This document shows, piece after piece, positions 1 through 57,998 of a stretch of DNA of 57,998 bases. Numbering within the stretch: the stretch's first letter is position 1; each line of letters opens with the position of its first letter. Below the pieces are notes generated by a model. The model ran no database searches and was not told the DNA's origin. It saw only the letters and a list, made by a program, of their open reading frames with translations. This DNA comes from a virus (taxonomy: Duplodnaviria > Caudoviricetes), in IMG/VR virus record IMGVR_UViG_3300033076_000962, positions 1-57,998 of that record. The stretch is one strand, 5' to 3'. The position numbers were made by a program, and so were the translations under genes.

Positions 1-64
1 TGATAGCACTATCTGACTTAGTGCTATCACTGGACTACTTAAAGTCCGACTATAAAAGGGTAAA
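1..64 (+). repeat. Copy 2 of early-region hairpin/leader element (begins at ~57988 across the circular junction)
   Basis: 57990-57998 + 1-11 = TAATCCAATTGATAGCACTA (identical to 57363-57382); 7-nt loop; TAGTGCTATCA at 19-29; TCCGACTATAAAAGGGTAAA at 45-64 identical to 57418-57437. Confidence 0.9.
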
Positions 65-69
65 ATACA

Positions 70-834
70 ATGAAATTGACAAAAGAGATAAAAAGTTATT
101 TGATCTCAATGCTCCGCACTGAAACCTACATCGAAACGATAAAGCCTACGATCCACGCAATCTACAACGACACGTTGGACTACATGATCCCACCGGCGTA
201 TAGACAATGCAGACGAACAAACGAAACTATAACCGATTATACCCAACTATATAAAATCAACAAACGTGACAATCCGAAAGTAGCAAAATACCTAAAAAAG
301 TATTACAGAGAAGTCGATAAAATACTAACAGAAAAAGGCTTTCCTGGCTCACAGCCTGGATATTGTCATCTGTTAGAATCAGAAAGCTTACTAAGAGCCT
401 TAACAACCTTATTTGTTAATGCCTGTATAAAAGTACTACCGGACTTAGGAGATTATACCCATGAAAAATTCTACGAAACATTAACTTACCAGAAAAACTA
501 TGATTCTTTCGTAGAGATAAACAAAAAATATTTTATCCCACAGATACCTAGAAAGGAATTTCACGTAAGTACCCCAAAAGCATTTCAGGCTGCTATTAAA
601 GCCGATAAAAAACGTCTGGGATCTGATTCGGTCCGAAGATCCTCTGAATACGAGCCACGTTCTAGGAACTTAATAGAGATAATCCATGAATATAAAACAA
701 AAGGATATTTAAAAACTCATATACCTAACGTTGCTATAAAATATTATAATCTGTTAAGAGCAACTAAAACGTATGCAACTATAAAATATAATGGAGCACC
801 AATAACTATAACACAATTAAAAGAGATGAACTAA
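70..834 (+). CDS. Hypothetical early protein (254 aa)
   Basis: Long ORF after TATAAAAGGG leader; no recognised motif. Confidence 0.8.
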   Translation: MKLTKEIKSYLISMLRTETYIETIKPTIHAIYNDTLDYMIPPAYRQCRRTNETITDYTQLYKINKRDNPKVAKYLKKYYREVDKILTEKGFPGSQPGYCHLLESESLLRALTTLFVNACIKVLPDLGDYTHEKFYETLTYQKNYDSFVEINKKYFIPQIPRKEFHVSTPKAFQAAIKADKKRLGSDSVRRSSEYEPRSRNLIEIIHEYKTKGYLKTHIPNVAIKYYNLLRATKTYATIKYNGAPITITQLKEMN

Positions 835-845
835 AAGGTATCACA

Positions 846-865
846 GAGTAGCCTACGGGCTACTC
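846..865 (+). other. Intergenic hairpin with cUACGg tetraloop
   Basis: GAGTAGCC-TACG-GGCTACTC; no U-tract. Confidence 0.7.
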
Positions 866-902
866 GATGATGCAATATAGCATCCATATAAGGGTAAACA
901 TT

Positions 903-1121
903 ATGCAAACATTCAGACTTACAGCTAAAAAATACAGTGGCGGTTACTTCATTTACTACACCGGAACTTCCCGACTAGCAGCTACATACAAAAAGTACTA
1001 TCCCGATCACTATGGAACTATAGAATTGAACGATGGAACTACTTTGTTTCCTGTCAATTCGCTGTCAGAAGCTAAAAAGCTACTAATGGAAAAAATTCAA
1101 ACTACCGGCGGTTTGCCATAA
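903..1121 (+). CDS. Hypothetical early protein; paralog of the frameshifted gene at 56767
   Basis: Start moved to ATG 903 after the ATAAGGG leader; motif GTIELNDG...SLSEAKKLLM. Confidence 0.75.
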   Translation: MQTFRLTAKKYSGGYFIYYTGTSRLAATYKKYYPDHYGTIELNDGTTLFPVNSLSEAKKLLMEKIQTTGGLP

Positions 1122-1142
1122 CTTATAAAAGGGGTAACAACC

Positions 1143-1391
1143 GTGAACACTACTATATACTTAAATAACTCTGTACATCGTTGGAAAACAGGAAACATGC
1201 TATTCGCACTTTACCAGAACGATAAACTCCTAAAAATCAAAAAGGCCGTATGTTATGAGGCGTTAGGCAACTTCGCATTGGTATGTTTCAAACTACAAAA
1301 TAAAACATATACAGCTTTTGCAAGGGGTCATGATCTTCACAACGGATTACCGATAATAGATATAGAAAGAGCAGCCCAAAGAACTCGATAA
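1143..1391 (+). CDS. Hypothetical early protein
   Basis: GTG start after TATAAAGGGG leader. Confidence 0.7.
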   Translation: MNTTIYLNNSVHRWKTGNMLFALYQNDKLLKIKKAVCYEALGNFALVCFKLQNKTYTAFARGHDLHNGLPIIDIERAAQRTR

Positions 1392-1412
1392 CTATATAAA
1401 GGGAAAAACATT

Positions 1413-1676
1413 ATGAAAATGAACATAACAGAAGATACTTTCATAGACCTGGTAAGGACAATATATAACCGCAAAGATAACTTCTCTATCGAAGGTCTAA
1501 GGCACTTATACAACTACCTAAAAGAAACCTATCCCGACCAGAATATAGACGTTATAAAACTCTGCTGTACCTACGAGGAATACTCAGAACTAGCAGAATA
1601 CTACGAAGTATACGACGATACACCTGACCCCATCATAACTTTACCTTCCGGTGGTTTTATCGTTATTAAGCACTAA
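1413..1676 (+). CDS. Conserved-looking phage hypothetical protein
   Basis: TATAAAGGG leader; NFSxEGL..LYxYL...DVIxLCCxYxEY pattern resembles a widespread phage early protein. Confidence 0.75.
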   Translation: MKMNITEDTFIDLVRTIYNRKDNFSIEGLRHLYNYLKETYPDQNIDVIKLCCTYEEYSELAEYYEVYDDTPDPIITLPSGGFIVIKH

Positions 1677-1686
1677 AGATATAAAA

Positions 1687-1875
1687 ATGACACAAGAAAC
1701 AAAACAAAAACTAGAAACATGGTACGCACCTTTAACAACTAAACAGATAAAGGCTCAAATAAGAAAATACACAACCCCAGAAGACTATGCCGAAGCTGAA
1801 TCCGCACTTGCTCAAAGATGCAACGTGCATATATCACCGGCGGTTATCCTGGAATACTTAGAAACCTTAGCTTAA
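1687..1875 (+). CDS. Hypothetical protein
   Basis: ATG 1687 preferred over upstream GTG; same operon direction. Confidence 0.6.
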   Translation: MTQETKQKLETWYAPLTTKQIKAQIRKYTTPEDYAEAESALAQRCNVHISPAVILEYLETLA

Positions 1876-1896
1876 ATTATAAAAGGGAAAACAAAA

Positions 1897-2121
1897 ATGC
1901 TACACCTAGTAGACCCAAAGCAGCTCTTACTAACTAAACTTAAATGGGTACTGATAGACACCAATATAGCTCTAAAAAATAAAGAAGGCAGCTTAGTGAA
2001 TTTCTTAAATGGCCAACGCTACGCACTAAAATTTGTACTTTACGAGGTATACGGTTTAGGCCATGACGAATCCGAAGCTATAGCCACTAGACTACGCCAT
2101 GATCTGACTAACGCGACATAG
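1897..2121 (+). CDS. Hypothetical early protein
   Basis: TATAAAAGGG leader then ATG. Confidence 0.7.
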   Translation: MLHLVDPKQLLLTKLKWVLIDTNIALKNKEGSLVNFLNGQRYALKFVLYEVYGLGHDESEAIATRLRHDLTNAT

Positions 2122-2130
2122 CCTTTCCAT

Positions 2131-2174
2131 ACCTCCCAGGCATTTTGAACGGTAGTTTGTGATGCCTGGGAGGT
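2131..2174 (+). terminator. 13-bp stem hairpin (terminator or processing site)
   Basis: ACCTCCCAGGCAT / ATGCCTGGGAGGT, 18-nt loop, T-rich downstream. Confidence 0.55.
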
Positions 2175-2210
2175 TTCAATCTTTCCTTATTCAATTATCT
2201 TGGAAAATAT

Positions 2211-2405
2211 ATGAAACACGAACTATGGAAATCTCACGGAATTATAGAACTTTCAGATCAGTTCTACCTCTTAAAAACAAAATACGGCTTTGACATGTAC
2301 GAAAATGGCCTCACTCACGCTACCAGAATAAGCATAATCGGATTCACAGGATTGCAAGGAATCAGACGAGCCAAAAAGCACCTAAAAATGAGGCTCAAAA
2401 AATAG
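2211..2405 (+). CDS. Hypothetical protein
   Basis: 64-aa ORF between two hairpins. Confidence 0.6.
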   Translation: MKHELWKSHGIIELSDQFYLLKTKYGFDMYENGLTHATRISIIGFTGLQGIRRAKKHLKMRLKK

Positions 2406-2413
2406 CCCTAACA

Positions 2414-2454
2414 CTTTGGAGGGGAAACGCAGGATCGTAGCTTCCCCTCCAAAG
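2414..2454 (+). terminator. 13-bp stem hairpin closing the early region
   Basis: CTTTGGAGGGGAA / TTCCCCTCCAAAG. Confidence 0.55.
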
Positions 2455-2614
2455 GTCATTCTCTCAAAAGCCCCACAATGCACCACAATCAACGATTTCT
2501 ACCCTACCCTACCCATACCATAGGCCAAGCCATTCAAACGTAACCCCATCGACCACGCGCCGTTACAGCAACCAACTAATCAGCTTGCCGGATGCCGACC
2601 CCGCGCCGTTACAG

Positions 2615-2697
2615 CATCAACCCAATCGACCATCCGAACATCAACCCAATCGACCATCCGAACATCAACCCAATCGACCATCCGAACATCAACCCAA
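2615..2697. repeat. 24-bp tandem repeat x3.5
   Basis: CATCAACCCAATCGACCATCCGAA at 2615, 2639, 2663, partial at 2687. Confidence 0.95.
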
Positions 2698-3032
2698 CCC
2701 CTCAACCTTCCATTTCAACAACACCTTCCCCAAAGCCTCACAATCAACGTACAGCCCGTCATCAACCGCAACCCCTACCGTTCCCTTCATCCGTTCCAAT
2801 TCCGCAACCAGTGCCCGTATAAACTCCTCCCTATTCAGATCAACCAGACTTGTAAACTTGTCAAATTCACAAACCTTCTTAGACACCGGATATTTTCCGT
2901 TAGAAAAAAATATAAATTTGACCGGCGGAATCCCTCGCTGTTTCTTCCACCGGTGTCCTGCCTTTGGCCCTGCTTTCTCATCAAAAAACAGGCTATGTGT
3001 TTTAACAGTTAAAATCATTGTTCATTTTAGTT

Positions 3033-3366
3033 AGGTGTACAAGGTGTACGCAAGGTGTACGCATTTGTACACCCATTTTCCTGAAAATTATTTTTCTAAA
3101 AAAAGTACTATAACTACTTATATATATTAAAAAAAAAAAAAAAAAAAGTTAGCTAAGTTAAAATTGAGTATGTCTAAAAGTGTACGGGTGTACAAAAATA
3201 GAGGCCCCTTTTTTTAAGTATACATTTTTCTACTTCCAGATATACATATATATGTATCCCCCCGTACACCCGTACACCTTTACACCTTACACTGTCTAAC
3301 ATATGGATATAATTCACGATAACGGAAAAACATTAGGTGTACATACCCTGTACACCTTGTACACCT
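3033..3366. other. Putative bidirectional replication origin (GGTGTAC iterons in inverted arrays around an AT-rich core)
   Basis: 17-bp IR 3033-3049/3350-3366; 14-bp IR 3180-3193/3264-3277; A19 at 3129-3147; palindrome 3242-3257; upstream of primase; skew switch. Confidence 0.75.
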
Positions 3367-3373
3367 TTGCCCC

Positions 3374-3411
3374 CCGGCTGTCATCCGGCTGTCATCCGGC
3401 TGTCATCCGGC
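3374..3411. repeat. 11-bp tandem repeat CCGGCTGTCAT x3.5
   Basis: CCGG at 3374, 3385, 3396, 3407. Confidence 0.95.
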
Positions 3412-3475
3412 ATCAAAATTTAGGCAAAAAATCGGTTGACTTACCTAGTATTACACGGTAGTACACACATATAAG

Positions 3476-3504
3476 TTGCGATATATTACTAAGTAAAGTA
3501 AACT
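3476..3504 (+). promoter_or_regulatory. Sigma70-like promoter for the replication arm
   Basis: TTGCGA-17-TAAACT upstream of the RHH gene. Confidence 0.5.
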
Positions 3505-3526
3505 AATCCATAAGTATTAATATAGG

Positions 3527-3715
3527 ATGTATATGTACGATGACATAAAAAAACCGATCACAATTGGACTACCCTTGAGCACCATTGCAGCACTGAAAAA
3601 AGTGGCTCAAGAACAGGATAGATCTATGAGCTGGTGCATCACAAAAGCGGTGCAAGAATACCTATCAAAAATACAGGCTGAAATACAGGTTGTAAAAGGG
3701 AACTATACAGCCTAG
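3527..3715 (+). CDS. Ribbon-helix-helix (CopG/Arc-like) DNA-binding protein
   Basis: ITIGLP..T.AALKKVAQEQDRSMSWCITKAVQEYL matches the RHH pattern. Confidence 0.8.
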   Translation: MYMYDDIKKPITIGLPLSTIAALKKVAQEQDRSMSWCITKAVQEYLSKIQAEIQVVKGNYTA

Positions 3716-3790
3716 CACCGGCCAAGTATCTGCCAGTAAATACCCTTCCCAATTTGATAGTTTGCCAGCTTCCAGATAGTAGGTGCATAA

Positions 3791-6214
3791 ATGACATTGC
3801 AACCACCCGACCAAGCGGAAAGCCGCGATCTTTTCGCAGCTCTAGGGTTATCCCTGATAACCGTTTCAATCCAACCTGAGAGCGATCAAGCAGTAATTCC
3901 AAGGGGCCGGTGGTTCAGCACTAAGAACAGAGTAAGGGCATTGACTCTGGAAGATTACTATTCAAGCGCCTTTCAAGATGAATTAAAAGCAGTGCAGATT
4001 TACGGGTGCGCTGTTTACTTCATGATAAATCAAGGGGATGGCGTTCCAAAAGAACCTGAAACGGGCAACTTAAACTGTGGTAGAAATGAAAACGTAACAT
4101 CTTTAAGAACTCTCTGTATTGATACAGATAGTGGCGATTGGGAAAAGTTAAAAGATAAATTATCAGAAATTGACTTAGTACCGCACTACGTTGTGGAGTC
4201 CTCTCCTGGAAAGTATCACCTATATTTTATTATTGAGCCTGAGAGCACCGGCGACGCTGACGCATTGCGAAAGTGGAAAACACTGCAAGGATACTTGAGC
4301 ACCTTGGTAGACGGCTTGGACGGATCTGTAACAAAACAGTGCCAAGTGTTGCGTATTCCTGGGTTTTACAACTTAAAACCTGGAAGAGATCCGTGGAAGG
4401 TACGGATTACAAAAAAGCTGGAATTTCCCAAGTATAACCTACATTTCCTTTATACAAAACTGAACGGAAAGGCATACGAAGAGCTAATTGTTGAGGGCCG
4501 GATTGAAGTAAACGGAGAGGAGAGAACATACACCAAGTGGGTAGAGCCTGAAGGGTATTTAAAAGAAGGGGGACGGAGGAAAGGAATCACGTCGTACATA
4601 GAACATTTGATGGAGAATCAGATCAAGCTAGATGCTGATGAAGAAGTTTACTTTGCTGCGATGGATGCGTTTATTCGCAAGAAAATTAACCCATCGGAGC
4701 AAGGAGTATTTCTGGAAGAGGGCAGCCGGAGAGAAAACTTAAAGAGCTACATTAGGGACCAGATCAAGTGGAGAATCAAGAAGAATATTCAGTATGAGAA
4801 ATTAATCGAGCACCATGAGAGTGTAAAAAATGAAACACTGCCTGATGCATTTTATCTTGGATTTCCTGGGGATTTGGGAGAGATAACTAGAGAAATACAC
4901 AACTATGCACCGGCTATATCGCTTGAAATGTGCTTTGCAGGAGCGCTGATCGTATCAGGGATGTTGAAAGGCGACTGCTTTAGGTTGCAGGGAGCGTGGC
5001 CCTACGTAAACGGAATCGTGATAGCAGGGCCGGGGGCCGGTAAGAGCACGATTAGGACGTTAGTAGAGAAAATGCTCGATGTGGGAGGGTTTAGAGGGAG
5101 ATATCCCAAGCTGCTTAAAAAACAAAACACAGTGCAATCCTTGCACACTGCCTTGTATGGGGCCGGTGGAGCAGGATGTATGCTTGTGGACGAAGCAGGG
5201 GAGTATTTGCAGACAATTACAGCTAAAAATGCCCCTGGATACGCAAAGGCACTAAGAAGCTACTTTAAGGATGCTACTACGGGTAGGTATGAGGGAGTAT
5301 CGCTACATCCTGGGGAGAGCTTGAGCTACAGGGTACCGATGCTGACCGGTGGGTTGATGATCTGGTTGATGATACAGCCTGGAGTATTTGAGCAAACTAT
5401 AAATTCCGACGATATGGCAGATGGATTCTTGCCAAGGTTTTTTATCTTTAACGGTAGGTCGGATGTGGGAATAGACGCTGATAGACATGAGGATAAACCC
5501 TACTGTGTGTCTCAGGATTTGCTGGTGCTGATGGAAGGGTATAAGAGCGTATACGGAAGCGTGGATTATAAGAAAATAGAGGCTGAAGTTGATAGGGAGT
5601 TGAGTGGAAAGAAGGTTAAGGAAGGAGAACGACTCAGTGAGATTAGAGATCGAGTGTATGAGGCTAGGTACCAGCAGAGGGTAATGTGCAGTGTGACGGT
5701 TGAGGTAGAATTTGGTGCTCAGAGCGAGATAAACGCATATATGAGCGCACAAGCTAAGGAGTTGAAGGGCATTGTCGAATTAGAAGGGGAGAGCGCAGCC
5801 AGTGCACCGGTGTACTTCAGGCTCAGGGAAATGCTGTACAGATTGATGTGCAATGCGTGTTTGTACAGAAATGGGAGGGCTGTAGTTACAAGAGAGATAG
5901 CAGAAAAGTGCATTGAGTTTCAGAAATTTCAAATGGGACGGTTCTTTGCCAAGGAGCTACAGGAACTAAGCAAAAGCAGGAGCCAGAAGGAAGAAGAGGT
6001 AGTGATTAAGGCGTTGAAGAAGGCATATAGGGAGAAAGGGGGGCCGGTTGGACTGGCTGAGATACTAAGAAAGATTGCAGCTAGGAACAGACCGTTTAAT
6101 ACACGAAAAACAGTGATGGATTTGGTAGCAGCAAAGGAAATTTGGGCAATTGAGAGAGCGCATAAGCATAGTAAGGGAACTGTAAAGGAGTATGTTCCGG
6201 TTGGGGATGAATAA
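3791..6214 (+). CDS. Primase-helicase: RepB-like AEP primase plus C-terminal P-loop (DUF3987/SF3-like) domain
   Basis: LCIDTD, VESSPGKYHLYF, VLRIPGF; Walker A GPGAGKST; Walker B LVDEAG. Confidence 0.85.
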   Translation: MTLQPPDQAESRDLFAALGLSLITVSIQPESDQAVIPRGRWFSTKNRVRALTLEDYYSSAFQDELKAVQIYGCAVYFMINQGDGVPKEPETGNLNCGRNENVTSLRTLCIDTDSGDWEKLKDKLSEIDLVPHYVVESSPGKYHLYFIIEPESTGDADALRKWKTLQGYLSTLVDGLDGSVTKQCQVLRIPGFYNLKPGRDPWKVRITKKLEFPKYNLHFLYTKLNGKAYEELIVEGRIEVNGEERTYTKWVEPEGYLKEGGRRKGITSYIEHLMENQIKLDADEEVYFAAMDAFIRKKINPSEQGVFLEEGSRRENLKSYIRDQIKWRIKKNIQYEKLIEHHESVKNETLPDAFYLGFPGDLGEITREIHNYAPAISLEMCFAGALIVSGMLKGDCFRLQGAWPYVNGIVIAGPGAGKSTIRTLVEKMLDVGGFRGRYPKLLKKQNTVQSLHTALYGAGGAGCMLVDEAGEYLQTITAKNAPGYAKALRSYFKDATTGRYEGVSLHPGESLSYRVPMLTGGLMIWLMIQPGVFEQTINSDDMADGFLPRFFIFNGRSDVGIDADRHEDKPYCVSQDLLVLMEGYKSVYGSVDYKKIEAEVDRELSGKKVKEGERLSEIRDRVYEARYQQRVMCSVTVEVEFGAQSEINAYMSAQAKELKGIVELEGESAASAPVYFRLREMLYRLMCNACLYRNGRAVVTREIAEKCIEFQKFQMGRFFAKELQELSKSRSQKEEEVVIKALKKAYREKGGPVGLAEILRKIAARNRPFNTRKTVMDLVAAKEIWAIERAHKHSKGTVKEYVPVGDE

Positions 6215-6236
6215 GTTGTTTATATAAAGGGGTATT

Positions 6237-7505
6237 ATGAAATTATTTCCGTTTCAAGTTGAAGGCGTTAAGGCACTGGTGGGGAAGAAGAGATTCCTAA
6301 TAGCAAGTGATCCTGGGCTGGGCAAAACAGTGCAGTTGATCTGTGCTGTGAATGTGTTGGCTAATCAGAAGGGGTGTGTTGCTGATGATTGTGGGAGAAG
6401 CCGTGTCGCGCTGGAGGTGTTGGTGGTGTGTCCTAAGAGCATGAGAGTAACTTGGGAGCGAGAAATTGAGAAATGGGGCAGAGAGGGAGTTAATTGGACA
6501 GTGGTGAATCACGACAAGCTGATTACCAAGCAGGGGGAAGGGCTGGTTCGGGCGTGGGATGTGGTGATTGCCGACGAGTCCCATCAGTATTTGAAAAATG
6601 GGGATACAAAGAGAGCGAGAGTATTTAGGCAGATTGAGGGGAAGTCAGACGTTGTGTGGTTGAGCACTGCTACACCGGCGAGCAAAAGTGCAGAGGATTA
6701 TTATTGCACATTGCAGATATTGCTGCCTGGGGTGTTTGGAGGGATGAAAAAATATCAATTCTTGAGCCGGTACTGCAATAAGGTGGTGGATAGGTGGGCG
6801 CATAGTGGGTACAAGTACGAAGGCTTCAAAAACAAGGAAGAATTAAAGGAAATATTCAAGAAATGCGCGATTAAACATAGGCAAAGTGAGGTGGCAGCGG
6901 ATCTTCCAGAGCTTACATATAGCAGCTACTACGCAGATGTGAATTATAAGGATTTGATGCACTTGAGCGAGAGCCAAGCAGTCGAGATTAAGCAAGCTGT
7001 AATGGAGGATAAGGTATTTGGCTCGGATTACAACGCAGTACTAAGGCACAATGCGCTGCTAAAGGTTCCTGCTGTGGTGGAGCTACTTAGTGGGTATCCA
7101 GAGGATGTGAAGGTGGTTGTATTTGCGTGGCACAGGGAGGTGGTTAGCGAGATCGTTAAGGCGCTACAGGATACAGACAGAACAGTTGACTATATCACCG
7201 GTGAGGTGAGCGAAGAGAAGAGGCAGAAGGCAATTGATGCATTTCAGACGGGTGGATTGAATACATTAGTGATGAACATGCAAGCCGGAGGTGTGGGGAT
7301 TACCTTAACCGCAGCTACCAAGGCGCTGTATGTTCAGTTTCCCTATAGCGCAATCCACTGGATTCAGTCGCAAAAGAGAGTGCATCGTATCGGAAGCAAG
7401 CAGCCCGTACAAATAATAAAAATAATTATTGAAAAAAGTATTGACGAAGATGTATATAAAATATTACAAGATAGGGTAGTAAATATAGAAAAGGTAGGAG
7501 TCTAA
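6237..7505 (+). CDS. SNF2-family (SF2) helicase
   Basis: DPGLGKT, IADESH, SxTP, GGVGITLT, QSQKRVHRIG. Confidence 0.9.
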   Translation: MKLFPFQVEGVKALVGKKRFLIASDPGLGKTVQLICAVNVLANQKGCVADDCGRSRVALEVLVVCPKSMRVTWEREIEKWGREGVNWTVVNHDKLITKQGEGLVRAWDVVIADESHQYLKNGDTKRARVFRQIEGKSDVVWLSTATPASKSAEDYYCTLQILLPGVFGGMKKYQFLSRYCNKVVDRWAHSGYKYEGFKNKEELKEIFKKCAIKHRQSEVAADLPELTYSSYYADVNYKDLMHLSESQAVEIKQAVMEDKVFGSDYNAVLRHNALLKVPAVVELLSGYPEDVKVVVFAWHREVVSEIVKALQDTDRTVDYITGEVSEEKRQKAIDAFQTGGLNTLVMNMQAGGVGITLTAATKALYVQFPYSAIHWIQSQKRVHRIGSKQPVQIIKIIIEKSIDEDVYKILQDRVVNIEKVGV

Positions 7506-7507
7506 TT

Positions 7508-7717
7508 ATGTGCAACGGAGTAATTTTCAGATCGATGGAAGAGAAAGCAGAGGAATACGTTAGCTACGTGCTGAAGGATAAGGGGAGCACTGAATGGGCA
7601 GCAGTATATCAGGCTCTTAAAGGTGTGCTGAAAAATGCTTTTATAGCAGGGTGGGTTGCAGATAGGAAACAGCTAGAGGACTTAGGGATTAAGCTATATA
7701 GAGGAGACAATGGATAA
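7508..7717 (+). CDS. Hypothetical protein
   Basis: GGAG RBS; NAFIAGW motif typical of small phage proteins. Confidence 0.65.
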   Translation: MCNGVIFRSMEEKAEEYVSYVLKDKGSTEWAAVYQALKGVLKNAFIAGWVADRKQLEDLGIKLYRGDNG

Positions 7718-7814
7718 GATTTTAATTTGGGTGTTGTTGGCTGTAGGAATTATCGCTTATGAGCAGCTAAGTAGAGAGGATTACGTTAAGAGTATAAGTC
7801 ACTATGAGAATTAA
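7710..7814 (+). CDS. Small membrane peptide (34 aa)
   Basis: GAGGAG RBS; MDKILIWVLLAVGIIAYEQ...; below ORF-track cutoff. Confidence 0.55.
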   Translation: MDKILIWVLLAVGIIAYEQLSREDYVKSISHYEN

Positions 7815-7902
7815 ACAGGAAATAATTGATGGGTTTTTATGCTTTCTAGCAGTTATGCTTATATTGGCAACAATAATTGATGTATTGCTTGAGGTACTAT
7901 GA
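7804..7902 (+). CDS. Small membrane peptide (32 aa)
   Basis: MRIKQEIIDGFLCFLAVMLILATIIDVLLEVL; ATGA-coupled to the next gene. Confidence 0.55.
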   Translation: MRIKQEIIDGFLCFLAVMLILATIIDVLLEVL

Positions 7903-8177
7903 GCCGGTGTAAATATTGTGGAGCAGAGATCGAGTGGATTGAAACCAAGGCTGGAAAGAACATGCCAGTTGAACCGGAAAGTGTTGAATGGGGAGATCAC
8001 GAGTGGGGGGATATTTTGGTTAGTGAGTTGGGAGATGTGGCTTATACAGATAAGGAGGTTGTAGACCCGCATCCCAACCTAACCTGGTACGTGTGTCATT
8101 TTAGTGCGTGTGTTAGGTCAGATGGTAAAGCGGAAAGAAGAGATGCAATTGAGAAGTTAAGAAAAATAAAGGGGTAA
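7899..8177 (+). CDS. Zn-finger-like phage protein
   Basis: CKYCGAEIEW..TKAGK.MPV...CHFSAC. Confidence 0.75.
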   Translation: MSRCKYCGAEIEWIETKAGKNMPVEPESVEWGDHEWGDILVSELGDVAYTDKEVVDPHPNLTWYVCHFSACVRSDGKAERRDAIEKLRKIKG

Positions 8178-8181
8178 ATAT

Positions 8182-8514
8182 ATGGGTAAACATGAAGAAG
8201 CATTTGCAGAATTAAGATTGTGGTGTGAGAGGCACAATTGTTCAATATCAAGCAAGGGGATGACATTTCTATTCGGCCCTGGGATTGGTGGGGTTTATAC
8301 CAGCAACATATTTAATTCCAATACTCATTCCGTTGCAGGAGATAAGGACTTGAGCTTTGGGAAATGTGTGGATTGGAAGAGGGAGTATGAAAAGCTGCTC
8401 TCCGGTATTCGAGAGTTGCAAAGATTAATTGAAAATAGAACCGGCATTAAAAAGGGCGCAGCGCGGCAAGAGCTTGAGGATTTGGTGATTGTTTTGCATA
8501 GGGGGGAGAAGTGA
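8182..8514 (+). CDS. Hypothetical protein
   Basis: AAAGGGG leader; ends GEK* at shared junction. Confidence 0.7.
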   Translation: MGKHEEAFAELRLWCERHNCSISSKGMTFLFGPGIGGVYTSNIFNSNTHSVAGDKDLSFGKCVDWKREYEKLLSGIRELQRLIENRTGIKKGAARQELEDLVIVLHRGEK

Positions 8515-8645
8515 CGTGGTGCGGATTTTGTCAGCAGAGGTCTTGGGTGTGCTGGTGTTTACAGCCGCTACTGTGGTTTTGGATAACACGCGACTGCTCA
8601 AGCTGTGGCAGGGTGTTAGTTACAATTAGTAAGGGGGAGAAGTGA
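8511..8645 (+). CDS. Small Cys/Trp-rich protein (44 aa)
   Basis: GTGA-coupled; WCGFC...CSSC; ends GEK*. Confidence 0.55.
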   Translation: MTWCGFCQQRSWVCWCLQPLLWFWITRDCSSCGRVLVTISKGEK

Positions 8646-8815
8646 ACGCAGATACTAGGTACTTCGCAGCTAAATTAGACAAAATCCAATATGCGTTGGA
8701 CATGCTAAGACAGGTCGATGCTGGGCGTAACATTAAAAGGTTGATTTCTCATTTAGAGGACCTTGAGAGCGTAGCGGTGCAAGACTTGGTGGAGGCAGAA
8801 CAGGATGAGGAATGA
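8642..8815 (+). CDS. Small hypothetical protein (57 aa)
   Basis: GTGA-coupled start, ATGA-coupled end. Confidence 0.6.
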   Translation: MNADTRYFAAKLDKIQYALDMLRQVDAGRNIKRLISHLEDLESVAVQDLVEAEQDEE

Positions 8816-9006
8816 GCAAAAATAGTAAGTGGTGGACACCAGCAAGAAAGCGGCTGTATCGCAGAACGAGCAAGCAGGAAATGAAACAAGCGTGGCTGAA
8901 GGCTTCAAAGGAATTGAGAGACGATGGGTTCTTAAGCAAGTCTGACTTTGAGCTGATGGAGCTTTGGTTCAACGAAGGGTTTAAGTGTGCGAGGGGGGAG
9001 AAGTGA
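8812..9006 (+). CDS. Hypothetical protein
   Basis: ATGA-coupled; ends GEK*. Confidence 0.7.
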   Translation: MSKNSKWWTPARKRLYRRTSKQEMKQAWLKASKELRDDGFLSKSDFELMELWFNEGFKCARGEK

Positions 9007-9161
9007 AAATCATACTAATCATAGCGGTAATCTTCATGTCGCTATCGTCAATAGTAACCTTTGTTTTTGTGCCGATAGGTATGCACTACTCCTGCAAAGA
9101 GAAAGGTCTTGTTGCGGTTCAGGGGTTTATGACTTGGCATTGTGTACGGGAGGAGAAGTGA
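9003..9161 (+). CDS. Small membrane protein (52 aa)
   Basis: GTGA-coupled; hydrophobic N-terminus. Confidence 0.6.
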   Translation: MKIILIIAVIFMSLSSIVTFVFVPIGMHYSCKEKGLVAVQGFMTWHCVREEK

Positions 9162-9370
9162 CAGAACTAAAACCCTGCCCCTGGTGCTATGATACGGATT
9201 TGGATTGCATAAAAGACGTAGAGTGGATGGCTTCACAGTATTACGTCTGGTGCAAGAATTGCGCTGTTTGTGGGCCAATAGCTGACAGCGAGGACGAGGC
9301 AAAGAGGCTGTGGAACGATAGGTTTGTAGAGGGCAATGACGCCCAGAAGGAGAAGAAAGATGGAGAATGA
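9158..9370 (+). CDS. lar: Lar-family restriction alleviation-like Zn-ribbon protein
   Basis: ELKPCPWC...YYVWCKNCAVCGP..DSEDEAKRLWN.R; true start GTG 9158. Confidence 0.8.
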   Translation: MTELKPCPWCYDTDLDCIKDVEWMASQYYVWCKNCAVCGPIADSEDEAKRLWNDRFVEGNDAQKEKKDGE

Positions 9371-9623
9371 AACGATAGATCCGGCGTTTGCTGAGATAGT
9401 ACAGACTAAGGAGTTTCGAGTTGAACTTGATGCGGTATTGCAAAAGATAAAGGACTCATCTCGCAAGTCACGCGAACGGTCGCTTGTCGTTACGAAATTG
9501 CAAGAGGCGATCATGTGGCTCGGCATGGATCTGAAGGACTTGGGCGCGGCTAATCCGTATCCGAACAGCTACAACCCACAAAATAATATAGTAGACCCTA
9601 CAGCAGATGGGTTAAAGTTATAA
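9360..9623 (+). CDS. Tad1/Acb2-like helical hairpin protein (candidate nucleotide-signal sponge)
   Basis: SRERSLVVTKLQEAIMWL resembles the Tad1/Acb2 core motif. Confidence 0.6.
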   Translation: MENETIDPAFAEIVQTKEFRVELDAVLQKIKDSSRKSRERSLVVTKLQEAIMWLGMDLKDLGAANPYPNSYNPQNNIVDPTADGLKL

Positions 9624-9655
9624 CTGGCAATTATGCCAACCAACGGAGAAGAAAG

Positions 9656-9736
9656 ATGAAACCAGCAAAGAAGAAGGCAGTTAAATCCGCTGTCAAATCA
9701 TCGGCCAAAAAGCCAATGAAGAAGGGATGTAAATAA
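9656..9736 (+). CDS. 26-aa Lys/Ala-rich basic peptide
   Basis: GGAG RBS; MKPAKKKAVKSAVKSSAKKPMKKGCK. Confidence 0.6.
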   Translation: MKPAKKKAVKSAVKSSAKKPMKKGCK

Positions 9737-9744
9737 ATTGGGTA

Positions 9745-9764
9745 GGCAGAGGGAAACCTCTGCC
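9745..9764 (+). other. GAAA-tetraloop hairpin
   Basis: GGCAGAGG-GAAA-CCTCTGCC. Confidence 0.65.
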
Positions 9765-9779
9765 ATTAAAGGATTATTT

Positions 9780-9980
9780 ATGACACCCCCACACTGTGAC
9801 CTTTGCGGAGCCAACGAAATAACAGAGGCGTTGAGAGATGAGTACGCTACTAACGAGGTTAGATACCTATGCAGCCGGTGTACTCATGAAGTGAATAAGC
9901 ACTTAGACAAGTTGCGATCTGTGTCGTTTTCTTGGTGGCATCGGATGGTCAAGCTATTTATTGCAGCGAGGAAGAAATGA
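9780..9980 (+). CDS. Zn-finger protein
   Basis: CDLC...CSRC; start ATG 9780. Confidence 0.65.
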   Translation: MTPPHCDLCGANEITEALRDEYATNEVRYLCSRCTHEVNKHLDKLRSVSFSWWHRMVKLFIAARKK

Positions 9981-10339
9981 GTGATCCAAAGCTAGAGTTC
10001 ATAAATTACTCTACAGCTACGATTAACGAGCAAGGAGTTGTGGTGCCGAAGGATTGGGAGATTAAAAAAGCAAAAGATGCGCTGTCAGTAGCAGCAGGGT
10101 TCCGCCTAGAAGCTGAGAACGCAGAGTTTTGGCGAGTAAAGGCAATGCAACTTGAGGCCGAGCTACAGGGCAAGCATCGCAGGGAGCAGATAGACACCGA
10201 GATTACAGAGATACTAGATCGTGTGAGCCGAGAGGTTGTAGCAGCGTGGGAGCAGAAGGTTGAGAAGGCCGTTGCTCAGGCTAAGGAGCGATTGGAAGAG
10301 TTGTTAATTCGGAAGGTGAGGGAGGTGTTTGATATATGA
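9977..10339 (+). CDS. Coiled-coil hypothetical protein
   Basis: ATGA-coupled start 9977. Confidence 0.65.
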   Translation: MSDPKLEFINYSTATINEQGVVVPKDWEIKKAKDALSVAAGFRLEAENAEFWRVKAMQLEAELQGKHRREQIDTEITEILDRVSREVVAAWEQKVEKAVAQAKERLEELLIRKVREVFDI

Positions 10340-10479
10340 CGACTCTTAACCCCTGCCCCTGGTGCGGGGATACCGATTTGGATGTGGTGACAGAGAGATC
10401 TCTTGAGACACAGAATTTTAACCTTAGCGATGAGATAGTTAGATTAGTAACGTTACATTTTTGGGAGCTGTTAGCATGA
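10336..10479 (+). CDS. Small protein with Lar-like N-terminus (47 aa)
   Basis: MTTLNPCPWCGDTDLD, near-identical DNA to 9170-9207; ATGA-coupled at both ends. Confidence 0.6.
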   Translation: MTTLNPCPWCGDTDLDVVTERSLETQNFNLSDEIVRLVTLHFWELLA

Positions 10480-10697
10480 GTAGTATCAGTCAAGGACCAC
10501 TAGACGGGATAATAGAGTGGCTTAGAGATAAGCTAGATTATGTAAATGAAAAGCTAGATAAGGGCAAAGGAACTTGGCCTGAAGAGGGGTATGTCAAAGA
10601 CGATGAATGGGCCGCGCTTCTGGCTAAGAAGGATCTACTGGATGATATTTTTTATGTGCTAAGAACGCAGGGCTTGTTAAGGGCGAGGGGCAAATGA
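10476..10697 (+). CDS. Hypothetical protein, probable paralog of 11100-11339
   Basis: EW...KL.KGKG...LLAKKDLLDD. Confidence 0.65.
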   Translation: MSSISQGPLDGIIEWLRDKLDYVNEKLDKGKGTWPEEGYVKDDEWAALLAKKDLLDDIFYVLRTQGLLRARGK

Positions 10698-10891
10698 CAA
10701 CAACTAAATACTTTGACGAAGCGATCACAGCAATCGTGGACGAACAAGAGCGATTGAGAGAGTTGCAGCAACCTAGGATAGTGCCGCTGGCCGACTTACA
10801 GCGAGACTTCCAGAGCCTCACGCTTGAGCAGTTTGCGGCTAAGTATGATTTGGGCGAGGTGCCAGTTAGGGTTTATTTGGAGGCGAAATGA
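10694..10891 (+). CDS. Hypothetical protein
   Basis: ATGA-coupled. Confidence 0.65.
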   Translation: MTTTKYFDEAITAIVDEQERLRELQQPRIVPLADLQRDFQSLTLEQFAAKYDLGEVPVRVYLEAK

Positions 10892-11103
10892 TTTACGGAT
10901 TACAACACCCGAACGGTAGAGTGCAAACAAATTGCGTGGAGACTAGCGAGCCGTGGGTGTGGGCATTGATGTATAGCAGACAACGATACAAAGAGAAAAT
11001 CGTTCACCCGTCAAAAGTACCGCCAGACTTTATAACCGCTGCTAAACAGGCAGGATTTAGGGTGGTTGAGTTAAGACCATTGGATTTGGAGGAGGCGAAA
11101 TGA
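10888..11103 (+). CDS. Hypothetical protein
   Basis: ATGA-coupled, GGAGG RBS. Confidence 0.65.
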   Translation: MIYGLQHPNGRVQTNCVETSEPWVWALMYSRQRYKEKIVHPSKVPPDFITAAKQAGFRVVELRPLDLEEAK

Positions 11104-11339
11104 GCAAAGATTGGAACGAATACGAATATTGCAATTCTATTAGCCTATGGGAATGGATAGACGAAGTATCCAGAGATATAGAGCTTAAACTTGAAAGAGC
11201 AAAAGGAGTAGAAAGTGCGGAGTTTAAGCTAGTGCTATTAGGAAAACAGGAAATACTGGACGAATTAATTAAGTGGGTACATGACAATGAATGTACTTTG
11301 GGGGAGATTGCACAGCGTTGGGGGTTAAAGCCAGAATGA
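11100..11339 (+). CDS. Hypothetical protein
   Basis: ATGA-coupled, GGAGG RBS. Confidence 0.65.
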   Translation: MSKDWNEYEYCNSISLWEWIDEVSRDIELKLERAKGVESAEFKLVLLGKQEILDELIKWVHDNECTLGEIAQRWGLKPE

Positions 11340-12625
11340 AAAAGCATTATTTATCTATTTGTGCGATAGTAAAGAACGAAGCAAGGTACTTGGAGGAATG
11401 GATTGCATTTCACCAGATACAAGGTGTTGATCACTTCTTTATTTATGATCATGAGTCTACTGATGATACGTTGGAGTTGCTAAAGAGGTACGAGACAGCC
11501 GGTATTGTTACGATAGGCAAAGCCACCGGACATGCCCCTCAGTTACCCACATATCAGAAATGCATTGATGTACATGGGTATAGTAGCAAGTGGATGGCGT
11601 TCTTGGATGCTGATGAGTTTCTATACGCTAACTATCCAAAATCGTTTCCTCTAAAAGAACTTCTTAGAAGCTATGAAGGCTACTCAGCGGTAGCAGTAAA
11701 TTGGGTACTATACGGCAGCAACGGATTGCAAGAGTATGACCCAAGATTGGTAATCGAAAGATTTACTGATAGAGCAAAGGAAGCAGATAGTCATGTTAAA
11801 ACAATCCTACAGCCAGCTATGGAGCTTGATGTAGGAAAGAACGCTCACTACTTTAAGCTAAGAACACCTGCTGTAAATGAGAACAAGGTAAAGCTACCTC
11901 CTGAGTATTATCACACTGACCCAAGCGTGAAGAAGTTACGGGTTAATCATTATCATACCAAGTCTGAAGCTGAGTATAAGCTAAGAAAGGCATCCGGTGT
12001 GGATGTGGACGGAGTTAATCGAAACTCACCAGATAGGTTTGCAGTTCACAACGTAGGGGGGTTGACTGACCTATCGGCAGCTATGCTTGCACCGTTGGTG
12101 CATGAAAAGATAGCAGCTAATAAAAGGAGCTTCTTAGAGGTTGTATGGAGTAATAGTAATCCGTGGCAAGTGAAGGATGAGTTTATTCCCTTCATGCAAT
12201 TCATTCTGGATAACAAGATTAAAAGAGTGCTTGAGATAGGATGCCATAGGGCCGGTACTGCAACGGCTTTGTTGCAGTTGGGGTGTGATGTTACCAGCAT
12301 TGATATTGTAAAGCAGCCGGAGGTGAGAGAGGCAGAAAGGAAGGGGCTTAAATTTTTCTTGAGGGATGAATTTAACCCTGACGGAAAATATGATCTTATA
12401 TTTATTGATGGAGATCATTCTTATGATGGATGCAAGAAGGACTACCAGGAGTACAAAGGAATAGTGAAGAAGGGAGGCTTTATTGCTTTTCATGATGTAG
12501 TTAAGAGTGACCTACATATAAAACAGCAGTGCGGTGTGTGGCAGGTATTAGAAGAACTGGATATGCCGAAAATAGATTTCATAACTGATGGGTATTGGGG
12601 AGGTATTTCAATAATAAAGGTATGA
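11336..12625 (+). CDS. GT-A glycosyltransferase (GT92/GT2-like) fused to a class I SAM-dependent methyltransferase
   Basis: ICAIVKNEARYLEEWIAFH, YDHESTD, FLDADEF; C-terminal VLEIG, FIDGDHSY, GGFIAFHD. Confidence 0.85.
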   Translation: MKKHYLSICAIVKNEARYLEEWIAFHQIQGVDHFFIYDHESTDDTLELLKRYETAGIVTIGKATGHAPQLPTYQKCIDVHGYSSKWMAFLDADEFLYANYPKSFPLKELLRSYEGYSAVAVNWVLYGSNGLQEYDPRLVIERFTDRAKEADSHVKTILQPAMELDVGKNAHYFKLRTPAVNENKVKLPPEYYHTDPSVKKLRVNHYHTKSEAEYKLRKASGVDVDGVNRNSPDRFAVHNVGGLTDLSAAMLAPLVHEKIAANKRSFLEVVWSNSNPWQVKDEFIPFMQFILDNKIKRVLEIGCHRAGTATALLQLGCDVTSIDIVKQPEVREAERKGLKFFLRDEFNPDGKYDLIFIDGDHSYDGCKKDYQEYKGIVKKGGFIAFHDVVKSDLHIKQQCGVWQVLEELDMPKIDFITDGYWGGISIIKV

Positions 12626-13317
12626 GTGTTGTAACTTTAATAACTCCTACAGGAGCAAGACCTGAAGCCTTTGCATTATGCGAACGATGGATGCAGATGC
12701 AGACTTATAAGAGAAGTTTAGAGTGGTTAGTTGTGGATGACTACGACAAGGAACCTACTAAACTAAATTACGGACAAAAGAAGATTGCGGCTCCTAAGCA
12801 GTGGACTCCAGATATAAACACGCAGCGGTTTAATATGGATGCTTTGATGGAGCATATTAAAGGTGAGTATATATTTATCATTGAGGATGATGAGTATTAT
12901 TCACCAGATTACATTGATGTAATGATGGGCATGTTGGGCAAGGTAGACATAGTGGGGTTATCCAATTCCAGATATTACCACGTTGGAATTTCTGGATACA
13001 AGAATATGCAGAATTTCAAACATGCATCTCTATGCCAAACTGCTATGCGTAGGTCAGTGTTGCCATTGCTATATAGAGCTGTACACAGTGGGCATTACTA
13101 TTTTGATATAGAGTTGTGGAAGATGGCTGTAGAGTCTGAAGTTAAACTAGCGTTGCTCAGTAACAGCAGTATCTCAATTGGAATAAAAGGGATGCCTGGT
13201 AGGTATGGTCTTGGAGCCGGGCATGATCGAGTAGGGTATCAGGCAGATAAGGGACATAAGGTACTTAAAGATTGGGTAGGTAGAGATTATATTCATTATG
13301 AAAAATATTTGAAATAA
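12622..13317 (+). CDS. GT2-like glycosyltransferase
   Basis: LITPT..RPE, WLVVDD, IFIIEDDEYY. Confidence 0.8.
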   Translation: MSVVTLITPTGARPEAFALCERWMQMQTYKRSLEWLVVDDYDKEPTKLNYGQKKIAAPKQWTPDINTQRFNMDALMEHIKGEYIFIIEDDEYYSPDYIDVMMGMLGKVDIVGLSNSRYYHVGISGYKNMQNFKHASLCQTAMRRSVLPLLYRAVHSGHYYFDIELWKMAVESEVKLALLSNSSISIGIKGMPGRYGLGAGHDRVGYQADKGHKVLKDWVGRDYIHYEKYLK

Positions 13318-13322
13318 TTTAA

Positions 13323-13351
13323 TTGACTTTTCTTTCTTGTGAGAGTACAAG
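13323..13351 (+). promoter_or_regulatory. Candidate promoter
   Basis: TTGACT-17-TACAAG in the intergenic gap. Confidence 0.45.
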
Positions 13352-13376
13352 CGAGGAGTCAATATAAGGAATCTTA

Positions 13377-13577
13377 GTGAGTGATATTACAAGACCTGTA
13401 ACCTATAGACTGGTTCTTCAAGGAATAGGGCAAGAATCTTTATTTCTGGGGGAAATAGTCTTTAACTGCGATCCGTTATTGGTAGAGCAGCGGATGGTGG
13501 AGCAGGTAGGACAGGAGGCGGTTGATAGGTTGGCACAACTAGTGTTGGAGTCGTTAGTAGCACAACAGGTAAATTAA
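13377..13577 (+). CDS. Hypothetical protein
   Basis: AAGGA RBS, GTG start. Confidence 0.6.
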   Translation: MSDITRPVTYRLVLQGIGQESLFLGEIVFNCDPLLVEQRMVEQVGQEAVDRLAQLVLESLVAQQVN

Positions 13578-13578
13578 T

Positions 13579-13833
13579 ATGGACATAGAAAAAGAAATAG
13601 GAAAAGAGAAGTACATAGTGTTTAGGTGTACGGAAGAGGGCGCTGAATACGTTGTTAAAAAAACCATTACTGGTGCAAGTATTCATATCTATGCAGACCA
13701 TTCAAAAGTATATTCTTTACAAATAGGTATGGGGAATTGGGTGTCAACGTGTGCTTGCTTTGATTCTTTGGAGGAAGCCGTGGAATCTATAGCAAAAAGA
13801 ATAAAAGAAAACTTTAACTCAAAACAGCCATGA
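13579..13833 (+). CDS. Hypothetical protein
   Basis: ATGA-coupled to the exonuclease. Confidence 0.65.
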   Translation: MDIEKEIGKEKYIVFRCTEEGAEYVVKKTITGASIHIYADHSKVYSLQIGMGNWVSTCACFDSLEEAVESIAKRIKENFNSKQP

Positions 13834-15050
13834 CACAAGAAAAGCAACATCACCTATATGGCGGTTCCTCTAGCTACATCTGGTCTAACTGCTACGGGTG
13901 GGCTTCATTAGTAAAGGGCATACCAGAGGAACCCGCCGGAGTTCAGGCTGAGAGAGGCACTGCACTACACGCCGGTGTGTTGGAAGTTAAAGCTCAAGGG
14001 GAAATAGACCACTTAGTTAAAGGTACCGATAAAAACTTTGACTATTCCAACATACCAAACTGGCCTAGTGAGGGACCAGAGTTGGCAGATGAATTCTGGA
14101 CACTGGTATGGGAGAAAGTGCTGGAGCAGTTTGTTACTGGCAAGACCATTTATATAGAAAAGAAGTTAATGCTGTTTCCTGACCTGGATGCAGGAGGAAC
14201 GGCTGATTTTATAGTTCTCTACTATAATGACAAAGGCAAGTTAGTAGCTGTATTAGGAGATTGCAAGTTTGGAAAGGTAAGAGTAGAGCCTGACGAGGAG
14301 CAATTAAAATTCTATCTTGCTGCTTTAAATAAGATAGTAAGAGAGAAGGGTAAACAGATAGACGAGTTTAGATCGTTTGTTTATCAGCCCTCACACCATG
14401 AGCCATTTACCGAGCATAAGTTTACTAAGTCAGAGATTGAGAAAGCAGAAGCCAGATACGAGAAGGCTATCGTAGAGAGTAAGAAGGATAATCCTAAATT
14501 TAAGGTAGGTGAGCATTGTATGTACTGCAAGGCTCAAGGAAGGTGCGTTGCATACAAGAAACACTTAGAGAAGGAAATGGAAATGATGCTCGTTAGGAAT
14601 AACGAAGCAGTACAGTTTGCTCCTATAGAAACTCTTTCAGATGAAACCATCGTTAAGATAGTTTCGTTTGGAGATAAGATTACTAAGTACATTAACAATG
14701 TGAAGAAGGAAGTAATGCTTCGCTTTATGCATGGTGGAAAGGTAGAGGGCTTAAAGGTAGTAGAGGGCCGGTCGAAGAGAGTTATTACTAAGCCTGAACA
14801 TGCAGCAGCAGAACTAACTAAGCTAGGGGCTAATCCTTGGAAAGATCCAGAACTAAAGGGATTGAAAGCACTAGAAGTTGAACTGGTATCGAAAGGGATA
14901 CCCAAGAAAGATGCCGTTAAAATTGTGGATTCGTTTACAGAAATTCCACCTGGCAAACCAAAGATCACTACAGCAGATGACCCTAACAAGGACTATCAGT
15001 TTACTACTGCTAGTTCGTTATTAGAGGAATATGATGATAGTGAATATTAG
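13830..15050 (+). CDS. DUF2800-like PD-(D/E)XK (Cas4-like) exonuclease
   Basis: AERGTALH, GGTADF, DCKFGK, QLKFY, GEHCMYCKA..RC, GLKVVEGRSKR. Confidence 0.85.
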   Translation: MTQEKQHHLYGGSSSYIWSNCYGWASLVKGIPEEPAGVQAERGTALHAGVLEVKAQGEIDHLVKGTDKNFDYSNIPNWPSEGPELADEFWTLVWEKVLEQFVTGKTIYIEKKLMLFPDLDAGGTADFIVLYYNDKGKLVAVLGDCKFGKVRVEPDEEQLKFYLAALNKIVREKGKQIDEFRSFVYQPSHHEPFTEHKFTKSEIEKAEARYEKAIVESKKDNPKFKVGEHCMYCKAQGRCVAYKKHLEKEMEMMLVRNNEAVQFAPIETLSDETIVKIVSFGDKITKYINNVKKEVMLRFMHGGKVEGLKVVEGRSKRVITKPEHAAAELTKLGANPWKDPELKGLKALEVELVSKGIPKKDAVKIVDSFTEIPPGKPKITTADDPNKDYQFTTASSLLEEYDDSEY

Positions 15051-15079
15051 AATGTTGAACAATTAGAATAAGGAAAATT

Positions 15080-15718
15080 ATGTCAGATAAGAAAACAGCA
15101 AATGGATTTTTCATCAACAAAGGTGAAGGATTTATCGGAATATTCGGTAAGGATTGTGTCACTCCGGTAGGTAGGATTGCATTTGTAAATTTGGAAACAC
15201 CTACTGGTAAGCCTACTCCTAAATATGGGCTTTCTCTTTTGGTAGACAAGAAAGACGAGGCTTCTAAGGCAGAATTAAAAGCAATTCAGGAGATGGGCAA
15301 GCTCATGCTCGTTGACCTGTGGGGCGATAAGGCTGCTGACATGGCGAAGAAAATCAAACGTCCGGTGTTTGGAGATGGTGACGAGCCTTCCAATACAGGT
15401 AAGGTTTATGAAGGGTACCCTGGGAACTGGGTTATCAGTGCCAGAAATCAGTATTCGCATGAACATGCCAGAGGATTTAAGATCCTAAACAACATGCTTC
15501 CTGGTCAGTTTCAGAGTGGTATGCTCTGCCGGTTGGTGGTGTGTCCCTACCTAAATGCTGATGGGTTCAGCTATAGCTTGAGAGCTATTAAGCTGGTTAA
15601 GGATGACGGAGTTAGGTTTGGTGGAGCACCAGATCCAAGTTCGTTGTTGGCTAACCTGGATGATGCGGTTGCTGCTGTTAGCACTGGTAAGGATATTAAT
15701 TTGGATGGGTTGCTGTAA
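15080..15718 (+). CDS. DUF2815-like single-stranded DNA-binding protein
   Basis: TPVGRIAFVNL..P...KYGLSLL, DGD, DGVRFGG, acidic tail; adjacent to DUF2800 and PolA. Confidence 0.8.
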   Translation: MSDKKTANGFFINKGEGFIGIFGKDCVTPVGRIAFVNLETPTGKPTPKYGLSLLVDKKDEASKAELKAIQEMGKLMLVDLWGDKAADMAKKIKRPVFGDGDEPSNTGKVYEGYPGNWVISARNQYSHEHARGFKILNNMLPGQFQSGMLCRLVVCPYLNADGFSYSLRAIKLVKDDGVRFGGAPDPSSLLANLDDAVAAVSTGKDINLDGLL

Positions 15719-15730
15719 GAACACGATGGT

Positions 15731-16102
15731 ATGTCAAAACTAAAATTAGCTCTAAAAAGGAAGATAATATTTGACCCAGTATTAGGGTTTACTTTTTATC
15801 TTCAAGTAGGAGGCACAGAGATCGAGACATACCAGTGGATACAATCTAAGTTAGGGTGGAAAATACCAGACCAATTAGGGGCGAATACTGGAAGTTTTGG
15901 TGTTAATTCTAATAACAACTTTGTTGGAGTGTTGTGGCTTAGTAACAAGTGTGGAGGTAGTACAGTCGTACATGAAGTAGCACATGCTGCTATTCATGTA
16001 TGCAGAGCACTTGATATGAACCCCTTAACTTGTGAAGAGTTTTTCACGTCTTATACTGGTTGGTTATTTAGGCAAGTAAATTTATTTATGCAGAGGAAAT
16101 AA
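15731..16102 (+). CDS. Small HExxH (zincin-like) protein
   Basis: VVHEVAHAAIH...EEFF. Confidence 0.65.
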   Translation: MSKLKLALKRKIIFDPVLGFTFYLQVGGTEIETYQWIQSKLGWKIPDQLGANTGSFGVNSNNNFVGVLWLSNKCGGSTVVHEVAHAAIHVCRALDMNPLTCEEFFTSYTGWLFRQVNLFMQRK

Positions 16103-16392
16103 TGGAAACAAGAATCACGGAACAAGATGTACAGGATGCGATTGCATCTGAGGAGTATATGACAATTGGTAAAAAGACTACCCTTTGTTTGATTACTTTG
16201 AAGAATGGGTTTGAAGTAGTAGGTACTTCAGCTTGTGTTGATGCAGCTAATTATTCCTTAGACATTGGAAAGAAGTATGCAAGAGACAAGGCTATCCACA
16301 ATGTGTGGAGTGCATTAGGAGCGCAACTTCAAGCTAAGTTAGTTATGGAAAAGTGCTGCGGATCACAGTGCGATGCAGGGTGTGCGGAGTAA
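16102..16392 (+). CDS. Phage gp49/gp66-family protein (Acb4-like candidate anti-CBASS sponge)
   Basis: TTLCLITLKNGFEVVGTSACVDAANY...IGKKYA...A...VW..LG is the N4 gp49/Sf6 gp66 signature. Confidence 0.8.
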   Translation: METRITEQDVQDAIASEEYMTIGKKTTLCLITLKNGFEVVGTSACVDAANYSLDIGKKYARDKAIHNVWSALGAQLQAKLVMEKCCGSQCDAGCAE

Positions 16393-16394
16393 AT

Positions 16395-17162
16395 ATGAAT
16401 CCACGGTTTAAGGGATTAGGCTTTAGAAGAGATTTACCGGATATAAGGGATCTTACCTTTGATTCCTCCGGCATTATCAGAAAGGTTAGGACACTACCTA
16501 AAACCGTGGATCTACGGGGGCATAGAGATATGCCACCCGTTTACGACCAAGGGAGTATAGGTTCCTGTGTGGCTCAGTCAGTAGGTGCTATATGTGACTT
16601 TGAGCATGGACAGGATAAACCCTATACTCCCTCTACTTTGTTCCTGTATTACGTTACTAGATCATTGGAAGGCACAGTAGATGTTGACTGTGGAGCTACG
16701 ATCAGAAGCGGCATCAAAGCAGCTAACGAGTTTGGGGTAGCAAAGAATAGGTCGTGGCCGTACCTAGAGGAAAAGTTTAGGGACACTCCACCAAAACCTG
16801 TATTTGTGGAAGCTCAAGAGTACCAAGCGTTAGAGTACAAAAGGCTGAGACACAGCACCGATGCCTTTAAGCAGTGTCTTGCAGGAGAGAATCTTATCGC
16901 ATTTGGTATTGCAGTATATGACGGACTGTACAGTATTACTCCCCAGAACCCGGTGCTTCCTATGCCTAACACTAAGCAGCAGTTGTTAGGAGGTCACGCT
17001 GTTGTAATGGTTGGGTATGATGATCTTAGACAGCATTTCATAGTTAGAAATTCGTGGGGCAAGGAGTGGGGAGAGAAGGGGTACTTCTACATTCCTTACA
17101 AATTTATGGCTGATGCTCAGTTGGCTATGGACTTTTGGTCAATCTCTTTGGTTGAAAAATGA
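16395..17162 (+). CDS. Papain-like (C1) cysteine peptidase
   Basis: DQGSIGSC, GGHAVVMVGYDD, VRNSWGKEWGEKGY; start ATG 16395. Confidence 0.9.
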   Translation: MNPRFKGLGFRRDLPDIRDLTFDSSGIIRKVRTLPKTVDLRGHRDMPPVYDQGSIGSCVAQSVGAICDFEHGQDKPYTPSTLFLYYVTRSLEGTVDVDCGATIRSGIKAANEFGVAKNRSWPYLEEKFRDTPPKPVFVEAQEYQALEYKRLRHSTDAFKQCLAGENLIAFGIAVYDGLYSITPQNPVLPMPNTKQQLLGGHAVVMVGYDDLRQHFIVRNSWGKEWGEKGYFYIPYKFMADAQLAMDFWSISLVEK

Positions 17163-19027
17163 AATCACAATTTACAGTAGAATTTGCAGGGAGTTCTTAT
17201 CCTTCATTCTACCTTACTCAAAAATCGGATGCAGAGAGAGCTATAGCGGTAATGCTTGAGTCTAAGGAGATTCTAGCAGCCGATACTGAAACGGCTCCGT
17301 TGCCACAGTACCGGCATATAGCTGAAGCTGCTTTATCCCCTCACCTAGCAAAGCCAAGGCTTGTGCAGATGTTTACAGGGAAGGGAGCTGTTGTAATTGA
17401 CCTGTATAAGACAGGAGAGATTGAATCGCTAGGTACATTGTTTAACACTAGGCCAAGCGTGTTTCATAACATGAACTTCGACTTGAAGATGCTCATGAAA
17501 TGGCATGGGGTTTCCTATCCAGATATGCATTGTACGGCAATCATGGCTAGGTGCTGCTGGCAAGCTATGTACCCAGGGTTCAAATCGGCAACTCTGAAGG
17601 ACGTAGCCAAGGCATTATTCAAAGAGGATGTTATTAAGCAAGCCGGTGCTTCTGATTGGTCAATGCCTGAACTTACTTATGAGCAGGTATACTACGCTGC
17701 AAAGGATGCGGTCATTCAGCGTGTGATCTATGACAAACTATCTCAGTGGTTAGAGAAGTTAAACCTAACCAAGTGCTACGAAGTGTATAGGAAGGCTCAG
17801 ATTGTTCTATCTCAGATGGAACTAAATGGGATACTGGTTGATAAGGATGCACATAGAAAAAATATAGTTACTTGGCGACAAGCTATGGCCGATGCAAGGG
17901 ATGAGGTAGAGAGAATCACGGGCCTGAGAAGCATTACTGATTCCAAGATTAGTGAGTGGTTAAAGAAGAACCTTGAGGCAGATTTGCTTGCTGTATGGCC
18001 CAAGACAGAGAGCAGCAAAGAGAATGATAGTTTAGAGAACCAGCAGTTAGCAGTTAATTCAGATGCATTGGTAAACTTCTCTCACCTTGAAATTGTAAAA
18101 CCGTTCTCAGAGTTTCAGAAATATAAGAAACTATGTACTGCGTTTGGGACTAGCTTATTGGAGCAAGTAAATCCTGCGACTGGAAAGATTCATTCTGGGT
18201 ATACTGTCTGTGGGGCAAGAACGGGCAGGGCTAGTTGCTCTAATCCAAACTTTCAGAACATGCCTCGTGACCCTAAAATGCGTGGGGTATTCACAGCTTC
18301 ACCTGGGTACGAGATGATGGTGTCTGACTTCTCTCAGATAGAGGTGAGAATCTTTGCTGAGTACTCGCGTGAGGAAAAGATGTTAATCGCGTTTGAACGT
18401 GGGCTAGACATCTATAAACATACAGCAGCCTTGTTGTTAAACAAGAAGTACGAGGATGTTACTAAGAAAGAACGTACACATGTTAAGCCTCTAGTATTAG
18501 GACTAGCCTATGGGCTAGGTAGCAGCAAGTACGGGCATTACGCTAAGAAAAACTATGGTGTATCTCTTACATTGGAAGAGAGCCATGACCTAGTACAGCA
18601 GTACAGAGAGCTATATGACCACTTGTATGCTTGGCAGCTACAACAACCGGCAAAGTGTGAGGCAAGCAACTACACCTGCTTTGCTGCTTTGGGGAAATCA
18701 AACAAGCTCTCAGAGGATAAATATTGGGGGGCGTCTATGAATCACCCGATTCAAAGTGCCGCTGCCACCATTATGTACCTAGCTCTAATCTTCTGTGAGA
18801 AGGCACTAAGAGGGACATCCGTTAAGTTCTTAGGTACAGTACATGACGAAATGATTATTGAGTATAAGAAAGAAGAAAGAAATCATGTAAAGAAAATATT
18901 GACAGAGCAATCTATAAAAGCATATCATGTTATAATGCAGTCTGAGAGAACACTGGTAAACTTGGTTGACCCTCTATGGGGGGATAATTGGGCTGAAGCT
19001 AAGGATGAGGATAGAGTAAGAGAATGA
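17159..19027 (+). CDS. polA: Family A DNA polymerase with 3'-5' exonuclease
   Basis: DTET, HNMNFD, YAAKDA; TGRASCSNPNFQN; DFSQIEVR; KPLVLGLAYG; VHDE. Confidence 0.95.
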   Translation: MKSQFTVEFAGSSYPSFYLTQKSDAERAIAVMLESKEILAADTETAPLPQYRHIAEAALSPHLAKPRLVQMFTGKGAVVIDLYKTGEIESLGTLFNTRPSVFHNMNFDLKMLMKWHGVSYPDMHCTAIMARCCWQAMYPGFKSATLKDVAKALFKEDVIKQAGASDWSMPELTYEQVYYAAKDAVIQRVIYDKLSQWLEKLNLTKCYEVYRKAQIVLSQMELNGILVDKDAHRKNIVTWRQAMADARDEVERITGLRSITDSKISEWLKKNLEADLLAVWPKTESSKENDSLENQQLAVNSDALVNFSHLEIVKPFSEFQKYKKLCTAFGTSLLEQVNPATGKIHSGYTVCGARTGRASCSNPNFQNMPRDPKMRGVFTASPGYEMMVSDFSQIEVRIFAEYSREEKMLIAFERGLDIYKHTAALLLNKKYEDVTKKERTHVKPLVLGLAYGLGSSKYGHYAKKNYGVSLTLEESHDLVQQYRELYDHLYAWQLQQPAKCEASNYTCFAALGKSNKLSEDKYWGASMNHPIQSAAATIMYLALIFCEKALRGTSVKFLGTVHDEMIIEYKKEERNHVKKILTEQSIKAYHVIMQSERTLVNLVDPLWGDNWAEAKDEDRVRE

Positions 19028-19491
19028 TAATTGCTGGTATAGATCCTGGTAGTAAAGGTGCAATTGTTTGCATTGATGATAAAGAAGTCATCACTGCATA
19101 CTTGAGGTATTCTACTAGGGTAGAAAGGTATCAGTTCTTAGAAAAGCACCGGCCTTCTCTAGTATTCCTAGAGAAGCTATGGGGAGTGCCTCCTTCATCT
19201 GCTGCTACTAACTTCAACTTGGGATGTCATTATTGCTGTGATGAATTTGCGTTAGAGCTACTAGGTATTCCCTATGAGATTGTGGCAGCTAAGACATGGC
19301 AGTTAAGTGTACTAAATTTCAGAGGTTCTAAGAAGGACAGAGAGAGTAAGAAATCTTCTATATCGTTTGTTACTAGACGGTATCCAGATTTGAAACTCCC
19401 TCAAAAAACATTAAAAGAAATAGATGAATCTTCAGGTATCGCAGATGCATTGTGTATTGCGATATATGGGAGACGTATTTCAAATAACTAA
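19024..19491 (+). CDS. RuvC-like Holliday junction resolvase
   Basis: IAGIDPG..GA, FLEK, GIADALCIA. Confidence 0.85.
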   Translation: MIIAGIDPGSKGAIVCIDDKEVITAYLRYSTRVERYQFLEKHRPSLVFLEKLWGVPPSSAATNFNLGCHYCCDEFALELLGIPYEIVAAKTWQLSVLNFRGSKKDRESKKSSISFVTRRYPDLKLPQKTLKEIDESSGIADALCIAIYGRRISNN

Positions 19492-19500
19492 GGAGAGTAT

Positions 19501-20067
19501 ATGCCAAGACCGAAAGGATCGAAGAACAAAGTAAAAGCTGATAAGCCTGTTAAGGTATTAACCCCAGAGAGTACTTCTAAGGGTAAGAGGGGCAGACCTA
19601 AAGGAGCAGTGAAAGCAGTAAAGGTACAAGCTGTTCCATTTCAGGAGCAGATTAAGGAAGTGCTATTTCATGTACTAGAGCTATTTAAGGCATCCTTACT
19701 TGATGCCTTCCGGCAGTACCTTGAATCCAGAATCAGAGCTTCTCAACCTGCTAGTGTTGAGGAGTTTACGGATAAGTTTAAGCATACTATGAGTTTGCAT
19801 GGGCTTAGTAAGGAGACACTGTTAGGTGCTTTGAATCCTGTAGAACTTGAGTATTTGGAAGAGAATATTAAACGGTCACAGCAGTTAAGGGATAAGCTGC
19901 AAACTATGGAAACACAGCCAGTTGCACAGCCAGTTGCACAGCCGGTGCAAGAAGCAATATCTCCTGCTCCCCAAGCTGCTACTCAGCAAGTAGAATTAAA
20001 GCTGGTACAGAAGGAAGAATCAAAGCAGGAAGCAATTTCTGTGTTTGATGCTTTAGATATGGTTTAA
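19501..20067 (+). CDS. AT-hook-containing protein
   Basis: PRPKGSKNK and KRGRPKG; (QPVA) repeats. Confidence 0.7.
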   Translation: MPRPKGSKNKVKADKPVKVLTPESTSKGKRGRPKGAVKAVKVQAVPFQEQIKEVLFHVLELFKASLLDAFRQYLESRIRASQPASVEEFTDKFKHTMSLHGLSKETLLGALNPVELEYLEENIKRSQQLRDKLQTMETQPVAQPVAQPVQEAISPAPQAATQQVELKLVQKEESKQEAISVFDALDMV

Positions 20068-20085
20068 TTTATTAGGGAGGTTCCT

Positions 20086-21207
20086 ATGATATACGGACAT
20101 GAATTTTTAGGTGCAGCAAAGTATCCTAAGTTTGCTATCAGGAACCTCCCTAGTGGACGTTGTGGAAAGACATTTTCTAAAGAGTTTGGCCCGTCTCAGC
20201 CTGTTCTTAAAGGGTGGGCTGAGAAGGGAGTTCACCCAATCATAGCTACTCAAGGGCTATGGAGAGGTGGAGCGCACGACTATTCCGGGGGTGCTATCTT
20301 AGCAGAAGGCTTAAAAGAGCTAGAGAAGTTTATCTTAATAGCTGAAGCATACCCAAAACAGAAGTTTCAATTTTCTATCTTCTGTGAGCATAAGTTAAAG
20401 CTAAATCAGTTAGTGCGAGTATTTCAAGAGCAATGGGAGTTAGTTAAGAAGGTTCCCAATATTACATTAGTAAACAACCCTATGAATGGAGGGGATTTAC
20501 TAAAGCCTGACCAGTTTGGGTTTCCCGTACTGAATGAAATTCATGGTACTTGGCAGCCAAAGATGCAAGGCATGGCTCCTTACATGTGGGCTTGTGATGG
20601 CCTACCGGCGCAAGATTGTGACATCCAGAAGTACAAGGACATTCATTCAGAAGCACAAATAATATGGCTATGGATGCAACAGTATAACTGTAAGAAGAAG
20701 GTTACAGATACAACTCCAATAGACCAGAGAGGGGTTAAGCCAATAGAGAAGCAAGTTATCTCATTAGAGTATTTGATACCTAATAAGGGGGCTACAAAGT
20801 TTAACGCGAAATCACTGTATAAAACACATGCAGACCAGCATTATGATGAGCCTAAAGGTAGGGAGCAGAAGCCTGTTATAATTACAGAAGCAGATGCTAC
20901 TAAACTGGAGTTTAGAGCATCTAATGGGGAAGTAATTGCAGAAGCTCCTAGAGCTGGTAAGTATACAGATGGCAGACCTTTATACAGACCTACTATGTGG
21001 GGATTTGAAATACAGGACAGAGCTACTAAACTTACAGGTAATCCTCTAGTAAATATAGTTGCTGTTAGGAAGGATAAAAGAATCAATCTTGGAGTAGTGA
21101 ACCCTGCGTTTAGGGAGAACGCTTACCGGCTGGCTGTTGCCCCTCCAAAGGTTAGAAGAGGCGAGACACTAGGAGCTATGATTAATATAAGTTTGGATTG
21201 GGTATGA
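20086..21207 (+). CDS. Hypothetical protein (373 aa)
   Basis: GGAGG RBS; long ORF; no recognised family. Confidence 0.8.
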   Translation: MIYGHEFLGAAKYPKFAIRNLPSGRCGKTFSKEFGPSQPVLKGWAEKGVHPIIATQGLWRGGAHDYSGGAILAEGLKELEKFILIAEAYPKQKFQFSIFCEHKLKLNQLVRVFQEQWELVKKVPNITLVNNPMNGGDLLKPDQFGFPVLNEIHGTWQPKMQGMAPYMWACDGLPAQDCDIQKYKDIHSEAQIIWLWMQQYNCKKKVTDTTPIDQRGVKPIEKQVISLEYLIPNKGATKFNAKSLYKTHADQHYDEPKGREQKPVIITEADATKLEFRASNGEVIAEAPRAGKYTDGRPLYRPTMWGFEIQDRATKLTGNPLVNIVAVRKDKRINLGVVNPAFRENAYRLAVAPPKVRRGETLGAMINISLDWV

Positions 21208-21455
21208 GCGACGAACAAGCTGAGCAGTTAAATAAATTCTTGGAAGAAACTAAGGATCGCTTTGATAAGTACTTTAATGAACTAGGGTACTTATGTTTTA
21301 TATTTAATCCTGCTAAGCACGACGGGCAGTCTGTGTACATTACCAATTCACCGGAGGACGTACTAAGCATAGTAAGACCTTATGCTAATGTAGAAAAAGT
21401 AGCAGAGACTAAGGCTAGACATAAAGAGCTTAAAAAAATACGGAGGATAAAATGA
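21204..21455 (+). CDS. Hypothetical protein
   Basis: ATGA-coupled. Confidence 0.65.
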   Translation: MSDEQAEQLNKFLEETKDRFDKYFNELGYLCFIFNPAKHDGQSVYITNSPEDVLSIVRPYANVEKVAETKARHKELKKIRRIK

Positions 21456-21562
21456 AATATGTAATTATGTGCTTATTAGCATTATCAATATCCTTATCGG
21501 ACAAGGACGATATGGTTCTAGTTTGTGATAAAGATGGGTGTAAGGTAGTAATTATTTATTGA
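21452..21562 (+). CDS. Small secreted/membrane peptide (36 aa)
   Basis: GGAGG RBS, ATGA coupling; MKYVIMCLLALSIS... Confidence 0.55.
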   Translation: MKYVIMCLLALSISLSDKDDMVLVCDKDGCKVVIIY

Positions 21563-21563
21563 T

Positions 21564-21887
21564 ATGCAGCCTAGTAAGAGTTTGAGAACAGCAGCAAAGC
21601 TGTTGCTGAATGTTCTTATTAAAAAGTTTGGTGGTCATTCGGAGGTGGCACGAGCTATCGGAGCTGATCGACAGCTAATCTATATAGCGTGTGATAAAGG
21701 GTATGTTACGTTAAGCACTGTATACCTAGTATCTAAGGCTTTACAAATTGACCCATGGGCATTGTCTTATGTTAAGCTCTATCAAGTATTTGGAGAGGAG
21801 TCTAAGAACTTTGAGAAGGTAGTGAAAACCACCGGAGTTTTAGATAGTGATGAAATAGCTAGTATTTTGAAAGTGTACAAGCAATGA
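21564..21887 (+). CDS. HTH DNA-binding protein
   Basis: FGGHSEVARAIGADRQLIY. Confidence 0.65.
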   Translation: MQPSKSLRTAAKLLLNVLIKKFGGHSEVARAIGADRQLIYIACDKGYVTLSTVYLVSKALQIDPWALSYVKLYQVFGEESKNFEKVVKTTGVLDSDEIASILKVYKQ

Positions 21888-22156
21888 CAGCACCAAATGA
21901 CGACAATGTAGCTTGTGGGTATTGGTTCCTCAATACAGGAAAGGACGACTCAATGATTGATGCCTGTGCTTGGCATGACGAGGCGTATACAGAGGGAACT
22001 TGGAAGAATAAGAATCTTACTAGAAAGGAAACCGACCAGTGGTTTCTAAATCAAATGCTACAGATAGCCGGTGGAGATAAAGTTAAAATAGCAAAGGCGT
22101 ATACATTTTACGCATTAACCAGAACATTTGGGTGGATGTTTTGGGAGGGCAAATAG
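21884..22156 (+). CDS. Phospholipase A2-like / DUF1353-like small protein
   Basis: DACAWHDEAY...RKETDQWF...YxxxRxFG. Confidence 0.6.
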   Translation: MTAPNDDNVACGYWFLNTGKDDSMIDACAWHDEAYTEGTWKNKNLTRKETDQWFLNQMLQIAGGDKVKIAKAYTFYALTRTFGWMFWEGK

Positions 22157-22464
22157 TGGAATACACTTTCCTGTATGAAGAAGATGACCCTGCAATAGTA
22201 GCTGTCTCCCCAGAACGAAAGCTATTTCTAGCAATATTAAGCAGAGCTGTTTTGGATATTATAGGAGAAAACCGAAAGCATAGGCGTCAAGCTATAGCTT
22301 GGATTAAAGGATCTCCTGGGCAGATTACCTTTCAGCAGATATGCGAGTTATTTGACTTATCAGGAGATAGGCTTCTTAAATTGGAACAGTATATAAATCA
22401 AGAAGCCCAAGTGGACATCCGGTTTAGAATTGATCCAGGAAAACTACCTGACACTTCTATCTAG
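22156..22464 (+). CDS. Conserved-looking phage hypothetical protein
   Basis: ERKLFLAILSRAVLD...AIAWI...F..ICE; overlaps the converging gene end. Confidence 0.65.
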   Translation: MEYTFLYEEDDPAIVAVSPERKLFLAILSRAVLDIIGENRKHRRQAIAWIKGSPGQITFQQICELFDLSGDRLLKLEQYINQEAQVDIRFRIDPGKLPDTSI

Positions 22465-25400
22465 TACTTCTAATCTAGCTTCTGCCCGTATAGCTGCTAC
22501 TTGTTTATTTATGTATGCTTGGTTCTCTTCAGAGAATGTTGAGAAATCAGGTTCATTTATTAGACTACTTAGAAACTCCTTTATCTGAGGACCGGATATT
22601 CTAAGCACTTCATAGGATTCATTTTCGTCTAGTAAATCTCTATACCCCTCTCCAAGTTTAGCTACTCTATCCTCTCCATAAGCTAATGTTTCTCGTTTAC
22701 CCATCTTGATGGTAGGAGTCGGAGGCGTAAAGGTATAGCCAGTTCTAACCCTCCATTGATTTATAGGGTCATCATTTCTGGTAGTAACAAAGATATTGGT
22801 AGGAACACGTTGTTGCCATGGCAGTTCAATTGGTTCCCCAAATGCATTGAGCATCCTCTTAGCACCGGATATTTCTCTACCGTAAGGGATGTTGTTTAGT
22901 AACTTGGCCTTAAAATTATTGTAGGTCTGTGTAGGGGTTCCGTCTGTCCATTTGTATAAGTTTCTTAAAAATCCTACTGAGGGAACAAAGCCTTGAATAT
23001 TGCCCGCAGCCCATGATGAGAGCCAGTTAGACGTTCTGGTTGCAGCTCTTTCGCTCATTGTTAAATCTTCATCAAGTGCTTTTCCTCCACTCAATGCATT
23101 GAAAAACTCTGATGAATTTTTCATGAATGATATGCTACCAAGTGCATTGCCTAATGCTGTTACCAACATGAAGGCAGTTCTCTCTATAGGTTGGTTTGCT
23201 TTGACTGACCTGTTTATTATATCAGCACCGGCAAGTGCATAAGTTAATGGCCCTAATAGATCCCTAGAAAGAGTCATGCCTCCTATTTTTAAGGTGAAAG
23301 GTTTGATACCTTGAGCCTTCCATTCGTCTTCTTTGCCTTCTGGGATAGCCCCATAAAACTTTATGAATGGGTTTTTATCATCGTCAAAGGCTGCTAGGAT
23401 ACTAGCCATTCCAACCATCACAACTGTACCTACCATCATTCTACCGGAGTACTCTAAAAACTCCTGATGGTATATGTCTGCTTCATCTGCTCTCTGTTGG
23501 ATCTCTGCTTCTGTAAGTGCTGCTAACCCTTGAGCTACATTGTTTTCAGATTCTTTTGTTGCCTTTAGTACCGCAGCAGCTCTAGCTTCTTGACTCTTTC
23601 GTTTGGCTCTTACTATTCCACCAGGAGCAGTAATAGGCATGTAGGACATCATTTCATTGGTCAAGTTCCCTGCTACATTTAAAAATGAGTTTAGGATCTG
23701 AGGAACAAATTTAACTCTCTTGCCTCCTATTTCAAAGACAGCATTAGTTACTCCCTGCATGAGCTTTACAGTAGCCCCCATTATTCCTTCAGGGGGGTTC
23801 ATGTATACAGCTCTTAAACCACCGGCCTTAGATGCTTCTCGCACTCTTTCAGGTCTGCTACTCTCCATCAGTTCATAGAACATGATGCGTTGCTGTCTAG
23901 GGGTCATTTCAATACCAACTGCCTTTAGAGCCTGTACTCTAGCGGCTACAGCAGCTCTATTTTGCTTAATGCGAGTGTCTGTTTCATACAGCATATTTTG
24001 CATTAAACTTAATTGCTGCTCTTTAGTTCCTTTCCCTGCTGCTAGTAAGGCTGCTACTCTTGCATGGCCTTCATTTGCAGTGCCAAAAGCTACGGTATCC
24101 GTAGCAGCTTGAACCCTTCTGGATAATTCAGCTATAGCTAATAAGGGTTGAACTGGATTTACAATAGTGAAGTTACCTACTTTAGACGTTAGCCACCTAA
24201 GTTCTGGAGCAGGAGCGTTCATGTCTCCTTCTGGATTGGTAGATAGTCTTCCTCTTCTAGCTCCCTGCATTACGTCTACTGCATCATTAAATGCAGCATT
24301 TAGTAAACCTGTAGTAACTCCTTTAACAAATTCAATTGACTTGGTTCGCTGTCCTGTTGCTAACCTACCAACATCAGTAGCTGCATAGGACGATGCAGTA
24401 CCAACTACGGATAGAAAGCTACCCATATTCCGTAACCATGTTTCAGGACCGGATAGTTGGTTAGCTCTCCAATACTCTGTAATCTTACTAATAGATTCAG
24501 AAGTGGGGGGAAGTATCTTTATCAACTGCGCTAAAATAGCTTGGTCTAACACTGCTCTATCAGTAGGAGAAATAGCTTCCTCTCTAGCTCTATAAAGTTC
24601 AGCCAGTAGTTGCTGATCCTTAATAGAGAACTTAGACATGTTCTCTTCAAACTTGGCCTTAGCCATATCAAAGGCTGTTCTTGCTTTACGTTGTCTTGTC
24701 TTAGCGTTGACCAGTTTAGTTGTAGTTTCCTTTGGTATGGAAATCTTTATTCTGCCTTCCTTGGCAGCCGTTGATAGAGTAGTCTTCTTTGCTTCAATCG
24801 CGTCTACTTTCTTTTGTGCTTTATCGGATAACGCTAAAGGGGCTTTCTTAGCCTTTTTTAGCGACCTAATCATATTTTGTCTTTCGGCGGCTAATGACCG
24901 AAGGTGCTTAACCTTCTTACTATTCTTAGGGTCTAGTTTCCTCTCTTGCTCGAACTGATGACGTAGAGAGGTTAGCTTCTTACGCAATTCATTTTGTCTT
25001 TTAACTGCTTCTGATAGAGGTTTCTTAGGAGTAGCTTTTCTCTCTTCTATGGAATTTTCTACATTAGCTAATTTGGTTTCCGTTTCAGTTAACTTATTAG
25101 TGACTGCTTCTAGTTTATTTTGGAGTTCTACTACTTTCTTGGCTGTTTGCTCTTGTTGTTTTAATACTTTCTTATCTGTAGTGGGAGCAGATTCAGTAGG
25201 CTTAACTACTTTAATCTGAGCAGTAGCCCCTTTGTATTTCTTATCTCCAAAATATCCGAAAGCCTTGTTATCTTTAAGGCTCTTATTAATCTGACGAATT
25301 AAAGAAGGCAGGTCTTTTGCTTTAAAATTACCAGCGGATATGCCTCCATCTGGAGTATCTTTTAGTTCTAACTCTTCGTTTACACTTTCCCCTTTTATTG

Positions 25401-28400
25401 AGATTACAGATTTAGGTTTTTCTGTAGGAGCAGATTCAGTAGGCTTAGTTGCTTCTATGCTTGCTGTTAGCTTTTCTCGCTGAGTTTCAAGTTCTTTAAT
25501 CCTATTCTCTAATTCTGCCTTCCTATCAAGCTGCGCCTTAGTAGGTTCCAGCATAACAGGTGTGGAGATATCAGCAGATACTTCAGCAAGTTCTCCTTCA
25601 ACAATCTGAATCTCTTGCTGTACTGCAACACCGGTTTCAGTTAGTTGATTTTTAACGTCCTCTAATGCTTCAGCTTCTTGTCTTTTTAATTCTACTAACT
25701 CCTCTTCCATCTGTTGAAGAGGTTCATCAATATTCTTTCTCTGCTCTTTATCCTTTATCTCTTGAATCTCAGCATCCATAGCTGCTAATTCCTTAGCAAC
25801 TGGATCTCCTATCTCAGCTTCAATAGCAGCCACTTCAGCATCGGCTGCTTCTGCTTCTATCTGTAGCTCTTTTAAACCTACCTTTGGTAATCCTAGTTCC
25901 TTGGCTGTATCCTCCTCTGCCTTTTGTCGGGCATCTCGTCTAAATACCCCAATTGCTTCTTGTACCTCTTCAGGTATTACAATACCGCCCATGGCTCGTT
26001 GAGCTTGGTTTGTACCTAACTGCATTGTAGACCCGGCTGCATTTGACAGTCCTGCCTGTATTCTTGCAGCATTTTGGATTAGTGGAACGTATGCGTCCTC
26101 TAGCTTAAAGTTACCATCGGCTGCTGCTTGCTCTTGTGCTCTCTTTAACTGAGCCGTCAGTACAGAAGCTACAGCATAATCCTGTGGGCCTCCTTTGCCT
26201 TCCAAGGTTTCAAGATATGCTAATGTACCTATGTACCCTTTGTCCTTTATGAAAGTTGCTGCTTCTATGCCCTGCTGTTTATTGACATTAGGAACATAGG
26301 TCATTAAAGGGTATTGAATAGCAGTACCTTCAGAATCCTCACCTTGCAAGGATAATCCAAACGCTTCCGCTTGTTCTGGAGTTAATGTATTTCTAAATCT
26401 CTTAGCCCATTGCTGCTCCTTCTTACCCTTCATGTCGCCTACAAAAGCAGCACCGGCTGACTTACCGGCTATAGGGGAAGAACCGATCCTAGCTTCCTTA
26501 CCTGTAACAACGGATATTTTCTGATGGGCATCGACTGTCTCTATATCAACACCATCGACCTGAACATCGACTTGCCCTACTTCAAGCCCTGATACAGCCG
26601 GTACTTCTACTTCTTGCAGTCCTGTTGGCTTATCGCTGATAGGGTCAGGGTTAGTTAAGAAATCAGGTTTAAGAAACTTAGACTTAACAAATAGTTTTCC
26701 ATCTCTGCTATAGATGTGGAAGGAGGTACCATCTGGCGCTGCTGCTGCTTTTAGCTGCTGTAGCCTGTTAGCCACATCCGGCTGTACTGAGAAGGTATGT
26801 TGATATGCTTCCTCAACAGTTCCGTTCCCTAAGTTGTCATCGTTATGTAGGCGATCTCCGTCAGTTACTATCTTAGTGCCATCTTCTCTAGTAGCTACTA
26901 CATCAGGATTAGCTAGGGTTACTGGTCTGCTCTTTTTAACTAACACCTCACTAGGGGGAGTGGTCTGTAGGTTTTCTTGCTCTATTGCGTTGTTCAGTTC
27001 TTCTGCTTGCTGCTCTGCTTGCTTAACAACTAAATCAGGAAAGTGCTTGTCTATATCAAGCACCATTTCCTTTGCTTCCCCTGTAAACTCAAAGCCTAAG
27101 TTCTCATAGAAGGCTTCTAACCTTGGCTGTAACGCTTCTGTATCTGCTGTAGGAACTACAAAGATTTTATTCTTACCGTCTGCCTTAGCTCTGAAAATTA
27201 AATCCGTTACTAAGGCAGTACCCTCTCCTCTGCCCTGTCTTTCTGGATTTACTTGTAGGTTGGATATGTAAACACTATCTTCCCCAACTGTAGAGTAATC
27301 CAATCTGCCTGTGCCTTCCTTTGCTAAAAAGCCTGTATCTTGCAACTGTGGCTCAACTGTAGCTTGCTCTCCTTCTTCTGGGATAACTACATTCTGCACT
27401 TCTCCTTCCACGGGAGAAGTTGTAGGAGGAAGAGTACTTTCAGTTCCTCTCACACTTTGAGCTACTTCTCCTATCCCACTAGCTAAACCAGCGGTAACAA
27501 AGCCAGCTATAAAGCTAGTAGCTGTTCCCTTAGTAGGGTCAAACTCAGTATCTTGCCCTATGCTCTCAGCATAATTTGAAGCAACTTGCCCTGCGCTTTC
27601 AGTAGTTCCTTCTAACGTAGCTGCCCCTAGCACTCTAGGGAAAACTTTAGTTCCTAGCTTCTGGATTGTCTGGTCAACAGCTTCTCCTCCTAGCTGACCA
27701 GCAACCTTGCCAAATATCTTTCCACCTACCGTAGCTTGTACTGTTTGACTGGCAGCTTCTATACCGGCTGCTGCCAATGCTTCTCCTTGTGTAGCACCTA
27801 CTTGTCTAGCTTCTTCGTATTGCTCTTTTGCTGCTCCTACACCTTGTAGTCCTAAGTACCCATAAGCCCCCACGGGGCCAGCAGCTAAAGCAGACCCTAC
27901 AGCTCCGGCTGCTGATCCTAAGCCACTAGCAATAGCACTACCGTATGACTCATCGTATTCAGGGTTAGTACGTTCTATAAAATAATTTTCTAAATCTTTA
28001 TCCCCCAAAGCATGAGCAAAAGGAGAAATAGCGCCTTGAAAGAATCTTAGAGTTCTATCTTCTATATAGTTGGCTTTTCCTAATACTTCCCTACGTTGCA
28101 ATACTGCTGCTTTTTCTATATTGCCTGTAAGCCAATCTCTGTTCTGTATGTACTCCGGTTCCTCAGTAGCAGCTAGAGCTTCCTTATTTTTAAGTTCCCA
28201 TTTATTGATCCTGTCTAGCTTTTGCTGCTCTTCAGTTTCCCCCTCTACTTCTATCTCATCAAAGTTTATGGGAGCAGCATCTATCGTAGCGTTATAATCA
28301 AAAGGCGTCTTTACATCGAATCGTTCTCTAACCTCTCTACTTCGTGAAGCTAGAATGTCTTCTGCTTTTTTTCTATCTTGAAACTCATATTCAGAGTATA

Positions 28401-28521
28401 CATCCCTTAGCGCACCAAGAGCTTCATCAGGAGTCTCAGCCTGTTCATAAATATATTTGGATACAGAATCAAATTCTGCCAAGGTACTGTCTTGCTGCTC
28501 TTCTTCGTCAAATGGCCACAT
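22444..28521 (-). CDS. Large internal virion/DNA-ejection polyvalent protein with a GNAT domain (2025 aa)
   Basis: Size, position, coiled coils; LQVNPERQGRGEGTAL...FYENLGF GNAT motifs. Confidence 0.75.
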   Translation of the reverse strand: MWPFDEEEQQDSTLAEFDSVSKYIYEQAETPDEALGALRDVYSEYEFQDRKKAEDILASRSREVRERFDVKTPFDYNATIDAAPINFDEIEVEGETEEQQKLDRINKWELKNKEALAATEEPEYIQNRDWLTGNIEKAAVLQRREVLGKANYIEDRTLRFFQGAISPFAHALGDKDLENYFIERTNPEYDESYGSAIASGLGSAAGAVGSALAAGPVGAYGYLGLQGVGAAKEQYEEARQVGATQGEALAAAGIEAASQTVQATVGGKIFGKVAGQLGGEAVDQTIQKLGTKVFPRVLGAATLEGTTESAGQVASNYAESIGQDTEFDPTKGTATSFIAGFVTAGLASGIGEVAQSVRGTESTLPPTTSPVEGEVQNVVIPEEGEQATVEPQLQDTGFLAKEGTGRLDYSTVGEDSVYISNLQVNPERQGRGEGTALVTDLIFRAKADGKNKIFVVPTADTEALQPRLEAFYENLGFEFTGEAKEMVLDIDKHFPDLVVKQAEQQAEELNNAIEQENLQTTPPSEVLVKKSRPVTLANPDVVATREDGTKIVTDGDRLHNDDNLGNGTVEEAYQHTFSVQPDVANRLQQLKAAAAPDGTSFHIYSRDGKLFVKSKFLKPDFLTNPDPISDKPTGLQEVEVPAVSGLEVGQVDVQVDGVDIETVDAHQKISVVTGKEARIGSSPIAGKSAGAAFVGDMKGKKEQQWAKRFRNTLTPEQAEAFGLSLQGEDSEGTAIQYPLMTYVPNVNKQQGIEAATFIKDKGYIGTLAYLETLEGKGGPQDYAVASVLTAQLKRAQEQAAADGNFKLEDAYVPLIQNAARIQAGLSNAAGSTMQLGTNQAQRAMGGIVIPEEVQEAIGVFRRDARQKAEEDTAKELGLPKVGLKELQIEAEAADAEVAAIEAEIGDPVAKELAAMDAEIQEIKDKEQRKNIDEPLQQMEEELVELKRQEAEALEDVKNQLTETGVAVQQEIQIVEGELAEVSADISTPVMLEPTKAQLDRKAELENRIKELETQREKLTASIEATKPTESAPTEKPKSVISIKGESVNEELELKDTPDGGISAGNFKAKDLPSLIRQINKSLKDNKAFGYFGDKKYKGATAQIKVVKPTESAPTTDKKVLKQQEQTAKKVVELQNKLEAVTNKLTETETKLANVENSIEERKATPKKPLSEAVKRQNELRKKLTSLRHQFEQERKLDPKNSKKVKHLRSLAAERQNMIRSLKKAKKAPLALSDKAQKKVDAIEAKKTTLSTAAKEGRIKISIPKETTTKLVNAKTRQRKARTAFDMAKAKFEENMSKFSIKDQQLLAELYRAREEAISPTDRAVLDQAILAQLIKILPPTSESISKITEYWRANQLSGPETWLRNMGSFLSVVGTASSYAATDVGRLATGQRTKSIEFVKGVTTGLLNAAFNDAVDVMQGARRGRLSTNPEGDMNAPAPELRWLTSKVGNFTIVNPVQPLLAIAELSRRVQAATDTVAFGTANEGHARVAALLAAGKGTKEQQLSLMQNMLYETDTRIKQNRAAVAARVQALKAVGIEMTPRQQRIMFYELMESSRPERVREASKAGGLRAVYMNPPEGIMGATVKLMQGVTNAVFEIGGKRVKFVPQILNSFLNVAGNLTNEMMSYMPITAPGGIVRAKRKSQEARAAAVLKATKESENNVAQGLAALTEAEIQQRADEADIYHQEFLEYSGRMMVGTVVMVGMASILAAFDDDKNPFIKFYGAIPEGKEDEWKAQGIKPFTLKIGGMTLSRDLLGPLTYALAGADIINRSVKANQPIERTAFMLVTALGNALGSISFMKNSSEFFNALSGGKALDEDLTMSERAATRTSNWLSSWAAGNIQGFVPSVGFLRNLYKWTDGTPTQTYNNFKAKLLNNIPYGREISGAKRMLNAFGEPIELPWQQRVPTNIFVTTRNDDPINQWRVRTGYTFTPPTPTIKMGKRETLAYGEDRVAKLGEGYRDLLDENESYEVLRISGPQIKEFLSSLINEPDFSTFSEENQAYINKQVAAIRAEARLEVLDRSVR

Positions 28522-28523
28522 AG

Positions 28524-30536
28524 CTATGCGTAATCAATTATACCTTGTTCTTTCAATACTTGAGCGAGTCTCATATCATCAGGGGAACTGAGAAATTTAG
28601 GGAAGTAAGACATAACACGTTGGGGATATTTTAGTACCTCATCTAGTTTAGCTTCTGGATTTTTATAGTATTTAGAAATTATAGAAGGTAGCGCACTCTG
28701 TATCTGTTCCCAAGTAGGTTCGGCTCCTACTGTAGCTACTAAATCTTTTGCTACTCCAATACCGGCATTATAGCCAATTAACGCTACTAATGGAGAATCT
28801 TCAAAGGTTCTTTGCAAGCTGGCTAATTCTATTGCTCCTACAGCAAAAGACGTTCTAGGATCTAGTAAGTCTTTTCTATTTTTAATAGACGGAATGACTC
28901 CTTGAGCAGTAGCTACCGTAGTCTGTGCAAGACCTGTCACTCCTGTAGGGCTAACTGCATTTGGATTTCCTGCACTTTCTGTGGCAATAACGGCCTTCAT
29001 TAGTGCAGAAGCATCCTGTGCTCCTATACTATCTAGTACGCTAGACACTTTGTTTACCACTGCCTCACTTGGAGGTTCCTTACTAATCTTCACCTCTACT
29101 TCAGCCGGTATGCTGGTAGGAGCTATTGCAGCCGTAGCTTGCTGCACCGGAGTTGCAGTAGGTGCAGCTTGAGTACCTCCAGCACTTACAGGCTTTCTAC
29201 GTTTTAATGCTTCTGCTGCCTTGGCTCTGGCTAGTTCATTCTGCTGGTATCTTTTTTGGTACACCTCCGGCATAGGAGAAGGCATAGGTGTTGAAGCAGT
29301 AGGGGCAGTAGGAGCCGTAGTTTTAATTGCAGGAGTTACTATCACCTTCTGTTCAGCAGGTACTTCAGTAGGTATTGCTGTATGGGTTGGAGTAGTAAAG
29401 TTTGGCTGAGTTGAAGCCGGTTGGCTTTTGGCTATTCTCTCCTGTCGATTCCTCTCCTGCTGTGCCAGTACATCCGATTCAGCAGCTTTGTATTTATCAG
29501 CTACCTTCATTCCTTCAGTAAATGATCGCTGCTGCTCTGCTCTAGTAGCTTGTGCTACGTTGGCTTCTTCCTTGGCTTTCTCAGCAGCCATTAGTCTAGC
29601 TTTATCCACTTCATCAGATGCGGTCTTTAGGTCGGTGATACCCCCTTGTCCTGCACCTGCTTTAGTTTGGGTGTTATAGTTAGATTGATACTTAGCTAAA
29701 ATATCCAACATGTCAGGGTCAAGGCCATAGTAAGGTTTATCCCCGTAGTAGAATACCTTCTCCCATTTTGGAGTATCCATAGTGAACTTATTTGGAACAG
29801 TTTCTCCAGTTTTAGGATCATATTTTAAATTTAATTTTTCTTGTACTACTCTTCCTTTAAGCAATAAATCTGGTCTGCCTACAGGTACACCTAACTGATT
29901 GCCAATAGTACTAGCCAGAATATCTATATTAGGATTTTTAAGGTAATCCTTCTCAATTTCCGCAGCTTCTATCTGTTGTTTTGCTTCAGCATCGGCCCAC
30001 AATTGTTGTCGTCTGGCTGCTTGATCCCTTTCAAAGAACTGCTTCTTGTACGCTTCATTAGTCCAAGTAGGTACAGTAGCTTCCAACTGCTTTCCATACT
30101 GAGGCTTTGCTGCGATCAACTGTGCATATTTTCCGCTTAGAGTTGCTTCTGCTTTCTGGTCAGGGGAGCCATTCTTTAATATATCAACAACTTCCCCTTC
30201 TTGCTGCATTAACTCCATTTCCCTAGCTTTTTCTGCTTTAGCTAGTTCTGCCTTCTTTACATAATCTTCCTTAAAGGCTTCAGGGTTCTCAGTCATTGCC
30301 TGAGTTTTAAGTTCAGCTTCTTTTGCTTGAGCTTCTAATACTGCTTTCTTATAAGGAGCTTGTTCGTTTTCAAGTCTAGTTTGTTCAGCTTGTTGTGCTA
30401 GAACTTGATTCTTGTAGTTCTGTTCTGTTCCTGTGGCAATACCGTTTAGGAAAGCAGCAAATGGTGTAGGAACTTTTGCTCCGTCATTCCATCCTCTTGA
30501 TGCTGCATCTACAAATAAATTAAGATCAATAGCCAT
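28524..30536 (-). CDS. Internal virion protein with C-terminal lytic transglycosylase (SLT)
   Basis: VIATESAGNPNAVSPTGVTGLAQ...GYNAG; start MAIDL at 30536. Confidence 0.85.
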   Translation of the reverse strand: MAIDLNLFVDAASRGWNDGAKVPTPFAAFLNGIATGTEQNYKNQVLAQQAEQTRLENEQAPYKKAVLEAQAKEAELKTQAMTENPEAFKEDYVKKAELAKAEKAREMELMQQEGEVVDILKNGSPDQKAEATLSGKYAQLIAAKPQYGKQLEATVPTWTNEAYKKQFFERDQAARRQQLWADAEAKQQIEAAEIEKDYLKNPNIDILASTIGNQLGVPVGRPDLLLKGRVVQEKLNLKYDPKTGETVPNKFTMDTPKWEKVFYYGDKPYYGLDPDMLDILAKYQSNYNTQTKAGAGQGGITDLKTASDEVDKARLMAAEKAKEEANVAQATRAEQQRSFTEGMKVADKYKAAESDVLAQQERNRQERIAKSQPASTQPNFTTPTHTAIPTEVPAEQKVIVTPAIKTTAPTAPTASTPMPSPMPEVYQKRYQQNELARAKAAEALKRRKPVSAGGTQAAPTATPVQQATAAIAPTSIPAEVEVKISKEPPSEAVVNKVSSVLDSIGAQDASALMKAVIATESAGNPNAVSPTGVTGLAQTTVATAQGVIPSIKNRKDLLDPRTSFAVGAIELASLQRTFEDSPLVALIGYNAGIGVAKDLVATVGAEPTWEQIQSALPSIISKYYKNPEAKLDEVLKYPQRVMSYFPKFLSSPDDMRLAQVLKEQGIIDYA

Positions 30537-33324
30537 TTGCCTGTCTTGTGCTCCAAGGGTCTTTATACTTAACAATAGACTTAACAAACATATCAGAGTT
30601 CGGTACGCCCCCATAAGTTCCTGGGTTCATCTTAAATTCATACTCTGTAGCATCTACTGCTTGCTGCTGCATTACTGATTCAATTTCATCTATAGAAGGC
30701 ATTTTAACATCTGAGCCTACTGGCTTTTGCACCGGCATTACATCAAAGTTAGGGCCAGGAGACTGAGGAATATCCGCTGCTACATTTATACCGTGCCATC
30801 TACCGGCCATTAGAGTTTGAGCTGTATCAAATGCATTGTCATCAAATACGAGGTTAATTCCTCCCTGTATTGCTACGGCATCTGTTTCTGTAATCCTACC
30901 TTCAGCAAGCATTTGGTTGGATAATGCGTAAGCATCTTCCTTTGTTTGGATACCTTGCTTGGCATAGAACCCCCTTACGTTATTTCTAACGTAGTTAAAG
31001 GTTTCCTCTGTCATGTCTTGCCCAAAACCTACTTTTCCTAAAGCAGCATTACCTAACTGTCCGGCTACTTGATCTATTGATGTACCCTTACCTCCGGCCA
31101 TCATACGTACTAGAGAGCTAGTCATTAGGTTGGAAGTAAAGTCTAGATCGTTGGTGTAATCTACGTCATACGCTTTTAACTTTTCAGGCTCCCCTCCTAC
31201 TACTTTATCTGAGAACCTAAACTGATGCTTTCCTCCCCCGCCGTCTTTCCCCATGTCTCCCAAGGTGCCGTCTGAAAGAGTAACTGACCAAGTATTCCTA
31301 TCTACCAATCCTGAATCTGCTAGAAATCCTCTAACCTTATCTCTTGCTACTTGAAATCTGTTCTTATTAGACCCGAAGAAATCTCCTGCTAGTCCTGCTG
31401 TTGCTCCCACCACAGCACCTACTCCTGCTCCAATAGCAGTTCCTATTCCTGGTACTACTGACCCAATACCAGCCCCTATTGCTGCTCCTGAAGCAGCGCC
31501 TCCCAATGCTCCTGTTCTAGTTCTGTCTCCTCCTGCTGCCATATCTCCCATAGCATCAGCAGTTTTATAAGCTCCGTATGTTCCTGCTACTATTGCAGCT
31601 CCAGGTATAAAGTATCCTGACATGCCAGTAGAAGCAGCAGCCGATCCACCTGCTTCTGCTGCCGCTGCTCCAGATGCAGCACTAGCTCCAGATGCAGCTC
31701 CTTGAGCTGCATTTAATCCCTGAAGAGAGGCAGCTAATCCTCCCGCTCCGGTGCCTCCTGAAGCTGCCGCTCCAGAACCTATTAATCCTGTTACTTTCCC
31801 TAAAGTAGCTAGTGCCCCTACTGTTTTTATTCCTCCCAGAATCACATCTCCAGGGCCAGTTGGCTGCGCCTGTGCTTGCTGCTGTGGTTGCCTACTAACT
31901 GTGTTACCCATTACAGATGCAGCCGTTAATGCACTAACTATATAGGGGTCAGTTAATAGTCCTGATTGCCCCAAGCCAGCAGCAAAAGATGTGCCTCTGT
32001 AAGAAGGAGTAGAAGTATTGGGAAACTGATTCTGGTAAGTCTTAAATGCGCCAAGGCTTGCTTGTCTAACCCCGTCTACATTGTTTATAGACCTAATCTC
32101 ATTTGAGCCATTAATAGTAGCTGTTGAGAAGGATAACCCCTTTGGAACCGCGATTACTTGTCCTGGCTTTCCTCCTGACCCTACTACTTCATATTGATCA
32201 GGCAGCACTGCTGCATCTCCTACAATAGCTCCTATACCGGCTGATGGAATAGCTTTGAATCCTAAAGCTCCTAGATCAGCACTCGACTGTTTAACAGCAG
32301 CCCCTCCCATACTTGGATCTCCAAGTAGCTGCATACGCTTTCCAGTAGCAGCCATCTGGCTAGGAGTTCCTTTACCAAAGGTAACCCTCTGAATCACATC
32401 AAGTTGATCGTAATTTTTCTGTAGAGACATTACATCTACACCGGCTCCTGCCAGACTAATAGCCTCCCCAAAACTTAGTTCAGTACTACCATCTGGTCCC
32501 TTTATTACAGCTCTATCTTTAAGAGTAGTCCCATCATCAAACTTGTAAGACATCATCCCCATGGTAGCTAGGGATAAAGATTGCTGTGCAGGACTTAATT
32601 TTTCTATGTTATTAACAAAATTATAGGCAGCAAATGCGGTCTTGGACGCCCCTTCAACATCATCATGGTCTGCTAGTGCATCTAATTCTGGATGACCAAA
32701 CTCTTTCATTATAAGATTTACTGCACCCTTCTTATCTCCTTTAGCAGCTAATCCTGTAACAGCTCCCATGAATGAAGGATCTCCAGCCACGCTGGTAACC
32801 TTTGCAAAGCGATCAGCTTCTCCTTCATTCTGAAACGCTCCCAACTGTTGCATTAGAGCACCGGTGGTAAAGAGCCTATTCTTTCCTAAGTCGGGATTTT
32901 GATCGTTTGTAATTTCATTGTACGCATACAAAGACTCTCCATTTATATCTACTCCAAATGGAATAAGTCCTTCTTGCTGTGATCTAAATATACCGGCTTG
33001 TCCTTTTACCAAGTTATCAGCGTCAAACAATTTTAACTGCATTTCAGGAGTATCAAACCTTTTTGCAAACTTCGGATCGCTATAAAGATTCTGAAATCCC
33101 TGGATTAAAGGATGATTAGGAGAGTTTTCCCAATCCTGTGCAATTGTGTTGATTCCTTGCTGTATTGTATTGACATCTTTTGTACCAAACGTACCTATGG
33201 TGTTTTGCAACTGCCCTGCGTTGGGGTCAGCAGGAGTAGATACTGAATTGAATAAGGACAAAAAGTCCATATTCTTTTTATCAGCAGAACCTAATGCACT
33301 TATCTGATAGAATTTATTCTGCAT
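30526..33324 (-). CDS. Internal virion/ejection protein with Gly/Ala-zipper membrane segment
   Basis: GAAIGAGIGSVVPGIGTAIGAGVGAVVG; position. Confidence 0.7.
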   Translation of the reverse strand: MQNKFYQISALGSADKKNMDFLSLFNSVSTPADPNAGQLQNTIGTFGTKDVNTIQQGINTIAQDWENSPNHPLIQGFQNLYSDPKFAKRFDTPEMQLKLFDADNLVKGQAGIFRSQQEGLIPFGVDINGESLYAYNEITNDQNPDLGKNRLFTTGALMQQLGAFQNEGEADRFAKVTSVAGDPSFMGAVTGLAAKGDKKGAVNLIMKEFGHPELDALADHDDVEGASKTAFAAYNFVNNIEKLSPAQQSLSLATMGMMSYKFDDGTTLKDRAVIKGPDGSTELSFGEAISLAGAGVDVMSLQKNYDQLDVIQRVTFGKGTPSQMAATGKRMQLLGDPSMGGAAVKQSSADLGALGFKAIPSAGIGAIVGDAAVLPDQYEVVGSGGKPGQVIAVPKGLSFSTATINGSNEIRSINNVDGVRQASLGAFKTYQNQFPNTSTPSYRGTSFAAGLGQSGLLTDPYIVSALTAASVMGNTVSRQPQQQAQAQPTGPGDVILGGIKTVGALATLGKVTGLIGSGAAASGGTGAGGLAASLQGLNAAQGAASGASAASGAAAAEAGGSAAASTGMSGYFIPGAAIVAGTYGAYKTADAMGDMAAGGDRTRTGALGGAASGAAIGAGIGSVVPGIGTAIGAGVGAVVGATAGLAGDFFGSNKNRFQVARDKVRGFLADSGLVDRNTWSVTLSDGTLGDMGKDGGGGKHQFRFSDKVVGGEPEKLKAYDVDYTNDLDFTSNLMTSSLVRMMAGGKGTSIDQVAGQLGNAALGKVGFGQDMTEETFNYVRNNVRGFYAKQGIQTKEDAYALSNQMLAEGRITETDAVAIQGGINLVFDDNAFDTAQTLMAGRWHGINVAADIPQSPGPNFDVMPVQKPVGSDVKMPSIDEIESVMQQQAVDATEYEFKMNPGTYGGVPNSDMFVKSIVKYKDPWSTRQANGY

Positions 33325-33329
33325 AACTA

Positions 33330-34865
33330 TTAAAACATCCCTATTACACTACTGACTCCCTGAATTATACTAGGAGCCTGAGCTAGAATATTCCCTATAG
33401 ACCCCCAAGTTCCTGAATCTTGCGCGTCCCCTCTATTGCTTTCGTAGGTACTTTGGGCTTCTCTCATTAGCTGTAACTGAAATGCTCTATCTTCTAGTGC
33501 CCATTCTCTTTGCATCTTTAATGATGTAAGTTGAGCACCGGCGCTTGCAGCAGCTCTTGCATTAGCAGCAGCATTGTTTGCCCTATTCTGTTCAGATTGA
33601 AATTTCTCGCTTTGTCTACGTTGTAGGTCATTAAACACAAAAGTTTTATTAGTTTTGTCTACATCTAGTTTAACTGCTCTGTTGGATGTAGCTACTTCTA
33701 ATGCTCTCCCTGCATTTGCATTTGCAGCTTGAAATGCAAGGTTGTTATTAGCAATCGCTGTATTGGTTTTTAACTCAGCATTAAATCTGGCTTCTGCTGA
33801 CCTTAACTCCTTAGAGGCCATCTGAGTTCTAATATCATTTTCTACATTAGTAGTATCTGCTTGTAGATTCAGTTGCGCCTGTCTAAAGTCTCTTTCAGAT
33901 GATACTTGCAGATTGGTAATATTAGCTTCCTGCTGTAATCCCGTCTTAAACTGCTCCTGTTGAGTTAAGTTAGATAGTGCATCTCTAGCAGTAATCATTC
34001 CTTGATTAGCTTCTGAGGCTATTGCCATTGATGCTTGACCAGCAGAGAAAGAAGGCATCACTTGAATTTGTGAACCTCCGGTGGCCATCTGCTGTTGAGC
34101 TACTAACGTATCTCTACGTAATCCAATGTTGGAAGTTAGAAGTTGATCTCCATATTGAGATAATCCAATTCTCTGTTCCGCAGACATTAGTTGTCCTGCC
34201 TTGGCTGCGGCTGCTGATGCCTTTCCAAACCCTCCGGCTGCTGCTCTATCCGCTGCTCTGGATTGAATACCTAGCTCCAACTGCCTATCTAAAATGGAAT
34301 CAGGTACTCTCCCCTCCGCATACGCACCGGCTCTTGCTCGCTGCGCTTCCATGTCTGCCCTAATATTAGGGTCAGCCATCTCAAGCATCCTTAGTTTCTC
34401 AGCTTGATTGGTTGTATTGTCTAACGCTACCTGCTGCCTCTGTAAGTTGGCTGCTGTAGGAGCGTAATTCAATAACCCTTGAAGCTCCGTATCAATGGCT
34501 TGTAGTGCTAGGTCAGAGCTAAGAGCTGCGTTCTTACGCATCTCTCCCCTGCTTATATCTCCAAACTGCGCTTGTACATCAGCAGGATCTAGTAGTGTAT
34601 AATCAGCAGCGGTCATAAACCTATCTGCTAATTTGTCTGCTTGTAACCTATCGTATGTATAATTAGGATCTGTTAGGTCTATCTGTTCTGCTTCTACAGT
34701 ACCGGCTGTTACGTTATATGCATTTGGGTCTAGGTCTTCTGGTGTAGTAAGTTGTGGGAAATTAGGAGATAATCCAGTATTTGAAGAAGCCGGTTTACTT
34801 CGGCTGGAGTTCTGCCGCTTATTCTTTTGCTGCTTTCTTTGTGTATTAACTTTTTTAACTGCCAT
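33330..34865 (-). CDS. Internal virion/DNA-transfer protein
   Basis: Ala/Gln-rich helical protein ending WGSIGNILA...IGMF; position. Confidence 0.65.
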   Translation of the reverse strand: MAVKKVNTQRKQQKNKRQNSSRSKPASSNTGLSPNFPQLTTPEDLDPNAYNVTAGTVEAEQIDLTDPNYTYDRLQADKLADRFMTAADYTLLDPADVQAQFGDISRGEMRKNAALSSDLALQAIDTELQGLLNYAPTAANLQRQQVALDNTTNQAEKLRMLEMADPNIRADMEAQRARAGAYAEGRVPDSILDRQLELGIQSRAADRAAAGGFGKASAAAAKAGQLMSAEQRIGLSQYGDQLLTSNIGLRRDTLVAQQQMATGGSQIQVMPSFSAGQASMAIASEANQGMITARDALSNLTQQEQFKTGLQQEANITNLQVSSERDFRQAQLNLQADTTNVENDIRTQMASKELRSAEARFNAELKTNTAIANNNLAFQAANANAGRALEVATSNRAVKLDVDKTNKTFVFNDLQRRQSEKFQSEQNRANNAAANARAAASAGAQLTSLKMQREWALEDRAFQLQLMREAQSTYESNRGDAQDSGTWGSIGNILAQAPSIIQGVSSVIGMF

Positions 34866-34867
34866 AA

Positions 34868-35242
34868 TTAGTGCGCTGTTGAAATATCTTTCTTACCTGC
34901 TTCAAACGTAGTCAAACTAGCTTTGATAAAGGTATTAGTAATCCACACAGCCCCTAATATAATAACCATACATAAAGTAGCCGCTACTGTGAAAAATATA
35001 TTTGGTGGTATGCCTTTTTCCTTATACATTGCAGTATTTGTATCTTCTAGTTTGTTCTGGCGCTGCTCTACCTTATCAAAGGTTTTAGCCATCATTGTAA
35101 ACGCATTACCTATATCAGAGTGCGCCTTTGCCATCGTTACATGCGTTTCAATTATAGTTTTCAACATACCGTCTATGCCTTTTATAGTACGAAGTGTCTC
35201 AGTAGACTTTTCATCTATACCTAGCAATAACGCTTCCGACAT
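34868..35242 (-). CDS. Coiled-coil single-TM protein (holin/antiholin candidate)
   Basis: IFFTVAATLCMVIILGAVWI transmembrane segment. Confidence 0.55.
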   Translation of the reverse strand: MSEALLLGIDEKSTETLRTIKGIDGMLKTIIETHVTMAKAHSDIGNAFTMMAKTFDKVEQRQNKLEDTNTAMYKEKGIPPNIFFTVAATLCMVIILGAVWITNTFIKASLTTFEAGKKDISTAH

Positions 35243-35243
35243 A

Positions 35244-36245
35244 TTACCACCTTCTTTTCAAATAACTACTAGCTCTATTCCTAACAATACCTTTAATAGT
35301 CCCTCCAGAGGTATGGAAAAACTGCTCAATAGCTATCCCGTTATTGAGTTTTTTATGGGTGTTTTCTAAGTCAACCAACGTCGTTAAGAACTTGTGCTGC
35401 TGAGTAGCAAGTTCCATTTGCTTAGAGAGCTGAGACTGAATCTGCTGTGCAGCTACTTCAATGTTGTAGAAGTTATCAAAGGGTACTCTATCATTATCTG
35501 CGTAGGTTTCCTTTAACCTAGTCCGTGCAATGATTGAAATCTTTGCATACTCAGGACAGTTTGGAATATTAAGCTGAAACCTTCTGTATGACGGAGCTTC
35601 CTCCACCGGAGCATAATCAGATAGGTATCCTATTGTTCCTTTCCTATCTCTCCAAAAGCAGGACAAGTACCCATTGGTAGGGTCTTTCACCACTCCTGTT
35701 ATCTTTGCAAAGTAGACATTGCTCCACTTAATTGTGGCTGTATTCTCTGGTATCTCTAGCAGCTCACCGGCTATAGCTGCACCCTTGTGATTGGTGAATA
35801 CTTCTCTTCCTGATAGATCTTGTCCTGATACAATGAAGTTCTTTCCACACTCGGTCTGATTTGATTTTACTCCTACCTGAAACTCGTCTGGCCCATCATA
35901 GGCTGTATAGTAGGTATCTGTGTTCTCTATGATAAGGTCAGCACAATCCAGAAATCTATCACAGTTGTTTGGCTTGGAACGGAACTCAAACCATTTATTT
36001 ACTGCATTTCCTACTCTCCCGTTGACTAGCAGCTTTAAGGGAGTTTCAAGTTCGTAGGGGGCTGTAAAAAAGCCCCTGCCGGTGTTGATGTCAAATAGCT
36101 TTTCTCCTCCAGGGGAGCCGGTGATTAGCAAGTATTGTAGTGTCTTTATGGTAAAATCATGCAGTTCTTTGGAATCGAACGCTTTACCACTAATGCCACA
36201 ATAAGGCTGACACAGTTCTTTGGCTTTCCCAAATGTTAAGGCCAT
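35244..36245 (-). CDS. Structural protein, possible tail adaptor
   Basis: 333-aa ORF in the structural block. Confidence 0.6.
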   Translation of the reverse strand: MALTFGKAKELCQPYCGISGKAFDSKELHDFTIKTLQYLLITGSPGGEKLFDINTGRGFFTAPYELETPLKLLVNGRVGNAVNKWFEFRSKPNNCDRFLDCADLIIENTDTYYTAYDGPDEFQVGVKSNQTECGKNFIVSGQDLSGREVFTNHKGAAIAGELLEIPENTATIKWSNVYFAKITGVVKDPTNGYLSCFWRDRKGTIGYLSDYAPVEEAPSYRRFQLNIPNCPEYAKISIIARTRLKETYADNDRVPFDNFYNIEVAAQQIQSQLSKQMELATQQHKFLTTLVDLENTHKKLNNGIAIEQFFHTSGGTIKGIVRNRASSYLKRRW

Positions 36246-36320
36246 GATATACCGACAAAAAATTCATCTATTTTTTGCCAGCCCTGTACACCTGGCTACA
36301 GGGATTTAATTAACATAAAA

Positions 36321-36641
36321 CTACTCAGTAGCTTCAGCAGGAGCTTCTACAGTCTCTTCAACTACACTCTCATCTACAACAGGAGCTTCTGCAACAGGAG
36401 CTTCTGCAACAGGAGCTTCTACAGCCCCCTCCGGTGCAGGAGCCTCTGGTACAACTACGTCAACTTCATCTGGAGTAATAGTCAAAGTTCCTGCTTCCAT
36501 TGCGATCCTCTTAGCTGATTTAACAATGCCACTACCGGAGTACCCTCGTGGTCTTTTTAATTTAATGGTTGATGTTAAACGATTACGAGCTGCGATAGCA
36601 CTGTGAAATCCGCCTTTGTTTCCACATGCTCCGCAGCCCAT
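36321..36641 (-). CDS. Hypothetical protein with N-terminal CxxC and (EAPVA) repeats
   Basis: MGCGACG; 15-bp repeats; GAGGA RBS. Confidence 0.7.
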   Translation of the reverse strand: MGCGACGNKGGFHSAIAARNRLTSTIKLKRPRGYSGSGIVKSAKRIAMEAGTLTITPDEVDVVVPEAPAPEGAVEAPVAEAPVAEAPVVDESVVEETVEAPAEATE

Positions 36642-36650
36642 AAGTCCTCG

Positions 36651-36893
36651 TTATACTGGCAAGTTCGGCCCTGCACATGCCGATGCATCCTTACGGAATA
36701 CATTTGGCATACTCCTACCGAATACAGGCGTAGAAGGAGTCTGGATTATTTCAGAGCTAGTAAAGTTCTGAATTAGTCCATTAGCATACCAATATGCATT
36801 GGCATAAAAGGGAAGAGGGAATCCTGCATTTGGCCCTGCTTCACCAGTAGGGGTTTGTGCTGGGTAAATGAGATTAGGATTAAAAATTTCCAT
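36651..36893 (-). CDS. Hypothetical structural protein
   Basis: AAGGAG RBS. Confidence 0.65.
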   Translation of the reverse strand: MEIFNPNLIYPAQTPTGEAGPNAGFPLPFYANAYWYANGLIQNFTSSEIIQTPSTPVFGRSMPNVFRKDASACAGPNLPV

Positions 36894-36912
36894 AGTGCTC
36901 CTTTAGTTACAA

Positions 36913-37179
36913 TTACTTACCAGTTGATGCTTTAGGTACACCGTATGCACCTCTAGCTCCATCATCTTTTACCGGAGCTTTGATCGTGAAGGCATTAGGT
37001 TTGGAAAAGGTCTTAGGTACCTCTCCTGTAAATCCGGCCTTATACTTTCCTACCAAAGCCATCTCATTTTGTACGTTTGATGCCATAAGCCCCCTGCTTG
37101 CTACACGAACTCTTAAATGCTCTATAACACTAAACCCCTGTATAGACAACATCGAAAATAAAGTACTCAGTAGGGTCAT
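36913..37179 (-). CDS. Hypothetical protein (start uncertain, likely MASNVQ)
   Basis: ORF in the - strand operon. Confidence 0.5.
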   Translation of the reverse strand: MTLLSTLFSMLSIQGFSVIEHLRVRVASRGLMASNVQNEMALVGKYKAGFTGEVPKTFSKPNAFTIKAPVKDDGARGAYGVPKASTGK

Positions 37180-37567
37180 TAGGATTAGGCATCCATTGAG
37201 TCTGCAAAAAAGCTACCATACCTGCTGTAAATCCAGGAGTACTTGCACTAATAAGTTCGTATCCAGTAGGGAGAGAATTAGAGCTTCCATACATTCTAAC
37301 TACTTGGTTAGGAGGAGGAAACACAGGTACCCAAGCACTCTGTACATACACACACACCCCTATAAAATTTCCAGAAGGAGAAATCTGAAACCATATAACG
37401 GATGTATCCGATGGTTGTGTTGTGCTTACAACTACGTTGGTAATCTCACCGGCGTTAAACTCTACAGTCCCATGCTCTTGAATAAATTTAATTAAATCTG
37501 TAATTGTGGTTATACAGAAATCATTAGGTACATCTATAAATTTAATAGCTCCTGTTACTACTGTCAT
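37130..37567 (-). CDS. Hypothetical structural protein
   Basis: ATGA-coupled to the nozzle-like gene. Confidence 0.7.
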   Translation of the reverse strand: MTVVTGAIKFIDVPNDFCITTITDLIKFIQEHGTVEFNAGEITNVVVSTTQPSDTSVIWFQISPSGNFIGVCVYVQSAWVPVFPPPNQVVRMYGSSNSLPTGYELISASTPGFTAGMVAFLQTQWMPNPNDPTEYFIFDVVYTGV

Positions 37568-39393
37568 TGTCCAAACCTCTCATAATCCCAATCAGTTGTG
37601 CATACTCTAAATGCTTCTACTTTATTACAAGGAGGCAATGTGTTTCCTTTATTTGCCTCCTCCTTCAGTAAATTAGCAGTAATAACAAACTCATCTAACT
37701 GCCAAGATTCTGCTTGAATTTCCATTCTTAACTGTACTCTTTTTACAACTCCATATAAGTTATTGTTTACTGGATTAGAACTATTAGCTAAATTGGGAGC
37801 ATTAATAGTTAGCTCATTAATAGCAACTGGAGTTCTCTGGCATACTTCCCCATCAGGAAACCTAGTATATCCATTTAAAACTTGCATCTCATAGCTGCCC
37901 CAATCAATAAAATTAGGCGCATCAGATGGCTTGTACTTAATATCAAATTTAAAATCTCCTAAGATGTCAGAGAAGTTTGATTCTACTCTTAGAAGGTTCT
38001 TATCTTCAAAGATATTTTTAGTAAAATAATCCCTAGTGTATATGATGCTTCTAATATTTCTTCTTTGCCCTCCATCTGTTCTGTCTACAGATTGAGTAGG
38101 TACTACCTCATACAACTCGTTGATATTGCCATCTTTGGACATAACAAACATGCGATTGTTATTTACAATCATTGCCATGGGACGAACACCTGTCCATAAT
38201 CCATCCCAAGCCGGGGGTACATCTGCCATTCCTCTAGATACGTTAGCCATATCTAGCACAGCAAATCCAGAATGGCATACATCTAGTATAGGAGTTCCAT
38301 CCATTCTTAGAGCTTTTGTATAGGTAGGTCTTATAGTCCAGAATATCTTATTGTTGAAATACGCGAGTCTTGAAAATGCTACTAATGCAGGATCATAATA
38401 TTGTACCCAATTCTCTACTGGCAATGACAGAGGAGTTCTAGCCCACTTCTTCTGCTCGTCTCTAGCTGCTGATAAGCCTCTAAGAGTTCCATCTTTAGCT
38501 ACAAAAAATAAGTCTGAATTGACATTTACTTGTGCAAGTTGATCTACAATTCCAGCGTTGTAGGATAAGCACGTTCCAAACTGATTTAAGTTAATCCATT
38601 CTGATCTCGGTTGGGTAGTGTCATACGTAAATATCTGTTCTTGAGTAGCTACAATAGCAGACCCGATACCTGTAGAAGTATCTACTGACTGCAACGTAGT
38701 TAGTGCTGAAATAGGATCATCATATTCAGAAGGGGCTTTGTATACCTCACCGGCGTATGGCCCTCCAGCCATGATCTCATTAACTGTTATAGGAGCTAAC
38801 GGCGCAGTTAAAGAACCAGCAGGATCTCCTGCTGTAAATTCATTTAATCCGTTGGAGAACACAGCACGATTCTGATTGTAAGTAACTAAGTTAAGAACTG
38901 GAAGTTCATTTAGGTCTACATCAGATCGTCTAGCTACTCCATTTTCTATAATTATAGGTCTATTCGGGAAGTCTGCTATTACTATGTATTTAGCGCATAC
39001 TCCCCAATAAACACGCTTCTGTGTCGGGTTGACTTGAGTATCTGCATTTAAGGTTATCAATTTAACAGAAAAATCCTTCTGATTAAGAAGATATATCAAC
39101 CCATTTACTACTATTAATTGATAATAGTTCTGCCCTATTCTATAGGGGATTAATGCTTGAAATAGCCCAGTCTTAAAATTTGTTTGAAAGTCTATTTGCT
39201 TATTAAACTCGTAAGAATACTTACCTGGTTTAATCTTTAGAGCTTTTCTAACAAATGCGTATCTAGGTCTTAATACTCCCTTAGATGTAGATACATTAAT
39301 ACCAGCGACAAACTTATTAGGTTCCAACCTAGCAGATGGTAATGAAACATCTTGACCTCCATCAAATGAAACCTGTCCGTCTGAGTCTATCAT
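37564..39393 (-). CDS. Tail nozzle/stabilisation (tubular protein B-like) protein
   Basis: ~610-aa beta-rich protein; N-terminal SFDGGQD; position; start MIDSDG. Confidence 0.65.
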   Translation of the reverse strand: MIDSDGQVSFDGGQDVSLPSARLEPNKFVAGINVSTSKGVLRPRYAFVRKALKIKPGKYSYEFNKQIDFQTNFKTGLFQALIPYRIGQNYYQLIVVNGLIYLLNQKDFSVKLITLNADTQVNPTQKRVYWGVCAKYIVIADFPNRPIIIENGVARRSDVDLNELPVLNLVTYNQNRAVFSNGLNEFTAGDPAGSLTAPLAPITVNEIMAGGPYAGEVYKAPSEYDDPISALTTLQSVDTSTGIGSAIVATQEQIFTYDTTQPRSEWINLNQFGTCLSYNAGIVDQLAQVNVNSDLFFVAKDGTLRGLSAARDEQKKWARTPLSLPVENWVQYYDPALVAFSRLAYFNNKIFWTIRPTYTKALRMDGTPILDVCHSGFAVLDMANVSRGMADVPPAWDGLWTGVRPMAMIVNNNRMFVMSKDGNINELYEVVPTQSVDRTDGGQRRNIRSIIYTRDYFTKNIFEDKNLLRVESNFSDILGDFKFDIKYKPSDAPNFIDWGSYEMQVLNGYTRFPDGEVCQRTPVAINELTINAPNLANSSNPVNNNLYGVVKRVQLRMEIQAESWQLDEFVITANLLKEEANKGNTLPPCNKVEAFRVCTTDWDYERFGQ

Positions 39394-39404
39394 ACCTATA
39401 CCTT

Positions 39405-41102
39405 CTATAGAGCTATAGGATAACAAAATGTTATATAGCACCCTTTAGTCCCAGAATTAGTCCAAGTACTACTAGAAAGTTGATTAGGATAAACAGTTAG
39501 CGTTTGAGTAAACCCTAATAGCCCTTTTCCTATTTTATCCAGAGCTACTCCGTTATCTACTACCTCGTATACTTGAGACACTACTCTATTATACCCATTG
39601 TAGATACTCTGCTGTATTGGAACAACACAGGCTAAACTAGTAGCATTACTAATTCCACTTAACCGAATGAACCCCTTTATCTCATCTCCTTCTACCCAAT
39701 ACTTAGCTTCTTCTGTACTTAAAGATGAAAAACCGGAGGGATTGGAATCAAAGTTAAAATAATGAGGAAAGTCTTCAGGGTTCCCAATTCCTAAATAAAT
39801 ATCGGTGACTGCTCCGCTAACTAATGTAAAGTCAAGATTATCAATTAAAGAAACATAAGTAATACCTGCTGAATAGTAATAGTTATCCCCAACGTGAGCG
39901 TACTTAACAGTTCCATCATTTATGAACTTTAATTTCTGTCCAGTATAAAAGTATTTGGAATAATCTCCTGCTATTTCTATGTAAGGACTATCCCAATCTC
40001 CATCTACCCCAAAAGGTACCCACCCTAGCTTTAAGTATTCAGTAATAGCCTCTGTAGCTATGATGTGACATACACTAGTATTTATCGGAATAGTAAATGT
40101 ACTCCCTGGATTCCCAATAGTACATTCAATATCCAAACTAACTGCATCTGGAATTGCTGTAATTTCCCACCTAAAATCAGAAGAATTGCTTATCTGTATT
40201 ATCTGTCCTACAGAAAAAATAGAAGAATCATTCACGTCAATAGTATATGCAGATGTACTAGAAACTACATTTACTGCTGATGTTAAATAAGTACACTCTC
40301 TAACTTCAGTATCTAAAAATCCAAACTCTACTTCACTAGAAGAAGCATCTACTACAATTGGCACTTCTCCTTCATAATTAGCTTCTAAAATATTTTCCGA
40401 TACCCCATCACATCCTAATAACCTAACAGTTGTTGTCACTACACCAGAAGTACATGCAGAGACAGCAGCTTGTGTTATAAGGTACTGATAATCTCCATTT
40501 ACATCCTTAGCTGCTACTGTAGCTCCTGGAGCACCTCCTGCTCCTTGGTTAGTAACGATAATCTCAAGAGCTGAACTAACTGTATCTAATAAATAAGTAT
40601 GTGTTCCTATTCTAACTATAGTACCTTCAATCAACCCATACGTACTGGTAACAGTAAGCGTTACCTGATCGCCTACTCCTGGTATCTGATAATCTTCTGC
40701 CAAGAAAGGGAACAAACTAAAGAAATCCTGTTCCTCACAGCAAGGCTTAGATGTAACTACCCATAAATTATTTGCAGACACTACGGTACCTGGAATAGCA
40801 GCACCGGCTATATCGTCATTAAGCAGCCCCAATGTAAGATTGCACGAATCCCAATGAGCAATTTTCAAATACCCGTAAGCTGGATTCCAAAGGTATGAAC
40901 CAACTACTAAGTTGACTAACTCAGGAACAGTAACAGCTACGTCTGATTCAAGTGCAGGAATTACAAATTCCTCTTTTACCCTAACACCTGCTGCGTACTG
41001 CGTATCCCTGAAGATAGACGCATGGTCTTGGGTAAGGCTATTCTTATCATTGGTATAATAGGGCTTAGGAGGAGTTCCGCAAGTTCCACACTTTCTGCTC
41101 AT
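39405..41102 (-). CDS. Tail fibre/spike-like virion protein
   Basis: Repeated beta domain; N-terminal CGTC. Confidence 0.6.
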   Translation of the reverse strand: MSRKCGTCGTPPKPYYTNDKNSLTQDHASIFRDTQYAAGVRVKEEFVIPALESDVAVTVPELVNLVVGSYLWNPAYGYLKIAHWDSCNLTLGLLNDDIAGAAIPGTVVSANNLWVVTSKPCCEEQDFFSLFPFLAEDYQIPGVGDQVTLTVTSTYGLIEGTIVRIGTHTYLLDTVSSALEIIVTNQGAGGAPGATVAAKDVNGDYQYLITQAAVSACTSGVVTTTVRLLGCDGVSENILEANYEGEVPIVVDASSSEVEFGFLDTEVRECTYLTSAVNVVSSTSAYTIDVNDSSIFSVGQIIQISNSSDFRWEITAIPDAVSLDIECTIGNPGSTFTIPINTSVCHIIATEAITEYLKLGWVPFGVDGDWDSPYIEIAGDYSKYFYTGQKLKFINDGTVKYAHVGDNYYYSAGITYVSLIDNLDFTLVSGAVTDIYLGIGNPEDFPHYFNFDSNPSGFSSLSTEEAKYWVEGDEIKGFIRLSGISNATSLACVVPIQQSIYNGYNRVVSQVYEVVDNGVALDKIGKGLLGFTQTLTVYPNQLSSSTWTNSGTKGCYITFCYPIAL

Positions 41103-42406
41103 AGCTTAATCATCCAATTCATAGTTAAGAACGCGGGATTATTTGAACCACTGGTCATTGCAGCGTTACCATCTACACCTCCTGTAACCAGTCCCACTCT
41201 ACCTGCAATATTTCCACTAGCATGAGTATGTGTAGCTGACTGAATACTTATTCCAGTAGTAGCTGAGTTGATAGCGTTGTTAGCTGTCTGACTTGCGCCT
41301 TGATAAGCATTGGCAGACCCCGCTACGTTACATGCACTAGCATTAGCAAACGTATGGGTGTGCCCTGGGTCTGTTACTGAGTGAACATGCGAACCTGATG
41401 CAGTAATATTTAAGTCAGCTCCGGTTCCCATCCCGTGATAGTGAGCAGGAACAGAATGGGTATGGTCTAACGCTCCTCCTGTTCCTCCTAACGTACTGCC
41501 AGTACCGGCTGATGCTTTTCCTAATGGAAACCTGCCTTGCAAATCAGGTAGGGTAATAGTCTTATTAGCAGCAAAATCCGCTGCTGCTGAAGCTCCTCTA
41601 CCAGAGGAAACAGGAGCTTCCGAATTTGCTAAATTGTTCCACAGGTAAGCAAATAGTGCGGAAGTATCCGCATTGGCTCTAACAGTAGCGCCAGAAGATG
41701 CACTACCTATTGTACCTCCTTTTAGGAATACCCATCCACTATCTGCTGAAGTAGCAAACGTACCTACAATAGAACCTGTAGGACATCCTCCGTTAGCTGA
41801 AGGGAGTTGCCCTGTAACTCCGTTAGCTAAATTAACCTGATCCCATTGAGGGTTATTATCAGTTCCGGTGTTAGCTAGGTACCTAGTAGCAGACGTACTT
41901 TTAGGAAGTTTGGCTACTATGTTAGTTTCAGATCCATACAGAATATCTCCTTGGTCTATAGAGTCTAACCCAGTTCCTCCATGCTCTACTCCTAGCACCC
42001 CGATAATATCACTAGCATAAACAATGTAACTGTCAGGGATAACCAAAAACTTACTACACCCAGGAATTAAAGTACCTACTGTAGTAGTGTCTCCAGCAAC
42101 TCTAGTGACTTTTATGAATCCTCCATCTGGATCATAAGAAACTACTTCATACGCTCCGTAGTCTACATTCCAGATTCTAACTCCTAGCATAATGTCTGAT
42201 AAAGCAGACACTCGTAGAGTTACTATTTCTCCATAATCAGGAACAGCCCATTCAGTAGCCACTCTCAATACAGGAGAATAAGAATGAAATATCTGAACCC
42301 CTTGAGTCTGGCTCTGCTGAAAGCATGGATCTTCGTAGTAAGGGGCAGGTATTGTGTTACATTCACAAGACCTACGATTACATGAATTACACGCCATACT
42401 CACCAC
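41099..42406 (-). CDS. Tail fibre protein with tail-collar-like domain
   Basis: PTGSIV..., LFAYL, ITLPDLQGRFPLG, HTH repeats, NNPAFLTMNWMIKL. Confidence 0.8.
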   Translation of the reverse strand: MVSMACNSCNRRSCECNTIPAPYYEDPCFQQSQTQGVQIFHSYSPVLRVATEWAVPDYGEIVTLRVSALSDIMLGVRIWNVDYGAYEVVSYDPDGGFIKVTRVAGDTTTVGTLIPGCSKFLVIPDSYIVYASDIIGVLGVEHGGTGLDSIDQGDILYGSETNIVAKLPKSTSATRYLANTGTDNNPQWDQVNLANGVTGQLPSANGGCPTGSIVGTFATSADSGWVFLKGGTIGSASSGATVRANADTSALFAYLWNNLANSEAPVSSGRGASAAADFAANKTITLPDLQGRFPLGKASAGTGSTLGGTGGALDHTHSVPAHYHGMGTGADLNITASGSHVHSVTDPGHTHTFANASACNVAGSANAYQGASQTANNAINSATTGISIQSATHTHASGNIAGRVGLVTGGVDGNAAMTSGSNNPAFLTMNWMIKL

Positions 42407-43148
42407 TCACTTTAATTATTAAATCTGTACCATTAGTGAACGCTGTTCCTGACCCTGGCCCAATAATTAATAAATAATCCTTCTTATATGCTACTAAAGG
42501 AGAAGGTACATCAGCATCTATAAGTACCGCACTAAATACCGCTTCTGGCGTCAATTCAGCATTAGGCAAAGTAACCGAAATAAATTCAGGAGTATTAGCG
42601 ATCTCACAAGTTATCTCTAAATTAAATTGAATTTTATTTGGCCCTAAATATCCATAAGTAAACTCGGTAACAGGGTCTACTACTGAATCAGCTATCTCTG
42701 CAAACGCTGCATCCAGTCCTGCAACTTCTGTAGGCTCATACGCTAACTCTACGATCCCTGGGTAAAAGATAGGATATTGATAGCACCCGTAAGTAGCATT
42801 AATAGCTGTAAAGTTAGCCCCAGGAGTAGCTGTCCCGTTATGCGCTATCTTAATTGTAGTCGTATTCTCAATCTCAGTTACCTGAAAATACGAGTCGCCA
42901 ATCTGAATACCTTGCCCTACATACAGCCTAGCAGAATTGGATACCTTAATCTGAACCTGAGTATTGGCATCCAATACAATAAAATTTGAAGTAAGGAATG
43001 TTATCGGCTCTTTACAGAACTTAACTCCTGTAGAACTAGACCCACAACAAGAAGAAACTGATTGCTGTAACACTGTTTTACGTCCACAACAGCAGTCACA
43101 AGAACTACAATTACACGAATTACACCAACCTGAATTATAGCCCATCAT
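42387..43148 (-). CDS. Cys-rich virion protein sharing the beta domain with its neighbours
   Basis: CNSCNCSSCDCCCG N-terminus. Confidence 0.65.
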   Translation of the reverse strand: MMGYNSGWCNSCNCSSCDCCCGRKTVLQQSVSSCCGSSSTGVKFCKEPITFLTSNFIVLDANTQVQIKVSNSARLYVGQGIQIGDSYFQVTEIENTTTIKIAHNGTATPGANFTAINATYGCYQYPIFYPGIVELAYEPTEVAGLDAAFAEIADSVVDPVTEFTYGYLGPNKIQFNLEITCEIANTPEFISVTLPNAELTPEAVFSAVLIDADVPSPLVAYKKDYLLIIGPGSGTAFTNGTDLIIKVSGEYGV

Positions 43149-43717
43149 ACTTCCACCAATGTATAGGTAAACTTGTTATTGTTGTGAGTGCTCGCTAACT
43201 TGACATGGTACATGAAATCGTTGAAGTCGTCAGCATACTTTATCACTTGACAACCGGCTGAATCTGGCCCCACAAACTTAGCACCAAACGAAGCTCTGTG
43301 GATGTTTATTCCGAATAACCCTGTCTCTTTCTTGCTAGGATCGAGAGTAAATTGGTCGTCTAAATTTGAATCCCTATACACAGTAACAGGTGCCACTTGT
43401 ACCAATGCATCGTACTTTCCTCTGTGCTTACCTATCGCATAGGTATCTATATACTGACCTGGTTTTAAGATTGCTGTGCCTTTAGGATTAGGAGGTTTTA
43501 ATAGACTAGGCAGCCCTGGGTAAGTAGTTGCAGCGTACATCTTATGCTGCCACTTACCTTCTTCAATGTAATACAAATTTATAGAGTCGTCATAGTGATT
43601 GACTCTACTATTGCGACTCCTAACCCCCACTATATTAGGAGTGCAGTACCCTTCATCATATATTAAGTACCCTAGGCTACTTGCCAGACTTAGATACTCT
43701 TCTATTAACAGCAACAT
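43145..43717 (-). CDS. Endolysin candidate, L,D-transpeptidase-like fold
   Basis: NIVGVR, ATTYPG, YRDSNLD, GINIH-x11-SAGCQV. Confidence 0.7.
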   Translation of the reverse strand: MLLLIEEYLSLASSLGYLIYDEGYCTPNIVGVRSRNSRVNHYDDSINLYYIEEGKWQHKMYAATTYPGLPSLLKPPNPKGTAILKPGQYIDTYAIGKHRGKYDALVQVAPVTVYRDSNLDDQFTLDPSKKETGLFGINIHRASFGAKFVGPDSAGCQVIKYADDFNDFMYHVKLASTHNNNKFTYTLVEV

Positions 43718-43862
43718 CTGGAGTTCCTTTTTGCTGGCTACCGTTCATTTCATTAACAATAGCTTGTTTAATATTGTTCAACTTAGCTTGGATAATCTCA
43801 AATTGAATTAACAAACTTCCATACTGCTGATGTAATTTATCTAAATTATTTTTATCACTCAT
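43677..43862 (-). CDS. Small coiled-coil protein
   Basis: ATGA-coupled. Confidence 0.6.
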   Translation of the reverse strand: MSDKNNLDKLHQQYGSLLIQFEIIQAKLNNIKQAIVNEMNGSQQKGTPDVAVNRRVSKSGK

Positions 43863-44170
43863 ATCTTATCCTGCTCCAATACCGGCGTGTTTCCTGCGTA
43901 TTCAGGCAACTCTGCAATTTTTAAGTATACTGCCTCTTTTATATTTTTTTTACTAGATATAATACTAGCGCCTGATTCCCCCTGCATTTCTATAAACTGC
44001 TCATCAAGTACAGTAGGGTTAGCTTCTTTTGACTGCGCTCGTGATTTATACGCTTTGATTCTTACGTATACTTCTCCCGTATCCTCATTAATTGATAGGA
44101 AGGATACCTTGTGATACGCACTAGCTACGTCGATCCCTATTTTTGTTTTGATATCTCTTAAAAAGCCCAT
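43859..44170 (-). CDS. Possible tail fibre assembly protein
   Basis: Directly downstream of the fibre gene; AYHKV..., AVYLKIAELPEY. Confidence 0.55.
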   Translation of the reverse strand: MGFLRDIKTKIGIDVASAYHKVSFLSINEDTGEVYVRIKAYKSRAQSKEANPTVLDEQFIEMQGESGASIISSKKNIKEAVYLKIAELPEYAGNTPVLEQDKI

Positions 44171-44171
44171 A

Positions 44172-45914
44172 TTACGCCAATATCCCTATATTCCTTAACG
44201 CCTTTACCACTTGTCCTATCGTATACCCGTCGAAAGTTGCAGAGTCGTTAGCAATTAACGAGGTGTTAGCTACAAACGTAGCTGCCGCTACTGCTGTGGT
44301 CGGCTGAACTATTGGGGTTGCGTTCCATAATCCAATTTTCTGAGTTGTTGCTGTGCCGATCTTAGTCCCTGTCGTCGTGTTAAATACTAAGTTTTTCCCA
44401 TCAGCGATCTCTACGGTATCGCCAAATCGATTGGGGCCAGCGTTGGTGTAGATCGCGTAGTTCGTTGTGCCGCCCGTAACGTCGGGCATATATAGCCCAT
44501 AATTGATAGCACCAGCACCATTCCAGGTTCCAGTCGAGACTAAATATAGCCCGTATTTGTTCTTATTTGCGGTTGACGATGTGGATTGATTATCTAGATA
44601 TGTGCCGTAATTGTGATCGGTCTTAGACCCCGTGTGTACCATGTACAAGCCACGTGTGCCGTGCCATGCCCAAATGTGGACAGGATATAATGGATCGACC
44701 AATCCCATCCCCACACGCCACGCACCGCTCGTGCCGTTAAAAGTAAGACCCCCTTGGCCGTTAGCAACTAGCGAAAGCCTATCCCCACCCGTTTCATCGT
44801 AGATCCCTGTGTTAGTATCGCTAGAAAAGTGCAGTCCAGGAGACCCTCCCGAACCGGCGGGTACTCCTATAGTTCCCGTTCCTGTAATATACCCAAGTAC
44901 ACTCCCTGCTGAACTCTCCCACGTTGCAATATTTGCTGACTGTGTGCTGTGGGCTTGTAGTCGTAACTGTATTTCATCTGAGGAACCATCAATAAACACC
45001 TGTCGAGTTCCTGTAACTGCTCCTGTACCAGCAACAGATAAAACAACTGATCCTGCTGACGTTTCCCAAGTCTGTAAATTTGAAGATTGGGTACTATGCC
45101 CCTGTACTCTTAGTTGTATCTGGTTAGATGCTCCATCAATAAATAACTGACCGGTCATTGTGTCACCGGCTATCTGAACGAATACATCACCTAATGACAA
45201 TTGCTGCCCTACAAGTGAAAGAGCTGATGCTGTATTAGTGCCGATTGTGACTAGATCTTGGTGAGCAGTCGGATTGGCAACATGAGCCGATATATCTACA
45301 CCGTCCACTGTTTCACCAGCGGTCATTACGATGTTACCGCCATTCATTGTCAAATTGCCGGTCATTGTGTCACCGGCTATCTGAACGAATACATCTGCCA
45401 AAGATAGTTCTTGATTATTTAATGAAAGAGCTGAAGCAGTATTTGTTCCTATTGTGACTAGATCTTGGTGTGCTGTTGGATCAGCAACGTGAGCCGATAT
45501 ATCCACACCGTCCACTGTCTCACCGGCGGTCATTACGATGTTACCGCCATCCATAGTAAGATCGCCGGTCATAGTGTCTCCGACTTTCTTTACATAGGTA
45601 TCTCCTAAGTTATCTATAGCTTGCTGTATATCTTCAGCAAGAGTAACGATACTCTCCAAGAGTTGACACAGCAGCCTGACTACCGCTGCTCTATATTCTT
45701 GTTCAGAGCACACAACAGAAGAAACGTCGGCGCACTGCTGGCACCCAATAGTAAAAACTCCAGACTGCACAACCGGTAGGCCCCCAAGCAATGCTTGAGC
45801 TTCAGCGTTTACTATTTCTAATAGTTCACAAAGAAGTTTAATTACTGCTGATCTATAAGAATGATCAGAGCACACCACAGACGGTATATTGTTGCACTTA
45901 CTGCGTCCATTCAC
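44172..45914 (-). CDS. Tail fibre protein with internal 69-aa repeats
   Basis: GDTMTG motifs; 207-bp DNA repeats. Confidence 0.8.
   Translation of the reverse strand: MNGRSKCNNIPSVVCSDHSYRSAVIKLLCELLEIVNAEAQALLGGLPVVQSGVFTIGCQQCADVSSVVCSEQEYRAAVVRLLCQLLESIVTLAEDIQQAIDNLGDTYVKKVGDTMTGDLTMDGGNIVMTAGETVDGVDISAHVADPTAHQDLVTIGTNTASALSLNNQELSLADVFVQIAGDTMTGNLTMNGGNIVMTAGETVDGVDISAHVANPTAHQDLVTIGTNTASALSLVGQQLSLGDVFVQIAGDTMTGQLFIDGASNQIQLRVQGHSTQSSNLQTWETSAGSVVLSVAGTGAVTGTRQVFIDGSSDEIQLRLQAHSTQSANIATWESSAGSVLGYITGTGTIGVPAGSGGSPGLHFSSDTNTGIYDETGGDRLSLVANGQGGLTFNGTSGAWRVGMGLVDPLYPVHIWAWHGTRGLYMVHTGSKTDHNYGTYLDNQSTSSTANKNKYGLYLVSTGTWNGAGAINYGLYMPDVTGGTTNYAIYTNAGPNRFGDTVEIADGKNLVFNTTTGTKIGTATTQKIGLWNATPIVQPTTAVAAATFVANTSLIANDSATFDGYTIGQVVKALRNIGILA
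45151..45584. repeat. 207-bp imperfect tandem repeat in the fibre gene (2 full + 1 partial)
   Basis: CCGGTCAT(T/A)GTGTC starts at 45151, 45358, 45565. Confidence 0.9.
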
Positions 45915-46363
45915 TAATAACTTCCCTGTATGTATAGCACTCCAGAAGTTGCACTATCCCCTGATGCTCTACGTATCTTAAAATCGGAAGGGTCATTTAA
46001 AATCACATTGCCTAATGACATCAGGCCGGTGTCACTTGCGGCAGGAACGCTAAGAAACGTATTATTTCCTCCATCTAAAGAAAGCTCTATTAAAGCATCG
46101 GAAGTGTTATATACCCTTAACTTTCTTAACTTATTTTGACCAGACATAAATAGAGGATCAGCATACGCAGCATAAGTTGATTGAAGTACTGCATGTCCAA
46201 TTGCTATTTCAGGTAATACTGTTACAGGTGCTCCTACAGCAGTATTTATTTGGCAAAGGGCCTGTGCTACCAACATCCTCCATGTTTCTTGCATGGAATT
46301 GTTGCCAACATACCCATTCATTACACATGGGTCATTACACAAGTTGCACTGGTCAATTGCCAT
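45914..46363 (-). CDS. Virion protein with Cys-rich N-terminus
   Basis: MAIDQCNLCNDPC; beta-rich C-terminus. Confidence 0.7.
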   Translation of the reverse strand: MAIDQCNLCNDPCVMNGYVGNNSMQETWRMLVAQALCQINTAVGAPVTVLPEIAIGHAVLQSTYAAYADPLFMSGQNKLRKLRVYNTSDALIELSLDGGNNTFLSVPAASDTGLMSLGNVILNDPSDFKIRRASGDSATSGVLYIQGSY

Positions 46364-46369
46364 AAATCA

Positions 46370-46711
46370 CTAATTCAAAATAGCCCAACCTACGTTTCTA
46401 GCATCTGACCCGTTAGAAGAACGAATTACAAAGCTAGTACCTGCTGTAATTGTAATATCCAAAGTACCGGCGTTAGTGTTTCCTCTAGGAGAGAGGGCAA
46501 TAACACTGGTAGCTGATACTTCACTTGTCGTCACCGTTACAGTACCAGATGCCAATGTAGCTACTCCTCTAGTAGCAGCACCGCTGGTAGTTAGCAGCTT
46601 AGGCACTCCAAAGATTGCAAGAAACTTATTGAACAATCTTTTAAACGCACCGTTGCCTTCTAAATCGTCAAAGGGAGCTTCACCGTCAAATTGTAATACT
46701 GGATCTGTCAT
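46370..46711 (-). CDS. Virion decoration-like protein
   Basis: GVATLASGTVTV...FVIRSSNGSDA..VGWAI; after the MCP. Confidence 0.65.
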   Translation of the reverse strand: MTDPVLQFDGEAPFDDLEGNGAFKRLFNKFLAIFGVPKLLTTSGAATRGVATLASGTVTVTTSEVSATSVIALSPRGNTNAGTLDITITAGTSFVIRSSNGSDARNVGWAILN

Positions 46712-46733
46712 GGCCTTACCTCAAACATAAATT

Positions 46734-46765
46734 AAAAATAGCAGGGGGATTTTACTCCCCCTGCT
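46734..46765 (-). terminator. Rho-independent terminator after the MCP
   Basis: AGCAGGGGGA/TCCCCCTGCT stem followed on the - strand by ATTTTT. Confidence 0.8.
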
Positions 46766-46776
46766 GATTCTTTACA

Positions 46777-48639
46777 TTAAGTCTCGCACTGAGACTCAGT
46801 TGGCCCTGAACACCCAGGACAGGTGCTCTCTGTAGCTGTCGGTACGCAGATTTCAACTATTCCGTTGACATCATCAACGAACGCTGAACCTCCGATATCG
46901 ACTCTCCAGATGTTCTTAGAGATATCCAACCCTGCTGCTACAATCGTAGCATCTTGAGTTGTGCCATCTCCGTACTTCAGCACTACAGCATCCCCGTTAC
47001 CGTATGCACGAATCGGAGCGCGGAGTACTAGGTCGAGCTGAGTTGCATCTCCAGATACGGTCGAGTACTTCTCTACTGCTGTGCTACAAGCCATATCGTA
47101 CAGATTCCACAACCTGAAGTAACGTGGGCAACTAGCAACATCGCCAGTTATCGTTACCTTCACGCTCTTGCCATCATCACTCACATCCACTACCTCTGCA
47201 CTTACGAAACCTCCGCTTGTGCTTTCAAGTAGTAGGACATCTGATGCTGCAACATCCAGCGGAACAGTGAATACTACGAAGTAGTCTCCAGCCGTTACAG
47301 GATCAGCGAAGAACGCAGAGATTGTCGGCTCTGGACATGCCGGAGCTGCTAATTCATTGTCACACACTGTCTCCTCCGGTGGGCATACTAAGCTAGTATT
47401 GTAGAACCGAACCATCGTGCTCAGAGGCTTTCTAGGCCACATGATTGCAAATGAAGTGCTACGAGACATCAGCGCAATCTGCGCCCGTGTCCAGTAGAAT
47501 CCTACCAACCTACCTGGGTCATCCCGTGTCTCAGGGTTTGACCACTGGAAGTTATCCCAAAACCCGTTACCAGGTTGAGGTCCGAAGCTCGAACCCTCAC
47601 CCAAAGTCATAGGATCTTGACGAGTATACAATCCGAATGGATTCATACCGTGGATAATCATCTCCTCATGCGTAGCATAAGAAGGGTCCATGTACTGTGG
47701 ATTGATGCTAGTAAACGTACCTACGGTACCCTTTACTCCCTTAACCCATGGCAGTACTCGCACCCACCCCTTGCTATCACTCCAGTAGAACCTACGAGGA
47801 GTTAGGTAGCTGATAGGGAGGAACATATCACGCAAAGTATAATTCAGGTTATAACGCTGAATTAAATCATTGCCGTAACCTGAATCACCGGCTGCTGCAT
47901 AGCGCAGATCAGTACGGATCTTCGGGTCATCCCGATATATGGAGGTTAGCAACTCAGGAGAAGCTACTGCTGCATACAACGGCATATTATTTGAATACCC
48001 ATATGGGGTAATGTTCGGCATCATCCGAATCTGCTGATAGAAGAACTCCATCGCCTCGATAGTCGGGGCAGATAGAACAGTGCTTCCCTTTGGCAGATAG
48101 CTGAAAGGATCACCGGAGTTAGGTTTAAACCCTGCTGAATCCACCATGTACTTCAGAGTAATCTGAGACATGTAGTTCTGGCCTACGTTGACTTCCTTAT
48201 GGAAGGCAATCTGATTGTAGAAGCCTTGAACCATTGCAGAGAAAACCTGTTGGAAATCCCGTGTGGACGAAATCGCAGTAACACAGAAATCCGGTGTGCG
48301 GAAATCTTTACGCATTACCCGAAATGTCTTAGAGGTAAACGCATTACCCTCTAAGTTGTGGAAATTATATCCACAATTAGGAGTACAAAGAGCGCCACAC
48401 CCAGAAGGATCGTCAAGCAATTCCCAAGTACCAAAGCCTTCCTCTGCTTGCGGAAGCTCGCCATTGTACTCAAGCTCCTGCAAAGAAAGCCCTGCATCTG
48501 CTGGCCAAGGCTCAGGTTTTAGAAGATCACGATACCAGTTAGGAGCCTGAAGCTCCATATTTTTGATTGTCTGAGCAATTATCGGGGCGTTTGCAATAAA
48601 CGCCTGACGTGATTGCTCCGAAGAAATACATTGTGTCAT
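46777..48639 (-). CDS. Major capsid protein with ~200-aa C-terminal extension
   Basis: Follows portal and scaffold; own leader and terminator; 620 aa. Confidence 0.75.
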   Translation of the reverse strand: MTQCISSEQSRQAFIANAPIIAQTIKNMELQAPNWYRDLLKPEPWPADAGLSLQELEYNGELPQAEEGFGTWELLDDPSGCGALCTPNCGYNFHNLEGNAFTSKTFRVMRKDFRTPDFCVTAISSTRDFQQVFSAMVQGFYNQIAFHKEVNVGQNYMSQITLKYMVDSAGFKPNSGDPFSYLPKGSTVLSAPTIEAMEFFYQQIRMMPNITPYGYSNNMPLYAAVASPELLTSIYRDDPKIRTDLRYAAAGDSGYGNDLIQRYNLNYTLRDMFLPISYLTPRRFYWSDSKGWVRVLPWVKGVKGTVGTFTSINPQYMDPSYATHEEMIIHGMNPFGLYTRQDPMTLGEGSSFGPQPGNGFWDNFQWSNPETRDDPGRLVGFYWTRAQIALMSRSTSFAIMWPRKPLSTMVRFYNTSLVCPPEETVCDNELAAPACPEPTISAFFADPVTAGDYFVVFTVPLDVAASDVLLLESTSGGFVSAEVVDVSDDGKSVKVTITGDVASCPRYFRLWNLYDMACSTAVEKYSTVSGDATQLDLVLRAPIRAYGNGDAVVLKYGDGTTQDATIVAAGLDISKNIWRVDIGGSAFVDDVNGIVEICVPTATESTCPGCSGPTESQCET

Positions 48640-48813
48640 GTTACACCGCCTGAATAAAAAATTAAATAAACGCCAAAATGCGCTATACTTTATTTTCTAC
48701 AGACGGCAATTAACGTAAGCCAACGAGATAGCCTGTACGCTCCATTTGACAGGTTAGAGCTTTCCTGATTCTTCTATTAAGAACTGAAAAGCCCCCTATT
48801 GTCAACTATAATT

Positions 48814-50142
48814 TTAACGGCGATTGAAAACCGCAAGCGCAGCTTGTCCTGCTTCTTTAGGAGACATCGGCCCTTTAGTATTAGTATTAACTACCGGCCT
48901 TGCATTTCCAGCAGTATTTACTCCTGGCCGTAGATAAGTAGCAATCATCCCGTTATTACCCTCCAACTCAGCTATCCTTCTCTGAGCTGCTTCTAGTTGT
49001 TTTGCTACCCCTACGCTTCCGATAGCTAATTGAATTGACCTAGCTAATCCAGTAGCTAAATCCTCTGGAAGATTCTTTAATCCATTCTCATGTAATTTCT
49101 TAACCAACGCACCATACTGGATACCGGCCCTATGCTGATTGCTTTCCGCAACTTTGCTTCTTTCCGCATTTGTAGGATCTATAATTAACTCAGGAAATAG
49201 CCCCTCTGCTGCTGTTTTTTCTAGCGCCTTAGTCCAAGCAACCTTACTTACACTTTCAAATTGAGATGCAACTTGAGCAGCCTCTTGCTGCTTTCTTTCT
49301 CGATACTCAGCCTGAATCCGCTGCATTACTTCTGTTGGCTGCTTCTCCATCTCAAGAGCCAAACTGCCAAGCTCATGCAAATCCTGTACCAATCCTTCTA
49401 CCTTGGAAGCACCAAGAGCATCTGGAAAATACTTAGTAATTAATTGATTACGTTCCTTCTCGTTCTCAGTAGCTACTATTCTCTGTATCAACTGTTCTTG
49501 TATTGCAGGAGACACTCCATAGTCTTCAGCTAACTTAGCTAACGCTTGCTTCTTCTCAGCAGCCGGTTCAACAACCATTGTCTGATACTCATCAGACAAT
49601 TTACCACTTACAATAGTTTCATATTTCTCTAGTTCTTGGATTCTTAAATCTTTGGCTGTAATTATCTCAGGGACAACTTCCCCTTTCTCATATTTTTCTA
49701 GCTTACTCTTTACTTGCTCAAATTCTTGAGTCAAAGATCGCAAACTCTTTCTTTCGTTCTTTAGAGCCTCTCTAGCCCTCTTCCAATTTTCTGCCTTTGG
49801 ATCGTCAGGCACATCGGACATATCCGGTTCATCATCCACCGGAGGTGGAGCTACCTTTGGTTCTTCAGTAAATAGATTGACATCAGGTTGTGTATTTGGA
49901 GCAGGAGCACTGGCAGGAGCACTAGCAGGACTAGTAGGAGGAACAACAGGAGCACTAGCAGGAGCAGGATTCCCAACTACTTGAACAGTGGGCGCTCCAT
50001 TGCCATTTAGGTTAATCTGTTCAGGAGTCACCATCTGGGAGAACATGGTCTGCATAATGCTGCCCATATTGCCAGGCAACGCAGCCCCTCCACTTAAATC
50101 CCCTGGATTACTGCTTGCAATTATAGCTCCCGGATCACTCAT
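48814..50142 (-). CDS. Capsid scaffolding protein
   Basis: Pro/Ala-rich N-terminus, coiled coil, between portal and MCP. Confidence 0.7.
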   Translation of the reverse strand: MSDPGAIIASSNPGDLSGGAALPGNMGSIMQTMFSQMVTPEQINLNGNGAPTVQVVGNPAPASAPVVPPTSPASAPASAPAPNTQPDVNLFTEEPKVAPPPVDDEPDMSDVPDDPKAENWKRAREALKNERKSLRSLTQEFEQVKSKLEKYEKGEVVPEIITAKDLRIQELEKYETIVSGKLSDEYQTMVVEPAAEKKQALAKLAEDYGVSPAIQEQLIQRIVATENEKERNQLITKYFPDALGASKVEGLVQDLHELGSLALEMEKQPTEVMQRIQAEYRERKQQEAAQVASQFESVSKVAWTKALEKTAAEGLFPELIIDPTNAERSKVAESNQHRAGIQYGALVKKLHENGLKNLPEDLATGLARSIQLAIGSVGVAKQLEAAQRRIAELEGNNGMIATYLRPGVNTAGNARPVVNTNTKGPMSPKEAGQAALAVFNRR

Positions 50143-50486
50143 ATCTTGCTCCTTTTAAGTCTCTGCAATTCCTCTTCGGTCATCATCTTTTCTTTTATTA
50201 CAATATTTTCAGCTCCGAAGGTAGCCGTCATTCCTTTATTGTCCTTCTTAAATGCATACATTTCTAAGAAAAACTCTAAATGAGATACAGCATTTTGAAA
50301 TCCATGCGATCTAGCTGCTTGCACGGCCATCGCAGTTGCATTACTTCCCCCGTCAATAATATCGGGGTAGCCAAATTTCCTTAGTAAGTCTAGGAATCCT
50401 GCTTCTTTCAGCAGCTTCAATGCTTGCTGATACTTTACTACTTTATCGCTCTGCTCTAAAAAATCACTTATAATTTTAGTTATCAT
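50139..50486 (-). CDS. Hypothetical protein between portal and scaffold
   Basis: ATGA-coupled at both ends. Confidence 0.7.
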   Translation of the reverse strand: MITKIISDFLEQSDKVVKYQQALKLLKEAGFLDLLRKFGYPDIIDGGSNATAMAVQAARSHGFQNAVSHLEFFLEMYAFKKDNKGMTATFGAENIVIKEKMMTEEELQRLKRSKI

Positions 50487-52960
50487 ACAAAATCAGCCGG
50501 ATTAGGCGTACTACCAATATCTCCTTTTAACGAATTTTGTAATTCTTCGGTAGTAGTCCCTTCCAATAATTCCTTTGGTTGTCTTATTTTCTGTGACTCA
50601 TTTCTAGCTTTAAGCTCTACACTCAATCGCTCATTCTCAGCCTTAGCAATTACTCCCTGCTTCATAACTTCAGCTCTTGTCTTACTAGCTTCCTTAGCCC
50701 GTTCAACAGTAGCCTTAACCTTGTAATCCTTCCGTGCTTCATCCCTCTGAACCTTAAAGTCCTCTCTCTGCTGCTGCATCTGTTCAGCGGTCATCGCCTC
50801 TTCCTCTGCTGCCCTTCGTCTAATCTCAGCTTGCTGCATCTTCTGTACCCGTACCCGATTCAATTGAGCAAATTTACCCAACTGCTGCACTTGAGGCTTC
50901 ACCATCTCTACATATTGCTGGTTCAATATATCCTCTTCCAAGAACCCGACATGATCTTGAATATGAGGAATCATCAATGCAAAGTATCTGTCAGCCTCGA
51001 TAGGGTCCATCTGCTGTGCTTGAACATTCTTAATAACATCCATAGCATCGGACATGTGGCTTCCAATATGCGCCTTCTGCTGATTATCCCTAGTAGCCTG
51101 TGGCAACTGCCCACTCCTAACTACTATATTCTCCAATCTAGCAAGAGAGGCTCCTCCTTGTGCTTCATCCGGCTGCTCTGCATCCCCAAGATACCTATCA
51201 ACGTAATCAGCACCAAGACTACTAGTAACAAGATCAGACCGATAGTTATACTGTCCTTTTGCACTGAAACCCCCGGCTATCCCACCTACTTGCTTCAAGC
51301 CCATAATCAGGCCCAAGGAACTCCCGTCTCCTGCTACCCTAGCAGACCTTACTTTCAAGTGCTTAGGCAGCTTTCCCCTCTTAGCACCATTAAGTTTAAA
51401 TATCTCCTCCGGCACTCCTTCATCCATGCACCGTTCTTTCCACCTATCAAAGAACTCCCTATCAGGATGCCCCACCGGACAATGAAACTGCTTAACCACC
51501 ATCTGATACTCAAGAGTGTCAAAGGTTCTATAAAAATGATTTACAGTCTGCTTGCCTACCCCAAACTCTCTAATACTCTGCATCTGGATCTCAGGAGCCG
51601 ATTTGCTTCCTCTGTCCACATCCGGCATAGACGGGTCATCCCCACTAATCTGTGCGTTGCGATTTATCTTTCTCTCAAAGTACTGAGCTACATTTATTAC
51701 CTGACCAGTATTAGCTCCCAAGTTGTTCTGAGCCAACTTAGCAGTTCCAATGTTAGTCATGGTTCCAGGAATAAACCTGATAGGGTCTAAGTTCTGCCCC
51801 AACGTGCTAGGTGACTCAATCACCGGAGTACCGGCCATCTTAGCCATGTCCACTGTGTTACAGTCCAATTGCATCAATGCCTGACAAGCAGGGAATATCT
51901 TATGCCCTACTCCTCTATTCCCGTGGATATATCTCTCACCTGCTGAATATGTAAACGCTACTATAGCTTCTTCAAAGCACCCGTATTGCTCACTGGCATA
52001 GTACAAAAATTCATCCCCCGTAGTTCCGATAACAGGGTCAAATATCATCGTACTCACCTTTCCGCTGTACTCCTTGTAGTACAACGTACTTAGCATCACC
52101 ACGTCAGAGAAGAACGCAGCCGTATTAACAGCCCCATTCTGGATCAGCGTTTGCAAATCCAACATGTTCATAAATGCGTTCTGCGAATCCTGCTTGATTA
52201 TGTTGTTGGCTCGCATCAACAAATACTGCTCCACAGCAGCAATCTTCCAAGGTACCTTCTGCAAATCCTCATCGCTCAACTGACTCAGCATGTGGTACAC
52301 CCCCCACAAATATTGCATCGTAAAGGGTGTATCAACACACAAGTAGTCCCACTTGCTTACATTGCTGAATGTCTTATTTCCTATATAGAATCTGGAATAA
52401 TCCACCGACTCCCACTTGTAAGAGTTCTCATCCTTAAACACCACCGGAGATAAACCAAACTTAACCAACTGAGAGGCCATACTGGAGAACTCAATTGCAA
52501 AATCCCCCCATTCCTCCATTAAAATTTCAGTCCAGTGGCGAGACATCACTTCAGCCCAAGTGCTTAAATCCTGGTCATTTTGAGTTTCAAATTTGCGAAT
52601 CTCAAACTTAATCAAATAATTATTGTTGTTTATCAAATTCCAAAAGGTCAGAGCTGTCCTCTCAAACAAGCTCTTTGCATCAAGAAAGTTGGCATTGGTT
52701 ACATGATCCAGCCCTTGCGCCTTCAATTGTTCTTGGTCAAACGGAGGGTTCCCCGCAATTAATCCCTCAATCTCAGCAGCCAGATATATCCTATCCAGAT
52801 GCTCCATTCGCACATTGTTGTAATACGTCCTAGCAGCAGATACGTTTAGTATAATATTCTTGGGAGCATCCAGCTTCCCACTGCCGTTTTGAGTAATCAG
52901 CCCCCTACCGGATATACCACCAGGAGAATTAATATATCGTGTAGGGAATTGTGTATCCAT
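50483..52960 (-). CDS. Portal protein
   Basis: 825 aa; KSAPEIQ; C-terminal Gln-rich helix; position next to terminase and scaffold. Confidence 0.75.
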   Translation of the reverse strand: MDTQFPTRYINSPGGISGRGLITQNGSGKLDAPKNIILNVSAARTYYNNVRMEHLDRIYLAAEIEGLIAGNPPFDQEQLKAQGLDHVTNANFLDAKSLFERTALTFWNLINNNNYLIKFEIRKFETQNDQDLSTWAEVMSRHWTEILMEEWGDFAIEFSSMASQLVKFGLSPVVFKDENSYKWESVDYSRFYIGNKTFSNVSKWDYLCVDTPFTMQYLWGVYHMLSQLSDEDLQKVPWKIAAVEQYLLMRANNIIKQDSQNAFMNMLDLQTLIQNGAVNTAAFFSDVVMLSTLYYKEYSGKVSTMIFDPVIGTTGDEFLYYASEQYGCFEEAIVAFTYSAGERYIHGNRGVGHKIFPACQALMQLDCNTVDMAKMAGTPVIESPSTLGQNLDPIRFIPGTMTNIGTAKLAQNNLGANTGQVINVAQYFERKINRNAQISGDDPSMPDVDRGSKSAPEIQMQSIREFGVGKQTVNHFYRTFDTLEYQMVVKQFHCPVGHPDREFFDRWKERCMDEGVPEEIFKLNGAKRGKLPKHLKVRSARVAGDGSSLGLIMGLKQVGGIAGGFSAKGQYNYRSDLVTSSLGADYVDRYLGDAEQPDEAQGGASLARLENIVVRSGQLPQATRDNQQKAHIGSHMSDAMDVIKNVQAQQMDPIEADRYFALMIPHIQDHVGFLEEDILNQQYVEMVKPQVQQLGKFAQLNRVRVQKMQQAEIRRRAAEEEAMTAEQMQQQREDFKVQRDEARKDYKVKATVERAKEASKTRAEVMKQGVIAKAENERLSVELKARNESQKIRQPKELLEGTTTEELQNSLKGDIGSTPNPADFV

Positions 52961-52961
52961 C

Positions 52962-53537
52962 TTACTTGATTATCTCCTTCTGCCAGCAATTAACTTCATC
53001 ATATTTTTCCATCTGCGCTTTAGTCGGAACATCAATCTTACCATTGTAAAACACCTTCATATTCAGAGCACACTCACATACCCCACAGGTACCCAATTTG
53101 TCGTACTGCAACGTCTTATGCTTCCTTACAGAGTTAATCGCAATCAAATCCAGCCACGCCTTTACTCCCTCATTCTCCGGCATCCTGTTGTACTTGCATC
53201 CCACACATTGCAGCGCCCTCTTCTCTGCAACCTCCTGTGCAACTACACTGTCATACAAAAAGTTCTTTAACACTACGATACCTGCCTTCAACATCGGCAG
53301 TATTCCAATCTGCAACTTCTTCCCTTCACATCTGCCTACATTCTCAGGCAAAGAGCACCAATAGTTCTCCAGCACATCTTCCAGAAAATCTATTTCACTT
53401 AATCCATTCTGCGATCTATACGCCTTTATCCTAGATATTAATTGTTTTTTATTTGGTTCTTTGTATTTGTATCCGGTGTCAGGATCTCTGAATACATATT
53501 GATGCGGGCCTTGAAACGGCTTAAACTTATAAATCAT
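52962..53537 (-). CDS. Cys-rich Zn-binding hypothetical protein
   Basis: CVGC...CGVCEC...CW; GAGGGA RBS lies inside terL. Confidence 0.75.
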   Translation of the reverse strand: MIYKFKPFQGPHQYVFRDPDTGYKYKEPNKKQLISRIKAYRSQNGLSEIDFLEDVLENYWCSLPENVGRCEGKKLQIGILPMLKAGIVVLKNFLYDSVVAQEVAEKRALQCVGCKYNRMPENEGVKAWLDLIAINSVRKHKTLQYDKLGTCGVCECALNMKVFYNGKIDVPTKAQMEKYDEVNCWQKEIIK

Positions 53538-55467
53538 GAATATCCCTCAACTGATCCAAGACCAAGGGTGGTCACTTTACCAAGAGAATAAAAACGGCAA
53601 AGTCTCCTTTCTAGTTAAAACTCCATACGAAGATGACATCGGGCTTATCCAAGCCAAACATCCAGCCTTCATCCACCTAGATATTTACGCAAAGCATACA
53701 GCACCGGACACCAAGTTTCAACATCTTAAAAAAGCACGTCATTTGTTCTGGCCCGATAGAATATGGCACGACTGGACACGCAGACGCTACGAAGCCCATT
53801 GTCATAATTACAATTTCATCACACAAGCAGGAGGAGGTTCAAAAGGCAAATCCGCTGATTGGGCCGAGATAGCTACTCTCTTTTATTTCTCTAATCCATT
53901 AGAGAACAACGTAACTGTAGCCTCTACAACATTAGCTTCACTAAAGGGCCGTATATGGGGGTACATTACAGACCTAGTACGCACCATGGCGATACAGCCA
54001 AAATATACTTACAAATCCTCCCCTTCTCCCCAAATCCTACCTGTAGTACCGGATGCCAAGAAAGGAAGAGGATCAATTACTGAGGATACTCTACACGGCA
54101 TGTTTGCCGTTACAGCAAAAGTAGGCGATCCCTATACAGCAATCGCAAACTGGATTGGAAAACACCCTAAGAATAAAATTGTTATTATCTTAGACGAATG
54201 TACGGACATGCCTATATCCATTCTGGATGCTGTACCCAACCTAAACTCCCATCCTGAAAAATTCCAAATGGTAGGAATAGGTAACTCCAAATCCACACAA
54301 GACCTCCACGGCCTTTTATCCCACCCAGAGAACGGATGGGATAGTGTTTCAGTTGACCTTGATGAATGGAAAACCTCACAGTCCAATGGTATCTGTCAGT
54401 ACTTTAATCCCTACCGGTGTCCTGCGATTACAGACCCAGACCCAGAAAGAAGAAAGAAGTTATCCAAATTCTTAATAGGGAAGGAAAACCTAGAGCAGAA
54501 GGAACGCGATCTAGGAGTAGACTCTGAGAACTTCTACCGCATGGTTCTAGGTTTCTGGAAGTCTAGATCCACAGATGAGACTGTAACATCTGAAAAATTC
54601 CTAAATGATTTCTCTCCTAGAAAGAAGGTAGAATGGTCAGGGTATTTTCCCATACAGAGAGTAGCAGGGTTTGACTTTGCTATATCTTCAGACGGGGATT
54701 CACCCCTACTCAGAATAGCCAATGTGGGCCATGCAACTGATGGAACTGTAAAGGTCGATTTCTCTGGAGAATCTTCAATATTCAAATTACAGATGCTTGC
54801 CCTGGCTGATAAATCCTTTGAACTACAGATAGCTGACCAGATAATAGACTTGCTATTTAGGTACGGCGTAACAATGACCAACTTTGGTCTTGATGTCACC
54901 GGTCAGGGGAGGGCCATAGGTGAAGTTATTAGGTTAAGGAACGAACAAAAAGGGTACCCACTTGGTTTAGGTTTTCCGCTAAAGATATACGCCATGAGCG
55001 CCCACAATAAGACAAAGAGGAAGGAATCTGCATTGGATATACTTCCGGTATCCACTCATGACCTATGGAATGATATTAGAACTTACATCGAGAGAGATAG
55101 TATCCGAGGGCTTGACGAGAAAACTATTTATCAACTTACCAACAGGCTGATTATAAAGAAGAATGATAAATATATCTTAGAGTATAAACGAGACTACAAA
55201 AAGAGAATGGCAGCCAGAGGAAACGCTCATTCTCCTGACGAAGCTGACGCTACCTCTATAGTACTGCAAGTAGTCAAGCACAGGCTAGGGATCGCTCCTG
55301 GCACAGTATGGAAAGCTCCTGAACAATCTCAGGCCCAAGGGTACTTAGATAAAGTAAACGCTATGGTACGAGAACAGCAAAGGCCGGTGGTTAAGCCAGC
55401 TCTCAGGATGCCTAGTTCTAGTTTTAGTAAAGGCGGTTTAGAGAGCTACGCAAAGTATAGGCGCTAG
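53536..55467 (+). CDS. terL: Terminase large subunit
   Basis: GGGSKGKS Walker A, IILDE Walker B, GIGNS, AGFDFA, HSPDEADA nuclease motif. Confidence 0.85.
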   Translation: MNIPQLIQDQGWSLYQENKNGKVSFLVKTPYEDDIGLIQAKHPAFIHLDIYAKHTAPDTKFQHLKKARHLFWPDRIWHDWTRRRYEAHCHNYNFITQAGGGSKGKSADWAEIATLFYFSNPLENNVTVASTTLASLKGRIWGYITDLVRTMAIQPKYTYKSSPSPQILPVVPDAKKGRGSITEDTLHGMFAVTAKVGDPYTAIANWIGKHPKNKIVIILDECTDMPISILDAVPNLNSHPEKFQMVGIGNSKSTQDLHGLLSHPENGWDSVSVDLDEWKTSQSNGICQYFNPYRCPAITDPDPERRKKLSKFLIGKENLEQKERDLGVDSENFYRMVLGFWKSRSTDETVTSEKFLNDFSPRKKVEWSGYFPIQRVAGFDFAISSDGDSPLLRIANVGHATDGTVKVDFSGESSIFKLQMLALADKSFELQIADQIIDLLFRYGVTMTNFGLDVTGQGRAIGEVIRLRNEQKGYPLGLGFPLKIYAMSAHNKTKRKESALDILPVSTHDLWNDIRTYIERDSIRGLDEKTIYQLTNRLIIKKNDKYILEYKRDYKKRMAARGNAHSPDEADATSIVLQVVKHRLGIAPGTVWKAPEQSQAQGYLDKVNAMVREQQRPVVKPALRMPSSSFSKGGLESYAKYRR

Positions 55468-55853
55468 TATTTGACGTTGCCGTATTCGTCTATCTCAAAG
55501 GGCTGTTTCTTATTCTCCTTCAAGTCCTTCATTATCTGTCTTCTGTGTTTATGTACAGCGAGTCCTGCTCCTACTAAATTGATAAGAGAGCGAGTTGACT
55601 TAGCGAACTTAAATCCCTTGTGTATGTTCTTTAGGTACATCTCTGAATCTGAAAGCTCTGCTTTTAACATAGCTCTCTCAAGGTCTTGAAGGTTGAGGTA
55701 GTCGAGCTGTTCGTCAGTTACCGGCTGCTGAATGGGAGCTACCTGGAGGGAAGATACTGATTGTGATTGCAGCTCATTGGAGTTGGTAATCTCCGGTGCT
55801 GCTTTATCATAGTCATCCTCAAGTTGCATGGGCAGGTCAAAGTCGTCCGTCAT
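55464..55853 (-). CDS. Hypothetical protein, terminase small subunit candidate
   Basis: Size and position; start MTDDF preferred. Confidence 0.5.
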   Translation of the reverse strand: MTDDFDLPMQLEDDYDKAAPEITNSNELQSQSVSSLQVAPIQQPVTDEQLDYLNLQDLERAMLKAELSDSEMYLKNIHKGFKFAKSTRSLINLVGAGLAVHKHRRQIMKDLKENKKQPFEIDEYGNVKY

Positions 55854-55970
55854 ATATTTATTATAGCTGAAAACTATAAATAAAAGAATACCCACACTAA
55901 GCGTGGGGGGCGGTAGGGTGGGGGCGTCTGAAACACTGGCTCGACCGTGCCTGAAAGTTAAAAGATTCCT

Positions 55971-56065
55971 TTCGCGTGTGCTTCCGTGTGCTTCCGTGTG
56001 CTTGCGTGTGCCGTTGCGTGTGCTTGCGTGTGCTTGCGTGTGAGTGTGTGCCGTTGCGTGTGCCG
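55971..56065. repeat. Degenerate 10-bp tandem repeat (CTT[C/G]CGTGTG), ~9 units
   Basis: cttccgtgtg cttccgtgtg cttgcgtgtg ccgttgcgtgtg ... Confidence 0.9.
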
Positions 56066-56154
56066 ACTCTCACTATATACACTATAGAATACCCTCGAAT
56101 ATGCCATATTTTAGTTAATTAGTTTTGACAAACTAGTTAAGTAGAAGAGGTTTC

Positions 56155-56175
56155 AATAATAATAATAATAATAAT
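56155..56175. repeat. (AAT)7 microsatellite
   Basis: Read directly from sequence. Confidence 0.95.
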
Positions 56176-56199
56176 AAACTGTAAAATAATTAAACAAAA

Positions 56200-56229
56200 G
56201 TGTCATCAGTATATTGACAGTAGTATAAT
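56200..56229 (+). promoter_or_regulatory. Candidate early promoter overlapping a TGTCA-N9-TGACA dyad
   Basis: GTGTCA-18-TATAAT; AT-rich upstream. Confidence 0.45.
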
Positions 56230-56299
56230 AGTGGGAGAGTCTGAAGAGGCGATCAAGATCGACGTGATTAAATGCGACTAAATATAAAGGGATAGCACA

Positions 56300-56656
56300 A
56301 TGCAAGTAATAAATAATAGCAAAGTAAAATATAGATCAGCATCCAGACTAATCAGTGACTCTGAGTTAGCTACGCTTAAAAAATTAGCTGAAACCGGCTT
56401 AATTGAAGAGGCTGAGGTAGTAGCTGAGTACGTACCTAACAGCTATAAGGGAGCATACAAGTTGAGCTGTCAACGTGCATTCTACTCTCACACAGAACAA
56501 TCAATCGTTATATATGATGGCAAGTTAGAAACTAGGCCATACGGAAACGGCGCACGATACAAAGCGATAGCAATATCGGATGACGCTATAACTCAATTAA
56601 AAGCGGATGGTTGGAAACTCTTGTCTAAAGCAGCTAGAACGCTGGTAAGGAGATAA
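56300..56656 (+). CDS. Hypothetical early protein
   Basis: TATAAAGGG leader. Confidence 0.75.
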   Translation: MQVINNSKVKYRSASRLISDSELATLKKLAETGLIEEAEVVAEYVPNSYKGAYKLSCQRAFYSHTEQSIVIYDGKLETRPYGNGARYKAIAISDDAITQLKADGWKLLSKAARTLVRR

Positions 56657-56766
56657 CTTTGAGGATACCGAAAGCTCTGAATACCTAGACTTTTTCGGGA
56701 GTAACTAAATAGAATTACCGTTTCAGAATCACGACTTTTACACTAAAAATATAAATGGGTAAAATT

Positions 56767-56989
56767 ATGAAGAAACATCACGATACTAAACACAACCTGC
56801 TAAAAGTAGTCAAGCGTCTAAACTTTTACCTACTCTATACCTACCCATACCCTCACTTTATAGCTGTATATTACTCAGGTATGTTAGAGTACAACGATGG
56901 TAGAATTATATATATATAATGTAGCCTCTTTAACCTCTGCTAAAAAATTAGTTATGCAAGACGTGCTACGCTCCCAAAGTACTAAATAG
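56767..56989 (+). pseudogene. Frameshifted paralog of 903-1121 (break at (TA)6)
   Basis: GMLEYNDGRIIY / NVASLTSAKKLVM lie in two frames. Confidence 0.75.
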
Positions 56990-57026
56990 AATAGAACAAT
57001 CAACTATAGTAACAAAGGCTAACATT

Positions 57027-57095
57027 ATGACCCAATTATACTACGCGACGTTAGGCGCATGTCTAACCCTAGCAATCTTACTATTGTTTATCTGA
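57027..57095 (+). CDS. 22-aa hydrophobic peptide
   Basis: AAAGG leader; MTQLYYATLGACLTLAILLLFI. Confidence 0.45.
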   Translation: MTQLYYATLGACLTLAILLLFI

Positions 57096-57113
57096 CTATA
57101 AAGGAATAACACT

Positions 57114-57365
57114 ATGAAAAGCATAAAATTAAAAACAGTAAAGGGCTATACAGCACTATCAAGAGAATTATCACGATTGGGGTTATCCGATCATGCCTTA
57201 GATCAGGATGTATTGCTAGAAGTACCCAGACTATTAGACGGTTATCCTCATACTCCATATAGTTGCGGTCCAACAATTCCATTTTGGAAGGGTAAAAACG
57301 GTTACTTTGCGTGGCCTGAAGTATCTCATGCAAAGTATGAAATACACCAATTAGTTACTAATTAA
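57114..57365 (+). CDS. Hypothetical early protein
   Basis: TATAAAGGA leader. Confidence 0.7.
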   Translation: MKSIKLKTVKGYTALSRELSRLGLSDHALDQDVLLEVPRLLDGYPHTPYSCGPTIPFWKGKNGYFAWPEVSHAKYEIHQLVTN

Positions 57366-57437
57366 TCCAATTGATAGCACTAAATCAGCTAGTGCTATCA
57401 ATTGGATTAATTAGTAATCCGACTATAAAAGGGTAAA
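57355..57437 (+). repeat. Copy 1 of hairpin/leader element: perfect 28-bp inverted repeat plus leader
   Basis: 57355-57382 / 57390-57417, 7-nt loop. Confidence 0.95.
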
Positions 57438-57440
57438 CCA

Positions 57441-57992
57441 ATGAAGAACTATATTGATATTAAAAACTCATCTCAAAAGCTTGAATTGCATGTATATTAT
57501 AGTTTAGGCGGTATGGGTTACTTTGATTATAAAGTAAAAAAACGTGGATATTACTTAGCTGTTACTCCTGTAACTATATCAGAGGATATGTTGTCATTTA
57601 CTGCTTTTTCCGGAGTATCGACTCTACTACTTGAGACAAAACGAAAAAGCGATAAAAGTTACAAGGAAGCTTGTACACTCGCAGACTCGAAAAAACAGGA
57701 ATTGATCGATCACGTATTAGACAAGCTGGACGAAACCAGAAATGGCAAACAAGTATCAAAAGAGATAGGAATCTCTATTCCTCCAAGATACTACGCACTA
57801 TCAAAAGATGAGATACTAGGTTTACCTGTTCAAGTAGTCACTATCGCTGGATATTGTGAGTATCCCGACTTAGAGACTGCCAAACGTAACCATAATTTAA
57901 ATAGTCTAAATGGCGCACTGTATGGACAAATAAAAGGAATGGATGCACTAAGATTCGAGGATTCGGCGACTAGTAAAGCACTGTCTGAGTAA
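57441..57992 (+). CDS. Hypothetical early protein flanked by the two repeat copies
   Basis: YYSLGGMGYF...RGYYL.V.PV motif; stop codon lies within the repeat. Confidence 0.8.
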   Translation: MKNYIDIKNSSQKLELHVYYSLGGMGYFDYKVKKRGYYLAVTPVTISEDMLSFTAFSGVSTLLLETKRKSDKSYKEACTLADSKKQELIDHVLDKLDETRNGKQVSKEIGISIPPRYYALSKDEILGLPVQVVTIAGYCEYPDLETAKRNHNLNSLNGALYGQIKGMDALRFEDSATSKALSE

Positions 57993-57998
57993 TCCAAT

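Follow-up and report, generated by a model that had tools for sequence, protein, structure and literature searches.

The window, which is the whole 57,998-nt stretch of phage DNA analysed here, carries genes on the plus strand in its left arm (1-22450) and on the minus strand at 22451-53537. The gene set was built greedily from the longest ORFs of at least 50 amino acids, with five ORFs removed and two added by hand. A replication and recombination module on the plus strand (13830..19491) comprises a DUF2800/PD-(D/E)XK exonuclease, a Gp2.5/Enc34-type ssDNA-binding annealing protein, a family A DNA polymerase and a RuvC-like resolvase. Also on the plus strand is a gene, here termed GT-MTase (11291..12625), in which an N-terminal GT92/GT2 glycosyltransferase is joined to a C-terminal Methyltransf_24 domain (residues ~280-444; Pfam PF01697 6.8e-20, PF13704 9.8e-18, PF13578 2.1e-9). 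It adjoins a second glycosyltransferase-like gene (12595..13317, plus strand), which has a weak match to NCBIfam TIGR04440 (E 1.7e-4, below the cut-off) and whose orthologues in the related phages G001 and G002 match PF00535. Among solved structures, the C-terminal domain of GT-MTase is closest to small methyltransferases and SAM-dependent O-methyltransferases (E 2e-6 to 1e-3), and judged by its sequence the protein is not recognizable as a DNA methyltransferase. Indeed no DNA methyltransferase, hydroxymethylase or other base-modification gene was recognizable among the 73 ORFs of the window, in agreement with what the original prediction had said of methyltransferases; any writer of a DNA mark would thus come from outside the phage.

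Over-representation of CCGG

The original prediction held that the palindrome CCGG is over-represented across the genome, and the full count bears this out. The tetramer occurs 161 times compared with ~112-115 expected: the zero-order expectation at the 42.2% G+C of the window is 115.3 (11.9 per 6 kb) and that of a second-order Markov model 112.1, with a z of +6.35 for the latter, the top value of all 256 tetramers. The hand counts behind the prediction proved exact, both for CCGG (25 in 1-6000, 15 in 22450-28500 and 21 in 47000-53000) and for the rare CGCG (4 in the first of these intervals and 1 in the second), while GGCC is, as claimed, about half as common as CCGG (14, 7 and 11 in the three intervals, and 89 overall). 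CGCG and GCGC number 24 and 70, respectively, in the full window. The CCGG sites are dispersed over the entire record (1..57998; 20, 17, 9, 12, 13, 14, 15, 12, 7, 19, 17 and 6 per 5 kb) with spacing that is near random but slightly even (CV 0.85 versus 0.99±0.08 for random placement). The excess is not due to repeats, since 160 of the 161 32-mer contexts around CCGG are distinct.

All but three of the sites (158 of 161) lie inside ORFs, where 106.8±8.3 are expected after synonymous shuffling within genes (500 shuffles, maximum 131; z ~6.2-6.3) and 115.8±5.2 when dinucleotides are also kept (maximum 135; z 8.1). Neither codon nor amino-acid usage accounts for the excess: under shuffles that preserve both, the z values of 6.2 and 8.1 stay far from the zero that would have spoken against the original prediction.

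The enriched unit is a longer, asymmetric word

The palindrome itself, however, is not the favoured unit that it had been taken to be. What is enriched is an asymmetric GCCGG-containing word, chiefly YACCGGC (GCCGGTR on the opposite strand); the excess is confined to this flank class, and elsewhere CCGG is at or below expectation. CCGG sites without a CACCGG flank number 91 compared with 90.7 expected, and those lacking both favoured flanks 13 compared with 39. CCSGG and NCCGGN palindromes are depleted in the window, GCCGGC being absent where its own flank frequencies predict 15.2 copies. YACCGGC/GCCGGTR occurs 58 times on the two strands, about once per kb, and in ORFs (both strands) its 57 copies compare with 8.0 after synonymous shuffling (z 19) and 14.6 after dinucleotide-preserving shuffling (z 13.8). 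For ACCGGC/GCCGGT the observed 71 compares with 12.6 under the synonymous shuffle and 13-21 across nulls. CACCGGC makes up 34 of the 72 ACCGGC sites (34 in 58 kb, or ~590 per Mb), three of the 34 being CACCGGCA.

GCCGGTR lies on the plus strand in 18 copies (3906..55389; starts 3906, 5036, 5162, 6766, 7903, 9874, 11498, 12251, 13971, 17642, 19941, 22067, 26597, 29104, 36078, 36117, 46025 and 55383) and on the minus strand, reading YACCGGC on the plus strand, in 40 (191..55725; starts 191, 1103, 1835, 3716, 4246, 4908, 6673, 17309, 19147, 20603, 21124, 23226, 23820, 26451, 26463, 27762, 28760, 30730, 30801, 32235, 32439, 32991, 33536, 34325, 34700, 35765, 37447, 38748, 40802, 41503, 43880, 45164, 45371, 45521, 46465, 47886, 48892, 49122, 51829 and 55719). 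The left arm holds 12 on the plus and 11 on the minus strand; at 22451-53537 the numbers are 5 and 28, the word being 5.6-fold commoner on the coding strand of this right arm. Synonymous positions are used: Ala-Gly is written GCC-GGT 34 times (3.6 expected) and Pro-Val CCG-GTG 12 times (1.9 expected). GCC represents 12% of Ala codons, yet 34 of the 130 Ala-Gly pairs are GCC-GGT, with the two silent positions co-chosen. Both CCGGTG (observed/expected by codon frame 12/2.1, 26/4.4 and 4/0.3) and CACCGG (2/0.5, 12/4.0 and 15/3.4) are enriched in all three frames, and the excess is thus at the level of DNA rather than translation.

It could be argued that the excess is a compositional by-product, in which disfavoured CpG and avoided words push the remaining CpGs into a few permitted contexts, CCGG among them, at fixed codon usage. 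Cross-codon CpG is indeed low (705 versus 893 expected), and among the ten NCGN contexts significant depletion affects five (TCGA, CCGC, CCGA and GCGA, with ACGA milder; 0.55-0.89 of expectation), with GCGC at a non-significant 0.86, three contexts near 1 and CCGG at 1.5. A large number of 6-mers hardly occur at all (CTGCAG 0 versus 27, CAGCTG 0 versus 23, AAGCTT 3 versus 20), and many 4-6-bp palindromes are avoided in the classical restriction-avoidance pattern. When 120 avoided words were kept from exceeding their observed counts, the null for CCGG rose from ~105 to 130±9 (8 chains), and about half of the bare CCGG excess could be such a by-product under this constrained null. It should be emphasized, however, that the same null still falls ~3 sd short of the observed CCGG and yields only 18±4 copies of ACCGGC/GCCGGT (71 observed), 12±3 of YACCGGC (57 observed) and 19±4 of CACCGG/CCGGTG (71 observed), so that for the 6-7-mers this explanation is largely refuted; the dinucleotide-preserving shuffle likewise leaves z at 8-14. 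Two relatives, G003 and G004, are similarly poor in CpG (observed/expected 0.66 and 0.73), yet their CCGG is depleted. As an account of the whole pattern, a by-product is unlikely.

In E. coli, very-short-patch (VSP) repair is active on phage DNA and alters how often given oligonucleotides occur. A host with an HpaII- or MspI-type CCGG methylase and Vsr could convert T:G mismatches in CTGG/CCAG (or TCGG/CCGA) to CCGG, and in the window the CCGG z of +6.4 is accompanied by values of -4.8 for CTGG and -4.4 for CCAG, which are weaker in G001 (-2.3 and -2.6). The basics of such repair are outlined in PMC12907096. The simple Vsr signature, however, is not supported. The transition neighbours of the enriched word are not depleted (ACTGGC/GCCAGT 23 versus 18; ACCAGC/GCTGGT 29 versus 28; ATCGGC/GCCGAT 19 versus 15), nor is any other single-base neighbour of ACCGGC in the window, and there is thus no sign of a deamination-repair route. 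The CTGG deficit falls in other words (CTGGG 23 versus 53, AGCTGG 8 versus 27), CTGG and CCAG are as low in the CCGG-depleted G003 (-3.3 and -3.2) and close to zero in G007 and G002, where CCGG is enriched, and VSP repair cannot account for the co-chosen flanking silent T of GCC-GGT. We regard this route as very unlikely.

Word usage among related phages

The window and eight relatives (G001-G008) have a conserved gene core in common. By synonymous shuffle, CCGG is enriched in four of the nine records (window, z +6.3; G001, +6.2; G007, +8.5; G002, +8.3) and strongly depleted in three (G003, -6.0; G004, -4.5; G008, -8.2), the others being neutral (G005, +1.6; G006, -0.3). Enrichment is thus specific to parts of the phage family and not intrinsic to it. 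The enriched unit common to the four is GCCGG (observed/expected 98/46 in the window, 134/53 in G001, 61/16 in G007 and 185/85 in G002). GCCGGC, which the window lacks, is enriched in G001 (17/6.5), G007 (9/2.1) and G002 (51/11.6), and the preference for a CACCGG flank is 71/15 in the window versus 23/12 in G001. Individual CCGG sites are not conserved between the window and G001, its nearest relative: across 34 orthologue pairs 18 sites are shared compared with 12.8 expected if independent, at a same-codon rate of 47.4% (40.9% expected) and near-saturated divergence. This turnover fits a density-type force (selection or repair bias) rather than fixed functional sites, and the retention of CCGG by selection inferred in the original prediction is not demonstrated by it.

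The comparison also bears on the earlier proposal that GT-MTase, alone or with the neighbouring glycosyltransferase, modifies CCGG-type sites that are then kept as a mark. The window is the only sampled record in which Methyltransf_24 is fused to a glycosyltransferase and it has the strongest CACCGG bias; a PHROG family labelled DNA methyltransferase also matches GT-MTase weakly, over residues 364-411 only (E 2.7e-7). Against this, the domain most closely resembles small-molecule O-methyltransferases, and GCCGG is enriched in G001, G007 and G002, whose sampled sequence is devoid of it (by tblastn the domain found no match in the first 60,000 bases of G001, G002 and G008 or in the sampled G003-G007). 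A full-length homologue of the fusion (locus L021, residues 18-441) resides in the CCGG-depleted G008. The lack of a base-modification gene in the window, and the avoidance of dozens of restriction sites, which argues against broadly protected DNA, make a phage-encoded writer the least probable of the explanations considered.

Discussion

The observations comprise the statistics of the word, its independence of frame and strand, the turnover of its sites, its spread among relatives and the absence of a phage C5 methyltransferase (PF00145 has no match in any of the nine records). Tentatively, at somewhat less than an even chance, we read the word as an iterated one that the host imposes, equivalent in a virus to the alternative highly iterated palindrome (HIP) rCCGGy. 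As described for Oscillatoria PCC 10802, rCCGGy serves as an alternative HIP, the commonest 8-mer is CACCGGCA (O/E 32), the word extends to cACCGGCa/tGCCGGTg and the genome has gained an orphan rCCGGy-specific 5-methylcytosine methyltransferase (Elhai 2015, Life 5:921, PMC4390886). The window has the same core, with GCCGGT/ACCGGC enriched and the 5' extension cACCGGC, mainly in coding DNA and unexplained by codon usage; ACCGGT, which is not among the over-represented forms given there, stands at 10 versus 7 expected. GCCGGC is likewise enriched in relatives (G001, G007 and G002), although not in the window itself. The 3' 'a' of the extension, however, is not common to the window, which is without a resident methyltransferase, and the word lies here in a virus, whose host may not be cyanobacterial, rather than in a cyanobacterial chromosome. 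The 4-7-fold enrichment is also well below that of the Oscillatoria 8-mer and HIP-level enrichment in general, which counts against an iterated word, and the coding-strand bias of the right arm is not predicted by a purely strand-blind process.

Similar to HIP1 (GCGATCGC) of cyanobacteria, the word is short, holds a putative methylation site and is hyper-abundant across genes in non-preferred codons. The window itself contains no HIP1 (GCGATCGC 0, CGATCG 0). From one genome to another, HIP1 sites keep their positions more often than control words do, and whether mutation bias or selection drives them is debated (Xu et al. 2018, PMC5861425). In contrast, the sites shared by the window and G001 are barely above background codon conservation. 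The sole host lead, a related terminase in two of 124 genomes, from the phylum of a Bdellovibrionales-titled MAG, points away from the iterated-word reading: CCGG is neutral in samples of both genomes (z -0.3 and 0.0), none of the 124 reaches the CACCGGC density of the window (at most ~390 per Mb), and genome G012 had no PF00145 or PF03852 match.

A possible but rather doubtful alternative is that the phage is under direct positive selection to carry YACCGGC/GCCGG for recognition by a protein of the host or its own, either as a Chi-like signal in recombination or nuclease attenuation or as a 'self' password in host surveillance, with many copies beneficial wherever placed. An asymmetric word of 5-7 nt, GC-rich in a genome of 42% G+C and evenly dispersed, which is bought at silent sites with rare codons co-chosen in Ala-Gly pairs, is what such selection might produce; none of the neighbouring words falls short of expectation, which would follow if every path to the word were favoured, and turnover with density maintained is the prediction of a density-type signal. 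Bobay and colleagues are said to have provided a precedent in 2013 for host words enriched in phages. We know of no reader protein for YACCGGC/GCCGG, however, and its preferred flanks differ among close relatives. Lambdoid phages with 20-32 Chi sites likewise carry an asymmetric, GC-rich and, in their case, host-recognized word far above chance and unexplained by codon usage, but as described their sites are almost all in one orientation (20 versus 3; 32 versus 0) and cluster near one end of phages without their own recombination genes (PMC12315714). In the window the word is dispersed and, in the left arm, balanced between strands, and the phage encodes an exonuclease, an annealing protein and a resolvase of its own.

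Like the restriction-site-avoiding phages described by Rusinov et al. (2018, PMC6286503), the window avoids 4-6-bp palindromes, including NCCGGN and CCSGG, and three of its relatives avoid CCGG itself; unlike simple avoidance, CCGG inside GCCGG/YACCGG words is enriched. In the iterated-word reading, it is our inference that the force is host-borne and involves methylation, and so is the kind of host. A host enzyme would mark the word, and methylation-linked repair bias, or weak selection for host-like DNA, would keep creating copies while old ones decay; GCCGG words, above all YACCGGC, have built up at silent positions irrespective of frame or strand. CCGG outside these words is purged, as are CCSGG and the 6-bp palindromes that enclose CCGG, like the other restriction-type sites avoided here, and the full palindrome GCCGGC may be removed by a further restriction pressure from the phage's own host.

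Results

CCGG is over-represented through silent positions

The window, an entire IMG/VR virus record, is linear, with an estimated completeness of 92%, a G+C content of 42.2% and a CpG observed/expected ratio of 0.59 over its 57,998 bases. Rightward genes (1-22,464, + strand) encode a RepB-type primase/helicase, an SNF2 helicase, glycosyltransferases, a DUF2800 exonuclease, a Gp2.5/Enc34-type ssDNA-binding protein, a family A polymerase and a RuvC-like resolvase; leftward genes (22,444-53,537, - strand) encode a 2025-aa virion protein, a 696-aa protein with a lytic transglycosylase domain, tail proteins and a likely capsid and portal, and the likely terminase lies at 53,536-55,467. No tRNA genes were found in the window. 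The 2025-aa protein (22444-28521, - strand) carries a GNAT acetyltransferase domain at residues ~400-485, has no PHROG match and is only 27% identical to its homologue in the related phage record G001. The tail-fibre-like gene at 44172-45914 (- strand) contains an internal repeat, an identical 32-mer with longer identical context, whose copies lie 207 bases apart at ~45164 and 45371. Positions 1-74 resemble 57372-57445 (80% identical, direct) and an overlapping inverted stretch at 57359-57400 (86%), a likeness that terminal or regulatory repeats may have left behind.

The original prediction held that CCGG is over-represented across the genome, and every one of its hand counts proved exact on recount. 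The tetramer occurs 161 times, against 115 expected at zero order or 112 under a second-order Markov model (z +6.35, the highest of the 256 tetramers), and most other 4-bp palindromes are low (GATC z -5.5, TGCA -4.4, CTAG -4.0). The excess also withstands the codon- and amino-acid-preserving shuffle by which the prediction had proposed to be judged. Synonymous shuffling within genes gives an expectation of 106.8±8.3 (z 6.2; the maximum of 500 shuffles was 131), and a shuffle that also keeps dinucleotides gives 115.8±5.2 (z 8.1), such that CCGG itself, at z +6.2 to +8.1 against codon-preserving expectation, does not display the under-representation of an avoided restriction site.

Inside ORFs lie 158 of the 161 sites, 83 of them in the frame xCC|GGx, 57 in CCG|Gxx and 18 in xxC|CGG, and the excess sits at synonymous positions. 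Among the 130 Ala-Gly pairs GCC-GGT is used 34 times against an expected 3.6, though GCC is a rare alanine codon, and other codon pairs are similarly raised (TCC-GGT 11 versus 2.5, ACC-GGC 10 versus 2.6, CCG-GTG 12 versus 1.9, CCG-GCT 10 versus 3.6). The contexts of the sites are distinct in 160 of 161 cases.

The favoured unit is an asymmetric word

The proposal that the palindrome CCGG is the unit under selection did not survive division of the sites by flank. The hexamers around CCGG are dominated by ACCGGC/GCCGGT (72), followed by ACCGGA/TCCGGT (44) and GCCGGA/TCCGGC (25); the palindromic forms ACCGGT (10), TCCGGA (1), GCCGGC (0) and CCCGGG (0) are few, when the flank frequencies of the window would yield 28.2 ACCGGT, 8.3 TCCGGA and 15.2 GCCGGC. 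Against 300 synonymous and 300 dinucleotide-preserving shuffles, the asymmetric heptamer YACCGGC (or GCCGGTR), observed 57 times, had expectations of 8.0 (z 19) and 14.6 (z 14), respectively. Corresponding values were 12.6 and 20.6 for ACCGGC/GCCGGT (71 observed), and 13.7 and 20.3 for CCGG sites with a CACCGG flank (67 observed). Sites without CACCGG, at 91, match their expectations of 90.7 and 95.4. The pattern of restriction-site avoidance is seen in CCGG with neither a YA nor a G flank (13 observed; 39.4 and 35.5 expected), in the palindromic hexamers around CCGG (11; 24.8 and 22.4) and in CCSGG (9; 33.2 and 29.3). This breakdown shows that the tetramer excess is wholly the shadow of the asymmetric GCCGG/YACCGG word, and that bare CCGG behaves as an avoided site.

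A Vsr/very-short-patch pump at CCGG, which would raise the word while lowering its T:G deamination products, is attractive at the tetramer level, where CTGG (z -4.8) and CCAG (z -4.4) are both low, but it fails at the enriched word. Of the 18 single-base neighbours of ACCGGC, none shows clear depletion, and the transition neighbours stand at or above expectation (ACTGGC 23/18, ACCAGC 29/28, ATCGGC 19/15). The CTGG deficit resides instead in other words (CTGGG, AGCTGG), and the CTGG and CCAG deficits do not track CCGG enrichment over the nine phage records compared below.

Enrichment of the GCCGG/YACCGG word extends to each of the three frames and to either orientation, so that the cause acts on DNA rather than on translation. 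The word is dispersed over the full record with near-random, slightly even spacing, and exhibits neither clustering nor clear periodicity. In the left arm (1-22450, genes on +) GCCGGTR is balanced between the strands, 12 versus 11; in the right arm (22451-53537, genes on -) 28 copies lie on the coding strand versus 5. A Chi-like word, which would attenuate a nuclease or promote recombination, is expected to hold a single orientation relative to the DNA end or ends. The right-arm skew is not matched in the left arm, and that balance disfavours such a role, as do the scattering of the sites and the recombination genes that the phage itself carries. In the passages of PMC12315714 that describe Chi-rich phages, orientation is 20 versus 3 and 32 versus 0, the reverse of the window in orientation, placement and recombination genes.

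The longer word exceeds a null constrained by avoided words

Numerous words are avoided in the ORFs of the window, among them CTGCAG (0 versus 27 expected), CAGCTG (0 versus 23), AAGCTT (3 versus 20), GCTAGC (0 versus 10), GAGACC (0 versus 10.6), GAATGC (0 versus 8.8), GGACC (7 versus 24.5), CTTAAG (1 versus 10.7) and GTTAAC (1 versus 12.3), and in the whole window, counting both strands under a dinucleotide model, CTCGG is found 11 times versus 48. Cross-codon CpG is also low (705 versus 893 expected), with five of the ten NCGN contexts (TCGA, CCGC, CCGA, GCGA and ACGA) significantly reduced, at 0.55-0.89. In a constrained Markov-chain shuffle (8 chains of 250,000 proposals), in which 120 avoided words were held at or below their observed counts, the expectation for CCGG rose to 130±9, and thus about half of the bare CCGG excess could be a side effect of avoided words. 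The 6-7-mers remain far above this null (ACCGGC/GCCGGT 71 versus 18±4 expected, YACCGGC 57 versus 12±3, CACCGG/CCGGTG 71 versus 19±4), indicating that the longer word is favoured in its own right.

Two further biases were observed on the coding strand of ORFs: TTTT is depleted (182 versus 335, z -9.5), and words of the AGCA/CAGCAG/AGCAGC kind are in excess (AGCA 513 versus 381).

Some relatives share the word, and its sites turn over

Relatives were recovered through peptide-pattern scans of IMG/VR and a glycosyltransferase alignment, in which 8 of 80 loci carried at least three window proteins. The family is large and uncultured, with genomes of ~50-65 kb present in many metagenome assemblies; a terminase search of public assemblies returned 85 matches at E<=1e-30, many on 50-64-kb contigs. 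The closest relative, G001 (60.4 kb), is 74% identical to the window in the polymerase and 78% in the terminase. Nine records were compared, the window included (the first 60,000 bases of G001, G002 and G008, a 12.8-kb fragment for G007, and the others whole), and all have in common a structural and replication core that is conserved at 25-45% identity.

Based on crude ORF calls and 100 synonymous shuffles per record, with which Markov statistics agree, the z-score of CCGG is +6.3 in the window, +6.2 in G001, +8.5 in G007, +8.3 in G002, +1.6 in G005, -0.3 in G006, -6.0 in G003, -4.5 in G004 and -8.2 in G008. The excess that the enriched records share is in GCCGG (observed/expected 98/46 in the window, 134/53 in G001, 61/16 in G007 and 185/85 in G002). 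The window, G001 (35/7.2) and G007 (7/1.5) also have YACCGGC in excess; G002 does not, and piles up the palindrome GCCGGC instead (51/11.6). As GCCGGC is also enriched in G001 and G007, the window seems to combine the GCCGG enrichment of its family with a purge of GCCGGC that is its own. The terminase tree places the records enriched for CCGG in two supported pairs, (window, G001) and (G002, G006), with depleted or neutral records elsewhere; in G006 itself CCGG is not enriched, only WGCCGG (z 4.3) and, weakly, GCCGG (z 2.4).

Avoided 6-mer sets differ even between the window and G001 (AAGCTT 3 versus 43, TGTACA 21 versus 1; GATC 159 versus 77), which suggests that the two have met different host restriction repertoires. 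The distribution of the word and of the avoided sets among relatives points to pressures that depend on the host and not on phage machinery. No window gene was found that is common to all enriched relatives and missing from all depleted ones.

Across 34 orthologue pairs of the window and G001 (10,133 aligned codons, of which 6,666 encode an identical residue), codon choice agrees in 47.4% of cases versus 40.9% by chance, and CCGG is shared at conserved dipeptides 18 times versus 12.8 if independent. Sharing is thus barely above independence: individual sites are not fixed, and it is density that persists. The substitution partners of CCGG between the two phages were uninformative because silent sites are nearly saturated.

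Some homologues in the family may be interrupted. Five terminase homologues (P0124, P0128, P0142, P0161 and P0178) are 916-987 aa long instead of ~640, and four of them contain homing-endonuclease/intein-type domains (PF05204, PF14528), P0124 being without a recorded Pfam domain; their length and domains suggest inteins or inserted endonucleases. The polymerase homologue of G006 (G006:C1:30769-33531) comprises two matching pieces ~870 bases apart within a single 941-aa open frame, with one TAG inside the second piece, and may likewise harbour an inserted element or intein.

No phage-encoded writer tracks the word

The original prediction had recognized no DNA methyltransferase in the window, and indeed none of the 73 ORFs matches a DNA methyltransferase family. 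It had offered as one possible writer the product of the gene at 11291-12625 (+ strand), here termed GT-MTase. This protein joins a GT92/GT2 glycosyltransferase to a Methyltransf_24 domain, and the closest solved relatives of that domain are small-molecule O-methyltransferases; the domain is absent from the enriched G001, G007 and G002, and a full-length homologue is present in the CCGG-depleted G008. On the type of domain and its absence from enriched relatives, GT-MTase was rejected as a credible writer.

C5 methyltransferases (PF00145) were found in none of the nine phage records. A Pfam scan of G001 and G002, covering 69 of 114 ORFs (the 45 with clear window orthologues were set aside), revealed adenine methyltransferases, no C5 enzyme and no gene that would tell the host. 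The adenine DNA methyltransferases of G001 and G002 (D12 class and Dam family; PF02086, PF05869), together with a Cpn10 co-chaperonin of G001, lie at L007:4660-5574, L007:13473-13946, L008:978-1283 and L092:14869-15321; the window has neither an adenine methyltransferase nor Cpn10. GATC is strongly avoided in G001 (77 versus 198) despite these enzymes. No DNA methyltransferase domain tracks the enriched word across the phages, and a word-specific methyltransferase resident in the same genome, as goes with the rCCGGy variant of the highly iterated palindromes (HIP) of cyanobacteria, was not seen in the phage records.

Leads to the host

No cultured phage stands near the window: megablast of the 6-kb virion gene found no match among cultured phages, and tblastn of terminase and portal none in 50,697 deposited phage records. 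The polymerase has its best matches, at 27% identity, in Pseudanabaena phages, too weak to name a host; matches of the exonuclease are scattered over many hosts, and the primase gave, among plasmids, one weak Deinococcus match. A protein atlas returned viral clusters only. Sequencing runs comprised one full match without a label and four at <=0.20 of sampled words (three flagged as small shares) from soil, aquaculture and lake water, and provide no evidence of habitat. A thermophilic host was rejected on the IVYWREL fraction, 0.367.

A scan of genome contigs identified a single related terminase, 41% identical, which lies on a 40.9-kb contig in a MAG with the title 'uncultured Bdellovibrionales bacterium' (G012), and a profile search of the 124 genomes of its phylum added a second strong match (G060) and one weak one. 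Sequence sampled from the two MAGs (246 kb and 240 kb) and their phage-like contigs are neutral for CCGG, none of the 124 genomes approaches the CACCGGC density of the window, and G012 has no PF00145 or PF03852 match. MAG binning uses composition, which makes the GC and CpG likeness of phage contig and bin circular. Since the contigs are as distant from the window as its depleted relatives, and the association by binning is weak, they are poorly informative about the host of the window. The only pointers to a cyanobacterial host are the likeness of the word to HIP and the kinds of sites that the phage avoids.

Discussion

The over-representation of CCGG in this phage is real and robust, subject to two corrections of its interpretation: the unit is an asymmetric GCCGG-type word, and GT-MTase is not a credible writer. 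YACCGGC and ACCGGC/GCCGGT display the many-fold, genome-wide over-representation against composition and codon nulls that characterizes HIP. In the passages of Elhai (2015, PMC4390886) on Oscillatoria PCC 10802, HIP1 is not abundant, and rCCGGy is instead highly over-represented as GCCGGC, GCCGGT and ACCGGC; the most frequent 8-mer is CACCGGCA, extended as cACCGGCa/tGCCGGTg, and the genome encodes an rCCGGy-specific m5C methyltransferase of the DmtD type. Elhai proposed a GmeC-dependent mismatch-repair ratchet. The top words of the window (CACCGG 72, ACCGGC 72, CACCGGC 34) match this pattern closely. ACCGGT, which is not among the over-represented forms named in those passages, is not enriched in the window (10 versus 7). 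The window differs, however, in the 3' 'a', in a fold enrichment below the published O/E of 32, and in its lack of GCCGGC, a form over-represented both in Oscillatoria and in G001, G007 and G002. A second pointer in the HIP direction is hinted at by GCGATC/GATCGC, half of the cyanobacterial HIP1 octamer, which occurs 25 times versus 9.8 expected (third-order Markov; ATCG z +6.1); CGATCG and HIP1 itself (GCGATCGC) are absent from the window. A limited search of the literature on CCGG over-representation in phages and on HIP1 with cyanophages revealed no HIP-type word in a phage, and the HIP1 passages of PMC9239245, which also mentions cyanophage, have no bearing on phage genomes.

Our tentative preference is for a HIP-like iterated word imposed by the host, alongside which the palindromic forms are subject to ordinary restriction avoidance. 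A host force would favour the making of the word by any route and would act on its density; candidates are a methylation-linked repair ratchet and weak selection that favours a host-like mark. Direct selection for a recognition word, which the present data do not separate from an imposed one, appears doubtful. It is unlikely, although it could be argued, that the heptamer is a genuine password, in which a host system reads GCCGG/YACCGGC as 'self' and the lineage of this phage has come to carry copies of it at silent positions; the reader might then be an uncharacterized methyl-directed repair system, or a nuclease that spares word-bearing DNA. According to the HIP1 passages of PMC5861425, the choice between mutation or repair bias and a read mark has been open for HIP1 since the 1990s.

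Loss of short palindromes is a familiar trait of phage genomes. Here a CpG-containing word has been driven, through silent sites, to one copy per kb, an effect of the opposite sign that stands beside classical avoidance of the word's own palindromic forms. In annotation work, it is therefore advisable to split a tetramer excess by flank before interpreting it. Were the password reading true, this would be the first HIP-type iterated motif in a virus, phage sequence alone would reveal the recognition word of a host surveillance or repair system, and HIP-like words would have a function open to exploitation by phages. If the word mirrors an iterated motif of the host, it would provide a sequence-only handle on the host of an uncultured phage family and a natural test of the origin of HIP-type words, as repair bias or read mark, for which relatives that range from enriched to purged offer ready-made contrasts.
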